Source of the DNA: Chthonomonadaceae bacterium
GTDB taxonomy: Bacteria > Armatimonadota > Chthonomonadetes > Chthonomonadales > Chthonomonadaceae
Reading direction: 5' to 3'
Assembly (NCBI GenBank): GCA_035650735.1
Contig: DASRGZ010000176.1
Span: forward strand, 1 to 43,393
DNA: 43,393 nt
In this document: positions 1-43,393 of the stretch, one piece after another
How positions within the stretch are numbered: the first letter of the stretch is position 1
Layout: every line of letters begins with the position of its first letter
Program-made: the position numbers and the translations under genes
The notes under the pieces: model-generated
The model's database searches: none
Told to the model about the DNA's origin: nothing
What the model saw: the letters and a program-made list of their open reading frames with translations, nothing else

Positions 1-134
1 CAGTCGCAAGGCAGAGGCGCGAGTGTCGCCAGGCGGAGATCGCCAGGCAGAGCCGCGAACCGTTGAGCGGCGTCCCTGGCAGTCGAGCGTGCGTAGTTCC
101 GACCCTAGCAGTCGTAGCGCCGTCCCTTGCAGTC
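1..134 (-). repeat. Triple-nested copy of a 45-50 nt structured hairpin unit (may continue beyond the window edge)
   Basis: The minus strand reads three left ends GACTGC(A/T/C)AGGG.. (134-114, 113-85, 84-) then three right ends ..GCCT(G/T)GCGA. 45-84 is the exact reverse complement of 9010-9049; 113-144 is the exact reverse complement of 21624-21655. Confidence 0.85.
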
Positions 135-265
135 GCTTGGCCGTAGGCCACACAGATGGGTCATTCATGGCCCGGCTGTGAGTTCTATTACAATGCGCCT
201 CCGCCCGTTTTGGCGGCCTTTGCAGGCGTTGTGTGGAAATTGTAAACAGGAACGATTACGTAGAG

Positions 266-1348
266 ATGAACTCGATGGAGACATCCCCGGCTGCCTTACA
301 GCCGCCGTTTAGCGTCCAGCAGATCGCCGCTCTGGTGGGGGGAACGGTGGTCGGCCCTGCGGAGGCAGCGATCACCGGGGTGGCTAGTGTGGAGGAGGCC
401 GAGGCGGGCGATCTGGTCTTTGCCGAGTCGGCGCGCTACCTGGAAGCCGCGCTGCGCTCGAAGGCCGCTGCCGTCCTCGTGCCTGCCGCGTGGGCGGAGG
501 AGCTTCCGCAGGCCGAGAAGCCGCTCATTCTGGTTGCCGACCCGCGCGCCGCGTTTGTCCGGGTGCTGGAAGCGTTTGCGCCGGCCTGGAATTTGCCCGT
601 CGGCATTCACCCCTCCGCGCAGATCGGCCCGAACGCGCGTTTGGGCGAGCAGGTAAGCATTGGCGCGAACGTCATCCTCGGCGAGGCAGTCACCCTCGGC
701 GACCGTGTCGCGCTCTGGCCCGGCGTCTACGTCGGGGACGGCTGCTCCATCGGGGACGAGACCATCCTCTACCCCAACGTCGTCCTGTATCGGGGCGTAA
801 CTATCGGCAAGCGCTGCATTCTTCACGCGGGCTGCGTGATCGGCGCGGACGGCTTCGGCTATATTCCGGTCGGCGCCGCGCTCAAGAAGGTGCCTCAACT
901 GGGCACGGTCGAGATCGGCGACGACGTCGAGATCGGCGCCAACTGCTGCATTGATCGCGCCAAGACGGGCGCGACGGTTATCGGCTCCGGCACCAAGCTG
1001 GACAATCTGGTCCATGTCGGCCATAACGTGCGCGTGGGCCGTTCCTGCCTGCTGATCGCGCAGGTGGGCATTGCAGGCAGCACCACCCTCGGCGACGGCG
1101 TGATCCTGGCCGGGCAGGTCGGCGTGATAGATCACGTCACGGTCGGAGACGGCGTGCGCGTGGGCGCTCAGAGCGGCGTGTTGAACAATGTTCCCGCCGG
1201 GGCGACCTATTTCGGCTATCCGGCGGTGCCCCATGCGCAGAAATTGCGCGAGCTCGCCGCCTGCGGCGCGCTGCCCGACTATATCAAGCGCATCCGGGCG
1301 CTGGAGAAGCGGCTGGAGGAACTGGAAAGAAAGTTAACCGGAGGTTAG
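266..1348 (+). CDS. lpxD: UDP-3-O-(3-hydroxyacyl)glucosamine N-acyltransferase
   Basis: N-terminal uridine-binding domain, hexapeptide repeats, [40 protein letters not shown]. Start uncertain (233 GTG, 266 or 275 ATG). Confidence 0.95.
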
Positions 1349-2221
1349 GTGGAACAGCAGACGCTTGCCCAATCCTTTGCCCTGGAAGGGGTCGGGATGC
1401 ACACGGGAGCCCCTTGCCGCGTCGTCGTGCATCCCGCCGGCCCGGATATAGGCCGTGTCTTTCTGGTCGGGAGGGTGCGCGTACCGGCGCGCGCCGATTA
1501 TGTAGTAGATACGATGCGCTCCACGACGCTGGGCCATGAGGGAGCCTGCATCCGCACGGTAGAGCATCTGCTGTCGGCGCTGTACGGCTGCGGCGTGGAC
1601 AACGCTCTGATCGAGGTGACGGGGCCGGAGATTCCGATCCTGGACGGCAGCGCCGCTCCGTTTGCGGAGGCGATCCTGGCTGTCGGCCTGGAGCAGCAGG
1701 GCCGCGCGCCGCGCGCTCTGGCGCTGTGCGAGTGCATCGAGGTACAGGAGGGCGCCAGCCGCCTGGCAGCGCGGCCCGCGCCCGCGCTGACGCTGGATGT
1801 GGCCACGGAGTTTGCCGAATGGCCCGAGGGGCGGGCCTGCCAGCATGGCCAGATCGGCCCGGAGTGGGCGGCGCGCTATGCCGCCGAGATCGCCCCGGCC
1901 CGCACCTTCGCCTTCCACCAGGAGGTCGAGCGGATACTGGCCGCCGGGCTGGCAAAGGGCGGCTCGCTGGAGAACGCGCTGGTCATCACGCCGCCGCAGG
2001 GGTTTTCCACCGCGCTGCGCCTGCCGGCGGAGTGGTGCGCGCATAAGCTGCTGGACGTGATCGGCGATCTGGCGCTGACCGATGCGCGTCTGGCCCTGCA
2101 TCTGGACGCGCTGCGCCCGGGACATCGCATCAATACGCTGCTGGCGCGGCGCCTGCTAACACTGCTTGATGAGGAGACGCAATCTGCCTGCGCGCAGGCC
2201 AAGAAAGGGGACAACGCATGA
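1349..2221 (+). CDS. lpxC: UDP-3-O-acyl-N-acetylglucosamine deacetylase
   Basis: QQTL..GVGMHTG, TVEHLLSAL, EIPILDGSA, IAPARTF, GGSLENA, HKLLDVIGDL; GGAGG SD before GTG. Confidence 0.95.
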   Translation: MEQQTLAQSFALEGVGMHTGAPCRVVVHPAGPDIGRVFLVGRVRVPARADYVVDTMRSTTLGHEGACIRTVEHLLSALYGCGVDNALIEVTGPEIPILDGSAAPFAEAILAVGLEQQGRAPRALALCECIEVQEGASRLAARPAPALTLDVATEFAEWPEGRACQHGQIGPEWAARYAAEIAPARTFAFHQEVERILAAGLAKGGSLENALVITPPQGFSTALRLPAEWCAHKLLDVIGDLALTDARLALHLDALRPGHRINTLLARRLLTLLDEETQSACAQAKKGDNA

Positions 2222-2874
2222 GTCACGAGGACGCCAGGAGCGGCACAGGCGGCGAACCGGAAAGATACGTGCTGGATATTGAGGACATCCGCGCTATGCT
2301 GCCGCACCGGTTTCCGATGCTGCTGGTGGATAAAATTCTGGAGTTGGAACCGGGCAAACGGGTCGTCGGCCTCAAAAACGTTACCATCAATGAACCGCAT
2401 TTTACCGGCCACTTTCCAGGGCAGGCCATCATGCCTGGGGTGCTGATCTTAGAGTCGATGGCCCAGGTCGCCGGGCTGATGATGCTGGCGCTGCCCGATC
2501 ATGAGGGCAAGCTGGCCTATATCGCCGCGATGGATAAAGTCCACTTCCGCAAGCCCGTCATTCCAGGCGATACCCTCATTACCGAGGCCAATATCCTGTG
2601 GGTGCGCGGGAAGATGGGCAAGGTCCGCATGGTCGCACGCGTCAACGGCGAGGTCCACGCGGAATGTGAAATGACCTTTGCGCTTATGGAGCGGCGCACA
2701 GGCGATCAGACCAAGCAAAAACTTGATACGGTCCGCCGTGAGGCCAACGGCGGGGAAGGCAATTCGGCAGGAGGTCATATCAGTGCCAGGCCCATCCATC
2801 ATCACGTCCCCGGCGATGCCGTCGCCGCAGGACAAGGCAGCCGCGAACTCCGAGGAGCCGGCGGCTGTGAGTGA
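2218..2874 (+). CDS. fabZ: 3-hydroxyacyl-ACP dehydratase with C-terminal extension
   Basis: LPHRFPMLLVD, KNVTINEPHFTGHFP, MPGVLILESMAQ. Confidence 0.95.
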   Translation: MSHEDARSGTGGEPERYVLDIEDIRAMLPHRFPMLLVDKILELEPGKRVVGLKNVTINEPHFTGHFPGQAIMPGVLILESMAQVAGLMMLALPDHEGKLAYIAAMDKVHFRKPVIPGDTLITEANILWVRGKMGKVRMVARVNGEVHAECEMTFALMERRTGDQTKQKLDTVRREANGGEGNSAGGHISARPIHHHVPGDAVAAGQGSRELRGAGGCE

Positions 2875-3682
2875 GCTGCCGCAAAAACCTCGCATCCATC
2901 CGACCGCCATCATTGACCCATCCGCCGAGATAGAGCCCGGCGTCCAGATCGGTCCGTACTGCATCCTCGGCGAAAACGTGTACATTGGGGCGGGAGCGAA
3001 GCTGCATGCCCATGTCACCATCGAGAAAAATACGCGCATCGGGCGCAACTGCGAGGTCTTTGGCGGCGCCATCATCGGCGGCCCCCCGCAAGACTTAAAA
3101 TATAAGGGCGAAAAGAGCTACGTCATCATCGGCGAAAACAATATCATCCGGGAGTGCGTCACCATTCACTGCGCTACCGGCGAGGGCAACATCACCCGCC
3201 TCGGCGATAACAATATGCTCATGGCCTACGCCCACGTCGGGCACAACTGCGATATCGGCAATCACGTCACCATCGCCTCGTATGTGGGCATCAGCGGCCA
3301 CGTGACGGTGGAAGACTATGTCAACTTTGGGGGCATCTGCGGCGTACATCAATATTGTCGTATCGGCACGCTGGCCATGATTGGGGGCATGTCGGGGGTG
3401 GTGCAGGACGTGCCGCCTTTCATGCTCGCCAACGGACGTCCGGCCAAAGTTTATGACATCAACGTGCGAGGCTTGCGCCGGGCCGGGATCAGCGCTAAAG
3501 TGCGCGGCGAGCTGCGCGCCGCCTACAAGCTGCTCTACCGTGCCGACCTCAACGTCTCGCAGGCCATAGAGGCCATCGAGGAGGAGATTGAGAAAAGTCC
3601 CGAGCTGGAGCACCTCCTCCAATTTATTCGCAGCACTAAGAACGGCTACGGCGGGCGCGGCAACAACCCGTCCCCCCTCTAG
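2783..3682 (+). CDS. lpxA: UDP-N-acetylglucosamine O-acyltransferase
   Basis: IHPTAII, hexapeptide repeats, PQDLKYKGE, IRECVTIH, HVGHNC, HQYCRIG, DVPPF. Start is GTG 2783 (AGGAGGT SD) or GTG 2867 (GAGGAG SD). Confidence 0.93.
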   Translation: MPGPSIITSPAMPSPQDKAAANSEEPAAVSELPQKPRIHPTAIIDPSAEIEPGVQIGPYCILGENVYIGAGAKLHAHVTIEKNTRIGRNCEVFGGAIIGGPPQDLKYKGEKSYVIIGENNIIRECVTIHCATGEGNITRLGDNNMLMAYAHVGHNCDIGNHVTIASYVGISGHVTVEDYVNFGGICGVHQYCRIGTLAMIGGMSGVVQDVPPFMLANGRPAKVYDINVRGLRRAGISAKVRGELRAAYKLLYRADLNVSQAIEAIEEEIEKSPELEHLLQFIRSTKNGYGGRGNNPSPL

Positions 3683-3688
3683 GGCGCT

Positions 3689-5053
3689 ATGAACATCGCG
3701 ATCTTTTCCGGGGAACTTTCGGGCGACCTGATCGGCGGGGCGCTGGCGCAGGCGATGCGCCGCCGCAGCCCGGAAGCGGCGCTGTGGGGGCTGGGCAGCG
3801 CGGCCATGCGGGCTGCCGGCGTCGAGCTGCTGGCCGACAGCGCGGCGTGGGGCGCCATCAGCATCACCGAGGCGGTGGGCAAAGTTCCCGGCCTGCTCTT
3901 TAACGTGCTGCCGAAGGTCAAGCGCGCCTTACGTGAGCGCCGTCCCGATGTGGTCGTGCTGATCGATTTTGGCGCGTTTAATGTGCGGGTGGCGCGTGCG
4001 GCCAAAGCGCTGGGCCTGAAGGTGCTCTACTACTTCCCGCCGGGCGCCTGGCGGCGCACCGGCACGCACGGGGCGGAGCTTGGACAAATTACCGACGTGC
4101 TGGCGACGCCGTTCCCCTGGTCAGCGGAGCGCTTTCGGCAGCTGGGCGCTAACGCCGTCTGGGTGGGGCATCCGCTGCTGGAGCGCGTGCAGACCACCAT
4201 GTCGCGGGCCGAGTTTGCGGCGCAGTTTGGCATGGACCCGGCCCGGCCCGTCATCGGGATGCTGCCAGGGAGCCGCCATCAGGAGGTAGCGCATCTGATG
4301 CCGACGCTGCTCAGCGCCGCGCGGTTGATTTATCGGCAGGTGCCGGAGGCGCAGTTTGTGGTGGGGGTGGCGCCCTCGATCTCCCAGGAGACCATCGCCA
4401 GATACCTGACCGGACACCAGGAACTGCTGGATCGGCTGGGAGAGATCTGGCACGAGTTTACCCAGGAGGCGGAGACGAAGGTCTGGCGGCGGATGGCGGG
4501 CGCGGCCAATGCCCTCTCGCCCGCGGGCCCCCCGATGCTGGTGACTGCGGGCGGCGTGCTGGTCTCGCCGAAAGCCCTGGAGCAGGAATTGGAGGCGCAG
4601 CGGCGCTCCGAGCGGCTGCATGCGCGCGCCCAAGAGGCGCTCCCGCCGACGGTGCTGGCCAAAGGTTTGACCTATGAGGTGATGGCCCACAGCGATGTGC
4701 TGCTGACCTGCTCCGGTACGGCCACGCTGGAGGCCGCCATCTTCGCAACGCCGATGGTCATCCTGTACCGAGGCTCCAAGATCATGGAGCTTGAGTACAA
4801 GCTGCGCGGCCTGCATAAGAAGCTGGAGTTTATCGGCCTGCCCAATATCCTGGCAGGGTGCTCCATCGTGCCGGAGCTCATTCAATGGGCGGCCACGCCG
4901 GAGGCCATCGCCGAACACGCCTTGAATCTGCTCAACAACCTGGAGACGCGCCACCGCGTTAAGCAGGACCTGCGCGCCGTGACCGAGGCGCTGGGAACGC
5001 CGGGTGCCAGCGACCGCACTGCCGATCTCGTACTGGAGTTGGCCAAGACCTAA
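3689..5053 (+). CDS. lpxB: Lipid-A-disaccharide synthase with internal insertion
   Basis: SGELSGDLIG, VGHPL, LPGSRHQEV, SGTATLEAA, IGLPNILAG, VPELIQ. Confidence 0.93.
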   Translation: MNIAIFSGELSGDLIGGALAQAMRRRSPEAALWGLGSAAMRAAGVELLADSAAWGAISITEAVGKVPGLLFNVLPKVKRALRERRPDVVVLIDFGAFNVRVARAAKALGLKVLYYFPPGAWRRTGTHGAELGQITDVLATPFPWSAERFRQLGANAVWVGHPLLERVQTTMSRAEFAAQFGMDPARPVIGMLPGSRHQEVAHLMPTLLSAARLIYRQVPEAQFVVGVAPSISQETIARYLTGHQELLDRLGEIWHEFTQEAETKVWRRMAGAANALSPAGPPMLVTAGGVLVSPKALEQELEAQRRSERLHARAQEALPPTVLAKGLTYEVMAHSDVLLTCSGTATLEAAIFATPMVILYRGSKIMELEYKLRGLHKKLEFIGLPNILAGCSIVPELIQWAATPEAIAEHALNLLNNLETRHRVKQDLRAVTEALGTPGASDRTADLVLELAKT

Positions 5054-5061
5054 GGAAATCT

Positions 5062-6882
5062 ATGGACACGCAGCGCAGACTGCTTTCCTATCTGAAGCCA
5101 CATGTGGGCACGCTGGGCCTGGGGCTGGTCTGTACCGCCGGCACGGCGCTCATCACGGCGGGCGTCGGCTGGCTGATCCAGCGCGCCATTGATGCCATGG
5201 GCGATGGGCGCGTCGGCCACCTCAATTTCCTCTGCGCTGCGGTGCTGCTCGTCTTTGTGATCAAGGGCATCTTCTCGTTCGGGCAGAGCTACCTGCTGTC
5301 GCTGGTCGCCAACCGGATCGCCACGCGGATGCGCGATGAGATCTATGCCCATCTGCATACCCTCTCGCTCTCCTTTTTCAATCGGCGGCGCACCGGCGCG
5401 ATCATGTCCACACTCACTAACGACGTGCCGGTGATTCAGAATGCGGCGATGGCCGTGCGCGATGTCGTCGCCGCCCCGATCACCATCCTGGTCAGCCTGT
5501 CGGCGCTGTTCTGGGTAAGTTGGCGCCTGGCGCTCGTCTCCCTGATCTTCATCCCGTTCATGGCGGCGGTGATCGCGCGCATCGGACGGCGCATCCGCAC
5601 TATCTCCGGCGTGGTGCAGGGCAAGCTCGCCGACGTGACCACGATTATTGAAGAGACGGTCGCGGGCGTGCGAATCATCAAGTCTTTTGCCGCCGAAGAC
5701 CATGAAATCTCGCGCTTCAGCGCCGAAAACCACCGCACGCTGCACGCCGTGCTGAAGGCGGCGCGCCGCAGCGCCCAGCTGCGGCCCCTCATCGAGTTCA
5801 TCGGCGCGTTCGGCATCGCGCTCGTCCTTTTTCTGGGCGGAAACTACGTCGCCAACACCAACCGCTACCAACAGGAGCAGCAGACGGCCTGGATCAAGGC
5901 GCATCCGGGCGTCTCCGACGTTCCGGCGCCCTCCGCCTTTCCGGTGCCTCCAGGCGGCATGACTCAGGGCGAGCTGATCGCCTTCCTCTATCTGCTCAAC
6001 GCGGTCGCGCGGGCGGCGGGCGATGTCGGGGGCATCGCGACGCTGCGGGCGCAGGCGCTGGCGGCGGCCCGGCGCATCTTCGAGGAGGTGCTCGACGTCG
6101 AGTCGGAGGTCAAGGAGAAGCCGGACGCCCTTCCGATGCCGCCGCTTCAGGGGCATATCTGCTTCGAGAACGTCTGGTTCCGCTACAGCCCGGACGGGCC
6201 GGACGTGTTGAAGGGCATTACGTTTGAGGTGCGCCCTGGCGAGGTGGTCGCTCTGGTCGGGCGCAGCGGGACCGGCAAAAGCACGCTGGTAGACCTGATC
6301 CCGCGCTTCTACGACCCGACTCAGGGCCGCATCACCATTGACGGCATAGACATCCGGGAGGTCAAGCTGGAAACGCTGCGCCGCCAGATCGGGATCGTGC
6401 CGCAGGAGACCTGGCTGTTTGCCGGGACGCTGCGCGATAACATCGCCTACGGCAACCGCGACGCCACCGACGAACAGATCCAGAACGCCGCTGCTTCCGC
6501 CAACGCCTACTTCATCGAGGGCATGGAGAAAAAGTTTGATACCCTGGTCGGGGAGCGGGGCATTCGGCTGTCGGGCGGCGAGCGGCAGCGCATCGCCATC
6601 GCCCGCGCCATTCTGATGAACCCGCGCCTGCTCATTCTCGACGAGGCGACCTCCTCGCTGGATGCCTCCTCCGAGGCGCTGGTGCAGGAGGCCCTGGACG
6701 AACTGATGAAGGGCCGCACGACCATCGTGATCGCCCACCGCCTCTCAACCATCATCAATGCCGACCGCATTCTGGCGATGCAGGATGGCCGCATCGTGGA
6801 GATGGGTTCGCACCACGAATTGATGGCCGCCGGGGGTTATTACGCGCAGCTCTACGAGACGCAATTGCGCGGGTTCGAGTAG
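5062..6882 (+). CDS. msbA: ABC exporter (fused TMD-NBD), MsbA-like lipid A flippase
   Basis: Walker A GRSGTGKS, signature LSGGERQR, LILDEATSSLD, N-terminal TM domain; position in the lpx cluster. Confidence 0.85.
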   Translation: MDTQRRLLSYLKPHVGTLGLGLVCTAGTALITAGVGWLIQRAIDAMGDGRVGHLNFLCAAVLLVFVIKGIFSFGQSYLLSLVANRIATRMRDEIYAHLHTLSLSFFNRRRTGAIMSTLTNDVPVIQNAAMAVRDVVAAPITILVSLSALFWVSWRLALVSLIFIPFMAAVIARIGRRIRTISGVVQGKLADVTTIIEETVAGVRIIKSFAAEDHEISRFSAENHRTLHAVLKAARRSAQLRPLIEFIGAFGIALVLFLGGNYVANTNRYQQEQQTAWIKAHPGVSDVPAPSAFPVPPGGMTQGELIAFLYLLNAVARAAGDVGGIATLRAQALAAARRIFEEVLDVESEVKEKPDALPMPPLQGHICFENVWFRYSPDGPDVLKGITFEVRPGEVVALVGRSGTGKSTLVDLIPRFYDPTQGRITIDGIDIREVKLETLRRQIGIVPQETWLFAGTLRDNIAYGNRDATDEQIQNAAASANAYFIEGMEKKFDTLVGERGIRLSGGERQRIAIARAILMNPRLLILDEATSSLDASSEALVQEALDELMKGRTTIVIAHRLSTIINADRILAMQDGRIVEMGSHHELMAAGGYYAQLYETQLRGFE

Positions 6883-6938
6883 ATATACCGGCAAGCCAAT
6901 CCCTAGCGCCCTGGCTTAGTAAGTGCCGGTAAACCAAT

Positions 6939-7181
6939 CGCCCCTGGCCCCGCCTTCGCAAGGTTCAATGGCGGACCCTTGTTTTCGAGGGAATAGAATT
7001 CCTTCGCTGTATGGCCGTCCGGGCCGCGTGTCCCTGCGGGACACTCTCTGCCTATCGGCAGGCGGGACGTGTCCCGCAGGGACCCACAGCCGCAGGCTCT
7101 ATAGCGAAGGGTTTCTAACCCATCGCTATTCCATTCCATCGCAAAACCGATCTGTCCGCCCCTGGCCCCGCCTTCGCAAGG
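6939..7181. repeat. Long palindromic insert bounded by identical 25-bp direct repeats
   Basis: CGCCCCTGGCCCCGCCTTCGCAAGG at 6939-6963 and 7157-7181. Between them are nested inverted repeats, including a perfect 15-bp GTCCCTGCGGGACAC/GTGTCCCGCAGGGAC pair. Confidence 0.85.
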
Positions 7182-7209
7182 GCAGTAATCGGGGCAGAGG
7201 CTCAACGCT

Positions 7210-7962
7210 ATGTCCGCAGAACCGATTCCCCTTCCCGCCCAGGCCGAGCGGGAAGCCAAAACCGAGCTAACGGAGGAGGAGCGCGCCCGCATTGAAAGGC
7301 GTTGCCGCTTCCTGGGCTGGCTGATCTATACGCTGGTCCGCGCGATCTTTGGCACGCTGTGCCTGCGCTTCGAGAACGCCGAAGGGCTGGAGACGGGCGG
7401 GAAGGGAGCGATCTTCGTTACCTGGCATGGCCGCTCGCTCATTCCGGCCAACGTGTTCCGCAACCGGGGCTACTGGGCGCTCATCTCCCTTTCCCGTGAC
7501 GGGGAATTGCAGAACAACATCTTCCGGCGCTTCGGCTTTCAGACGGTGCGCGGCTCGACGGGGCGCGGCGGCATCAAGGGCGCGCTGCAAATGGCCCGCA
7601 AGGTCAAGGAGGGTGGTGTCCTCGCCTTTACGCCGGATGGCCCACGCGGGCCGACTCATAAGGTACAATTAGGCGTAATCTTAATGGCGGAGAAGTCCGG
7701 TGCGCCGATCATTCCGCTGGGCGTGAGCGCCAGCCGCCGCTGGCTGATGCGAAGCTGGGACTCCTACATGATCCCCAAGCCCTTCGCCCGCGCCTACTTC
7801 CTGGTCGGGCCGCCGATCTTCGTGCCCCCCGATCTGGACGATGCCGGGCGCCAGACGTATGCCGAGCAGGTGGAGATCGCCATCAACCGCCTGGAGCGCG
7901 AGGCCGAGGCCCGCGCCGGCTTTCCCGACTATCCTGCCACGTGGCGCACGGAATTGTCATAA
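7210..7962 (+). CDS. DUF374 / LpxJ-like lysophospholipid acyltransferase family protein
   Basis: IFVTWHG, LISLSRDGE, VRGSTGRGG, AFTPDGPRGP, SWDSYMIPKPF; lies between msbA and waaA. Confidence 0.85.
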   Translation: MSAEPIPLPAQAEREAKTELTEEERARIERRCRFLGWLIYTLVRAIFGTLCLRFENAEGLETGGKGAIFVTWHGRSLIPANVFRNRGYWALISLSRDGELQNNIFRRFGFQTVRGSTGRGGIKGALQMARKVKEGGVLAFTPDGPRGPTHKVQLGVILMAEKSGAPIIPLGVSASRRWLMRSWDSYMIPKPFARAYFLVGPPIFVPPDLDDAGRQTYAEQVEIAINRLEREAEARAGFPDYPATWRTELS

Positions 7963-7992
7963 CTTGCGATTGCACGCTGGAGGCGAGGCTCT

Positions 7993-9816
7993 ATCTACTA
8001 CGCGCTGTATAACTCCATATTGGCGCTGGGTTCGCCGCTGTTGGGTGCGTACCTGCTGCAGCGGTACCTATCGGGCAAGTCGCGACCGGGCTGGCGCGAG
8101 CGTTGGGGGCATCTGCCGGAGACGCTGCGCTGGCAGCCGGACGGCAGGCCGCGCGTCTGGATACATGCCGTTTCGGCGGGCGAGGTCGTGGCGGCGGCGC
8201 CGATCCTGCGGGAATTGCGTGCGCTCCTACCGGAACATGAACTGCTGCTTTCGGTCATCACGCCGGGCGGTTACGAGATGGCGACGCAGCAGGCATCAAA
8301 GTACGTGGATGCGCTCTTCTACTTCCCGTTTGACCTGCCCTGGGTGGCGCGGCGCGTGGTGGAGACGATTCGCCCGCAGGTATTCGTCAGCCTGGAAAGC
8401 GAACTATGGCCCAACGTCCTGCACGAACTGAAGCGGCAGGGTGCGGCGACCGTAATGGTCAACGGGCGCCTCTCGGAAAAGAGTTTCCGCCGCGCGCAGA
8501 GGTTCGGGCGCGGGATATTCCGCTGGGCGCTCGGTAACGTGGACCGGCTGCTGATGCAATCGGAGGCGGACGCGGAGCGAGTACGTGCGCTAGGCAACCT
8601 GGCCGAGCCGGGGCGCGTGGCCGTGCTCGGCAACTCCAAATTTGACCAGGAGATCAAGCGGCTGACGCCGGAGGAGACTCTGGCCCTGCGCCGGGAACTG
8701 CGGCTGCCTGAGGAGGCGCCCGTCTTTGTGGCCGGAAGCACGCGCAGCCCCGAAGAAGAGGCGCAGGTCATTGCGGCTTACAAGGCGATGCAGGCGCAGG
8801 TTCCCGAGCTCTGCCTGCTGATCGCGCCGCGCCACATCGAGCGCGCCGAAGAGATCGCTGCGGCCATGCGGTCGGCGGGCCTGTCGCCCGTGCGCCGCAC
8901 GCAATTGGCCCGCCCCTTAGAAGACCTCACCCCCGACCCCTCTCCTTCGCAAGGAGAGGGGAGTGGCCCTCACCCCCTGCCCCCCTACTGCCAGGGTCGG
9001 GCCTCAACGGACTGCCAGGGACGCCGCTCAACGGTTCGCGGCTCTGCCTTGCGACACCCCTCCGCCTTGCGATCCACGCTGCGGGAGAGGGGGAACCGAG
9101 AAGCCGGGTCCCCCCCTTCCCTCGCAGGGAAGGGGGACGGGGGGTTAGGTCAAAAGCAGAGGGGAGAGCAGAAGCCTTGTTCTACCCTCCTCCCCGGCCC
9201 TTCTCCCTTGCAGGGAGAAGGGGGAACAGAAGCCAGCACGACCTCTGCCCACGTAGGTGGGCAGCGGGCCTGGCTAGGCGGAGGTTCCGAACCGTTGAGG
9301 AACCGACTCTTGCAGCGCCCAACAGCGGCAGGGTTTAGCCTGCCGGGGGCCGGGGGGTTAGGTGAGGCTACCGTCCGGCATCTCATCCTGGATACGCTGG
9401 GCGAACTGGCGAACGTCTACGCGGTGGCGACATTCGCCTTTGTCGGCAACAGCTTCGAGCCGGTCGTCAAGGGCGGCGGTCAGAACTTGCTCCAGCCTCT
9501 CGCGCACGGCAAACCGGTGCTCTTTGGCCCGCGCACGGCCACGATTCGCTCGGAAGTGGCACTGGCGGTGGGGGCAGGCGTCGGGTTCCAGGTGGCCGAG
9601 GGCGCGGCGCTGGCGGCGGAAGGCTTGCGCCTGCTCTCCGATGTGGCGGCCCGCCAGGAAATCGAGCGCCGTGCCCTCGCGCTGATCGCCGCCAACCAGG
9701 GCGTCTCGGCCAGATACGCGCAGGCGGTGGCGGAGATGGCAAACGAATCGCGTCGCCCTTTGGGGAACCCCTCGGCTCTCGGCCCGAAGGCGCGGCTGAG
9801 GAGACAGCAGCCGTGA
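7993..9816 (+). CDS. waaA: 3-deoxy-D-manno-octulosonic acid (Kdo) transferase with 147-codon repeat-derived insertion
   Basis: WIHAVSAGEV, FPFDLP, ESELWPN, NGRLSEKS, GNSKFD, AGST, IAPRHIER, DTLGEL..Y, FVGNS. Start inferred at ATC 7993; the ORF track uses TTG 8020. Confidence 0.93.
   Translation: MYYALYNSILALGSPLLGAYLLQRYLSGKSRPGWRERWGHLPETLRWQPDGRPRVWIHAVSAGEVVAAAPILRELRALLPEHELLLSVITPGGYEMATQQASKYVDALFYFPFDLPWVARRVVETIRPQVFVSLESELWPNVLHELKRQGAATVMVNGRLSEKSFRRAQRFGRGIFRWALGNVDRLLMQSEADAERVRALGNLAEPGRVAVLGNSKFDQEIKRLTPEETLALRRELRLPEEAPVFVAGSTRSPEEEAQVIAAYKAMQAQVPELCLLIAPRHIERAEEIAAAMRSAGLSPVRRTQLARPLEDLTPDPSPSQGEGSGPHPLPPYCQGRASTDCQGRRSTVRGSALRHPSALRSTLRERGNREAGSPPSLAGKGDGGLGQKQRGEQKPCSTLLPGPSPLQGEGGTEASTTSAHVGGQRAWLGGGSEPLRNRLLQRPTAAGFSLPGAGGLGEATVRHLILDTLGELANVYAVATFAFVGNSFEPVVKGGGQNLLQPLAHGKPVLFGPRTATIRSEVALAVGAGVGFQVAEGAALAAEGLRLLSDVAARQEIERRALALIAANQGVSARYAQAVAEMANESRRPLGNPSALGPKARLRRQQP
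8923..9363. repeat. Composite repeat array (REP-like palindromes plus nested hairpin units) inserted in frame in waaA
   Basis: Begins ACCTCACCCCCGACCCC and ends GGGGCCGGGGGGTTAGGT. Modules are shared with intergenic arrays at 13470, 20221, 25931, 27704 and 42935. Confidence 0.92.
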
Positions 9817-10931
9817 GCGCTGCGGAGGAGTATCTGCTCTCGGTAGCGCATGGGCGGCGTGGGCTGGTTCCGGCCCTGCTGCGCGGCGGGCTGAGCGCGC
9901 TCGCCCCGGTCTACTGCGCCGGGCTGAAGACCTACCTGCTGCCGTATCGTCTGGGCCTTCGCAAGCGCGCGCGCCTGCCCTGCCCGGTCATCAGCATTGG
10001 CAACCTGACCACGGGCGGAACGGGCAAGACGCCCATGACGCAGACGCTCTGCCGCCTGTTACGGGAACGGGGCCTGCATGTCGCCGTGCTCAGCCGGGGC
10101 TACGGCGGCAGACACGAATATGGCTGCGCGGTCGTCTCCGATGGGCAGAAGACGCGGCTGAGCGCGGAGGAGGCGGGCGACGAGGCGTACCTGCTGGCTA
10201 AAACGCTGTCCGGCGTGCCCGTCGTGGTCGGCAAGGACCGGCGCGTGACCGGCGCATTGGCCTGGGCGCAGTTTCAGCCGGACGTGCTCCTCCTGGACGA
10301 CGGCCTTCAGTTCTGGCAGTTGCATCGCGATCTCGATATCGTTCTGCTCAACGCCTGCGCGCCCTTTGATAACGGCTGGACGTTCCCGCGCGGGCTGCTG
10401 CGCGAGCCGCCCTCCCATCTACGGCGGGCCGGGATCGTCGTGCTGACCAACGGAAAGCGCGCCGGGCCGCAGCAGACGCAGGCGGTACGTGATATCGCGC
10501 AGCGATTAGCGCCGGGCCGTCCCCTATTTACTGCCGACCTGGAGCCTGTCGGCCTGCGCGCCATCGCGATGCGAGCCGAGTACCCGGTCTGCTGGCTGGA
10601 GGGACGCCGGGTGTCGGCGCTGTCGGCCGTCGGTAATCCCGACTCCTTCGAGACGAGGATCACCGAGTCAGGCGGCGTGCTGGCGACGCGGTTCCGCTTC
10701 CGCGACCATCACGCGATCACGCTGGCGGACCTGGAGCGCGTCATTTCGGAATCTTGCGCGGCGGGCGCGGAGGCCGTAATCACCACCGAAAAGGATGCGG
10801 TCAAGATCGCCCCGCTCAAAAGCTCGCTGCCGCTGCTGGCCCTAAAGGTCACGATGCAGGTGGATGGCGAAGCCGCCTTCCTGGCGGCGGTACAGGAAGC
10901 AATACAGCATGACGGATCACACCACGCCTGA
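9813..10931 (+). CDS. lpxK: Tetraacyldisaccharide 4'-kinase
   Basis: PVISIGNLTTGGTGKTP, VLSRGYGG, GDEA, LLDDGLQ, PRGLLREP, TTEKDAVK. Confidence 0.95.
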   Translation: MSAAEEYLLSVAHGRRGLVPALLRGGLSALAPVYCAGLKTYLLPYRLGLRKRARLPCPVISIGNLTTGGTGKTPMTQTLCRLLRERGLHVAVLSRGYGGRHEYGCAVVSDGQKTRLSAEEAGDEAYLLAKTLSGVPVVVGKDRRVTGALAWAQFQPDVLLLDDGLQFWQLHRDLDIVLLNACAPFDNGWTFPRGLLREPPSHLRRAGIVVLTNGKRAGPQQTQAVRDIAQRLAPGRPLFTADLEPVGLRAIAMRAEYPVCWLEGRRVSALSAVGNPDSFETRITESGGVLATRFRFRDHHAITLADLERVISESCAAGAEAVITTEKDAVKIAPLKSSLPLLALKVTMQVDGEAAFLAAVQEAIQHDGSHHA

Positions 10932-11931
10932 GGCGAACGGCACGGCGGTGCCGCTGCGCAAGCGCCTGGAGCGCGCCGCAGGACGGATCGGGCTGCGCCT
11001 GGTGGTCGGCCCGGTGCGGATGATGCCGCTGCCGGTGGCGCGCGCGTTTGGCCGGGGGCTGGGCGGAGTGCTGTTCCACTCCCTGGGCCGCTATCGGCGC
11101 GTGGCGCTCAAAAACCTGGCCCTCATCTATGGCGACCTCCCGGAGGCGGAGCGTGCCCGAATGGCCCGCGCCGTGTTCCGGCACTTCGGCGAGATGGCCG
11201 CCGAGTTCGTCAAGCTGCCGCAGCTGGATCGCGACGCTATCGAGAGATTGACGCGCGTGGAGGGCGAGGAGAACCTATGCCGCGCCTTCGAGGCCGGCAA
11301 GGGCGTGCTGCTGATTACCGGGCACTTCGGCAACTGGGAGTTTCTGGGGCGCTGGCTCTCGACGCACGGTTACCCGCTCAATGTCGTCGCCCGCGACGCC
11401 CGCGACCCTGCCGCGACCAAGTTCCTGGCCGACACGCGCGAGGGCAACGGCGCGCAGGTGCTCTATCGGGGCAGCTCGGCCCGCGCCGTGCTGCAATGCT
11501 TGAAGAAGAACCAGATCGTCGCCCTGCTGCCCGATCAGAACGCCGCCGACGTAGTCGTTCCCTTTCTGGGCCAGCCGACCGGCACAGTGGACGGCCCGGC
11601 GGTCCTCCATCTGCGCACCGGAGCGCCGCTGCTGTTTAGCTGGTGCGCGCGCACGCCCGACGACCGATTTCAGATCACCTTCGAGCCGCCGGAGGTCGTG
11701 ACACCGACCGGCGACCATGCCGCCGACATCGCGCGCGTGATGACGCTCATTAACGCGCGGCTGGAGGCGCAAATCCGCCGCAGTCCGACCCAATGGCTCT
11801 GGCTGCATGACCGCTGGAAGGCATCGCCGGGGGTTTTCCCCGACGGCGAGGAGCAAGCCCGAATATTGAAAATGCCTCACAATAAATACCATCAGGAGAT
11901 GCGCGACCGCCATGACTCTAGCCGCCGTTGA
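10909..11931 (+). CDS. Lipid A late acyltransferase (LpxL/HtrB family)
   Basis: GVLLITGHFGNWE, LLPDQN, VPFLG, IRRSPTQWLWLHDRWK. Confidence 0.9.
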   Translation: MTDHTTPEANGTAVPLRKRLERAAGRIGLRLVVGPVRMMPLPVARAFGRGLGGVLFHSLGRYRRVALKNLALIYGDLPEAERARMARAVFRHFGEMAAEFVKLPQLDRDAIERLTRVEGEENLCRAFEAGKGVLLITGHFGNWEFLGRWLSTHGYPLNVVARDARDPAATKFLADTREGNGAQVLYRGSSARAVLQCLKKNQIVALLPDQNAADVVVPFLGQPTGTVDGPAVLHLRTGAPLLFSWCARTPDDRFQITFEPPEVVTPTGDHAADIARVMTLINARLEAQIRRSPTQWLWLHDRWKASPGVFPDGEEQARILKMPHNKYHQEMRDRHDSSRR

Positions 11932-13000
11932 TATGGCGTCCGTGCGGCGCGTGCTCATCATCAAGCTGAGCGCCCTGGGCGACATCATCCATGCGCTGCC
12001 CGTCTCTGCCGCCCTGGGCGAAGCCTATCCGCATCTGGAGCTGACCTGGGCCGTTGAGGAGGGGTTTGCGCCGCTAGTGGAGGGCAACCCCTACCTGACC
12101 GATGTGCTCACGCTGCCGAAGGTGCGCAGCCGCCAGTTACGCTCGGTATCGTTCCACCAGGACTACCTGCGCCGCCTGCGGGATGTCCGTCACCGCCGCT
12201 TTGATCTCACGCTCGACCTACAGGGGCTGACCAAGAGCGCGGTGATAGCCGCCGCATCGGGCGCGCGGGTGCGCCTGGGCTATCACCACCAGCGCGAGGC
12301 GGCGTCCTGGCTGGTGCGTCCCGTGCCGCCCCGCCCGGAGAGCACGCACGTGGTCGATCACTACCTGGACGTGGCCCGGTTCCTGGGTGCCGATCCGGAG
12401 ACGGTGCGGTTTCCGTTTCATATCCCGGAAGTGGACGATGCGATGGTGCAGGCCATGCTGTGCGAGGCGGGACTCGATCCGTGCGCGCCCTTTGTCGCCT
12501 TCAATCCGGCGTCCGCTCTGGCAATCAAGCAATGGGACGCGGAGAACTATGCCGCCCTGATGGACGCGGTGCAGGAGCGGCTGGGGCTGCCCGTGGTCCT
12601 GGTCACGGCGGATTGGGTCGTTGCGGACCGGGTGGCGGCGGCGGCGCGGCGGCCTTTCGCCAATCTGTGCGGGCGCACGACCTTGAAGCAGTTGGCGGCG
12701 GTCCTGCGCCGATGCGCTCTCCATATCTGCGGGGATACCGGCTCGGGGCATCTGGCGGCGGCGCTGGGGCGTTCGGTTATCGCCCTCATGGGGCCGACGA
12801 ACCCGGATCGCGCCTGCCCCTACGGGCAGCGGGAGAACGTGCTCAGCCTGCGCCAATTCTGCGGCGCGACCTGCAATGGGCACCGCTGCCAGTTTGCGCG
12901 TCCCCGCTGCCTGGAGGCTATCGGCGTGAGTGATGTGCTGGCGCGCATCGAACGGCTGGCCGGCAGGGCGCTGGAATGGGCAAGCGGCCCGGCGCGCTAA
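11912..13000 (+). CDS. GT9 LPS heptosyltransferase (WaaC-like)
   Basis: VLIIKLSALGDIIHALP, DLQGLTKS, GDTGSGHLAAALG, GPT. Confidence 0.88.
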   Translation: MTLAAVDMASVRRVLIIKLSALGDIIHALPVSAALGEAYPHLELTWAVEEGFAPLVEGNPYLTDVLTLPKVRSRQLRSVSFHQDYLRRLRDVRHRRFDLTLDLQGLTKSAVIAAASGARVRLGYHHQREAASWLVRPVPPRPESTHVVDHYLDVARFLGADPETVRFPFHIPEVDDAMVQAMLCEAGLDPCAPFVAFNPASALAIKQWDAENYAALMDAVQERLGLPVVLVTADWVVADRVAAAARRPFANLCGRTTLKQLAAVLRRCALHICGDTGSGHLAAALGRSVIALMGPTNPDRACPYGQRENVLSLRQFCGATCNGHRCQFARPRCLEAIGVSDVLARIERLAGRALEWASGPAR

Positions 13001-13033
13001 CGGCAGGATGGGACGGCTCAGAATAGGAAACTA

Positions 13034-13462
13034 ATGGAGACAGAACAGGCGCGCACAACGCAACTAATATATCGTGAGGAGCCCGATCTGACGGCGGAAG
13101 CGTTCGTGGATGTTCTGGAAAGGTCCGGGCTGGCGGCACGTCGGCCGGTGGACGACCTGGAGCGCATCCGGCGGATGCTGGCCCATGCCGACCTGATCCT
13201 CTGCGCCCGGGCTGGGGAACGGCTAATTGGCGTTGCGCGGACCATCAGCGACTTTGCTTACTGCGCCTACCTCTCGGACCTGGCCGTGGATCGGGCGTAT
13301 CAGCGGCAGGGCATCGGCAAGGAGCTCATCCGGCGCTCGCACGAGATTCTGGGGGAGGAGGTCATGCTGCTGCTGCTCTCCGCGCCGGCTGCGCACGCTT
13401 ACTACCCGCACATCGGCTTCGCCAAAGCGGACAACGCCTGGTTCCTTCCGCGCCAGCGGTAA
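13034..13462 (+). CDS. GNAT family N-acetyltransferase
   Basis: AYLSDLAVDRAYQRQGIGKELI (motif A), YYPHIGF. Confidence 0.88.
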   Translation: METEQARTTQLIYREEPDLTAEAFVDVLERSGLAARRPVDDLERIRRMLAHADLILCARAGERLIGVARTISDFAYCAYLSDLAVDRAYQRQGIGKELIRRSHEILGEEVMLLLLSAPAAHAYYPHIGFAKADNAWFLPRQR

Positions 13463-13469
13463 CTGGTTT

Positions 13470-13726
13470 ACCTAACCCCCCGGCTCCCACTGCCAGGGTC
13501 GGGCCTGCAATAATTCGGCCCTCCGCCTCGCAACACCTTGCGACCCTACTCGCTCGTACCTCGCTAGAGAAGGGGGGACCCGGCTTCTCTTTTCCCTTCT
13601 CCCTTGCAGGGAGAAGAGACGGGGATGAGGGGAGATAAAAGAGAACGGGAAAACCTGGGAGTGCCGGGCCTCCCCTCTCCTTACGAAGGAGAGGGGCCGG
13701 GGTGAGGTCTACTGGGGGGTGAGGGC
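13470..13726. repeat. Composite intergenic repeat array
   Basis: ACCTAACCCCCCGG start, hairpin unit 13489-13543, AGGGGGGACCCGGCTTCT module and CCCCTCTCC..GGAGAGGGG palindromes. Confidence 0.88.
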
Positions 13727-13805
13727 ATTAGCCGTCCACGGCGAAGCAGGAAAATGCAGCAACAATCATCAATAGTACGCAAAGTTTGCACAGCGTAATG
13801 GAGTT

Positions 13806-13901
13806 TTGGTAATCCCTCCCAACCGTGTTGACGCTTCTCATGGAGCGCACGCTTTTGAGATGTATCCACACGATTGGGGGTGTCTACGGGAGTTTTACCA
13901 A
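13806..13901 (+). promoter_or_regulatory. Long imperfect 5'-UTR hairpin that occludes the kdoO RBS and start codon
   Basis: Pairings TTGGTAA/TTACCAA, TCCC/GGGA(G), CTCCCAACCGTGT/ACACGATTGGGGG, TCTCA/TGAGA, GAGCG/CGCTT. Confidence 0.5.
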
Positions 13902-14845
13902 TGGAAGTGATTCCGATGGATACGAATCGGATAGAGGAGAGCGAGTACCGTCTCCGGCTATGCGAGCAGCTGGAGCGGGGCAATATCCTGCTGCTGCCCC
14001 ACGCGCCGTTTGTGCCCTCGGAGGCGGACAGCGCCTTTTTGCGGCAACAGCACCAGTCCGAAAAGGCTTATCATAAGAATATCGCTTATAAGCCGCGCCT
14101 CAACCGCACGACCGGAGTGAAGGCGCTCAACACGGAGGATGCCGAGCGCATGAACGCGATCCTAGGCGACTATTCGCGCGGCGCGGTGGCGTTCCTGAGC
14201 GCGCTGTTCCCCAATTATGCGCGCGCCTGGCAGGTGGATTACGCCAGCTTTCGGCCCGTGGAGGAGGCGGGACGGATGCTGCCCCTGCGGCACCGCAACG
14301 ACCTGATGCACGTGGATGCGTTCCCTACCCGTCCCACCCACGGCGGGCGCATTCTGCGGGCCTTCACGAACCTGAATGCCGACCGTACGCGCGTCTGGGC
14401 CACCGCCGATTCGTTCGAAGACCTTGCCGCCCGCTATGCCCGCGACGCCGGGCTGGATCGCGTTACCAGCCCGCAGGCAGCGGTCGCCCGCTCCATCGCG
14501 AAGTTAGCGCGTAAAATCGGTATGCGCGTCCCGGATCGCTCTCCCTACGACCAGTTTATGCTTCAGTTCCATCACTATCTCAAAGCCAACGCCGAGTTCC
14601 AGAGGACGGGACAGCGCCGCACGCTGGCCTTCGCGCCGGGCGCAACCTGGATCACCTTCACCGACCAGGTGGCCCATGCCGTGCTTTCCGGGCAATACGC
14701 TCTGGAGCAGACCTGTATCGTCCCGTTCCAGGCCATGACGCTGCCGGAACTGGCCCCGGTGGCGGTGCTGGAGCGGCTGTCAGGGCGGCCTCTCATCGCG
14801 CACCCGTCTGTGCCTGCCGCTGCGCCGGAAAAACTGGCCGTCTGA
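13901..14845 (+). CDS. kdoO: Kdo 3-hydroxylase (Kdo to Ko dioxygenase) family
   Basis: HKNIAY, ASFRPVEE, LMHVDAFPTRP..GGRILRAFTN, RSPYDQFMLQFHHYLK, FTDQVAHAVLSGQYALEQT. Confidence 0.88.
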   Translation: MEVIPMDTNRIEESEYRLRLCEQLERGNILLLPHAPFVPSEADSAFLRQQHQSEKAYHKNIAYKPRLNRTTGVKALNTEDAERMNAILGDYSRGAVAFLSALFPNYARAWQVDYASFRPVEEAGRMLPLRHRNDLMHVDAFPTRPTHGGRILRAFTNLNADRTRVWATADSFEDLAARYARDAGLDRVTSPQAAVARSIAKLARKIGMRVPDRSPYDQFMLQFHHYLKANAEFQRTGQRRTLAFAPGATWITFTDQVAHAVLSGQYALEQTCIVPFQAMTLPELAPVAVLERLSGRPLIAHPSVPAAAPEKLAV

Positions 14846-14859
14846 GCGTCTGTACGGTG

Positions 14860-16062
14860 ATGCCCCAAGCCAATCTGCCCGATCTGCATAACGTCCGCCG
14901 CCTGCTCATCATCCGCCTGAGCTCCATTGGCGATGTGGTTCACGCGCTGCCCCTCTCCGCTGCCCTGGCAGAGGCGTACCCGCACCTGGAACTCTCCTGG
15001 GTCGTTGAGGAGATGTCGGCCGAGGTCGTTACCGGCAATCCCTATCTAAAAGAGGTCATCGTGGTGCCGCGTGGGCGCTGGAGGCAAGGGCGGCTGCGCT
15101 CGCCGCACGTATGGAGCGAGTACCTGGCGTTCCTGGCCGGGCTGCGCCAGCGCCGCTTCGAGGTCACGCTGGATTTGCAGGGCTATGGCAAAAGCGCGCT
15201 GATGGCCCTGGCAGCCGGCGCTCCCTACCGGCTGGGCTGGTGGCGGCTGCGGGATGGGGCTGGGCTGGTCTCTCGCGCCCTCCCACGCCGACCGGAAAGC
15301 GCACACCGCGTGGATTGGTTCCTGGACGTGGCGCGGGCGCTGGGCGTGGAGCCGAAAACGGTACGCTTCCCGCTCTCTATCCCCGACGTGGCCCGCGCGC
15401 AGGTCGCCGCACGGCTCTGCGCGGCGGGCATCGCGCCGCAGCGGCCCTATGCCGTTCTCAATCCGGCGACCGGCAACGAGGTGCGCCGCTGGGGCGCGGA
15501 GCGATATGCGGAACTGGCCGCAGGGCTCGCCTCCCGGTTCGGGCTGCCTTCCGTGCTGATCGGCTCCGGCAAGGACAGGCCGATCTGCGAGGAGGTCATA
15601 ACGCGCGCCCGACAGAAGATGGAGCGGGCAAGCCCACTTGCGTCCGCCACGAACGCCGAGGCGCCTCTGGAGCCGGTCAGCCTGGCCGGGCAGACGAATT
15701 TGAAGGAGTTGGCCGCGCTACTGGAGGGCTGCGCGGTGCAGGTCTGCGGCGATACCGGCTCGGCGCATATTGCCGCCGCGCTGGGCCGCCCGACCATCGG
15801 CCTGTACGGGCCGACCGATCCGGCCCATGCCGGACCCTGGGGCCAGAGCGAGAACGTGCTTTCCCATCGCGCGCTCTGCCATGCCGATTGCACGGTGCGG
15901 CAGTGCGCGTTTGTGGACGCCCCTCCTCACTCGAAGCGGGAGGGCGAGGACGCCGGCCCGGAGGGAAAAGCGCTTCCCGAAGACACGACCGCGCGCTGCC
16001 TGCGCGCCATCACACCGGACGAAGTCCTTCAGAGAATAGAACGAGTGCTCCATGACAGGTAA
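14860..16062 (+). CDS. GT9 LPS heptosyltransferase family
   Basis: LLIIRLSSIGDVVHALP, DLQGYGKS, GDTGSAHIAAALG, YGPT. Confidence 0.88.
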   Translation: MPQANLPDLHNVRRLLIIRLSSIGDVVHALPLSAALAEAYPHLELSWVVEEMSAEVVTGNPYLKEVIVVPRGRWRQGRLRSPHVWSEYLAFLAGLRQRRFEVTLDLQGYGKSALMALAAGAPYRLGWWRLRDGAGLVSRALPRRPESAHRVDWFLDVARALGVEPKTVRFPLSIPDVARAQVAARLCAAGIAPQRPYAVLNPATGNEVRRWGAERYAELAAGLASRFGLPSVLIGSGKDRPICEEVITRARQKMERASPLASATNAEAPLEPVSLAGQTNLKELAALLEGCAVQVCGDTGSAHIAAALGRPTIGLYGPTDPAHAGPWGQSENVLSHRALCHADCTVRQCAFVDAPPHSKREGEDAGPEGKALPEDTTARCLRAITPDEVLQRIERVLHDR

Positions 16063-17302
16063 GGTGGATAACGATCCGGCCCGCTGGAACGGGAAGGAGC
16101 CCGGGCGGGCTGCCGAAAGGGAAGCGACCACGCTGGCTTCGGGCAGGGTGGTCGAAGCGGTGCGGAGCGCGCTGGCGCAGGCCGAGCGTGTCCTTGTCGT
16201 GACCAAGTTCCGGTTTATGGGCGATACCGTCGTGGCGACCCCGTTTCTGGGGCAACTGCGCCGCCACTATCCCAAGGCCCATATCACGCTGCTGACCGCG
16301 CCCTCCGTCGTCACGGCGCTGGCCAACTGCCCGCACCTGGATCGGATGATACCGCTGGAGACCCGTGGCGTGGGGCGGTGGCGGCACAGCCGGGAACTTT
16401 ACCAACTGCTGCGCGCGGGACGGTATCAGGCCGCGTTTGTGCTCAACCGCTCGCTCCATTGCGCGCTGATGTGCGCGTTGGCCGGCATCCCCAACCGCAT
16501 CGGCTACGCCAACGAGTTCCGCCGCCCCTTCCTCACAGTTCCGGTGCCTTATCTGTTTGATCGCAACGAAGTGGATTGCCATCTGGATATGCTGCGCGCC
16601 CTCGGCCTGCCGGCGGAGGCCGCGCTGCCGGAGCTCTGGATCACCGAAGCGGAACGCCAGCGTGCGCAGGCGATTCTAGCGGAACATGGCTGGGACGGCA
16701 GTCGCCCCCTGATCGGCGTGCAGCCCGGCGCCAACGACCCGCATATCCGCGAATGGGGGGCCGAACGCTATGCGCGCGTGGCCGATACCCTGGCCGACGA
16801 GTTGGGAGGCCGGGTCGTGCTTATGGGCGGCGCGGCGGAGCGGCGCACTGCTGAGCGCATGGCGTGGGCGATGCAGCACCAGCCCCTCGATCTGGTGGGC
16901 GCGCTGGAGCTGCGGGAGGCGCTGTCGGTCATCGGCCAGTGTGACCTGTGGCTCGGTAACGACACGGGCCTGCTGCACACGGCGGTGTCGCTGCGGGTCG
17001 CCAGCGTCGGACTGTTTGGGCCCAATAAAGTAGTGCGCTGGGGCTATCATGCGCCGCGTCACCGCTCGCTGGTCGTCTTTCCGGAGCGCCCAGCCCAGGA
17101 CGACGCGACGGTGCGCCGCTGCCTGGATGCCATCTCGGAAGAGCAGGTTTTAGAGACGGCACGCGCCGTCCTGCGGGCGCCCGTGACGCCGGTGTCCGAG
17201 CGGGTCGGTGCCGCGGCCAGCGTCGAGCCGGTTCTGCGCCGGCCGCCCTATTTTGCGGCAACGCTCAACGACGCGCAGCTTCTTCCGGCACGCCGGCGCT
17301 AA
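16052..17302 (+). CDS. GT9 LPS heptosyltransferase (WaaF-like)
   Basis: KFRFMGDTVVATP, RIGY, GNDTGLLHTA, LFGP. Confidence 0.85.
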   Translation: MTGKVDNDPARWNGKEPGRAAEREATTLASGRVVEAVRSALAQAERVLVVTKFRFMGDTVVATPFLGQLRRHYPKAHITLLTAPSVVTALANCPHLDRMIPLETRGVGRWRHSRELYQLLRAGRYQAAFVLNRSLHCALMCALAGIPNRIGYANEFRRPFLTVPVPYLFDRNEVDCHLDMLRALGLPAEAALPELWITEAERQRAQAILAEHGWDGSRPLIGVQPGANDPHIREWGAERYARVADTLADELGGRVVLMGGAAERRTAERMAWAMQHQPLDLVGALELREALSVIGQCDLWLGNDTGLLHTAVSLRVASVGLFGPNKVVRWGYHAPRHRSLVVFPERPAQDDATVRRCLDAISEEQVLETARAVLRAPVTPVSERVGAAASVEPVLRRPPYFAATLNDAQLLPARRR

Positions 17303-20211
<2,909 letters not shown>

Positions 20212-20220
20212 GGTGAAAAA

Positions 20221-20462
20221 GGCCCCCACCCCCTTCCCACTGCCAGGGTCGGCGCTCAACGGTTCGCGCCACTGCCAGGGTCGGCAAGGTTACGGCCCTT
20301 GCCTCCGCCTGGCCACACCTAGCGATCCCCAAGAACAGGGGAGGGGAGAGCAGAAGCCGGGTCCCCCCTTCCCTGTGAGCAAAGCGAACGTTAGGGTCGC
20401 TAGGCGGAGGGGCGAACCACATTGTAGCCCCGACCCTGGCAGTGGGGGCTGGGGGGTTAGGT
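20221..20462. repeat. Composite intergenic repeat array with nested hairpin units
   Basis: Unit 20239-20325 contains unit 20271-20316; inverted unit at 20397-20443; ends GGGGGGTTAGGT. Confidence 0.9.
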
Positions 20463-20484
20463 CAAAAGGAGAAGGGGAAAGGCC

Positions 20485-21522
20485 ATGCATGAAATCGTAG
20501 ACTTGCGAAGCGATACCGTCACGCGCCCGACGCCGGAGATGCGCCGCGCCATTGCCGAGGCGGAGGTCGGCGACGACGTATTTGACGACGACCCGACCAT
20601 CCATCGGTTGCAAGCGGTGGCGGCGGCGAAGATGGGCAAGGAGGCGGGGCTGTTCGTGCCTTCGGGAACGATGAGCAACGCCGTCGCTATCAAGACCCAT
20701 ACCAGGCCCGGCGATGAGATCTTGCTGGACACGCAGGCCCACTCCATGATCTATGAAGTCGGGATGCCCGCCACCATAGCCAATGTCCTGACCCGGCAAT
20801 TCCACTGCCGGCACGGCGTTCCCGATGTGGACGAGGTCGCGAGCCTGATGCGTACCGAGAACCTGCACGCGCCAGGCACGGCGCTGCTGGTCCTGGAGAA
20901 CACGCACAACCGCGCGGGCGGAGCCATTATCCCGCTGGAGGTGCATCAGGCGCTCTGGAAGCTGGCGCAGGAGCGTGGCGTGCGCGTGCACCTGGATGGG
21001 GCGCGGCTCTTTAATGCGGCGGTGGCGACCGGCATTCCGGCCTCGGAGTACGCCGCCTGCGCCGACTCGGTGACGTTCTGCCTCTCGAAAGGGCTGGGCT
21101 GTCCGGTCGGCTCCGTGCTGTGCGGCACGCAGGATTTCATTGCGCGGGCGCGGCGCGTGCGCAAGATGCTGGGCGGGGGTATGCGGCAGGCCGGGATACT
21201 GGCGGCGGCGGGCCTCTACGCGCTGGAGCACCATATTGACCGGCTGGCCGAGGATCACAGGCACGCGCGGCGGCTGGCGCAGGGCATCGCGCACGCCCCC
21301 GGCATCACGCTGGATACGGTGGATGTGCCGACGAATATGGTCTACATGACCACGCAGGCGCCGGCCCGCGCCTTCGCCGACCGGCTGGCTTCTGAGCACA
21401 AAGTCCTCGGCATCCCCACGGCTGCTAACCGTATTCGCCTGGTGACGCACCTGGACGTGGACGCCGAGGACATCGAGCGGGCCATCGCCGCCATCTGCGA
21501 CGTTGGCAGCCGGATGGCTTGA
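20485..21522 (+). CDS. ltaE: Low-specificity L-threonine aldolase (PLP)
   Basis: DLRSDTVTRPT, VGDDV, SGTMSN, LENTHN, HLDGARLFNA, CLSKGLGCPVGS, GGGMRQAG. Confidence 0.95.
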   Translation: MHEIVDLRSDTVTRPTPEMRRAIAEAEVGDDVFDDDPTIHRLQAVAAAKMGKEAGLFVPSGTMSNAVAIKTHTRPGDEILLDTQAHSMIYEVGMPATIANVLTRQFHCRHGVPDVDEVASLMRTENLHAPGTALLVLENTHNRAGGAIIPLEVHQALWKLAQERGVRVHLDGARLFNAAVATGIPASEYAACADSVTFCLSKGLGCPVGSVLCGTQDFIARARRVRKMLGGGMRQAGILAAAGLYALEHHIDRLAEDHRHARRLAQGIAHAPGITLDTVDVPTNMVYMTTQAPARAFADRLASEHKVLGIPTAANRIRLVTHLDVDAEDIERAIAAICDVGSRMA

Positions 21523-21560
21523 TTCCCCGGCAGGCTCAACCCTGCCGCATTCAGGCGGAG

Positions 21561-21798
21561 CAGGGTCCTTCGGTTTTCCGCCCCTCTCCGCCGGGCACGG
21601 AAAGTACCCGGCTATGGGGCCTAACGGCCAAGCGACTGCAAGGGACGGCGCTACGCTTGCTCGCGCCTTTGCCTTGCGACTGGCGGACGCGCCTGTCCCG
21701 CAGGAGTTTCCGTCCGAAGGACGCTTGGCGGCGCAGCCGCCCTCTAGAAGGGTACTTTCCGTGCCCGGCGGAGAGGGGCGGAAAACCGAAGGACCCTG
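21561..21798. mobile_element. Non-autonomous MITE-like element, 238 bp, with 49-bp perfect terminal inverted repeats
   Basis: CAGGGTCCTTCGGTTTTCCGCCCCTCTCCGCCGGGCACGGAAAGTACCC at 21561-21609 and its exact reverse complement at 21750-21798; AG on both flanks. Confidence 0.85.
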
Positions 21799-21808
21799 AG
21801 GGCGGAAA

Positions 21809-23590
21809 TCAGCGGGGGAAGACGACGGTGGCCGTGATGCCCTGGCCCGACGGATCGTTCTCCAGGGTGAAGGTGCCCTGCAGGTCCCCCCGCACCAGCG
21901 TCTCTACGATGCTTAGGCCCAGGCTGTTGGTATGGCGGGGCGTGAACCCCGCCGGCAGCGGCTCCCCATCGTTTTGCACGATCAGCCGCAGCTCCTTCTC
22001 GCACTCTTCTAGCTGGATATGAATACGGCCCTCGGAAAGCGTCCGGAACCCATGCTCCACCGCGTTCTGCACCAACTCGTTCAAGACCAGCGCTACCGAG
22101 GTCGCCTTCGCCAGCGGCAGCACAAAGTCGTCGCCCTCGACCTGCATGCGGATGGCCTTCTCCGGGGAGACCACGCTCTGCTGGGTGCCGTGCATCAGAC
22201 TCTCGGCCACCTTCTTGATGCTTACCGAGTCCAGGTCGTCCCGGCTTAAAAGCTCGTGGACGCTGGAGATAGCCAGGATGCGGCTGAGCGTATCGTTGAG
22301 AGCGTCTTCGACCGTCGTGTATTTGCTGAAGCGCATCTCCAGGCGCACCAGGCTGACGATCTGCTGGAGGTTGTTCTTGACCCGGTGGTGCATCTCCTGG
22401 ACGACCGCCGAGCGCACCAGCAGCTTGGCGTGCTCGATGGCCAGGGCCGCCTGGGTGCCCAGCGCCTGCAGAATGGCCAGCTCCTCGGCGCTGAAGGTGT
22501 GGACCTTCTCGGTGTAGCAGTTGAGCACGCCGATGACCTCGCCCTTGATCAGGAGCGGGATGCTGGCTATCGAGCGCACGCCCGCACGTTGGGCGATGTC
22601 GGGGAAGCGATACTCCGGGGCCTTCTGGACATCCTGAACGGTAATCACGCGCCGCTCGGCGACGGCCCGACCGGAGACACTTTCGCCGATCTTGAGGTTG
22701 GGCTTTTTGGCGTACTCCTTGCTGTCGGCCTGGGTGGCCTTGATGACCAGCTCGTCCTTCTCCTTATCCACGAGCATGACGGTGCAGATCTTGTAGCCCA
22801 TGGTGCGGGCGGTCATGGTGACGAAGAAGTGGAGCAGCTCCTCCAGGTACATATTGGAGGTGATGGCCTGGCTGACTTCCGAGAGCGAGTGGAGCTGAAC
22901 GGCGTGGCGCTCCAGTTGCCGGAAGCGGCGTGAGCGCTCAATGGCCCCGGCGACCTGGTTGGCGATGCCCGAGAGCAGGCGCACCTGGTTCTTGGTGTAG
23001 TCGCGGGGGCGGCGGGTGCGCACGTTGATAACGCCCAGGATTTCGCCGCGCGCCACCAGCGGCACGGAGAGCATAGACTCGTACTCGCCCTCCAGCATTT
23101 CGGGGAAGAACTTGAAGCGGTGGTCTTTATAGGCTTCCCGGCTGACCGAGACGGGCTTGCGCTCCCGGGCCACCCAGCCGGTGATGCCCTCGCCGAGCTT
23201 GAGGCGGATCTTGCCGATCATGTTGGAGAAGCTTTCGTCGGCGGCGCGCAGCACCAGCTCCTCCTTGTTCGAGTCGAACAAATAGACCTGGCAGGAGTCG
23301 GTGCCGGTGATGTGGACGGCGATATCGGCGGTGACCTTGAGCATCTCCTCCAGGTCGAAGGCCGAGCCGGTGGCCTCACCGACGCGGCGCAGGGCCTCCG
23401 CCTCGCCGCGCTTCTCCTCCAGCTCGCCACGCAGCCGATCAATGAGCACGGAGGCTTCGCGCAGCTGGCGGTCGCGCGCATCCAGCTCCTGCTGCAAGAG
23501 GGCGATATCCGGGTCGTCGCTGCGGCGGAGTGCGGCGAAGAGGCGGCGGGTGCGCCAGGGCGTTCGAATTCGGGTTAGACGGTCTTTCAT
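21809..23590 (-). CDS. Cytoplasmic sensor histidine kinase: coiled coil + 2 GAF + HisKA_2 + HATPase (PdtaS/EutW-like)
   Basis: QEMHHRVKNNLQ, LVLNELVQNAVEHG, NDG, SLGLSIV and two GAF repeats. Start is 23590 or 23689. Confidence 0.9.
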   Translation of the reverse strand: MKDRLTRIRTPWRTRRLFAALRRSDDPDIALLQQELDARDRQLREASVLIDRLRGELEEKRGEAEALRRVGEATGSAFDLEEMLKVTADIAVHITGTDSCQVYLFDSNKEELVLRAADESFSNMIGKIRLKLGEGITGWVARERKPVSVSREAYKDHRFKFFPEMLEGEYESMLSVPLVARGEILGVINVRTRRPRDYTKNQVRLLSGIANQVAGAIERSRRFRQLERHAVQLHSLSEVSQAITSNMYLEELLHFFVTMTARTMGYKICTVMLVDKEKDELVIKATQADSKEYAKKPNLKIGESVSGRAVAERRVITVQDVQKAPEYRFPDIAQRAGVRSIASIPLLIKGEVIGVLNCYTEKVHTFSAEELAILQALGTQAALAIEHAKLLVRSAVVQEMHHRVKNNLQQIVSLVRLEMRFSKYTTVEDALNDTLSRILAISSVHELLSRDDLDSVSIKKVAESLMHGTQQSVVSPEKAIRMQVEGDDFVLPLAKATSVALVLNELVQNAVEHGFRTLSEGRIHIQLEECEKELRLIVQNDGEPLPAGFTPRHTNSLGLSIVETLVRGDLQGTFTLENDPSGQGITATVVFPR

Positions 23591-23710
23591 AGATCCTCTC
23601 GGCCAGGAAACCGCACGGCTTGACTGCAAGACCAAACGTTCAACGGTTGGCGTTTGCCGCCTTACGCCATACGCGAGGAATGGCCGCATTCCTCCTTTTG
23701 AGCCGGTGGT

Positions 23711-24292
23711 TTATACGTTGTGGGCAATAATGATCGCCTCGGCGATCTCACGCATGGACTTGCGGGTATTCATGCTCTGCACCTGGATGCGGCGGAAGGC
23801 TTCCTGCTCCTTGAGGCCGTACTGATCCATCAGGATGCCCTTGGCGCGATCCACGGCCTTACGGGTCTCCAGCTTCTCCTCCATGTCGGCGGCCTGCTCC
23901 TCGATCTTGAGGAAGGCTTCCCAGCGGGCGACGGCGATCTCGATCTGGGGCCGCAGGTCAGCCTCTTTGAAGGGCTTGACCAGATAGGAGAAGACGCCTG
24001 CCTCCTTAGCGCGATTGATCAATTCGAGTTGGCTATAAGCCGTCAGCAATAGCACGGGGGCGATCTTCTCCTCCGTGATGATTTTAGCGGCATCAATGCC
24101 GTCTATTTCCGGCATTTTAATGTCCAGGATCACGGCATCCGGCTTGAGGTTGCGTGCCGCTTCGATAGCCTTGGCGCCATCTCCAGCCTCGGCGACGACA
24201 TCATAGCCGCAATCTTCCAGCATTTTCTTCAGATCAAGACGAATGATAGGATCGTCGTCGGCAATAACAATACGCAGCGGTTTCTCGCTCAA
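23711..24292 (-). CDS. Response regulator with ANTAR RNA-binding domain (PdtaR/EutV-like)
   Basis: IADDD, LDIKMP, YLVKPF receiver domain; LETRKAVDRAKGILM..EQEAFRRIQVQSMNTRKSMREIAEAII ANTAR domain; GGAGG SD before TTG 24292. Confidence 0.93.
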   Translation of the reverse strand: MSEKPLRIVIADDDPIIRLDLKKMLEDCGYDVVAEAGDGAKAIEAARNLKPDAVILDIKMPEIDGIDAAKIITEEKIAPVLLLTAYSQLELINRAKEAGVFSYLVKPFKEADLRPQIEIAVARWEAFLKIEEQAADMEEKLETRKAVDRAKGILMDQYGLKEQEAFRRIQVQSMNTRKSMREIAEAIIIAHNV

Positions 24293-24620
24293 AGTAGTCC
24301 TCCAAGACGGGTTAACAGGCAGACACAGCAGGGCGCCGTGTCGAGCGTTCTCTTGCAATCAAACAGACCGGCATCACGGGAAGCAATCTCAACCAGGAGG
24401 CCGATTCGACAAAGTCGAGCAATTGGCGGAACAAGGCAGGAAGCGGAAGTGAGGGCGCAGGTCAGGAGGCCGCACCACACACGAAGGACCAAGATAGAGG
24501 AGGGTCGGGGAGGTGACGCGCGCCACACGCCCTGCCAGGAGCATTCCCGTCGAAGCGGCGGCATCCTCCTCGATGCCGCACGGTTTTTGGTCGGCTTACG
24601 CCAACGAAGGCCAGGGTGGC

Positions 24621-24669
24621 TTGACGCTTTCTACCACCTATTATATAATAGTTTGCGTGCGTTTGTCAA
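24621..24669. promoter_or_regulatory. Bidirectional sigma70-type promoter with a shared palindromic -10 region
   Basis: Plus strand TTGACG(24621)-17-TATAAT(24644); minus strand TTGACA(24669)-18-TATAAT(24645); TATTATATAATA is a perfect palindrome. Confidence 0.75.
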
Positions 24670-24847
24670 AGCGTTTTTCGGCTCTCTCTTGTTTAGCGCA
24701 GGAGTTGTCGAATGCCTTGCCAGTAGATTTGCGCCCTGGCTCGCCAAAAGCAAACGTACCTGCAAGCGGTTCGTCACTCCCGTTAGCGCATCCGGCGCTG
24801 CCTTTTGTTGGCGCGCTCCCATATTGAAGTTTGGAGATCACGGGTCC

Positions 24848-25870
24848 TTGAAGAAGAATACGCCGCCTGATATGCCGTCTCTCCTGCCCTCGGCGCCGGA
24901 GGCATCCGCTTCCGGCACGCCTGCCGAAGAGAAGACGGCAGCTTCCCTTCCTCCCCTGGCGGCCGAACCGCCGCTGCATGCCAGGAACAGAGCTGAACGG
25001 GCTGAGGGCTGGCGCGCGCTCCTGCTCGGGCTGAGTTGTCTGCTTTTCTGGAAGGCGACGCTGCTTATCCCCTCCGGCCAGCCCGTCGTCGTCTGGACGA
25101 CGACGCTGCTCTATCTGCTGATTACCCTCTGCTTTACGGTACAGACGGCGCGCGCATTGCGCTCGCCCGCTTCGGTTGCGTTCAACCTCTGCCTCTCCGG
25201 CGCGCTGGCGCTGCCGAGCATCCTGGTTCCCCTTCTGGCGATGCGCTTCCCCGAATGGCACGGCTGGGTTTCCATCGGCCCCTTCTTCCTGTCCTACCAG
25301 CGGGCGCTAATGTTGGCGCCGGGTCTGCATGGCTTGCTGCTGATATGGTTTGCGACCAGTATTGGGGTGGGACTCTCCAGGGCCGTTCGGGAGGTCAAGC
25401 TGCTGCTGCCGATGGCGGTAGCGTTGGCGCTGGTGGATCTCTACGTCGTCTACTGGGGCGGGCTGGTGGCGCAGGCGACTTCCGGGCATAGTCAGATGGC
25501 GCAGGCCGCGATGCAGACGCTGACCGTCAAGATGCCCCGTCCCCTGACCCGGCATGGCGCGGCACCGATGGGGCTGGCGGTCGGTTTTGCGGATTTCCTG
25601 TTTATCGCTCTGTTCTTTGCCTGCTTCGCGCGATTCGGCATTCCCTCAGGCCGCACGTTTGGCGTGCTCTGTGGGGTGCTGGCGGTCTATATGCTGGCGG
25701 TAGGGCTGATCGGATGGGACTTGCCCGCGCTGGTGCCGGTTGGCGTGGTCGTCATTGGCCTGAACTGGCGCCGGTTCCGCTACGAGCGCAGCGAAGCCTT
25801 CGCGCTGCTCTACGCCGCCCTGATCGCGCTTGCTGTCGTGGCTGGGCTCTACTTCCTCTCCCACCGCTGA
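24848..25870 (+). CDS. Polytopic membrane protein with presenilin/signal-peptide-peptidase-like motifs
   Basis: About 9 hydrophobic segments; ALVDLYVV, VGFADFLF and LPALVP in the YD/GxGD/PAL order. Start is TTG 24848 or ATG 24872. Confidence 0.7.
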   Translation: MKKNTPPDMPSLLPSAPEASASGTPAEEKTAASLPPLAAEPPLHARNRAERAEGWRALLLGLSCLLFWKATLLIPSGQPVVVWTTTLLYLLITLCFTVQTARALRSPASVAFNLCLSGALALPSILVPLLAMRFPEWHGWVSIGPFFLSYQRALMLAPGLHGLLLIWFATSIGVGLSRAVREVKLLLPMAVALALVDLYVVYWGGLVAQATSGHSQMAQAAMQTLTVKMPRPLTRHGAAPMGLAVGFADFLFIALFFACFARFGIPSGRTFGVLCGVLAVYMLAVGLIGWDLPALVPVGVVVIGLNWRRFRYERSEAFALLYAALIALAVVAGLYFLSHR

Positions 25871-25930
25871 TACGGCCTCAGCCCCCATGCCCCTTCGGGT
25901 CACCCTCTCGCATGAGAATGCCTCTCCCCT

Positions 25931-26238
25931 CTGCCGGTGGACCTAACCCCCCGGCCCCCACTGCAAGGACGAGCGGCCTGCTTACGGGCCTGATGGTTGG
26001 GCCTGCCGGTGGACCTAACCCCCCCGGCCCCCACTGCAAGGGTCGGCGCTCAACGGTTCGCGCCACTGCCAGGGTCGGGCCTGCAATAATTCGGCCCTCC
26101 GCCTCGCGACACCTTGCGACCCTACAAGGGAAGGGGGGACCCGGCTTCTGCTCTCCCCTCTCGTTGTGCAGGAGAGGGGCCGGGGGTGAGGTTTCTCCCC
26201 TCTCCCGCAGCGTGGGAGAGGGGTTGGGGGTGAGGGCC
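25931..26238. repeat. Composite repeat array between convergent genes
   Basis: 38-bp direct repeat (25931-25968, 26003-26041), nested units 26033-26119 and 26065-26110, and REP-like palindromes. Confidence 0.9.
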
Positions 26239-26248
26239 ATTGGAGAAG

Positions 26249-27676
26249 TCACCGACGGACGGGCGTCTCCTCCCGAGGAGCTTCCAGGTCTGGGGGCGTC
26301 ACGAGCACCGTCGTGCCATCACGGTTGATTTGAGTCTCGGCAGGCGGCGCGGCATTCTCTTCCCCGACCTTCGGCTGCCAGGTCAGGCGCACCTGAGTGA
26401 TGCGCCTGCCGTCGGTGGCCTCGACGGTGAACTCCACGTTCTCCCAGGAAACATGCTCTCCCTGCTCGGCCTGGTGGCCCAGCAGGCTAAAGACGAAGCC
26501 GCCGATGGTATCGGCCTCCTCCTCCGGCAGTTCCAGCCCCAGCCGGTCGTTGACGTCGCTCAGGGCCATGCGGCCATCTACCAGGGCCATGTTGTCGGCG
26601 AGGATATCCAGCGTCGGCTCCTCTATATCATACTCATCCTGAATTTCGCCGACGATCTCCTCAAGTAGGTCTTCAATGGTCACGACGCCGACCACCGTGC
26701 CATACTCATCCTGGACGATCGCCATATGGGTGCGGCTGCGCCGCATCTCCGCCAGCAGGTAGCCCGCGCGCTTGCTTTCCGGAATCACGTAGGCCGGATG
26801 CATCAGCTCGCGCACATTGACGGTGCGCGAGCGGGCCAGGCTCCGCAGCACGTCTTTGGCATGGATCACGCCCAGGATATTATCCAGGGTCCCTTCATAG
26901 ACGGGCAGGCGCGAGTGGCCCGATTCGGAGATGACCCGGATGAGCTCCTCGGTGCCGGCGTTGACCTCGACCGCCGTGATGTCCAGGCGCGGCGTCATCA
27001 GCTTGCGGACGACGGTATCCTCAAAATCGAAGACGCCCGTGACCATGCGCTCCTGCTGCTCTTCCAGCAGGCCGGCCTCGGCGGTGGAGTGCACCAGCAG
27101 TTCGAGTTCATCCACGGAGTGGACGGCGGTATGCTCGCCGACGGGCTGCAAGCCAATGGCGCGCAGCACAAAGTTCCCCGCCATATTCAGCGCCAAGATC
27201 GCCGGACGGAAGATGCGCAGGAAGAGGTTGAGCGGCCCGGTCAGCAGCAGCGCCATGCGATCCGAGCGCTGGATCGCTACGCTCTTGGGGACGAGCTCGC
27301 CTAGAACGATATGGAAGGAGGTGACGATGGCGAAGGCGATGGCTAAGGCGAAGGCATGGGACGTAATCGCTGCGCCCTGGGCCGGCAGCCAGCGGCTAAA
27401 CAACGGATCGATCAGGTGCGCCACGAACGGTTCGCCGACGGACCCCAGCCCCAGCGAGGCCATCGTGATGCCCAGCTGCGTGCCGGCGATGCAGGTATCC
27501 AGCCGCGACAGTGCCCGCAGCACGCTCTGCGCCGAACGGCTGCCCTCGTTTGCAAGCTGCTCCATACGGCTGTGGCGAACGCTCACCAGCGCGAACTCCG
27601 CCGCCACGAAGAAGCCGTTCAGGAGCACCAGCGCCAGAACTGCCAGCAGCCCGAAACTCGAATTTAGGAAGCTCAT
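26249..27676 (-). CDS. CNNM/HlyC-CorC family transporter (DUF21-CBS-CBS-CorC)
   Basis: LNGFFVAAEFALVSVR, QLGIT, GELVPKS, MTPR, HSRLPVY, DEYG..GVVTIEDLLEEIVGEIQDEYD, DTIGG. Confidence 0.92.
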   Translation of the reverse strand: MSFLNSSFGLLAVLALVLLNGFFVAAEFALVSVRHSRMEQLANEGSRSAQSVLRALSRLDTCIAGTQLGITMASLGLGSVGEPFVAHLIDPLFSRWLPAQGAAITSHAFALAIAFAIVTSFHIVLGELVPKSVAIQRSDRMALLLTGPLNLFLRIFRPAILALNMAGNFVLRAIGLQPVGEHTAVHSVDELELLVHSTAEAGLLEEQQERMVTGVFDFEDTVVRKLMTPRLDITAVEVNAGTEELIRVISESGHSRLPVYEGTLDNILGVIHAKDVLRSLARSRTVNVRELMHPAYVIPESKRAGYLLAEMRRSRTHMAIVQDEYGTVVGVVTIEDLLEEIVGEIQDEYDIEEPTLDILADNMALVDGRMALSDVNDRLGLELPEEEADTIGGFVFSLLGHQAEQGEHVSWENVEFTVEATDGRRITQVRLTWQPKVGEENAAPPAETQINRDGTTVLVTPPDLEAPREETPVRR

Positions 27677-27703
27677 TCTCTTGTCTGCGCCCCGCCGTCC
27701 GTT

Positions 27704-27855
27704 ACCTAACCCCCCGTCCCCCATTGCTAGGGTCGGGGCTGCCATGGTTCGCCCCTCCGCCTAGCGACCCTACCCGCTCGTTCCTCGCTAGGGAAGGGGG
27801 GACCCAACTTCTGCTCTCCCCTCTCCTTTAGAAGGAGAGGGTACGGGGGTGAGGT
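27704..27855. repeat. Composite repeat array with imperfect terminal inverted repeats
   Basis: ACCTAACCCCCCGT...GTACGGGGGTGAGGT; single hairpin unit at 27723-27767. Confidence 0.88.
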
Positions 27856-27923
27856 CTTTAGCCGCCCGAAAACCTCGTCCCGTATCTCCTGGGTTCGACG
27901 GGGCAGCCGAGGATGTAGTTCCC

Positions 27924-29648
27924 CTATTCACGGATGGCCGGCTGTTCGGGCCGGTTGACCGGAGCGGCGACGGTCCCATCTCCCTCGGTGGGAGGAGGCT
28001 CGGGCGGGCGAATCACCCGTACCTTCTGTATCCGGCGGCCGTCGGTGGCTTCCACCTTGAATTGAATGCCGTCCCAGGTGGCGACCTCCCCCTGCTCGGC
28101 CTGGTGGCCCAGCAGGCTAAAGACGAAGCCGCCGATGGTATCGGCCTCCTCCTCGGGCAGTCCCAGCCCCAGCCGGTCGTTGACGTCGCTTAAGGGCATC
28201 TTGCCGTTGAGGATGGTCGTATGGGCGTTGATCACCTGCACCATCGGCTCCTCGACGTCATATTCGTCCTGGATGTCGCCGACGATCTCTTCAAGCAGGT
28301 CCTCGATGGTGACGACGCCCGTAATGGTGCCGTACTCATCCCGCACGAGTGCGATCTGCTGTTTGCTGCGGCGGAACTCGGCCAGCAGCTCGTCAATTTT
28401 TTTGGTCTCCGGGATGAAGTAGGGCGGGCGCATCACCTCCCGGATGGTGATCTGGGCGCGCGGCACGTCCGGCGGGAGCTTGAGCAGGTCTTTGGCGTGG
28501 ACGATGCCGACGATATTATCCAGGTCACCCTCGTAGACGGGCAGGCGCGAGTGGCCCGACTCGTTGATCAGGCGCACCAGTTCCGAAAGCGGGGCGCTGA
28601 CTTCCACGGCGGTAATATCTATGCGCGGCGTCATCACCTTGCGCACGACCGTGTCGGCGAAGTCCAGGATGGAGTGGATCATCTCCGTCTCCTGGGCTTC
28701 CAGAACGCCCTGCTCCTCACTGGCCTCCACCATCATCTTGAGCTCTTCTTCGTTGACGGCGGGCGTGGTGAAGCTGGCCGTGCCGCCCAGGGGGCGCACC
28801 ACAAGATTGGCGAGCCAGTCCAGGACGGCGACGATGGGTGAGAGCAGCACCTGCAGCCCATAGATAGGGCGCGCGGAGAGAAGCGCCAGGCTGTCGGGGT
28901 AGCGCACGGCCAGGCTCTTGGGCGCGATCTCTCCGACAACCAGCGTGAGGATGGCGACCGGCAGTGTGACCAGCACCAGCGCGATGGTATCGGCGGAGCG
29001 GGCCAGCGCCCCGCTGCTGTGGGCGCGCAGCCAGTAGGATAGCGGCGCGACGGCGCTCGTGGCCGCAATGGCCGACGAGAAGGCCGCGATCAGGGTAACG
29101 CCGGTCTGGATCGTCGCCATCAATCGGGTCGGCTGATTGAGCAGCCGCTCGACCAGTATGGCGCTGCGGTTGCCCTCCTCCACAAGCTGCCGCACGCGCG
29201 TCTTGCGTATGGTGATAAGCGCGATCTCGGCCATGGCGAAGAAGGCGTTGATGCAAATCAGGATGACGACGAGAATCAGTTCCAGGACGAGGCGACCCGG
29301 ATCAAAGTTGGGACCTGCTCCAGCGGGGCCTGCCGGCCCGTGCCCATTCGCGGCCACGCTGCCGCCCGTCTGCGCCAGGGGCAGACTGACCGCAGCCATC
29401 AGCAGCGCCGCGATGAGCAGGATCAGCCAGGGCAGCCGACTGAATGCGGAAGAGGTTTCGGGAAACGCGCGCGCGCTCGCAGCGAGGGCCATAGGGGACC
29501 CGGCAGGGCTGGAACCCATTCTCGGGTTCCATACCGGGCCTCTGCGGGCGCGGCGCTGACGTTCAGGAACGCCGTCGTGGTCGGATCGCTCCGATCCGGC
29601 GTGGTTAGAGGTCGTGTGTGAGTTCCGATTTCGTTTGTGGGTACGCAA
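27924..29648 (-). CDS. CNNM/HlyC-CorC family transporter, second paralogue
   Basis: INAFFAMAEIALI, GEIAPKS, MTPR, HSRLPVY, TIEDLLEEIVGDIQDEYD. Start uncertain (TTG 29648 or ATG 29519). Confidence 0.9.
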   Translation of the reverse strand: MRTHKRNRNSHTTSNHAGSERSDHDGVPERQRRARRGPVWNPRMGSSPAGSPMALAASARAFPETSSAFSRLPWLILLIAALLMAAVSLPLAQTGGSVAANGHGPAGPAGAGPNFDPGRLVLELILVVILICINAFFAMAEIALITIRKTRVRQLVEEGNRSAILVERLLNQPTRLMATIQTGVTLIAAFSSAIAATSAVAPLSYWLRAHSSGALARSADTIALVLVTLPVAILTLVVGEIAPKSLAVRYPDSLALLSARPIYGLQVLLSPIVAVLDWLANLVVRPLGGTASFTTPAVNEEELKMMVEASEEQGVLEAQETEMIHSILDFADTVVRKVMTPRIDITAVEVSAPLSELVRLINESGHSRLPVYEGDLDNIVGIVHAKDLLKLPPDVPRAQITIREVMRPPYFIPETKKIDELLAEFRRSKQQIALVRDEYGTITGVVTIEDLLEEIVGDIQDEYDVEEPMVQVINAHTTILNGKMPLSDVNDRLGLGLPEEEADTIGGFVFSLLGHQAEQGEVATWDGIQFKVEATDGRRIQKVRVIRPPEPPPTEGDGTVAAPVNRPEQPAIRE

Positions 29649-30465
29649 GTAAAGTCACTCCCTCGCGGCGCCGCGAGTCGTTGTGTCCTACGCGTTGGTC
29701 TTGAGCCGACGCGGCGGGAGGCTGGGCGCGCCCCGGTCCCAAGAGTTGCCGGACGTAGGGCATGACCCAGTAGACGAGCGAGGTCAGCAGAATGGCAAGC
29801 ACCGCTCCCAGCACCACTTCCCGCAGGGAGTGGACGCCCGCCTCGACCCGGCTTTGCGCCACGAGTACCGCCAGTAAGATCGCCAGAAAGGCGACCACTG
29901 TATTTCGCGCTGTAAAGAAAATGGTCATCGCCAGGAAAAATCCGATGGCGCTATGACCGCTGATAATGCCCCCATGCCAGGGGGTTCCCGTATTGCTCAG
30001 TACCTTCGAGATGATGACGATCAGGGTAACTAAGACGATCCCGACGACCACGGGCTGGGTCACATCGGGCGGGAGGCTCTGCTGCATGCGCACCTGAATC
30101 TCGTAGAGCCGTTTCTGGCCGAAGAAGATCAGCACGCCGGCGATGATCGCGTTCATCGCCGCCAGCAGCACCGCCCCCGCCGCCACGTCTTTTACCAGCT
30201 TGGCGATGGGATGATAGCTTTCCGTGACGATGTCCACTAGAGCCTCGATGGCCGTGTTGAACATCTCCGCCACGATAACCAGCGTAATGGCAAAGACCAG
30301 CACCAGCATGTCGCGGTTATCCAGGTTCAGCAGCAGCCCCGACAGCAGCACCGCCACCAGCGTATAGAAATGGAAGCGCATGTGCCGCTGCGTTCGAAAG
30401 CAGTGCAGGATGCCCTCCTGCGCATGTCTAAACCCGGATACCCCCTTTTTCAGGTGCGGTCGCAC
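29605..30465 (-). CDS. dgkA: Diacylglycerol/undecaprenol kinase fused to a PAP2-like domain
   Basis: EMFNTAIE.VD, KDVAAGAVL, then ISGHSAIGF and SRVEAGVHS..EV..G; GAGGAGG SD. Confidence 0.88.
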   Translation of the reverse strand: MRPHLKKGVSGFRHAQEGILHCFRTQRHMRFHFYTLVAVLLSGLLLNLDNRDMLVLVFAITLVIVAEMFNTAIEALVDIVTESYHPIAKLVKDVAAGAVLLAAMNAIIAGVLIFFGQKRLYEIQVRMQQSLPPDVTQPVVVGIVLVTLIVIISKVLSNTGTPWHGGIISGHSAIGFFLAMTIFFTARNTVVAFLAILLAVLVAQSRVEAGVHSLREVVLGAVLAILLTSLVYWVMPYVRQLLGPGRAQPPAASAQDQRVGHNDSRRREGVTLLAYPQTKSELTHDL

Positions 30466-30543
30466 GCAACCTCCTCAATCAGCGATACTTTCAATTTAAA
30501 TCCATGCGCTTAAAGACAACAAGCATGAAAGCCGCACGCTCCT

Positions 30544-31068
30544 CTAGCCAGGGGTTCCGTCCGCAGTACCGTTGGCCGCAGGCTCTCCAGACGGGGCATT
30601 CATGTCCCGGCTGTGCATCAATCCTAGATGGTTCAATATTTCCTGTTCGCGGGCGCGCATCTGCTCGGCGCCGGCCTCCGTCTCATCCTCGTAGCCGAGC
30701 AGGTGGAGGATGCCATGCACGGTCAACAGCGCCAGCTCCTGTTCCAGCGAGACGCCTGCCGCCTCCGCCTGCCGCGCCGCCGTATCCACCGAGATCACCA
30801 CATCCCCCAGGATCGGCGGCTGGCCCGGCAGCTGCGGCGGGCGCGGCACATCGGGCAGGTTTTCGCCCTGGGCGAAGGAGAGCACGTCGGTTGGCTTATC
30901 GTAACCGCGATAGCGGCGGTTCATATCATGGATGGTCGCGTCATCCGTGAGCAGGACGCTCACCTCCGCGCGGCTCTTGCCTTCCGCCTGCAGCAGGCGG
31001 CGGGCTGCCTGGCGGAGCAAGCTCGTCCGCACCGGGCGGCTCTGCACGTTCAACAGAGAGACGGCCAT
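30544..31068 (-). CDS. ybeY: rRNA maturation endoribonuclease
   Basis: NRRYRGYDKPTDVLSF, LGDVVIS, HGILHLLGYED. Confidence 0.93.
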   Translation of the reverse strand: MAVSLLNVQSRPVRTSLLRQAARRLLQAEGKSRAEVSVLLTDDATIHDMNRRYRGYDKPTDVLSFAQGENLPDVPRPPQLPGQPPILGDVVISVDTAARQAEAAGVSLEQELALLTVHGILHLLGYEDETEAGAEQMRAREQEILNHLGLMHSRDMNAPSGEPAANGTADGTPG

Positions 31069-33595
31069 ATAAAACCTCAGGTTCCACCAGGGGAACGGCG
31101 CGGGAAGGCAGCGACGGCCTCGTCACCGCCTCCATCGGCGCGGGAGAAATCTCCCCCGGCGCATACTCTCCCTCACTATTTACGTAGTTGATCCCCCGCG
31201 TGGCGTCCAGATGGGCCGTGATTTCGCGCGCTACTTCCAGGTCAGATACGGCATCCGGCGCCCCGTAGGGCGCTGCCGCGCCCGCATCGGCAACCAGAAG
31301 CTCCTCCGCGCCCTGGGAGCGGGACAGCGGGACAGGCTCCGGGCGTAGATCGGGCCGGACGACCTCCATCGGCCTGCCGGTGGCGGTGCGCGGCGGCAGC
31401 TCCGGGTAGTCAATGCGCCCGTGCATCATCGCCGTCAGCACGTGCAGGAACGCCTCCGAGATAGCTTTCACGTCCTTAAAGGTCAGCGGGCACTCGTCGA
31501 ACTGGCCGTCCTCAATATTGTCGCGCACCAGTTTGGCGATCAGGCTCTCCAGGCATTCCGGCGTGGGCTTGCTCTGGCAGCGGGCGGCAGCCTCGACCGA
31601 GTCGGCCAACATGACGATGGCGGCCTCGCGGGTCTGGGGCTTGGGGCCGGGATAGCGGAACCGCTCCTCAAAGCCAGGGGGCACCTCAACGCCAGAAGCA
31701 TTGTCCACGAGCGCCTGATGGTAGAAGTAGCGAATGAGCGAGGTGCCGTGATGCTGGGCGAGGATGTCGCGGATGGCTTGCGGCAGCTTATGCTCGCGCG
31801 CCATCTCCACCCCGTCGCGCACGTGCGCGATGATGATCAGCGCGGACAGCGACGGGCTGAGGCGGCCATGCACGTTTTCGTGCCGCTGGTTCTCAATGAA
31901 GAACTCGGGCCGCTTCATTTTGCCGATGTCGTGGTAGTATCCGGCGACCCGGCACAGCAGCGCGTCTGCGCCCACGGCCTGCGCGCCCGCCTCCGCCAGC
32001 GTGCCCACCATCATGCTATGGGCGTAGGTGCCCGGCGCAACCGCGCACAACTGCTTTAAGAGCGGCTGATCGAAGGCCGATAGCTCCAGCAGTTGGGTGT
32101 GCGTCAGCAGGCCGAAGGGCTTCTCCAGCGCCTGCAGGCCAAACCAGAACAGGAACGTGGCAAAGAACGCCGAGGCGACGGCCCAGACCGAGCCGGAGAC
32201 CATCTCCGTCGGCGACTCGCTGAGCAGCAGGCCCAGCAGCCACACCAGCGCCAGGTTCGCCGCTGCCAGTGCCGCCGTCGAGTTGAGCAGATTGATCTTG
32301 CGGCGGGCATTGCCGATAGTCATGATACCCACGAGGCTGCTCATCAGCGTCATGACTGTAAAGCGTATCTCGTGGTTCATGATCAGGCCGGAGAGCACGG
32401 AGAGCAGCGCCACGACCAGCACCGCCAGGTGCCTGTCGAGCAGGACGCTCACCAGCATCCCGGCTGCCGCCACGCTCATCATGCCCAGGAAGCCCAGTTG
32501 TCCGCCGGAGAATTGCAGGCCCAGCAGCGTAGCGCCGACCTTGAGGCCGAACACGCTTAGCAGGATCAGGATCGCTAGCAGCGCCAGGTGGGACATGTTG
32601 GCGTAGAGGGCGGGCAGCGTGCGCGCGATATAGAAGGCGACCAGGAACACCATCATGGCCGCCAGCATGCAGATGGCGAACCCGGTGGTCGGCTGTAGGC
32701 GCGGGTTGAGCAAGCCAAGCGCCAGGAACTTATCCAGGTGCTGCGGGGTAACGACTTCGCCCTTGCCAATGATCTTCTCATCCCGCTGAATTAGCTCATA
32801 GATAGGCTCGACTCTACGGGCAGCGGCCTCCTGCGCCTGGGCCGTCTTCTGTTGATTGAGCAGACGATTGGGACGCAGGGCTTGCGCGGCGACGGCGCGC
32901 ACGATGGCGGCGTCGCGGACCGAGGAGAGCTCGTCCTGGGCCGCCATCTGGATCTCGCGCCGGGCGTGGGGAATGTCGCCGGGCAGGGGCAGGTCGCGGA
33001 TAGGACGCGACATCGCGTCTTTTACCAGGCGGGCGGTGGTGGCGCGCAGCTTCTCGAAGACGGTCGGCGGAACGGTGAGCAGGTAGCGGATCTGGGCGCG
33101 GGAGAAATCGGCGCCGATCTGGGACTGTAGGGCGTTGATGGCCTGCGTGGTAGCGTCGGCCTGGTTTCTGGCCGGGTGCAGGGAGCGCGGAGGGAGCTCG
33201 GCGCGGGCGTGGGCTAGCTGCTCAAAAATCTGCTGGGCGGTGTGGTTGGCGCCGAAAGCCGCGCCGTCGTCGGCATCGTAGACGGGCGGGGTTTCCAGTC
33301 GCGCCTGCTGCTGCCGGCGCGCGGTTTCGACGCTGTTGAAGTAGTAGACGCTGCGGGAGGCGCGGACTTCGCGCGGGCTGGTATCGCCGACGCGCAGGGC
33401 GATCTTATCCGGCATCAGGTGAACGGTCATCAAGAGCGAGAGGGCCACGATGGTAATGAAAATGGCTCCCGCCTTCTGCCAGTCCACCCGCAGTAACGGA
33501 GCGGACGCAGGCTTGTTGGTTGCGCCGGGGCGGGGTGTTGTGCCCGTACTGCGCCTACGTCCTCGCCGCCACAACTTGTTAAGCAGTTTATTCAT
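30941..33595 (-). CDS. 7TM-HD phosphohydrolase (PgpH-like cyclic-di-AMP phosphodiesterase)
   Basis: Extracellular domain, 7TM, APGTYAHS, YYHDIGK, FFIENQ, HHGTSLI.YFY, FRYPGPKP, MLADSVEAA, H.RIDYP; conserved order with ybeY-dgkA. Confidence 0.88.
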   Translation of the reverse strand: MNKLLNKLWRRGRRRSTGTTPRPGATNKPASAPLLRVDWQKAGAIFITIVALSLLMTVHLMPDKIALRVGDTSPREVRASRSVYYFNSVETARRQQQARLETPPVYDADDGAAFGANHTAQQIFEQLAHARAELPPRSLHPARNQADATTQAINALQSQIGADFSRAQIRYLLTVPPTVFEKLRATTARLVKDAMSRPIRDLPLPGDIPHARREIQMAAQDELSSVRDAAIVRAVAAQALRPNRLLNQQKTAQAQEAAARRVEPIYELIQRDEKIIGKGEVVTPQHLDKFLALGLLNPRLQPTTGFAICMLAAMMVFLVAFYIARTLPALYANMSHLALLAILILLSVFGLKVGATLLGLQFSGGQLGFLGMMSVAAAGMLVSVLLDRHLAVLVVALLSVLSGLIMNHEIRFTVMTLMSSLVGIMTIGNARRKINLLNSTAALAAANLALVWLLGLLLSESPTEMVSGSVWAVASAFFATFLFWFGLQALEKPFGLLTHTQLLELSAFDQPLLKQLCAVAPGTYAHSMMVGTLAEAGAQAVGADALLCRVAGYYHDIGKMKRPEFFIENQRHENVHGRLSPSLSALIIIAHVRDGVEMAREHKLPQAIRDILAQHHGTSLIRYFYHQALVDNASGVEVPPGFEERFRYPGPKPQTREAAIVMLADSVEAAARCQSKPTPECLESLIAKLVRDNIEDGQFDECPLTFKDVKAISEAFLHVLTAMMHGRIDYPELPPRTATGRPMEVVRPDLRPEPVPLSRSQGAEELLVADAGAAAPYGAPDAVSDLEVAREITAHLDATRGINYVNSEGEYAPGEISPAPMEAVTRPSLPSRAVPLVEPEVLYGRLSVERAEPPGADELAPPGSPPPAAGGRQEPRGGERPAHG

Positions 33596-33747
33596 GGTTG
33601 TCGCGCCGCGTGGGCGACCGTTTGTTGTCTCAATTCTCGCCCGGCTCGCAGAGCGGGCGCCACCGCCGTCTACCTGGAAATAGTATCGGCCGCTCCTGGT
33701 AAATCTGGAGGACGACCGAGCATTTGTAGCAAAGAACAAATATTGCG

Positions 33748-33788
33748 ATATAACGTTATATTATAGCGGACTTTACCTGCCCTGTCAA
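33748..33788 (-). promoter_or_regulatory. Consensus sigma70 promoter with adjacent 14-bp palindrome
   Basis: TTGACA(33788-83)-17-TATAAT(33765-60); ATATAACGTTATAT at 33748-33761. Confidence 0.8.
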
Positions 33789-34007
33789 GCAACAGGCAAT
33801 TAGGTTCTAAGGTTCTAGGGTGCTAATGGTGCTAACTACCTCAGAACCCTAGAACAACGAACTTACCTACAATCGGTTAGACACTCCCATTTGACAGCAA
33901 GAAACATGCCTGCGCTGCCATTACGGAAGGAAGCGCGCTCTGAACCGCAGGCAGGTTCCGGCACATCACTATCAGTGCCGTGATTTTCCATGCAAGAGGC
34001 AGGTCGA

Positions 34008-35054
34008 ATGCGGACAGAAGTTCTGCGGGTCGATCCCGCCCAGCCAGAAAGAGACATCCTCGCGCGGGCGGCAGAGATATTGCGTCACGGCGGGCTGGTC
34101 GCCTTCCCGACGGAAACGGTCTACGGTCTGGGGGCCAATGCGCTCGATGCAGCGGCGGTGGCCCGGATTTTTGCGGCCAAAGGCCGGCCCCCCAACAACC
34201 CTCTGATCGTGCATGTGCCGGAGGCGGAGGCGGCGCGTGGGATCGTGGCCGCGTGGCCGGAGGCGGCGGCGCAACTGGCGGAGCGCTTCTGGCCCGGCCC
34301 GTTGACACTCGTGCTGCCCCGGCGCGAGGTTATCCCTGATGTGGTGACGGCAGGCGGGCCGACGGTAGCCGTGCGCGTGCCGGCGCATCCGGTCGCCCTG
34401 GCGCTGCTGCGCGCGGCGGGCGTTCCCATAGCGGCCCCCAGCGCCAATCGCTCCATGCGCCTCTCGCCGACGCGGGCCGAGCATGTCTTACGGGGATTGA
34501 ACGGTCGGATCGAGTTGATCCTGGACGGCGGGCCAACGACCGGCGGGCTGGAGTCAACGGTGCTGGATCTGACGGTCATGCCGCCGCGCCTGCTGCGCCC
34601 CGGCCTGGTCACGCCCGCTGAAATAGAGGCGATCATCGGCCCCATCGCGCGCCCGGTACAAGCGCCTCCCTCCAGCGCACCGCTGCCCTCGCCCGGCATG
34701 ATGACGCGCCACTATGCGCCGCGCGCGCCGCTGGAGATCGCATCCGGGAACGGCGGAGAGCGGGCGCAGGCGCTGCGGGCAAGCGGACTGCGGGTGGGCT
34801 GGATCACCTTTGACGCGGGGAACGTGGTAAGCGCGCCCGGCCTGGAAATCATCGCGCTGCCGCCGGAGCCGTCGGCCTTTGCCGCCCAGCTTTATGCCGC
34901 CCTGCACGCGCTAGATGAGGCGGGGGTCGAGCGCATTGTGGTGGATCAGCCGCCGCAGACGGAAGCCTGGCTTGCCGTTCGCGACCGCCTGCGCCGCGCC
35001 GCTGCCGCCGCCGAACTGTCCCCCCAGGAGGAGCGCACCGATGCCGGAGACTGA
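34008..35054 (+). CDS. sua5: Threonylcarbamoyl-AMP synthase (Sua5 type)
   Basis: VAFPTETVYGLGA, KGRPPNNPLIVH, FWPGPLT, AAPSAN, GLESTV, SPGMMTRHYAP and a SUA5 C-terminal domain. Confidence 0.93.
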   Translation: MRTEVLRVDPAQPERDILARAAEILRHGGLVAFPTETVYGLGANALDAAAVARIFAAKGRPPNNPLIVHVPEAEAARGIVAAWPEAAAQLAERFWPGPLTLVLPRREVIPDVVTAGGPTVAVRVPAHPVALALLRAAGVPIAAPSANRSMRLSPTRAEHVLRGLNGRIELILDGGPTTGGLESTVLDLTVMPPRLLRPGLVTPAEIEAIIGPIARPVQAPPSSAPLPSPGMMTRHYAPRAPLEIASGNGGERAQALRASGLRVGWITFDAGNVVSAPGLEIIALPPEPSAFAAQLYAALHALDEAGVERIVVDQPPQTEAWLAVRDRLRRAAAAAELSPQEERTDAGD

Positions 35055-35118
35055 CGCCGCATTCACTTCAACGTCCGCGTATACTTCCAGGAGGGTATCT
35101 GAAGAAAGGAGACTCCTC

Positions 35119-35325
35119 ATGAACATCCCGTCTCAGCAAGACATCCCGCCTCCGCAAGAGGTCATTGAGGCAACCGAGGAAGAGAAGCGATTGTGCTAGG
35201 CACTCATTGAGGCTGGCTTGATGGAGAAAATGAAGCGCCGTCCCAGGGAGAGCACGCTGGAGCGCCCGACCGTTACGATTAAGGGAAGGCCGCTCTCAGA
35301 GACACTCATTGAGGATCGTCGGTAA
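35119..35325 (+). pseudogene. Antitoxin-like small gene interrupted by an in-frame TAG at 35197-35199
   Basis: AAAGGAG SD. Reading through the TAG gives ..ALIEAGL..VTIKGRPLSETLIEDRR, a C-terminus recalled from antitoxins paired with PIN toxins. Confidence 0.55.
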
Positions 35326-36818
35326 TGACGCAGTTTTACAATGATGCCAGTATTGGGAGAACCGCAGAGGCGCCGGTGGCCGCAGCCTCCGCTTTCCCGC
35401 TGCCGCAAAGCGAAACGGCCACAAAGCGATTGGCGTTGGGTTGGCGGGTGGCGGGCGGAGCAGGGACAGGACTTCTGCTCGCGGCCTGCTTTCCGCCCCT
35501 CAGCCAGCCGTGGCTGCTGCCCCTCGCTGTCGCCGCGCTGCTGGGGCTGCTGTCGGGCGTCACCGTACGCCCGGCATTCTACATCGGGCTCTCCTTCGGC
35601 TTTGCGCTGTTCGCCTCCGCGCTTTTCTGGCTAACCAACCTGTTTGGCGTATCGGCGATCTCGCTCTGGGCCATTCTGGCGGCGTTCCCGGCGCTGTTTG
35701 CCGCGCTGTTCGTATGGCTGCGGGGAAGGCTGCCGCGCGTTCCTATCTGGCTGTTGGCTGCGGTGGTCTGGACGGGCGTAGAATACTATCGCTCCGAGCC
35801 GTTTGTCCTGAATTTCGGCTGGCTGGGATTGGGTTACGCCGTCGTCAACGCGCCGGCTCTGGCCGTCTGCGCCTCCTGGTTCGGCTCCTACGGCCTGAGC
35901 TTTGCGCTGGTTGCCTTCAGCGCCCTGCTTTTGCGCCTCGCCATCCATCCGGGGAAGCGCCCTCTGGCGGGCGGGCTGATTCTCCTCTGGCTCCTGATCC
36001 TCTGGATACCCCGCCCGGTGCCGCCGCCCTCCCGCCCCATGCAGGTCCGGCTGGTGCAGGCCAATTCGGAGGACGACGCGCATCTGTGGGGCCTGTCTCA
36101 TCCCACTCCGGGCGCACGGGCCGATGTGATCGTATGGCCGGAATATAGCCTGGTCAGCGATCCGAGGCGCATACCGCTCTATTGGCAGAAATTGGAGGGC
36201 GTGGCGCGGGAGAATCGCGCCTATTTCCTGTTCGGCGCTAAAGAGGAGCTCGATCCCCGCGACGATACCCGGTTTCGCAATACTGCCTTTCTGCTCGATC
36301 CGAGCGGTCGGCTGATCGGCAAGCATACCAAGAACCACACGGTCCATTTCATCCGGGATGGCGTGGGGGGAACGCAAGCCCGCGCGCTGCCGACGGCGTT
36401 GGGGAAGCTCGGCATCGCCATCTGCTTCGATATGGACTTCCCCGACGTGGCGCGGCGGCTGGCTGCCGATGGGGCGGAGGTGTTCCTGGCGCCAAGCGAT
36501 GATCCGCCGGAATGGGGGCCCATCCAGCCGGAGCAGCACCGCCTCCTGTTCCAGATGCGCGCGGCGGAATGCGGGCGGTGGCTGGCGCGGGCGGACGTGG
36601 CGGGAGGCACCTCGGTGGTCGCGCCGACGGGCCGCGAGATATTGCGGGTCTCCACGCGCAGCCCGGCGGTACTGGAGGCCCGCCTGGGGCGCGAGACGGT
36701 CCAGACCCTCTATGTGCGCGGCGGCTGGCGGTTCGGGCCGGCGTGCCTGTGGGCGCTTCTGGTGCTCTGTGCCTGGGCAGCGCTGCCTGTCCGCTGGCGT
36801 GGTTTCCGAGGGAGCTAG
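35325..36818 (+). CDS. Apolipoprotein N-acyltransferase-like membrane nitrilase-fold enzyme
   Basis: N-terminal TMs, WLGLGY, triad motifs IVWPE, HTKNH and AICFD. Confidence 0.8.
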   Translation: MTQFYNDASIGRTAEAPVAAASAFPLPQSETATKRLALGWRVAGGAGTGLLLAACFPPLSQPWLLPLAVAALLGLLSGVTVRPAFYIGLSFGFALFASALFWLTNLFGVSAISLWAILAAFPALFAALFVWLRGRLPRVPIWLLAAVVWTGVEYYRSEPFVLNFGWLGLGYAVVNAPALAVCASWFGSYGLSFALVAFSALLLRLAIHPGKRPLAGGLILLWLLILWIPRPVPPPSRPMQVRLVQANSEDDAHLWGLSHPTPGARADVIVWPEYSLVSDPRRIPLYWQKLEGVARENRAYFLFGAKEELDPRDDTRFRNTAFLLDPSGRLIGKHTKNHTVHFIRDGVGGTQARALPTALGKLGIAICFDMDFPDVARRLAADGAEVFLAPSDDPPEWGPIQPEQHRLLFQMRAAECGRWLARADVAGGTSVVAPTGREILRVSTRSPAVLEARLGRETVQTLYVRGGWRFGPACLWALLVLCAWAALPVRWRGFRGS

Positions 36819-36843
36819 AGAGCAGCGACAGGTAGGGGAGCGT

Positions 36844-38148
36844 CTAGGGAAGCGATCCGGCTTGAGCCGCGTCGGACTGTAAAAGCAGCCGCCACGGCTG
36901 GAGCGTTCCCAGGTTTCTGACCTCGGTAGGCTCTAAGGCCGCGAACTCATAGGCGGAGTGGCGCAGCGCATAGCGCAATACATTGCTGAGGATGATCTGA
37001 CCGGGAGCGGCCAGGCCGTTGAGACGTTCCGCGATGTCCATGCAGTCGCCGATGGCCGCCAGGCGCGCATAATCGAGGGGACGCATGGCGACCAGATGGA
37101 TACGCCCCATCGCCATGCCAATATGGACGCCGTGACGCGCCTGCACGTGGTCAATGCGCCGCTGCCATTCATGCGAGACGGAGGCGCCGATGTCGAGCAG
37201 GCGAACGGCGGTACGCATGGCATCGTCCAGATAGCCTGGGCGGTGATCCGGCAGCCCGAACAGCGCCACGACCGCATCTCCCACGAACTGCACCATCATA
37301 CCGCCAGCGTTGATGATCTGGTAGCGCGCTTTGGCGTAGAAGCCGGTCAAGATCTGGCGCACCACCGCATCATCAAAGGTATCGTGCATATAGCGGGAGA
37401 ACCCGGACAGGTCGGCCATCACCACGACGACCTGCTCGTACAATCCCGGTGGAACCAGCCGCCGGGGATCCTCCTGTTCGCGGACATGCCGCAGCTCGCG
37501 CAGGCGCCACGTGCCGAAGTGCCAGAGCAGATTCTGGCGCAGGACGCTTTCGCTGTAATCGGTGGTGACCGGGAGTTTCGGCGCCTCCCCGAAGGCCAGC
37601 CGCTCCTTGCCGTAATCAATGCACTCCCGAATCGCCAGCAGATCCGGGCCGGTAAAGGCCGGAATCGTCTGCCCGAAGCACTCGACCATCAGGCAGTGCA
37701 GGCGCTCTTCGTCCCAGACCTCCAGGCGCAAAGGAGGGGCCAGCGCTTGCTGCAGCGCGGCTTCGAGGACAGGCCAGTCTGCGTGTGCGGCGGTTTCAAT
37801 TACCAGCACCACTCGGTCTTCGGCGAGGGTGGAGGCAGGAAGCTGCCCATACTTGCGCCGCAGATGGGCCAGCACCGTCTGGGAGTCGTAGCCGTATTTG
37901 ATCTCCAGGAAGTAGGGCTGCCCTCCGATAGGCTCAATGCGCAGATCGGCAAAGGCGCCGGGCGGGCCTAGCGCCCACTCGCGATCAATGCGCACGGCCC
38001 CGAACTGGGCCGGGTCGCCCTTTGAGTGCAGGAAGCGCACCAGATCGGAGCAGACATCCTCCAGCAGGAGACGGCTCATGTAATCGAGGTCGTTGGAATC
38101 ATGGCAAGCCATAGGCAGGCTCTGCAAGTTAGGAATCCCTGTTACCAC
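36844..38148 (-). CDS. Class III nucleotide cyclase with N-terminal PD-(D/E)xK restriction-endonuclease-like domain
   Basis: MADLSGFS, QFVGDAVVALFG, HIGMAMG, IGDCMDIAERL, PGQIILS; N-terminal ADLRI..FLEIK and LEVWDEERL. Confidence 0.8.
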   Translation of the reverse strand: MVTGIPNLQSLPMACHDSNDLDYMSRLLLEDVCSDLVRFLHSKGDPAQFGAVRIDREWALGPPGAFADLRIEPIGGQPYFLEIKYGYDSQTVLAHLRRKYGQLPASTLAEDRVVLVIETAAHADWPVLEAALQQALAPPLRLEVWDEERLHCLMVECFGQTIPAFTGPDLLAIRECIDYGKERLAFGEAPKLPVTTDYSESVLRQNLLWHFGTWRLRELRHVREQEDPRRLVPPGLYEQVVVVMADLSGFSRYMHDTFDDAVVRQILTGFYAKARYQIINAGGMMVQFVGDAVVALFGLPDHRPGYLDDAMRTAVRLLDIGASVSHEWQRRIDHVQARHGVHIGMAMGRIHLVAMRPLDYARLAAIGDCMDIAERLNGLAAPGQIILSNVLRYALRHSAYEFAALEPTEVRNLGTLQPWRLLLQSDAAQAGSLP

Positions 38149-38291
38149 CGGATGTCACCTTATTGTCGCCTATCAAATCCTATTCCTGCTTTAGTGTATC
38201 ACACATTTGCGAAAACTACGGTGCATTTCCTGTGTTTTGGGCTTGTGGAGTTGCCGCAGGACTTACGGCTTTGGAAAAGAAGAGGCAAAGC

Positions 38292-38343
38292 AACATCCCT
38301 ACCCTTAGCGCCTGCCCGACAAGGCCCCAGGGGTAGGGATGTT
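38292..38343. terminator. Stem-loop downstream of the PEP-CTERM gene (possible terminator)
   Basis: 13-bp inverted repeat AACATCCCTACCC/GGGTAGGGATGTT; U-tract weak. Confidence 0.4.
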
Positions 38344-38402
38344 CTGTTTCAGGTCATGCCCGGAGTTCGGGATGACTCATGCCTGAGGAAGCGAGCAAAC
38401 GA

Positions 38403-39530
38403 TCAGGATTTACGGCGGCGCAGCAACAGGCCCGCCGTCGAAAGGGAGCCGATCGCCAGGAACGCCAACGTGCCGGGTTCCGGCACCGCCTGCAGGGTGC
38501 CGAAGAGGCCGTTCGCTTCGTGGTTAATCCCGGCGGCGAAATAGAGTTTGTTGGCGTCGCTGATGAGGCCGTTGCCGAAGGTGATACCCCACAGGCCGTC
38601 AATTGCGATCGGATTGTGGTTGAGGTCTTCAAGCTGACCCAGGAAAGCCTTGGTGTTGGGGTCGAAGGCATTGATGCGCCCATCGCCGAAGTTGCCGACG
38701 AGCAGATCGTTGCTGAAAGCGCCAAAATTGCCGGGAGCCAGGGCCAGACCCCAGGGCGAGTTGAGCGTGCCCTGAGAGGCGAAGTGATCTGCCAGACTGC
38801 CATCGGGGTTAAATATGTCAATGAAACCGTGGCCTAGACCTGGCACGTCGTCTTCGGCGTTGGAATCCTGCAAGGCATAGGTAACGTAAAGCTTATCGCC
38901 TATGTTCTGAATGTTAAAGGGGGCGTAGCCAGTGGGCAAGTTGGGATCCCTGAAGTTTCCGGCTAATGTTGTCGGATTAAAGCCGCTATCGAACACATCA
39001 ATTCTGCCGTTGTGGAAATCAGCAGCGTAGAGGTGATCGCCAGCGATGGTAATCCCTTTGTAAATGGCTCCGGCAGGCGTGCTATCCGCTACTATCTGGG
39101 CGGTCAAGCCGTCGGCGGGCTTCCAGGCCGCGATGGTCCCGTCTTCGGTGGCGAAGATAAAGAAGTTGCCATCGAAATTGGAGGAGCCGTTGAAGACCTG
39201 TCCGGTCGGAGCGGAGGTCGTTCCGGCAGGACTGCCCGGAGGTGGCGGGATGGTGAAAACACGTGGGATGATGTTCCCGGCTCCATTGTAGAGGGTGGTT
39301 ACGCCGGTGCCATTGTCCGAGACCCAGAACGGGGTGTTGGGGCCGCGCGAGATGCCCCAGGGGTTGACCAGATTGGGGTCCACTTTGTTCGGGTCGTTGC
39401 CCACGAGTTGCGGCAGGTCGGAGACGAGGTTGGTCTGCTGATAGGCATTCTGGGCCAGGACGGCCGCAGGGGCCAGAGCCAGCAAGAGGAGGCTGCTCCA
39501 GGCCGTCAGACGCGCGAAGCGAGTCGCCAT
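38403..39530 (-). CDS. TIGR03118-like secreted protein with PEP-CTERM sorting signal
   Basis: Signal peptide, YQQTNLVSD, DPNLVNPWGI, WVSDNGTG, FIFATEDGTI, LLVGNFGDG, IDGLWGI; C-terminal VPEP-TM-RRRK. Confidence 0.9.
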   Translation of the reverse strand: MATRFARLTAWSSLLLLALAPAAVLAQNAYQQTNLVSDLPQLVGNDPNKVDPNLVNPWGISRGPNTPFWVSDNGTGVTTLYNGAGNIIPRVFTIPPPPGSPAGTTSAPTGQVFNGSSNFDGNFFIFATEDGTIAAWKPADGLTAQIVADSTPAGAIYKGITIAGDHLYAADFHNGRIDVFDSGFNPTTLAGNFRDPNLPTGYAPFNIQNIGDKLYVTYALQDSNAEDDVPGLGHGFIDIFNPDGSLADHFASQGTLNSPWGLALAPGNFGAFSNDLLVGNFGDGRINAFDPNTKAFLGQLEDLNHNPIAIDGLWGITFGNGLISDANKLYFAAGINHEANGLFGTLQAVPEPGTLAFLAIGSLSTAGLLLRRRKS

Positions 39531-39647
39531 GTCTACTCTCCTTTCGATGCGGAAGGGAACGGGTACCAAAGCGCGCCGAGAACGCCCGGCAGAGTTAACG
39601 GATCAATTGAGAGTCTATCCTGGCGGGCAGGCTTGCGAGAAAGCAGC

Positions 39648-40205
39648 CTAGTCCTGCGGGGAGACGCTCTTAAGGCAATGGCCCCGCGCCCGGATTTGGG
39701 GACTGCTCGTGGTGCCGGTTGGGTCGAAATAAGAGGGTTGCAGAGAGGGAGTCGGGTCCTGCAGCGCGATGACCGGCTGCAAGGCCGAAACGTTCTCCCG
39801 AGAGAGGCTGCGGCGCGGTTGCGTCGGCGTATGATCGCAGCTGCGCAGGTAGGCCGTCCAGACCATATAGACGGTGATGGCTCCTACGGCAAGGATGATC
39901 AGCAAGCGAATGAGAGGCCAGTGCTGCTGGAAGAGGGTGCCCGCAGCGCCTGCACCCTGCCCGACGCGCGTTGGGGCCGGAGGCGCAACGGGACCTCGGT
40001 CGGCCCGGATCGCTTCGACGAGCCGTGCCCGCGCCTGCGCCTGGCCGTTGGGCAGATAGCCATCGCTGCTGAGCGCATCGTGGAGGGCATCGGCGACAGG
40101 CAGGAGCGTATCCAGCGGCGCCGGTCGGGCCGGTCCGCCTGCCTGCTTGATATCCTCGATGTGATTCCAGAGCCCTTCGCCCTGTTCGTCCTCGTGTGGT
40201 AACAT
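39648..40205 (-). CDS. Single-pass membrane protein, putative anti-sigma factor
   Basis: One TM segment (LIRLLIILAVGAITVYMVW); directly downstream of the ECF sigma gene. Confidence 0.55.
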   Translation of the reverse strand: MLPHEDEQGEGLWNHIEDIKQAGGPARPAPLDTLLPVADALHDALSSDGYLPNGQAQARARLVEAIRADRGPVAPPAPTRVGQGAGAAGTLFQQHWPLIRLLIILAVGAITVYMVWTAYLRSCDHTPTQPRRSLSRENVSALQPVIALQDPTPSLQPSYFDPTGTTSSPQIRARGHCLKSVSPQD

Positions 40206-40209
40206 CTTC

Positions 40210-40812
40210 CTACTTCCACCCTGCCTCTGTCGCGTCGAAATAACCCTGTTGGAGAAGGACGACCTTCAATTTTTGCATGGCCCGGTACAGGTGCGAGGTA
40301 ACCGCGCTGACCGAGGGCTTGTCCAGGATCTGGGCTATGTCGCGCCGAGACAGGTCCCGCTCAAAGGCGAGCAGGATAATCTCCTGGTCATCTGCCGGGA
40401 GCTGCTGGAGAGCCTGCCGGACCACCGCGCGCTTTTCGGCGTGAAGCACGCGGGCCAGCGGCAGGGCCGCGGTATCGGCCTGAGGCTCCGCTTCGGCCAG
40501 GTTCTCATGCTGGGCCGGATCCCAGGGCACGACGGGCGAGGATCGCGCGCGCTGCCGCTCGGTCAGAATCAGCCGCCGACAGACCAGAAACAAATACCCG
40601 ACATAGGATATTTCGCCGATTCGAAACGAGTCCACATGACGATAGGCGCGCAGAAAGGTTTCGGAGGCGATGTCACGGGCCGCCTCCGCGTTATGCAATT
40701 GGCGCTGAGCGTAACCCTCTATACGAGGATAGTAGCGGTCAAAAAGTTCCAGGAACTCTGTCCGCTCGCCCTGCTGCACGCGCCGGAGAATTTCGTCATC
40801 CGATAAATCCAT
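40210..40812 (-). CDS. ECF sigma-70 family RNA polymerase sigma factor
   Basis: SDDEILRR..G, F.ELFDRY, ARDIASETFLRAY (region 2); LQQLP..DQEIILL, DIAQIL..VTSHLYRAMQKL (region 4). Confidence 0.88.
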   Translation of the reverse strand: MDLSDDEILRRVQQGERTEFLELFDRYYPRIEGYAQRQLHNAEAARDIASETFLRAYRHVDSFRIGEISYVGYLFLVCRRLILTERQRARSSPVVPWDPAQHENLAEAEPQADTAALPLARVLHAEKRAVVRQALQQLPADDQEIILLAFERDLSRRDIAQILDKPSVSAVTSHLYRAMQKLKVVLLQQGYFDATEAGWK

Positions 40813-41207
40813 ACTGCCCTGTTTATAGGAAGGGAGGGCAGGGGCGGCACGCCCGCACCCTTCTACCGGTAGCATGAAGAACCCCCCTGCTCCTGCTGTC
40901 CTGCTGCTCCATGAAGCCGCGAGGGCATTCCGGTTGCTTCCGACGGTCCCGGAAAAGACCGAGCACCTTGTGATTCGTCTGGAAGGCGCCATGCCTCCTG
41001 CCATCCACAAGAAAATTATGTCGCATTATGCGCTCTCAATGATAAATACTCGCCCCCTGGCGCTTTGTCACGCAATTTGGAAGAAATGGCCAGAGCCAAG
41101 TACAGATGAGCCTCCCTGGAATGAGAGGAGTAGGGGCTCGCTCTGTGTTTCTCTCGCCCGCTAGCTTGACAGGAACCGGCAACGCAAGGATACACTTTTC
41201 GCTCTCC

Positions 41208-41236
41208 TTGACAAATGAGTTACCTGAGGGTATACT
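41208..41236 (+). promoter_or_regulatory. sigma70 promoter upstream of rpmB
   Basis: TTGACA-17-TATACT. A second TTGACA(41166)-19-TACACT lies just upstream. Confidence 0.75.
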
Positions 41237-41382
41237 ACGCCGTCCGTCGCGTTCGGAGTTGCGCGGGCCGTCGCTGCCGACGGCACCGATGGACACCCAG
41301 GACGGAGAAGAACAAGTCGAGTATTCCGAAAGCCGGCGCGCGTCCGGTCCTTTCGACAAGCGTGATAACAGGAGACGCAATT

Positions 41383-41658
41383 ATGTCCCGAGTTTGCCAG
41401 GTGTCGGGCAAGGGCCCGCAGAAGGGCAATCGCATACGCCATCCGCATAGCGGCGCGTGGAAGTATCGCGCCCCCAAGAAAAAGCACGCCTTCCTGCCGA
41501 ATCTGCAGACGGTCACCATCGCCACGCCGGAAGGCAAGGTGCGCCTGAAAGTCTGTACCAGCGTGATGACCAGCGCCAATTTCCAGGATTACCTGACCGG
41601 CATCAAGCCCCTGCCCAAAGAATGGACCAAGAAGTCGCGCCAGCATCTCAAAAAGTGA
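41383..41658 (+). CDS. rpmB: 50S ribosomal protein L28
   Basis: MSRVCQVSGK.P..GN, FLPNLQ, RLKVCTS; AGGAG SD. Confidence 0.9.
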   Translation: MSRVCQVSGKGPQKGNRIRHPHSGAWKYRAPKKKHAFLPNLQTVTIATPEGKVRLKVCTSVMTSANFQDYLTGIKPLPKEWTKKSRQHLKK

Positions 41659-41951
41659 GGTGCATTTGGCGTTAACGTCACAGCCAAGCTGCAGTGAGGT
41701 GCGCTTTCCCTAACGGAAGGGCGCACCTCGTTTCCTATCCCATCCAGGTTGCTCCCTTGCCTCCTCAAGAGAACCCGAAGCGGCACAAAAGCCGGTTTCC
41801 AGGGCCGTTCTCTCCCAAACGCACGGCGAGGCAGCCACCTGGGTTATCTGCCCATCCAACCGCGCTCCAGCCAACCTGTCGCTGTAGAGACCGCCACGGC
41901 CCCCTGCGCGTGGACTTCTTTTCCCCATAATTCACAAATAAAGAGTGTCCA

Positions 41952-42917
41952 ATGAGCGAAAGAGAAGACGAGACTTGCCCTCAAATGCCGGAGGGACAGC
42001 AGCCTGCGCCGCCACTTTCGGCTGCGCTGGATTTCGACCTTAGTCCGGTGCCTGACGGCGCCAGTACCCTGACGGCGCCGCCTCCGCAAGCCCCTGCCGA
42101 GAGCGCTGCCACAGCCAATTCTACTCGGCGCAAGGGCGTGCTGGGTGCCCTGGGCGGGATCGGCGTGGTGCTTGCCAAGTTCTGGTCGGTGATCCTGAGC
42201 GTGCTAATGAAATGGAAGGTGCTGCTGGTCGGCCTCAAATTCCTGTCCCTGGGCAAGCTGCTGCTGGCCGGCAGCACTATGCTGATCTCCATGTTCTTCT
42301 ACTCGTTCCGGTTTGGCTGGCCGTTTGCCATTGGGCTGGTGCTGCTGATTCTCATTCACGAGTCCGGCCATGCCCTGGCCGCCCGCGCGCTCGGTCATCC
42401 GGTCGGCAAGATGGTTTTTGTGCCTGGCATGGGCGCCTTTGTCACGACCGGAGGCGCGCGCAACGCCGTCGAGGATGCGTTCATCGGCATTATGGGGCCG
42501 GTGGCCGGAACGCTCGGTGGGCTGGTCTGTTACGGCCTCTACGTGCTCACCGGGCATCCCCTCTGGCTGGTGCTGGCCTGGTTTGATTTCTGGATCAACC
42601 TGCTCAACTTGACGCCCGCGCCCCCGCTTGACGGCGGCTGGCTGGCCCCGATCTTCTCGCCCAAATTGCTGCTGCCGGGGATCGCGCTGCTGTTCTTCAC
42701 GTTCCGGCACAATCCGATGGTCTGGGTACTGGCCGTGCTGAGCCTGCCGCGCATTCTCTTTGCCTGGAAGCATGGCAGCCAGAGCCCCTACTACCAGACG
42801 AGGCCGCGCGACCGATGGATCTATGGCCTGGCCTGGGCGGGCCTGGCGGCCTTTCTGGCGCTGGCAAATACGTTAACGCATTATCAGATGCTCAGCTTCG
42901 TCCATCGCGGACTCTAA
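41952..42917 (+). CDS. Site-2 protease (peptidase M50)
   Basis: IHESGH zinc motif, MGP, NLLNLTPAPPLDGG, multiple TMs. Confidence 0.9.
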   Translation: MSEREDETCPQMPEGQQPAPPLSAALDFDLSPVPDGASTLTAPPPQAPAESAATANSTRRKGVLGALGGIGVVLAKFWSVILSVLMKWKVLLVGLKFLSLGKLLLAGSTMLISMFFYSFRFGWPFAIGLVLLILIHESGHALAARALGHPVGKMVFVPGMGAFVTTGGARNAVEDAFIGIMGPVAGTLGGLVCYGLYVLTGHPLWLVLAWFDFWINLLNLTPAPPLDGGWLAPIFSPKLLLPGIALLFFTFRHNPMVWVLAVLSLPRILFAWKHGSQSPYYQTRPRDRWIYGLAWAGLAAFLALANTLTHYQMLSFVHRGL

Positions 42918-42934
42918 GACTCCCACCCCAAGAA

Positions 42935-43175
42935 GCCCTCACCTCCAGCCCCTCTCCTGATTCACCTAACCCCCGTCCTGTGGCCCTCACCCCCTATCTC
43001 CCTCTCCCGGCGCTGCGGGAGGGGAGAGGTCCTCACTCTCAGGTTCTTGCGTTTTGCCTTATCTCCCCTCATCCCCGTCCCTTCTCCCTGCAAGGCAGAA
43101 GGGGGAAGAGAAGCCGGGCCCCCCCTTCCCTGCCGCATCAGCGGCGAATCAGGGAAGGGGGCCGGGGGGTTAGGT
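42935..43175. repeat. Composite REP-like repeat array
   Basis: CCCTCACC/ACCTAACCCCC modules; ends GGGGCCGGGGGGTTAGGT; shares TTATCTCCCCTCATCCCCGTC (inverted) with the 13470 array. Confidence 0.88.
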
Positions 43176-43310
43176 CAACCGAGAAAGGCATTTCAGGAAC
43201 ATTCCTTCTCCTGATCCCGACTGAAGAATAACGAGCATTTATACTTGCGCCGCTAGAGCGTGGGATGCACTTGGGTCCTCTTGAGGAGATAGGCCAGCCG
43301 CTCATTAGAG

Positions 43311-43342
43311 GCTTGGTGCTCGCTTTCTAGCGAGCACCAAGC
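43311..43342. other. Perfect 14-bp stem-loop
   Basis: GCTTGGTGCTCGCT-TTCT-AGCGAGCACCAAGC. Confidence 0.6.
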
Positions 43343-43393
43343 GGTCATCAGCCTCCAAGTCCTCTCTCGAAGCAGGCAAAAAAGGGCATAACA

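What the first reader, a model, noticed from the sequence alone, without database searches (positions are those of the whole stretch)
1..134. Three copies of a ~45-nt unit nested inside one another
On the minus strand the segment parses as L1(134-114 GACTGCAAGGGACGGCGCTAC) L2(113-85 GACTGCTAGGGTCGGAACTACGCACGCTC) [complete unit 84-40] R2(39-25 TCTCCGCCTGGCGAC) R1(24-1 ACTCGCGCCTCTGCCTTGCGACTG). An uninterrupted form of the outer unit is at 21634-21682 and of the inner unit at 9010-9055. Two-deep nests occur at 8987-9072, 20239-20325 and 26033-26119. Tandem duplication does not give this L-L-L-R-R-R order. The inference is successive insertion of a tiny mobile unit that prefers its own copies or other hairpins as targets.
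Basis: partly seen in the sequence, partly recalled or inferred. Interest (0 to 1): 0.85.

Follow-up and report, generated by a model that had tools for sequence, protein, structure and literature searches.

The report
Self-nesting 45-base hairpin repeat element
A 45-base DNA hairpin repeat that has multiplied to roughly 700 copies in one soil bacterium sits here three-deep inside its own copies, like nested dolls, which shows that very small repeats can insert into one another by a mechanism that is still unknown.

Summary
Window 1-134 (minus strand) is an intact 44-nt unit (83-40) inside a second unit (112-84 / 39-26), inside a third (133-113 / 25-4).

The unit is an imperfect palindrome (ACTGCNAGGG, 5-bp stem, loop, stem, TCYGCCTNGCGA). 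The genome holds 468 intact copies, about 695 counting interrupted hosts. Three relatives hold 1-9 each; 38 hold none.

Nesting is pervasive and orderly:
- 248 of 468 intact units lie directly inside another unit.
- All are on the same strand; none is inverted.
- Only four host positions are used, leaving 20, 16, 12 or 8 host bases to the right.
- The host always loses a net 2 nt.

Five other repeat families have many empty copies of the same site (for example 66 for H4), so the unit is an insertion.

This locus did not build its nest in place. The 130-nt three-level composite exists in 13 copies (median 97.7% identical). All sit at the 'TC' site of H4, a REP-like repeat that flanks a RAYT-type gene.

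No transposase is linked to the unit, so the mechanism is unresolved. I favour single-strand hairpin cut-and-join. Amplification of a few founder nests explains part of the pattern.

Verdict: a new variant of REP-like or very small mobile repeats.

The parts
40..83 (-). Innermost, intact 44-nt unit. It has a 6-bp outer stem (GCCAGG/CCTGGC), a 5-bp inner stem (GCCGC/GCGGC) and a 10-nt loop.
   Evidence: Sequence. Covariance model R1 scores it 62.1 bits, E 3.9e-13. The single-strand DNA fold is -12.8 kcal/mol, z -2.76.
84..112 (-). Left part (29 nt) of the middle unit: left arm, 5' stem TCGGAAC, whole loop and the first base of the 3' stem.
   Evidence: The same '29 / 14' split is seen in 39 restored hosts. 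The uninterrupted form ACTGCTAGGGTCGGAACTGCGCACGCTCGTTCCTCCGCCTGGCGA exists elsewhere in the genome.
26..39 (-). Right part (14 nt) of the middle unit: TC plus the right arm TCCGCCTGGCGA. The stem bases TTCC of the canonical host are missing.
   Evidence: TC follows the inner unit in 40 of 43 nests of this class.
113..133 (-). Left part (21 nt) of the outer unit: left arm, 5' stem ACGGCGC and loop bases TACG.
   Evidence: The uninterrupted form lies at window 21635-21679. The '21 / 22' split is seen in 21 restored hosts.
4..25 (-). Right part (22 nt) of the outer unit: CA, loop remnant CTC, 3' stem GCGCC and right arm TCTGCCTTGCGA.
134..190 (-). Left flank. It belongs to the larger REP-like repeat 'H4' (...CCGGGCCATGAATGACCC...GGCCTACGGCCAAGCG). 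The nest sits where empty H4 copies read TC.
   Evidence: 66 empty H4 sites; this flank matches at least 3 places in relative G001 at 85%.
1..3 (-). First bases (CTG) of the right H4 flank CTGGCGGACG. The contig ends here.
   Evidence: Four of the 13 copies of the composite lie within 3 nt of a contig end.
8987..9072 (+). Two-level nest (24 / 44 / 18). The host is cut in its loop after ...TCAACGG, and CA plus CCCC-TCCGCCTTGCGA follows.
20239..20325 (+). Two-level nest (32 / 45 / 10). The host is cut after its 3' stem, and CA plus CCTAGCGA follows.
26033..26119 (+). Two-level nest (32 / 45 / 10).
21635..21679 (+). Solo unit of the outer type, in an H4 site.
13489..13533 (+). Intact unit followed by the orphan tail CA-CCTTGCGA.
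27723..27767 (+). Solo unit.
20397..20443 (-). Solo unit.
9271..9316 (-). Divergent unit (37.5 bits).

Best explanation
Window 1-134 is a three-level nest of a 44-45-nt, non-coding, imperfect-palindrome repeat. The repeat is REP-like or MITE-like, carries no gene of its own, and has burst to about 700 recognisable copies in this Chthonomonadaceae (Armatimonadota) genome.

What is shown:
- Nests arise when one unit is inserted into the 3' half of another unit on the same strand.
- Insertion happens at one of four fixed places, leaving 20, 16, 12 or 8 host bases to the right.
- The host loses four bases (CTTG, TTCG, TTCC or TCCG) and gains two (CA, or TC).
- In other repeat families the unit simply takes the place of two bases (TC, TT or GC).
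- A unit that carries a nest keeps both of its arms, and the nest is then copied as a whole. The 130-nt composite of this window exists in 13 copies, all lodged in the 'TC' site of the RAYT-associated REP family H4. This locus therefore received a ready-made nest.

What is inferred (about 35% for this step): the unit moves as a folded single strand. It would be cut and rejoined by a hairpin-recognising enzyme supplied in trans, most plausibly a Y1/HUH protein of the RAYT kind. The arms would be the cis-acting ends and the inner hairpin only needs to pair.
For: Structure of the unit:
- 402 of 456 intact units have a fully paired 5-bp inner stem, built from at least 9 different stem sequences.
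- On 23 representative units, 4 of the 5 inner-stem pairs show changes on both sides. 94.5% of cells pair, against 77.9% in shuffles (0 of 500 shuffles reach it).
- Units in the same-genus genome G001 keep the arms but have different middles.

Insertion:
- Removing the inner unit plus 2 nt and restoring 4 nt gives 227 hosts of canonical length (223 of them 44 or 45 nt). The break index is 21 (21 hosts), 24/25 (94), 29 (39) or 32/33 (70) in 224 of the 227.
- The distance grammar reads 25+18, 33+10, 29+14 and 21+22, which is always 43.
- Paralogous empty sites: H4 66 empty against 27 solo-filled plus nests; H2 97 empty, H5 80, H7 12, H1 about 16.
- Same strand in 248 of 468 units; 0 inverted.
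- The A of the junction 'CA' is not a pre-existing host variant. That host position is A in 2 of 468 units, and the right arm reads TCCAC in 4 of 468.
- There are at least 60 coarse combinations of host stem with inner stem.

Copying of the composite:
- 13 copies are 93.8-100% identical (median 97.7%). Their 60-nt flanks are only 55% and 42% identical.
- All 13 lie in H4 sites of several subtypes.

Lineage burst:
- Model R1 finds at least 149 units (scoring cap) in G000, 9 in G001, 7 in G010, 1 in G019 and 0 in 38 other genomes of the family.
- Nest junctions number 276 in G000, 0 in G001 and 0 in G010.

Context for a single-strand enzyme:
- A Y1_Tnp gene (81.9 bits) is flanked on both sides by inverted H4 copies.
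- Passages of PMC8266576 say that RAYT enzymes cut single-stranded REPs at C|T, one of them also at C|A, and then join strands.
Against: - No transposase is tied to the unit. None of 19 Y1/RAYT loci in G000, G001, G010 and G019 has a unit within the 1.7-3.5 kb of DNA fetched around each gene. The best model hit there has E 0.32.
- The 14 ORFs between inverted units look like ordinary genes by eye.
- The two RAYT-like genes of G000 look impaired. One reads H-V-P where the HUH motif is expected (alignment). The other is split by a frameshift.
- The left flank of inserted units is not conserved, unlike IS200/IS605 targets.
- The junction rule is not uniform. Two bases are replaced in H4, H2, H7 and H1, four in H5, and four become two in self-nests.
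- Host type and inner type are linked. Mutual information is 0.344 against 0.210 and 0.522 against 0.241, with 0 of 2000 shuffles reaching the observed value. Inner subfamilies are tied to particular sites: GGCAG has 56 at site 25, GGCAA 47 at site 33, GCCGC 40 at site 29. Much of this could be amplification of a few founder nests.
- Only 35 of 102 loop-class hosts have a right remnant that fully matches their 5' stem.
- No empty orthologous site was seen. The nearest genome is about 75% identical and synteny is broken. Four metagenome runs carry the same sequence without variants.
- The fold of the whole nest is not much better than shuffles (z -1.70).
Confidence: 0.7

Rival explanations
1. 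There were only a few founder accidents and no self-preference. Perhaps four insertions, one per class, produced composite elements. These then multiplied as wholes and exchanged halves with other units by gene conversion. The many nests would say nothing about target choice.
For: - Only four junction types exist, with an almost invariant CA or TC.
- Host type and inner type are linked.
- One composite has 13 copies, and the pair GGGCC host with GGCAG inner has 36 copies.
- Host stems are often mismatched with their remnants.
Against: - The same junction is found in hosts whose sequence next to it differs. Remnants CGGC-TCTGCC, GCCC-TCCGCC and CCCC-TCCGCC each go with the fitting left part. 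That leaves almost no homology for conversion at the right junction.
- There are 26 + 26 coarse host-by-inner combinations in the two large classes.
- Five unrelated repeat families are also occupied.
Confidence: 0.2
2. Replication template switching with no dedicated element. A nascent strand stalls in the hairpin of one unit, jumps to another unit, copies it and returns, in the manner of quasi-palindrome mutagenesis. Nests would be templated insertions.
For: - Bases are lost and changed at the junction instead of being duplicated.
- All events lie in the 3' half of a hairpin.
- No enzyme was found.
- Orphan tails and missing left parts suggest frequent slippage between direct repeats.
Against: - The 5' end of the inserted piece is exact (always ACTGC), with no microhomology to the varied left flanks GG, CC and CG.
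- Orientation is strictly the same strand.
- Identical junctions appear in many different hosts.
- Empty and filled sites occur in unrelated repeats.
Confidence: 0.07
3. Assembly artefact. Short-read assembly threaded repeat k-mers into false nested paths.
For: - The nest is at a contig end.
- Four of the 13 copies lie at contig ends.
- Contigs of four public runs stop at the repeat borders (136, 8966, 9327, 13513) and do not bridge the nests.
Against: - About 180 nests lie inside contigs between unique genes, and the nests are shorter than 131 nt.
- Their grammar is balanced and type-matched (25 with 18, 33 with 10, 29 with 14, 21 with 22). Random mis-joins would not give that.
- Host left and right parts belong to the same subfamily.
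Confidence: 0.02

Closest known systems
REP / REPIN elements with their RAYT (TnpA-REP) genes ('REPtrons'). Sources: Nunvar 2010 PMC2817692 (listing only); Bertels & Rainey 2011 PMC3116915 (passages); Corneloup 2021 PMC8266576 (passages).
   Same: - Both are short, GC-rich imperfect palindromes in high copy number between genes.
- The hairpin is conserved by compensating changes.
- Behaviour is strand-specific.
- The genome holds true REP-RAYT pairs. H4 repeats flank a Y1_Tnp gene, and the unit sits inside H4.
   Different: - The unit has no GTAG-type tag.
- It flanks no RAYT in four genomes.
- It is found nested in the same orientation rather than as inverted dimers.
- It replaces target bases.
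CGTC-tagged palindromic repeats and REPs inserted in other palindromes. Source: Di Nocera et al. 2013, PMC3733652 (passages).
   Same: - Both are orphan repeats without a dedicated transposase.
- That paper reports REPs lying inside other small palindromes, for example Thermomicrobium roseum GTAG-23 in CCGSSCC...GGSSCGG.
- The reverse strand of the unit plus CA begins TGTC, a variant tag named in that paper.
   Different: - CGTC repeats have 8-9-bp stems that start with A-T pairs, 4-5-nt loops and CCA tails. The unit here has two stems with an internal loop, mostly 10-11-nt loops and no CCA tail.
- The word 'nested' does not occur in that paper's main text, and self-nesting to 3-4 levels is not mentioned in the passages I saw.
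Small dispersed repeats (SDR4-6) of Nostocaceae. Source: Elhai et al. 2008, Genome Res 18:1484. The paper is not held. I know it only from recall and from citing passages in PMC4390886 and PMC5861425.
   Same: - Both are very small repeats taken to be mobile, with no transposase known.
- SDR5 inserts precisely into a palindromic site, between bases 3 and 4 of HIP1 (passage).
- I recall, unverified, that SDRs were also seen inside one another.
   Different: - SDRs are 21-27 nt and occur in a cyanobacterial lineage.
- I could not compare the sequences.
- The fixed four-position rule and the base loss with CA gain seen here are not in any passage I could read.
MITEs, including nested MITEs of plants, and palindrome-associated elements of IS200/IS605.
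   Same: - Both are non-autonomous, with inverted-repeat-like ends and a folded structure.
- Nesting shows insertion into earlier copies.
- IS200/IS605 elements insert strand-specifically without target duplication.
   Different: - There is no target-site duplication; bases are lost instead.
- At 45 nt the unit is below usual MITE sizes.
- No parent insertion sequence with the same ends was found.
- There is no conserved tetranucleotide on the left flank.

Membership tests
REP/REPIN-RAYT (REPtron) | High-copy short imperfect palindrome in intergenic DNA | tested here: met
   468 intact units. Paired stems in 402 of 456. Covariation shown.
REP/REPIN-RAYT (REPtron) | Conserved GTAG-type tetranucleotide at the 5' foot of the hairpin | tested here: not met
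   The invariant ends are ACTGC... and ...GCGA. There is no GTAG on either strand of the consensus. The neighbouring H4 repeat does carry GGCC-GTAG-GCC on its other strand.
REP/REPIN-RAYT (REPtron) | Copies flank the cognate RAYT gene | tested here: not met
   In 19 Y1/RAYT loci of G000, G001, G010 and G019 the best model hit has E 0.32. An arm scan around the 3 loci of G000 found only chance 1-mismatch hits.
REP/REPIN-RAYT (REPtron) | Inverted dimers (REPIN/BIME arrangement) | not tested
   Only same-strand nests and tandems were counted. Head-to-head pairs were not surveyed.
MITE | Terminal inverted repeats | tested here: met
   The arms GCNAGG and CCTNGC pair in 90.6% of cells.
MITE | Target-site duplication | tested here: not met
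   Empty against filled sites show replacement of 2-4 target bases and no duplication.
MITE | A parent insertion sequence with the same ends | tested here: not met
   Nothing carries these ends around the Y1/TnpB loci. The ORFs between inverted units look like ordinary genes by eye. The assembly has 224 contigs, so absence is not proven.
IS200/IS605-derived palindromic elements | Strand-specific insertion without duplication | tested here: met
   248 same-strand nests, 0 inverted.
IS200/IS605-derived palindromic elements | Insertion 3' of one conserved tetra- or pentanucleotide that stays on the left flank | tested here: not met
   The last two bases of the left flank are CC 179, GG 110, CG 82, TG 38, CT 29 and others.
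CGTC-tagged REP superfamily (Di Nocera 2013) | CGTC/TGTC tag, 8-9-bp stem starting with A-T pairs, 4-5-nt loop, CCA tail | tested here: not met
   A TGTC-like tag is present only when CA follows the unit (251 of 468). The stems are G-C rich and split in two, and loops are mostly 10-11 nt. The features are taken from passages.
Small dispersed repeats (Elhai 2008) | Sequence families SDR1-8 of Nostocaceae, 21-27 nt | not testable with these tools
   The paper and its sequences are not held. The size differs (45 nt).

The most novel reading that the evidence does not exclude
The unit would be an autonomous-looking 'hyperparasite' of REP systems. It is a 45-nt single-strand hairpin that integrates, strand-specifically, into REPs and into its own copies. 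The positions are set by a ruler of four-base steps from the host copy's 3' end, leaving 8, 12, 16 or 20 bases. Integration leaves a fixed scar: four bases out, CA in. That scar fits no described transposase, recombinase or HUH reaction. It would point to an undescribed way of integrating DNA hairpins, one that may also underlie the tiny self-nesting repeats noted elsewhere in this scan in other phyla.
Probability: 0.25. Interest if true: 0.85.

Novelty: new variant of a known kind. Interest (0 to 1): 0.62.

Why it matters
How REPs and other very small repeats spread is still poorly understood. This genome gives an unusually rich record of insertion events.
- Hundreds of events can be read base by base, with the empty site, the filled site and the interrupted host all in the same genome.
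- There is a simple, testable rule: same strand, four positions, a fixed scar.
- Two REP-RAYT systems lie alongside for comparison.

Three consequences follow.
- The arms act as the cis-acting ends, and a nest can move as one piece.
- Small repeats can parasitise other small repeats.
- Repeat-rich genomes of this kind will break short-read assemblies at exactly these places.

If an enzyme is found, a 45-nt self-contained hairpin integration site might have practical interest.

Tried and rejected
- **Orthologous empty sites.** The nearest genome (G001, same genus) is only about 75% identical in lpxD and lpxC, and these genes lie on different contigs there. Another gene abuts lpxD upstream, so no comparison was possible. 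A unit in G010 next to a gene 83% identical to G000 C17 is not at the same site.
- **Public reads.** Contigs of four runs from three studies were laid on window 1-20000. The unique pieces match without differences but end at 136, 8966, 9327, 13513 and 13858, so no contig bridges a nest. The joints seen (for example 8984 to 9074 with TCTC between) have high depth and are paralogous empty copies, not alleles. This neither supports nor refutes the assembly.
- **Rfam.** No family matched in the window.
- **Scan of genome contigs for the unit.** One is a real unit in a Chthonomonadaceae MAG; five look like chance matches in other phyla.
- **Search for a cognate gene.** There are 3 Y1_Tnp hits in the genome, and none has unit arms nearby. 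The 14 ORFs between inverted units are ordinary-looking genes by eye; no family search was run on them. None of 19 RAYT loci of four genomes has a unit.
- **RAYT cleavage rule.** I tried to fit the junctions to C|T or C|A cleavage. The right junctions fit (GCGAC|A..., GCGAC|T...), but the left junctions and the lost bases do not (my reasoning).
- **Variant-host idea.** The idea that hosts already carried A where the 'CA' is found is rejected: 2 of 468 and 4 of 468.
- **Slippage idea.** Empty H4 sites are not slippage deletions between the GCGA repeats. That would leave GCGACTGG, not the GCGTCCTGG observed.
- **Elhai 2008.** The paper could not be read.
- **Notes of this scan.** There are none for this genome or this sequence.

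Full report
**What is in the window**

The window is a whole 43,393-nt contig (C176) of a 6.52-Mb, 224-contig, 63% G+C genome. Its nearest relative in the genome collection (G001, same genus) is a MAG titled Chthonomonadaceae bacterium, so the organism belongs to Armatimonadota.

- An intact 44-nt unit lies at 83-40.
- It lies between the two parts of a second unit, 112-84 and 39-26.
- These in turn lie between the two parts of a third unit, 133-113 and 25-4.

The ORF next to the nest (233-1348, followed by three more) looks like lpxD-lpxC-fabZ-lpxA. That naming is by eye; no family search was run.

**The unit**

The unit reads ACTGCNAGGG, two bases, a 5-bp stem, a 10-11-nt loop (5 nt with a longer stem in one group), the other half of the stem, then TCYGCCTNGCGA. 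It folds as a 6-bp outer stem plus a 5-bp inner stem (-12.8 kcal/mol, z -2.76).

I found 468 intact copies when one mismatch per arm was allowed. The exact pattern occurs 310 times, and its reversed control occurs 0 times.

The inner stem is fully paired in 402 of 456 units, although at least nine different stem sequences are in use. On 23 representative units, four of five inner-stem pairs show changes on both sides, and 0 of 500 shuffles reach the observed pairing. The variable N of the two arms pairs in 224 of 468 units, against 132 expected by chance, so it covaries only partly.

Units of the same-genus genome G001 keep the arms but have quite different middles. I read the arms as the conserved ends, and the middle as 'any hairpin'.

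**Nesting is the rule in this genome, and it is orderly**

- Strings of arms read LR 176, LLRR 70 and LLLRRR 32, but LRLR only 5.
- Of the 468 intact units, 248 have the left arm of another unit directly upstream on the same strand. None lies between arms of the opposite strand.
- The distance from host start to inner start is 21, 24/25, 29 or 32/33 and almost nothing else.
- The pieces always add up: 25+18, 33+10, 29+14 and 21+22 all make 43 for a 45-nt host.
- I removed each inner unit with the two bases after it and put four bases back. This restored 227 hosts of canonical length, with break index 21 (21 hosts), 24/25 (94), 29 (39) or 32/33 (70). It gave 695 units in all.
- Loci by depth: 287 of depth 1, 137 of depth 2, 42 of depth 3 and 2 of depth 4.

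Measured from the host's 3' end, the host bases that remain number 20, 16, 12 or 8. The four lost tetranucleotides (CTTG, TTCG, TTCC, TCCG) are adjacent windows of one four-base register. I noticed this register after the fact, and it may be coincidence.

**The junction**

The 5' end of the inserted piece is always ACTGC. After its last base (…GCGA) comes CA in 90 of 102 loop-site nests, 79 of 94 nests behind the stem, and 6 of 6 at site 21. TC follows in 40 of 43 at site 29.

Canonical units read G where the nests read the A of CA. That position is A in only 2 of 468 units, and the right arm reads TCCAC in only 4 of 468. The change therefore comes with the insertion. I have no explanation for it.

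**The unit is an insertion**

Five other repeat families of this genome have many copies without the unit at exactly the place where other copies carry it.
- H4: GCCAAGCG-TC-CTGGCGGACG, 66 empty copies, 27 filled by a solo unit, others by nests.
- H2: CCCCCGGCCCCC-TT-CCCTAC, 97 empty copies.
- H5: GCTGTGGGGC-CTGC or CTAC-GGCCCGC, 80 empty copies.
- H7: 12 empty, 5 filled.
- H1: the hairpin CCCCTCCCC-AAGAACA-GGGGAGGGG, about 16 empty and 8 filled.

In H4, H2, H7 and H1 the 45-nt unit stands in place of two bases. In H5 it stands in place of four.

Inside nests, the host's left part and right remnant belong to the same subfamily more often than not. For example, ACGCCGC...TCAACGG goes with CA-CGGC-TCTGCC. 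That is what interruption of a pre-existing unit predicts. It is not perfect: 35 of 102 loop-class hosts match fully, and 53 of 94 hosts of the other large class have a fully paired stem, against 402 of 456 intact units.

Orphan right tails and missing left parts are common. Secondary deletions between the direct repeats that nesting creates would explain them.

**Targets**

The roughly 695 units cover about 0.5% of the genome, yet 53% of intact units lie in another unit. Of 423 loci, 357 have DNA repeated at least five times on both flanks, against 7% of random positions. Only 1 of 423 has two unique flanks. 'Prefers its own copies and other repeats' therefore holds as a description.

**This locus did not build its own nest**

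The three-level composite (21 / 29 / 44 / 14 / 22 = 130 nt) occurs 13 times. The copies are 93.8-100% identical (median 97.7%). The 60 nt on either side are only 55% and 42% identical.

All 13 copies sit in the TC site of H4 repeats of several subtypes. Four of them lie within 3 nt of a contig end. The composite has therefore been copied as one piece, bounded by the arms of its outermost unit.

More generally, host type and inner type are statistically linked (0 of 2000 shuffles reach the observed value). Particular inner subfamilies go with particular sites: GGCAG has 56 copies at site 25, GGCAA 47 at site 33, and GCCGC 40 at site 29. The subfamilies GGGGC and GGCGC are mostly solo. Amplification of whole nests therefore contributes a good deal.

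Against a pure 'four founders' model stand two facts. There are at least 60 coarse host-by-inner combinations. The identical junction also occurs in hosts whose neighbouring bases differ.

**What H4 is**

A 166-aa Y1_Tnp (IS200-like) protein gene lies at C166:80029-80526 (81.9 bits). It is flanked on both sides by H4 copies in inverted orientation, both with empty TC sites. On its other strand H4 carries GGCC-GTAG-GCC next to a GC-rich hairpin. This is the classic REP-RAYT ('REPtron') layout.

In the alignment to PDB 2ec2, this protein reads H-V-P where the HUH motif H-I-H stands.

A second Y1 gene is split by a frameshift and is flanked by another repeat (about 70 copies by 14-mer count). A third hit is a fragment next to a TnpB-like gene.

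Relatives of the RAYT-like protein occur in 28 of 42 genomes of the family, often in several copies. The unit occurs in only 4 of the 42.

None of 19 Y1/RAYT loci in the four unit-bearing genomes has a unit near it. The unit is therefore an orphan that lives inside a REP family, not the REP of any RAYT found.

**Distribution**

A covariance model of the unit (R1) finds at least 149 copies in G000 (the scoring cap), 9 in G001, 7 in G010, 1 in G019, and 0 in 38 other genomes of the family. Many of those genomes are incomplete MAGs, in which repeats assemble badly.

Nest junctions number 276 in G000, 0 in G001 and 0 in G010. There is 1 in G019, on the last 141 nt of a contig, and it is 100% identical to G000 repeats. 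That could be a mis-binned or chimeric end.

The burst and the nesting are thus specific to this lineage.

**Mechanism**

Shown:
- discrete insertion with an exact 5' end;
- same-strand orientation only;
- four host positions, all in the 3' half of the hairpin;
- loss of target bases rather than duplication;
- mobility of composites.

Inferred: a single-strand, hairpin-dependent cut-and-join reaction by an enzyme supplied in trans.

Passages of Corneloup et al. 2021 (PMC8266576) state that RAYT enzymes cut single-stranded REPs at C|T. One enzyme also cuts at C|A. They join the ends to other 3'-OH ends, with the GTAG acting as a guide. The right junctions here (…GCGAC|A…, …GCGAC|T…) would fit such cuts. 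The left junctions and the lost bases do not.

I therefore give this step only about one chance in three. Template switching at stalled hairpins, and a few founder events followed by amplification, remain as rivals.

**Comparison with what is known**

The unit works like REPs, REPINs and very small mobile repeats, but it fails tested membership criteria of each family.
- It has no GTAG tag and no flanking RAYT (REPtron).
- It makes no target duplication and has no parent insertion sequence (MITE).
- It has no conserved left-flank target (IS200/IS605).
- Its stem, loop and tail differ from those of CGTC-type REPs (passages of PMC3733652).

PMC3733652 does report REPs lying inside other palindromes. 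Elhai's SDR5 is described as inserting precisely into HIP1 (passage of PMC4390886). I could not read Elhai et al. 2008 itself. My memory that it shows SDRs inside SDRs is unverified.

My literature searches turned up no paper that describes self-nesting bacterial repeats with fixed positions. They cover the held library only. The terms were: 'small dispersed repeat', 'cyanobacterial genomes', 'mobile'; 'nested', 'REP', 'palindromic', 'inserted into', 'repetitive extragenic'; 'nested', 'MITE', 'bacterial', 'inserted into another', 'hairpin'; 'Armatimonadetes', 'repetitive', 'palindromic', 'intergenic'; 'SDR5', 'Nostoc'. Only listings were seen for most hits.

Notes of this scan mention similar tiny self-nesting hairpins in other phyla. 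Those are unchecked leads.

**Verdict**

The element is a lineage-specific, orphan, self-nesting REP-like repeat with an unusually regular insertion rule. At this locus the nest is an inherited composite. The mechanism is open.

Noticed in passing
G000 contig C166:79890-80600 (locus L053 1360-2080): A RAYT-like Y1_Tnp gene (166 aa) is flanked by inverted copies of the H4 repeat, a classic REP-RAYT layout. Its HUH motif reads H-V-P instead of H-x-H in the alignment to PDB 2ec2.
   Followed up: partly
G000 contig C166:12362-13046 (locus L002): A second Y1_Tnp gene is split over two frames (ORFs 1379-1657 and 1477-1812 of L002). It is flanked on both sides by another repeat, CTCCGCCCGGCCCTAAAGGACCGGGCTGCGGACGGCAAGCCCC, whose 14-mers occur up to 70 times.
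   Followed up: partly
window 8914-9250, 13465-13710, 20330-20480, 25930-26240, 27690-27860, 42920-43190: These intergenic stretches are mosaics of several other short palindromic repeat families (for example CCCCTCTCC...GGAGAGGGG and GACCTAACCCCCCGGCCCCC...), into which the 45-nt unit is set. These families were not analysed in their own right.
   Followed up: partly
14 loci of G000, e.g. C62:15921-15990 and the ends of C131, C187, C194, C195, C206: A module CATCAACATCAAGGTGGAAGGGTTGCGAATACTGGCCG follows an intact unit and precedes a unit that lacks its left arm. It is often at contig ends. Its nature is unknown.
   Followed up: no
All nests of G000: The host bases left to the right of an insertion number 8, 12, 16 or 20, a four-base register. 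This was noticed after the fact and is not explained.
   Followed up: partly
G019 contig C128:8017-8158 (locus L021 1502-1642): The last 141 nt of a contig of a different genus are 100% identical to G000 repeats, including a two-level nest, while the rest of the contig does not match G000. This may be a chimeric or mis-binned end.
   Followed up: partly
window 136-20000: The unique parts of the window are found without a single difference in contigs of four public metagenome runs from three studies (two labelled soil, two labelled mine). Three of the four runs may be the source of this assembly.
   Followed up: no
window 26383-26682 and 28013-28312; 26847-26948 and 28483-28584: Two stretches about 1630 nt apart are 77-78% identical direct repeats, probably tandem paralogous genes. 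They were not examined.
   Followed up: no
G000, all units: The subfamilies divide into 'invaders' and 'hosts'. Units with the TTACG loop and a longer stem (GGCAG, GGCAA, GCCGG) are mostly nested: 132 of 160. GGGGC, GGCGC and GGGCC units are mostly solo or serve as hosts.
   Followed up: partly

Follow-up and report, generated by a model that had tools for sequence, protein, structure and literature searches.

How repeats shorter than 50 nt spread through bacterial genomes is a long-open question, and it is raised by a 43,393-nt stretch of DNA (the window) from a soil bacterium in whose genome a gene-less DNA hairpin of 44–45 bases recurs in hundreds of copies. The ends of this repeat unit were fixed (ACTGC-N-AGG ... 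CCT-N-GC(G/C)A), and its length ranged from 44 to 48 nt across Chthonomonadaceae copies. Exact left ends, ACTGCNAGGG(T/A)C, were found 734 times on 162 of the 224 contigs, against 2.8 expected under a 4th-order Markov model, and the exact full element pattern gave 349 genome matches and none with the reversed control. The whole genome was estimated to hold about 750–810 copies, counts that are inflated where host repeats spread already carrying an element. Neither GC skew (232 vs 225) nor gene orientation (166 vs 135) was biased with respect to the element strand. Head-to-tail tandem elements were absent from the parsed genome (0 cases), and no long autonomous version was present among the left-over ends listed in the recursive parse. 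Overall, the element is real and almost certainly mobile.

Within the window, 12 exact left ends were located, together with one carrying a single mismatch at 27723. These and a degenerate copy at 9271–9316 (minus strand) account for every copy listed in the preliminary description, most of whose coordinates were right; two were off by one base and now read 9011 and 21635. The copies are dispersed, as had been stated, but those at 8987, 20239 and 26033 and two of the three in 1–134 proved to be left halves of split parents. At 4–133, the recursive parse resolved a three-level nest (outer 4–133, middle 26–112, intact inner 44-mer 40–83) hosted by a CCAAGCG-type REP-like hairpin. A parent element at 8987–9072 (plus strand), lying in the pyrimidine arm of a CCCCTCTCCC-type hairpin repeat, is split in its apical loop by an intact 44-nt child (9011–9054, plus); the parent lacks 2 nt and the next CG reads CA. 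The degenerate 46-nt copy at 9271–9316, whose first base is G, lies in a GTGGGGC-type repeat. These three elements belong to an in-frame repeat cluster of ~450 nt (about 8915–9365) in the 598-aa frame of waaA (Kdo transferase; 8020–9816, plus); the relatives' waaA genes do not contain the cluster. The element reshapes genes, as its in-frame position in waaA exemplifies, and in-frame elements within repeat clusters were also seen in about a dozen other predicted genes (16 were listed, 2 of them resembling chance matches). Further parents, split at the internal loop, were parsed at 20239–20325 and 26033–26119, with intact 45-nt children at 20271–20315 (7-bp inner stem) and 26065–26109, all on the plus strand. 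Intact plus-strand 45-mers occurred at 13489–13533 and 27723–27767, both in CCCCCTTCCCT-type hairpin repeats, the latter with TT lost, and at 21635–21679 in a CCAAGCG-type REP within a long inverted repeat (21561–21798). A 47-nt copy with two extra loop bases (20397–20443, minus) also lies in a CCCCCTTCCCT-type repeat, and the parse assigned 13534–13543 (plus) to what is left of a former parent's right end, an orphan now carried along as an outer end.

The inner stem, which had been proposed to pair despite sequence change, covaried strongly in both sets compared. Among 216 distinct 45-mers, pairs 15/31, 16/30 and 17/29 were Watson-Crick in 203, 192 and 199 sequences, against 113, 73 and 98 expected, respectively; among 16 cross-species 44-mers, 92.2% of cells paired, compared with 78.4% after shuffling (0/500 shuffles), and both sides changed in 5 of the 6 inner-stem pairs. 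Outer-stem covariation, also claimed earlier, held only weakly: 5 of the 6 outer pairs were invariant in the cross-species 44-mers, and the variable pair was Watson-Crick in 88 of the 216 45-mers (56 expected), C.T being its most frequent state. On the plus strand, C.T was present in 255 of 264 and a loop-closing T.C in 169 of 200 distinct units. These correspond to A.G and G.A on the opposite strand, and such non-canonical A.G and G.A pairs are confined to the minus-sense strand of the element. Because only there do A.G and G.A stand at both inner-stem ends, the strand reading TCGC...GCAGT is, as judged from sequence, presumably the recognised one; this and strand-fixed nesting indicate that one strand is read, in line with the previous suggestion of an ssDNA or RNA structure read by a protein. 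A kink-turn was ruled out, as the bulge is 1 nt and not 3. Guide pairing between loop and target fitted a single subfamily, with loop CGCTTG and flank CAAGCG, whose 10 copies probably stem from one event, and failed in the others; the IS608 guide rule was a misfit on either element strand in a by-hand comparison.

Beyond mere dispersal, copies are nested within one another. The child shared the strand of its parent in 246 of 247 nested copies, the insertion offsets within the parent were 20/21, 24/25, 29 and 32/33 (recursive parse), and at least 81 distinct parent/child combinations were counted. The parse contained 55 left and 103 right orphan remnants, placed both element ends with base precision and showed no 5'-truncation series. 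Such ends are relevant to an RNA intermediate, in which target-primed reverse transcription, or repair templated by RNA, would write a folded minus-sense small RNA with sheared G.A pairs into a hairpin target that had been nicked. If the second strand were then cut at an offset position, as in R2 retroelements, a loss of 2 nt would follow. A covarying stem with G.A pairs would suit RNA as well, copying left no scars, and both ends can run on into adjoining remnants; base-precise ends without a truncation series are nevertheless difficult to reconcile with this route, as are the unbiased orientation relative to transcription, the outcome of an Rfam search run on the window (0 matches at gathering score) and that of an RVT_1 search of the 97.6% complete genome (0 matches). 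We consider an RNA intermediate unlikely. Since the element has no orientation bias to genes and no RVT_1 match was obtained, DNA fits better than RNA, and a single-stranded DNA route is the one we would expect, if by no wide margin over even chances.

Insertion is almost confined to other hairpin repeats: a repeated flank was present at 466 of the 482 outermost copies, compared with 371 of 3000 random sites. The hairpin families that serve as targets are unrelated and number at least five; some subfamilies are confined to one host type (10/10 in CCAAGCG sites). The folding energies of rebuilt host sites differed modestly from those of controls (median −11.2 vs −9.2 kcal/mol). An empty-site match, that is, a paralogous repeat without the element as opposed to an orthologous locus, was found for 362 of 829 elements, 294 of them at minus 2 nt and 68 at other lengths, and the remaining 467 had none; counted as distinct flank pairs, 133 of 337 were matched, 112 of these at minus 2 nt. 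The lost pair was TT, TC, CT or CC in 272 of the 294 minus-2 sites. Comparison of filled with empty sites revealed no target-site duplication, with a net gain in only 2 of the 362. Adjoining target bases were altered too, CG to CA in 123 of 126 cases and CC to TC in 56 of 92; the two changes fall on opposite strands, and the former is not obligatory, CG being retained at 5 sites in genome G001. The junction bases track the target class independently of the donor, the dinucleotides flanking the element vary, and the footprint was identical in other species' copies. Excision scars were nearly absent (joined flanks for 1 of 298 pairs); at joints in the four runs of contigs compared, empty alleles were inseparable from other repeat copies because contigs break at repeats. 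We know of no transposase or recombinase that leaves this footprint, and neither footprint nor family was described in the searchable literature, beyond whose reach most subscription papers lie. Nesting, the targeting of other hairpin repeats and the 2-nt target loss had all been missed in the first reading.

Part of this footprint would suit capture at breaks, in which a hairpin nuclease of a host repeat family (candidates being RAYT, Ssn-like, DUF559-like and GxxExxY proteins) or a mismatch nuclease opens the target and host repair inserts a released hairpin by ligation or by copying, the base change marking a deaminated cytosine that draws the cut. In its favour, the range of targets takes in five or more unrelated hairpin families, both junction changes are of the C-to-T type, and the genome has one Vsr gene and six matches to PDDEXK_3 (GxxExxY). 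However, fixed ends, fixed orientation and a 2-nt loss are hardly expected from repair, and no single nick rule fits because the two base changes lie on opposite strands. The single Vsr gene adjoins a cytosine methyltransferase, with no elements there; most of the five PDDEXK_3/GxxExxY matches inspected have their own repeats, this type being present in 18 of 37 genomes; and a free-standing DUF559 or Ssn gene was not found in the element's own genome. Capture at breaks is accordingly regarded as improbable.

A 37-nt duplication flanking a 35-nt foreign insert (25931–26040, plus) ends on the first 8 bases of an element; it is a CRISPR-type spacer scar at an off-target site and is distinct from the footprint of the element. 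A captured 35-nt spacer marks one compound lineage, present on 14 contig pieces; the left contexts that could be read, 7 in all, span three unrelated host-repeat types and start with the outer left end in 5 and the inner left end in 2. The lineage shows that compounds (about 165 nt, including the 35-nt foreign piece) travel together with their cargo and that each end is selected independently of the other. It is also difficult to explain by a few founder insertions that then spread among similar repeats through gene conversion, with junction bases handed down from those founders. Subfamilies restricted to one host type would be expected from conversion, and the variable outer pair is indeed scrambled; against this stand the marked compound in three unrelated host repeats, the number of parent/child combinations, junction bases that follow target class and not donor, and the footprint shared by other species. 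Footprint-bearing insertions into unrelated hairpins are already partly shown, and we judge gene conversion to be very unlikely. Spacer-like off-target scars are common in the source genome, and 8 of 125 overlap an element, as might be seen if Cas1-Cas2 integrated the hairpin. These scars, however, duplicate 30–37 nt of target, whereas the element gives no duplication and removes 2 nt, which leaves Cas1-Cas2 scarcely credible.

No enzyme for the element lies within the window, as the preliminary description had stated; none of the enzymes proposed there (HUH/RAYT, IS110, reverse transcriptase, DUF559) could be linked to the element. A Y1 search of its own genome returned three matches, none near an element. 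Two full Y1 genes were flanked by their own repeats with no element left end there; the HUH motif of one reads HVP, and its fellow is frameshifted. Y1 genes were present in 44 of 61 genomes, the element in 4. Other searches of the same genome yielded no IS110 match, one DUF559 match (the end domain of a helicase), one GIY-YIG match (in a 618-aa frame) and nine tyrosine recombinase matches, with 0 of the 8 scanned over the integron integrase cut-off. The 20 genes flanked by elements on either side appeared ordinary by eye, none being nuclease-like; a by-eye view of 212 repeat-bounded frames revealed no element enzyme among the frames listed; and 80 predicted genes adjoining the element in other organisms, 10 of them run through Pfam, showed no recurring enzyme. 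The distribution of the family is narrow, comprising a few Chthonomonadaceae genomes. A genome-collection scan matched at least three rows, and viral contigs gave 0 element matches. A Ruegeria match was ruled out as coding sequence without an inner stem, and a copy in genome G019 was rejected as an independent occurrence: it carries the source genome's marked compound on an rpoB piece missing from G000, and for this reason is probably mis-binned.

We favour, as reasonably probable, a non-autonomous copy-and-paste element of 44–45 nt whose active form is folded single-stranded DNA and which a putative enzyme mobilises in trans. The enzyme would dock on an intact hairpin and cut at its own end or at the parent's next end-like sequence. 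The folded target would be opened either by breaking two bonds separated by 2 nt or by breaking a single bond and then trimming, the copy joined to it and fixed by replication, and the cytosine beside the junction converted during the reaction or its repair. Counted against the single-stranded DNA model are Y1 chemistry, which is not known to lose target bases, the lack of a GTAG tag, and Y1 genes without a nearby element (44 vs 4 of 61 genomes). The elements with no empty-site match or with a match at another length, the missing bias against GC skew and the sites that retain CG weigh in the same direction. An enzyme of the HUH/Y1 kind is doubtful. TnpA-REP, described as binding one strand of a bulged hairpin and cutting 5' or 3' of it, may by analogy serve as a model for docking and cutting; its cuts are placed at CT or CA beside a GTAG tag (PMC8266576). 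A more specific reading, which we offer tentatively, is that the element serves as substrate for a single-stranded DNA integrase of an undescribed type that recognises target hairpins by shape, joins ends 2 nt apart and converts the neighbouring cytosine, for which about nine fixed bases per end plus a folded spacer suffice, and which performs no excision and carries cargo. Hundreds of insertion events in one genome provide a precise footprint for testing enzymes, namely fixed ends, fixed strand, 2-nt loss, junction base change, end skipping and cargo. If found, the enzyme would represent a minimal integrase of the copy-in type acting on hairpin targets; if the integrase reading is true, similar nested hairpins without genes in other phyla would also be acted on by enzymes of this class.

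Among known systems, IS200/IS605 elements enter next to a fixed tetranucleotide, neither losing nor duplicating target bases, and their excision leaves a joined donor site; a derivative of these is difficult to reconcile with variable flanking dinucleotides, 2 lost nt and a joined donor site in 1 of 298 flank pairs. Integron attC sites resemble the element in conserving structure over sequence and in being read on a single strand, but its termini are ACTG and GCGA, without AAC/GTT boxes, cassette genes or an integron integrase. MITEs are defined by target-site duplication and terminal inverted repeats (PMC3184786), whereas the element was at net minus 2 in 294 of 362 cases and at net gain in only 2. 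REP-targeting insertion sequences (IS1397, IS621 and IS1594; PMC3184786) likewise target REP-like hairpins at fixed positions, but are described as encoding a transposase, whereas the element has 45 nt, deletes target bases and has no IS110 gene in this genome. With REP/REPIN-RAYT systems it shares a short, high-copy, strand-specific bulged hairpin, and some REPs are reported inside other palindromes and in frame in genes (PMC8266576, PMC3116915, PMC3733652). It differs in inserting into REPs without being one, in the 2-nt loss, and in having neither a flanking Y1 gene nor a constant CT/CA cut site. The REP tags GTAG/CGTC were not found on the element (GTAG at its foot in 0 of 471, CTAC in 48 of 471, the latter read as derived from host flank CCCTAC). 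The original view of a structure-conserving micro-mobile element, without a REP tag or, in the window, any Rfam match, is supported. Ssn with its NTS/SRM repeats offers directional hairpins of 20–50 nt, hundreds of copies and single-stranded DNA reading, while nesting is absent from the description compared (PMC11893778). A stand-alone single-domain GIY-YIG gene flanked by the element, as Ssn would lead one to expect, was not found.

The element behaves like the small dispersed repeats (SDRs) of Nostoc. Elhai et al. are said to have described, in 2008, SDR1–8 of Nostocaceae as 21–27 nt long, with compensatory structure change, self-nesting and no enzyme assigned. Compensatory change that preserves the fold, nesting of copies within copies and precise entry into other repeats, features also ascribed to SDRs, are all found in the element. 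The claim that the family is undescribed must be qualified, for tiny self-nesting structured repeats have, as far as the sources compared go, already been published for Nostoc. The element is longer (44–48 nt against 21–27 nt) and belongs to Chthonomonadaceae, in another phylum; SDRs are reported in Nostocaceae only, in the portions of the sources compared (PMC4390886, PMC5861425). There, SDR5 inserts into the palindromic repeat HIP1, between two HIP1 bases, whereas the element loses 2 target nt and changes a junction base; end skipping and cargo are the element's, absent from the SDR descriptions compared. On those same descriptions, the two share very small size, the lack of genes, precise insertion and a palindromic repeat as target.

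The genes of the window are ordinary chromosomal ones (lipid A and LPS genes, CNNM transporters and ybeY), and no mobile-element enzyme was found among them, in keeping with the preliminary description, which had placed the enzyme elsewhere. Every copy listed in that description was located, and a search of the window against Rfam gave 0 matches. Across the source genome (6.52 Mb, 224 contigs), exact left ends numbered 734, versus 2.8 expected. A recursive parse, in which the innermost copy was collapsed and the sequence re-parsed, returned 844 elements, while the relaxed pattern matched 36 times in the reversed control sequence and 34 times in the complemented one. Because of these controls, and because 756 elements remained with at most one left-end mismatch, the copy number is about 750–810. 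The element is real and mobile, and it is richer than first described.

On the strand of the preliminary description, the left end reads ACTGC-N-AGG, followed by a 3-nt internal-loop side (GTC or GAC), an inner stem of 5–7 bp with a loop of 7–11 nt, a 4-nt internal-loop side (TCCG, TCTG or TTTG) and CCT-N-GC(G/C)A. The 471 intact units were 45 (347), 44 (117) or 46 nt (7) long. A 48-nt form in a relative, G001, shares these termini but differs in its interior, so the termini are the fixed part. The proposed covariation of the inner stem was borne out: three pairs matched in 203, 192 and 199 of 216 distinct 45-mers within the genome (113, 73 and 98 expected, respectively), and across species 92.2% were paired versus 78.4% after shuffling, a level reached by 0 of 500 shuffles, where the shuffle leaves kinship in and sliding controls gave 34–51%. 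Both sides had changed in five of the six inner pairs. The covariation also ascribed to the outer stem shrinks to loose coupling at its single variable pair (88/216 versus 56 expected), the sequence being otherwise conserved. Next to the inner stem, 255 of 264 distinct units had a C.T mismatch, and T.C closed the loop in 169 of 200; since these become A.G and G.A on the opposite strand, we infer that the folded strand is the one reading TCGC...GCAGT.

Nearly all nested elements (246 of 247, among the 756) lay on the strand of the element they split, entering it at four points (offsets 20/21, 24/25, 29 and 32/33), and nesting reached five levels in the source genome. The window contains a three-level nest (4–133) and two-level nests starting at 8987, 20239 and 26033. 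Some of the commonest intact types listed have no loop target, a pattern suggesting that escape from self-insertion has been selected.

A high-copy repeat flanked at least one side of 466 of 482 outermost copies, versus 371 of 3000 random sites. These host repeats included hairpins of the CCCCTCTCCC and CCCCCTTCCCT types, REP-like repeats of the kind found beside the Y1 genes, and the GTGGGGC family; in another organism, the host repeat was of the type flanking a GxxExxY gene in the source genome. Among 337 distinct flank pairs, 133 had an empty counterpart, which in 112 cases was 2 nt longer than the filled site. By element, 362 of 829 were matched, with 2 nt lost in 294, 3 to 6 in 55, none or one in 11 and a gain in 2. 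These element counts overstate events, since the empty sites are paralogous and a host repeat may have been copied with the element already in it. The lost pair was two pyrimidines on this strand in 272 of the 294. Capture of the element at a nuclease cut by host repair is an unlikely source of these junctions. The next two target bases changed from CG to CA in 123 of 126 cases and from CC to TC in 56 of 92, and were kept for CT (40/54) and GG (5/6); by distinct context, CG became CA in 47 and was retained in 0. CA likewise followed the element in G010, at three loci of G001 and in several contigs from metagenomes, against CG in the related empty repeats. Five G001 sites retained CG. The outcome varied with the class of target rather than with the donor subfamily, and enzymatic or repair-linked cytosine conversion, or selection of rare CA targets, are possible explanations. 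At GTGGGGC host repeats (e.g., window 9271–9316), elements of several subfamilies often begin with G or T rather than A and lack four bases of the target; these sites follow a second junction rule. Separately, an IS630-type transposase gene ends right at an element (L032:1237–1345), apparently having inserted in its CTAG.

Of 298 flank pairs, 1 was found joined in the manner of an excision scar, and a search of the source genome found no head-to-tail tandems; both results fit a copying process that involves no excision. One compound has acquired a 35-nt foreign spacer, by which its lineage can be followed through 14 contig pieces, some possibly halves of one locus. Its seven readable left contexts comprise three host-repeat types, with the outer left end used in five and the inner in two. 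Because one lineage spans three hosts with two start ends, whole compounds of about 165 nt are mobile, and their two ends are chosen separately. Spread by gene conversion, set beside these contexts, is very unlikely. Orphan remnants (55 left, 103 right, including a right end at window 13534–13543) agree with separate end choice. Copies with an inverted interior or flank fold-back (contigs C42 ~3830, C139 ~34360 and C115 ~3840) look like template switches at the hairpin.

Orientation showed no bias to neighbouring genes (166 versus 135, relaxed set) or to GC skew (232 versus 225); spread via an RNA intermediate is, in our estimate, improbable. In waaA (window 8020–9816), several hairpin repeat families make up an in-frame cluster of about 150 codons, which includes three elements and leaves the frame open; waaA of G001 and G010 lacks it.

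The source genome also carries 188 close duplications outside the main array that resemble off-target CRISPR scars, a count that includes some true mini-arrays or copies of one event. Periods of 60–80 nt accounted for 150, peaking at 61, 66–68 and 72–75 (~30- or 37-nt duplications around 30–40-nt inserts), and 21 of 125 inserts matched elsewhere in the genome. An array with a 30-nt repeat was found there, and none with a 37-nt repeat. One scar lies at window 25931–26040; several terminate on the first 8 bases of the element, a stretch that may resemble the end of a CRISPR repeat. A cas1 gene (L029:6751–7929, contig C93) contains an insertion of about 60 codons, in frame and distinct from the element; type I and type III genes are found at the same locus. 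Integration of the element itself by Cas1-Cas2 is extremely unlikely.

The exact pattern was present in three of 60 relatives: G001 (5), G010 (1) and G019 (1). The G019 locus (L005, contig C128) holds the start of rpoB, absent from the source genome, and adjoins that genome's marked compound; the contig is probably mis-binned. At E up to 0.1, a covariance model gave 18 matches in G001, 8 in G010 and 0 in 150 other genomes of the phylum (42 candidates scored per genome). A metagenome scan, with a pattern built to skip the source genome's common types, gave 24 stretches, of which 2 lacked an inner stem, 2 and 4 were identical to the source genome and to G001, respectively, and 16 came from other organisms. 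Matches listed from a genome-collection scan included at least two Chthonomonadaceae entries, and the viral contigs scanned yielded none.

Searches of the source genome for Y1, DUF559, RVT_1, GIY-YIG, IS110, tyrosine recombinase (8 of 9 hits scanned), Vsr and PDDEXK_3 (5 of 6 hits inspected) found no enzyme for the element. Of its two full Y1 genes (L001:1438–1974 and L002:1369–1809), one has HVP in place of the HUH motif and the other a frameshift; both look disabled on sequence, though their flanking repeats are abundant. With Y1 genes present in 44 of 61 genomes, their distribution does not track that of the element. The enzyme gene may be unassembled or lost from the assembly, which breaks at these repeats. 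For several hairpin families, the usual enzyme gene is missing from this assembly, 5.0% of which is covered by 14-mers occurring at least 10 times. Our preferred reading, held with moderate confidence, is that a trans-acting enzyme moves the element as a folded single strand: it would bind that strand, release a copy at the nearest end or at the one after it, break two bonds 2 nt apart to open the hairpin of the target, and join the copy. Y1 chemistry is not known to involve a 2-nt target loss, and an enzyme of the HUH kind is therefore doubtful.

The element failed the tests for membership of the REP, IS200/605-derivative, MITE, attC and Ssn-repeat classes. TnpA-REP binds hairpins strand-specifically and cuts on either side of them (PMC8266576), which makes it the nearest working model for such binding and cutting. 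From their description in citing papers, the SDR elements of Nostoc appear to work in the same way as the element, which differs from them in length and host range; it is a variant of tiny self-nesting elements, with a testable footprint.

Follow-up and report, generated by a model that had tools for sequence, protein, structure and literature searches.

A nested mosaic of palindromic repeats carried in frame within the waaA gene of a Chthonomonadaceae bacterium

The gene for Kdo transferase, waaA, is normally essential as part of the lipid A pathway, and the question raised by the waaA of a Chthonomonadaceae bacterium (assembly GCA_035650735.1) is how such a gene can contain some 450 bp of dispersed repeats and still present one unbroken reading frame. 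The gene lies in a window of 43,393 nucleotides (the whole stretch of DNA that was analysed, contig DASRGZ010000176.1), to which positions refer unless another contig is named. Its product of 598 amino acids matches the Pfam family Glycos_transf_N (PF04413, 194 bits versus a cut-off of 23.9) and the WaaA of Aquifex aeolicus (PDB 2XCI, E 7e-22); Armatimonadota, with Chthonomonadales among them, are at the top of the named relatives in the WaaA alignment. The best score against the NCBIfam WaaA equivalog is 273 versus a cut-off of 438, a shortfall that could reflect either distance or the insert. The surrounding operon is of the lipid A/LPS type (lpxB, an msbA-like ABC exporter, lpxK, an acyltransferase and heptosyltransferases), and the reading frames of its other genes are intact. 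PF04413 is matched only once in this genome, which is 97.6% complete, and this rules against the second, intact waaA that a preliminary description of the locus had considered.

8020..9816, + strand: waaA (Kdo transferase), identified by the PF04413 profile and by a fold match to 2XCI; sole copy in the genome
9813..10931, + strand: lpxK, the start of which overlaps the waaA stop

Elsewhere in the window, the LpxB open reading frame (3689-5053) matches its Pfam model in two stretches separated by an apparent insert of approximately 80 residues, for which no repeat was flagged, and the C-terminal extension of a fabZ-like open reading frame overlaps the called start of an lpxA-like gene by 59 nt (2816-2874).

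The preliminary description gave waaA 147 extra codons starting at 8923. A large repeat-built insert in frame within WaaA is borne out by the stop-free open reading frame and its PF04413 match, but neither figure stands: the left boundary of the repeat lies at approximately 8907-8908, 15 bp to the left, and the mosaic comprises 456 bp or 152 codons, a net gain of 149 over the modal loop of 40 residues. The interval 8923-9363 is stop-free in the WaaA frame alone, with 1-5 stops in each of the other five frames. The loop is indeed short in known WaaA proteins, as had been stated: measured between APR and D[TS]xGEL, it has 189 amino acids here, 40 in a genome of the same genus (G001) and 38-43 in 23 of the 27 parsed relatives (29 loci surveyed, two of them unparsed), and it spans 36-68 amino acids in distant loci (50 of 80 parsed). 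Relative to Aquifex WaaA, 167 residues (288-454) stand in place of 13 (250-262). No target duplication is visible at the present flanks of the insert, which may differ from the exact pre-insertion allele. The two ends are complementary over 11 nt (91%), in agreement with the preliminary description, and are thus equivalent to terminal inverted repeats, as in MITEs. No intein Hint domain was found in a Pfam scan of the product, which returned PF04413 alone and agrees with the lack of intein motifs noted earlier; no terminator-like site was found on the + strand within the insert. The mosaic was resolved into the following parts:

8908..9363, + strand: whole repeat mosaic
8908..8920, + strand: degenerate left-end arm, with a motif that has 19 genome matches at up to 4 mismatches and is common to in-frame copies on contigs C56 and C145
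8921..8963, + strand: module A, a hairpin resembling BoxC and the triplex motif, with a third, C-rich arm; 4 substitutions off the TM_ECO consensus; 195 full-length paralogous matches
8964..9098, + strand: module B, a BoxC-like hairpin split by two nested units of the 45-bp type; net +84 nt versus the empty module on C145
8987..9072, + strand: U1, outer 45-bp-type unit, interrupting module B
9011..9056, + strand: U2, inner 45-bp-type unit in the loop of U1; junction found at 23 other places
9099..9150, - strand: module C, an inverted BoxC-like hairpin
9151..9234, + strand: linker and module D, a BoxC-like hairpin; module D is 4 substitutions off the TM_ECO consensus
9235..9346, + strand: module E, two hairpins, interrupted by U3; the second hairpin has 22 nt (9325-9346)
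9271..9316, - strand: U3, inverted 45-bp-type unit; net +42 nt, with a sense codon at 9310-9312
9347..9363, + strand: right end, which complements the beginning of module A

This dissection upholds the two-deep nest (8987-9072 encloses 9011-9056) and the inverted unit (9271-9316) of the preliminary description, as well as its match of the hairpin at 9325-9346 to 21527-21548 in inverted orientation (21 of 22 bases). The palindromes that it called REP-like are better described as BoxC/triplex-motif-like, and no RAYT was found. Nor are the several separate insertions within waaA that it envisaged required: the junctions of the nest are present at 23-91 other places in the genome, and intergenic copies also exist of the right-hand hairpin together with its inverted unit, so the blocks pre-existed and could have arrived in a few steps. 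The insert has 1878 local alignments to its own genome. Three joints between blocks each recur at 2-6 other places and one joint at none; the best other locus covers at most 313 of the 441 bases, and the full 456-bp mosaic is unique in the genome. The modules of the left half are 0-1 bases from their nearest paralogues and those of the right half 1-4 bases, with private alleles at 9308 (0 of 84) and 9321 (2 of 234), a divergence that hints at two ages for the halves but is confounded by copy number.

Modules A-D belong to a large dispersed family, with 364-377 matches to the relaxed BoxC-like motif in this genome; the BoxC-like hairpin also turns up in 8 of 24 further genomes from the family. 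The modules miss the strict TM_ECO consensus (the best need four substitutions), which has 5 matches elsewhere in the genome, and their arrangement, present in many dispersed copies, is that of a purine/pyrimidine hairpin with a third, G-rich arm behind it. The arms of the 45-bp unit are fixed, its central stem covaries, and the unit takes the place of 2-4 target bases; its exact pattern is found in 283 copies here, in one copy each in G001 and another relative (G019), and in none of 38 other relatives. The possibility that the unit keeps frame intrinsically was rejected, 249 of 280 simple units having a 19-nt middle (net +43, read from the flanks) and nested modules occurring in all three phases. 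Across the genome (6.5 Mb on 224 contigs, from environmental samples, with 4693 genes according to our own gene caller), 997 clusters of these families were identified, of which 856 are intergenic, 78 are at contig edges, 36 are at gene ends and 27 are in frame wholly inside genes. A dispersed 80-nt repeat of another family occurs in the window (13807-13886) and on contig C166 (G000:C166:13678-13757).

The intergenic copies provide several figures against which the open frame of waaA can be set, which overlap and are not independent tests, a shift in one module possibly being offset in another. Within intergenic clusters of 400-700 bp (n = 26), only 5% of frames are open, and of the 666 alignments of intergenic sequence to the insert, 368 carry a net frameshift. 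Read in the WaaA frame, 7-58% of the intergenic copies have TAG at six codons, which fall on variable positions of the unit, and the probability of no stop calculated from the column frequencies is 0.056; stops number 16.7 per 1000 codons in the WaaA frame versus 7.5 in the most open frame of the element. Of 29 intergenic copies of module B with its nested units, 4 stay in frame and lack a stop, as does 1 of 24 such copies of module E with its unit; both variants are present in waaA. The subfamily of U3 (10 copies) has TAG at the equivalent of 9310-9312 in 9 copies, the sole exception being the U3 of waaA. Because stops and frameshifts are common in the intergenic copies, the open frame of the insert is evidently a filtered rarity and not intrinsic to the element, and the selection for an open frame proposed in the preliminary description is supported.

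The 27 in-gene clusters, a class that is stop-free by construction, have lengths of 41-565 bp and lie on both strands and in several frames. Their hosts include LigA, MurD, PurL, PrmC, a UvrD-like helicase, a GlnE-like adenylyltransferase and HpnI, and the inserts in the first four of these were confirmed by comparison with a relative (G004):

G000:C104:13264-13498 (L037), strand not given: LigA insert, in the adenylation domain
G000:C186:37659-37882 (L039), strand not given: MurD insert
G000:C32:15123-15350 (L038), strand not given: PurL insert
G000:C94:15941-16121 (L044), strand not given: PrmC insert

All four proteins pass their NCBIfam cut-offs despite the inserts. LigA has 120 amino acids at the site of insertion versus 5-32 in 22 relatives, and MurD has 91 versus 6-21 in 20 relatives, with one match to each protein in the genome. 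A split-flank test, in which 919 clusters were compared with 2.4 of the 3.4 Mb of G004, matched 166 clusters on both flanks, 17 of them within one G004 frame: 14 split a single orthologue, all of them in frame and stop-free, and the other three lie between separate genes, with starts of their own, that are fused in G004. The screens for broken frames, which cover genes with a strong coding signal or a G004 orthologue, turned up no frame-breaking insert; 13 candidates for broken frames outside the intragenic class, picked by coding score, were rejected by eye as the end of one gene followed by the start of the next. The longest in-frame cluster (G000:C105:17693-18257, L031; 565 bp or approximately 188 codons) follows a D-Ala-D-Ala carboxypeptidase-like domain.

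Some of the same loops carry repeats in other species. The murD gene of G001 (L107:558-683) encodes a 39-residue BoxC-like doublet in the same loop, with the same first module as the 91-residue nested version; the doublet may date from a common ancestor, with growth afterwards, or the loop may have been hit twice independently. The waaA gene of G022, which belongs to another genus, has 36 additional codons in frame in the same loop (L009:2382-2526), composed of a related hairpin doublet with 55 matches within the G022 genome, and this insert is independent of the one described here. The WaaA loop of G016 is longer by 33 residues. That of G028 is longer by 13 residues, and its hairpin-like but single-copy sequence was not counted as repeat.

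Both halves of waaA have dN/dS values of 0.11-0.22 against four relatives, which mostly cover the time before the insertion, so that a very recently killed gene would look alike. The flanks retain 72 of 72 highly conserved columns and show no surplus of derived changes over G001 (14 versus 13 and 4 versus 8). AlphaFold2, with 28 relatives in the alignment, produced a confident two-domain model (377 residues with pLDDT of at least 90) with the GT-B fold on either side of the insert, and the best Foldseek match of this model is Aquifex WaaA (2XCI, E 9e-21). Residues 313-445 were modelled as coil with pLDDT below 50, a low value to be expected anywhere that alignment depth is lacking. The composition of the insert (18% glycine, 12% proline, and 14.5% hydrophobic residues versus 32% in the host protein) looks disorder-like. 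The product is likely, to judge from the model, an intact and active Kdo transferase with a disordered loop of approximately 150 residues; the low-confidence coil favours the tolerated, disordered loop suggested in the preliminary description.

Most probably, repeat blocks insert at random, and those that enter genes survive as stop-free, in-frame variants in permissive loops, where they would be translated as passengers. BoxC-like hairpins and the 45-bp unit, which inserts into hairpin loops, would multiply chiefly in intergenic DNA and combine into composites, of which one to a few pre-assembled blocks likely entered the length-tolerant loop in the C-terminal domain of WaaA once this lineage and its sister species G001 had separated. 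Alleles with a stop or a frameshift were likely all cleared by purifying selection on the enzyme, and hence the surviving copy would keep only frame-keeping, stop-free module variants. The resulting loop would most likely be a neutral or slightly costly passenger; the predicted RNA of the insert is very stable (-263 kcal/mol), and such an RNA could lower expression. A precedent is the guanylate kinase of Rickettsia with a palindromic element insert, which is translated and active according to PMC2229807. We infer translation, activity and essentiality for waaA, and likewise the number and order of events.

It is improbable that the insertion recently crippled or killed a dispensable waaA, the frame of which is open by chance and has not had time to decay. 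Parts of the insert must be young if the near-identity of the left half to its paralogues is a guide, and an open composite of 450 bp has a chance of approximately 0.05 (no stop) times one third (frame); however, the right half has accumulated 1-4 mutations per module, private alleles among them, during which all of the conserved columns were kept. The same pattern in LigA and MurD, each with a single genome match, the lack of frame-breaking inserts in the screens and the intact frames of the lipid A operon also oppose decay. Misassembly of a repeat-rich metagenome bin, which the preliminary description had named as a possible flaw, is hardly credible. Although none of the listed contig pieces spans the whole insert, independently built contigs from four public runs (X1, X2, X3 and X5) cross both junctions between gene and insert with 0 differences (100% identity), many inner junctions are covered by run contigs at single-copy depth, and no joint that bypasses the whole insert is among the run-contig joints listed. 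These runs (labelled soil 2017 / mine 2024) are of similar depth and may be the source sample or non-independent data, such as one data set filed twice; no RNA run was among the listed holders of the locus, which has no bearing on expression. A second database record, on a longer contig, has the same 598-amino acid WaaA, identical but for the start residue, and a third (P0007) reaches into the insert for 75 residues and differs there by a single substitution (residue 315), either a strain variant or an error; moreover, a chimera would rarely stay in frame in 14 of 14 genes.

Removal or skipping of the insert at the RNA level (splicing, RNase cleavage with ligation, or a ribosome hop) by way of its paired ends, which would yield a WaaA of normal length and had been raised as a speculation, is very improbable. 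The ends do pair and close a large folded domain in the predicted RNA (z = -5.7), but removal predicts that internal stops would be harmless and tolerated, and none is seen: rare stop-free variants are kept at each variable site, and every one of the 14 intragenic inserts confirmed by an orthologue keeps the frame and lacks stops. An Rfam scan of the insert gave 25 weak matches, all far under the gathering score, with no group I or group II intron family, and the in-gene copies occur in both orientations and with different ends. Acquisition of a function by the loops, for instance as an interaction or degradation tag shared by several enzymes, is likewise very improbable. Such a tag might be suggested by five unrelated genes, waaA and those on contigs C56, C145, C49 and C139, in which one module family is read in a common frame and encodes near-identical peptide stretches, but the filtering of a common element would lead to a shared frame anyway, and other in-gene copies are on the reverse strand or in other frames. 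The site is empty in G001, and a protein search with the insert region, restricted to lengths of 328-1047, returned 4 database matches, at least 3 of them from this organism to judge by length and contig size.

The insert may be compared with several known systems. The likeness to Rickettsia palindromic elements (RPEs) drawn in the preliminary description, along with the greater length and composite structure noted there, is supported by the in-frame repeats in conserved genes: both are dispersed palindromic repeats that are found between genes and also fused in frame, and tolerated, in genes of conserved enzymes. The likeness rests on organisation, no sequence relationship being expected. RPEs (Ogata et al. 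2000, 2002), as described in two reports (PMC2229807, PMC10969869), are single elements of 105-146 bp whose peptide is conserved, with close to half of them in open reading frames. The insert in waaA, in contrast, is a nested mosaic of 456 bp, about three times longer than those single elements as so described; only 27 of 997 clusters are intragenic, in several frames and on both strands, against the nearly half given there for RPEs; and the host has a 6.5-Mb environmental genome, the open frame there being a scarce variant that survived filtering. By analogy, the insert seems to work as RPEs do but is not one.

Modules A-D share with the BoxC/PIT intrastrand triplex repeat TM_ECO of E. coli the hairpin with a third G/C arm and the frequent occurrence in inverted pairs. 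They differ in being four substitutions off the strict consensus, in being interrupted by the 45-bp unit and in lying in coding frames, TM_ECO being "always located intergenically" in E. coli K-12 according to Holder et al. 2015 (PMC4666352). REPINs, similarly, are almost exclusively extragenic according to a preprint (bioRxiv 10.1101/2021.07.10.451892). The repeats here resemble REP sequences and REPINs in being short palindromes in inverted pairs, in hundreds of copies and mostly extragenic; they differ from REPIN-RAYT systems in that there is no RAYT, and the intact Y1 transposase is beside another palindrome subfamily. The cyanobacterial SDR1/4/5 repeats (attributed to Elhai et al. 2008) are reportedly very small structured units of 21-27 nt that nest in their own copies; the unit here, in contrast, is 45 nt long, with a central stem that covaries, and takes the place of 2-4 target bases. 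The protein resembles the canonical WaaA/KdtA of Aquifex aeolicus in sequence, predicted fold and operon context, and differs from it in the 167 residues that occupy the position of 13. No literature was found on repeat inserts in WaaA, on coding copies of BoxC or on the repeats of this lineage, in a search that covered subscription papers thinly. The principle of coding palindromes dates from 2000; what is unusual here is how large and how nested the insert is, that the filter can be measured, and that the same loops of core enzymes have been hit more than once.

These observations extend coding palindromes from short single elements of reduced intracellular genomes to long nested mosaics in core enzymes encoded by a large environmental genome, and tie coding inserts to BoxC-like repeats, which in E. 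coli are described as confined to intergenic DNA. The hundreds of intergenic sister copies serve as a null distribution, so that selection for read-through can be measured, as is rarely possible. The 27 sites, some of which have been struck in further species as well, point to loops able to accommodate large inserts (WaaA, LigA, MurD, PurL), and in this bacterium new protein loops likely arise from repeat DNA again and again. A bolder proposal, to which we would give slightly less than an even chance, is that the hairpins and the self-nesting element grow stepwise within core enzymes, ratcheting up disordered loops of 40-190 residues, with the same loops hit again elsewhere and a mobiliser other than RAYT. 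If true, stepwise growth in WaaA, DNA ligase, MurD, PurL and PrmC would amount to a natural, genome-wide insertion scan of essential proteins, with a size per insert far above that of the Rickettsia case.

The 45-bp unit also offers a route to the question of what mobilises BoxC-type and very small repeats. No RAYT flanked by the repeats of the insert was found on the 224 contigs of the genome, where an unassembled gene is possible, nor was a cognate transposase for the mosaic found in the genome. Three matches to Y1 transposases are present; the intact one is of the IS200/IS605 type (RAYT score of 32 versus a cut-off of 80) and a second is apparently frameshifted, and a RAYT mobiliser was rejected accordingly. 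Both Y1 genes on contig C166 are flanked by other palindrome subfamilies. Our best guess is a nuclease that recognises hairpins and acts in trans, combined with recombination between copies. No small nuclease open reading frame stood out by eye in 14 gaps of 250-750 bp between clusters, and no small DUF559 nuclease gene is assembled in this genome, where DUF559 occurs only as a domain in a frame of 1561 codons. Among the relatives, BoxC-like motifs are near 3 of 15 DUF559 loci (6 matches in 44.6 kb versus 3 in 283 kb of housekeeping loci), a modest adjacency that would provide a lead only. Four of the small DUF559 genes in relatives (L248, L239, L243 and L234) have BoxC-like hairpins at distances of 22-400 bp.
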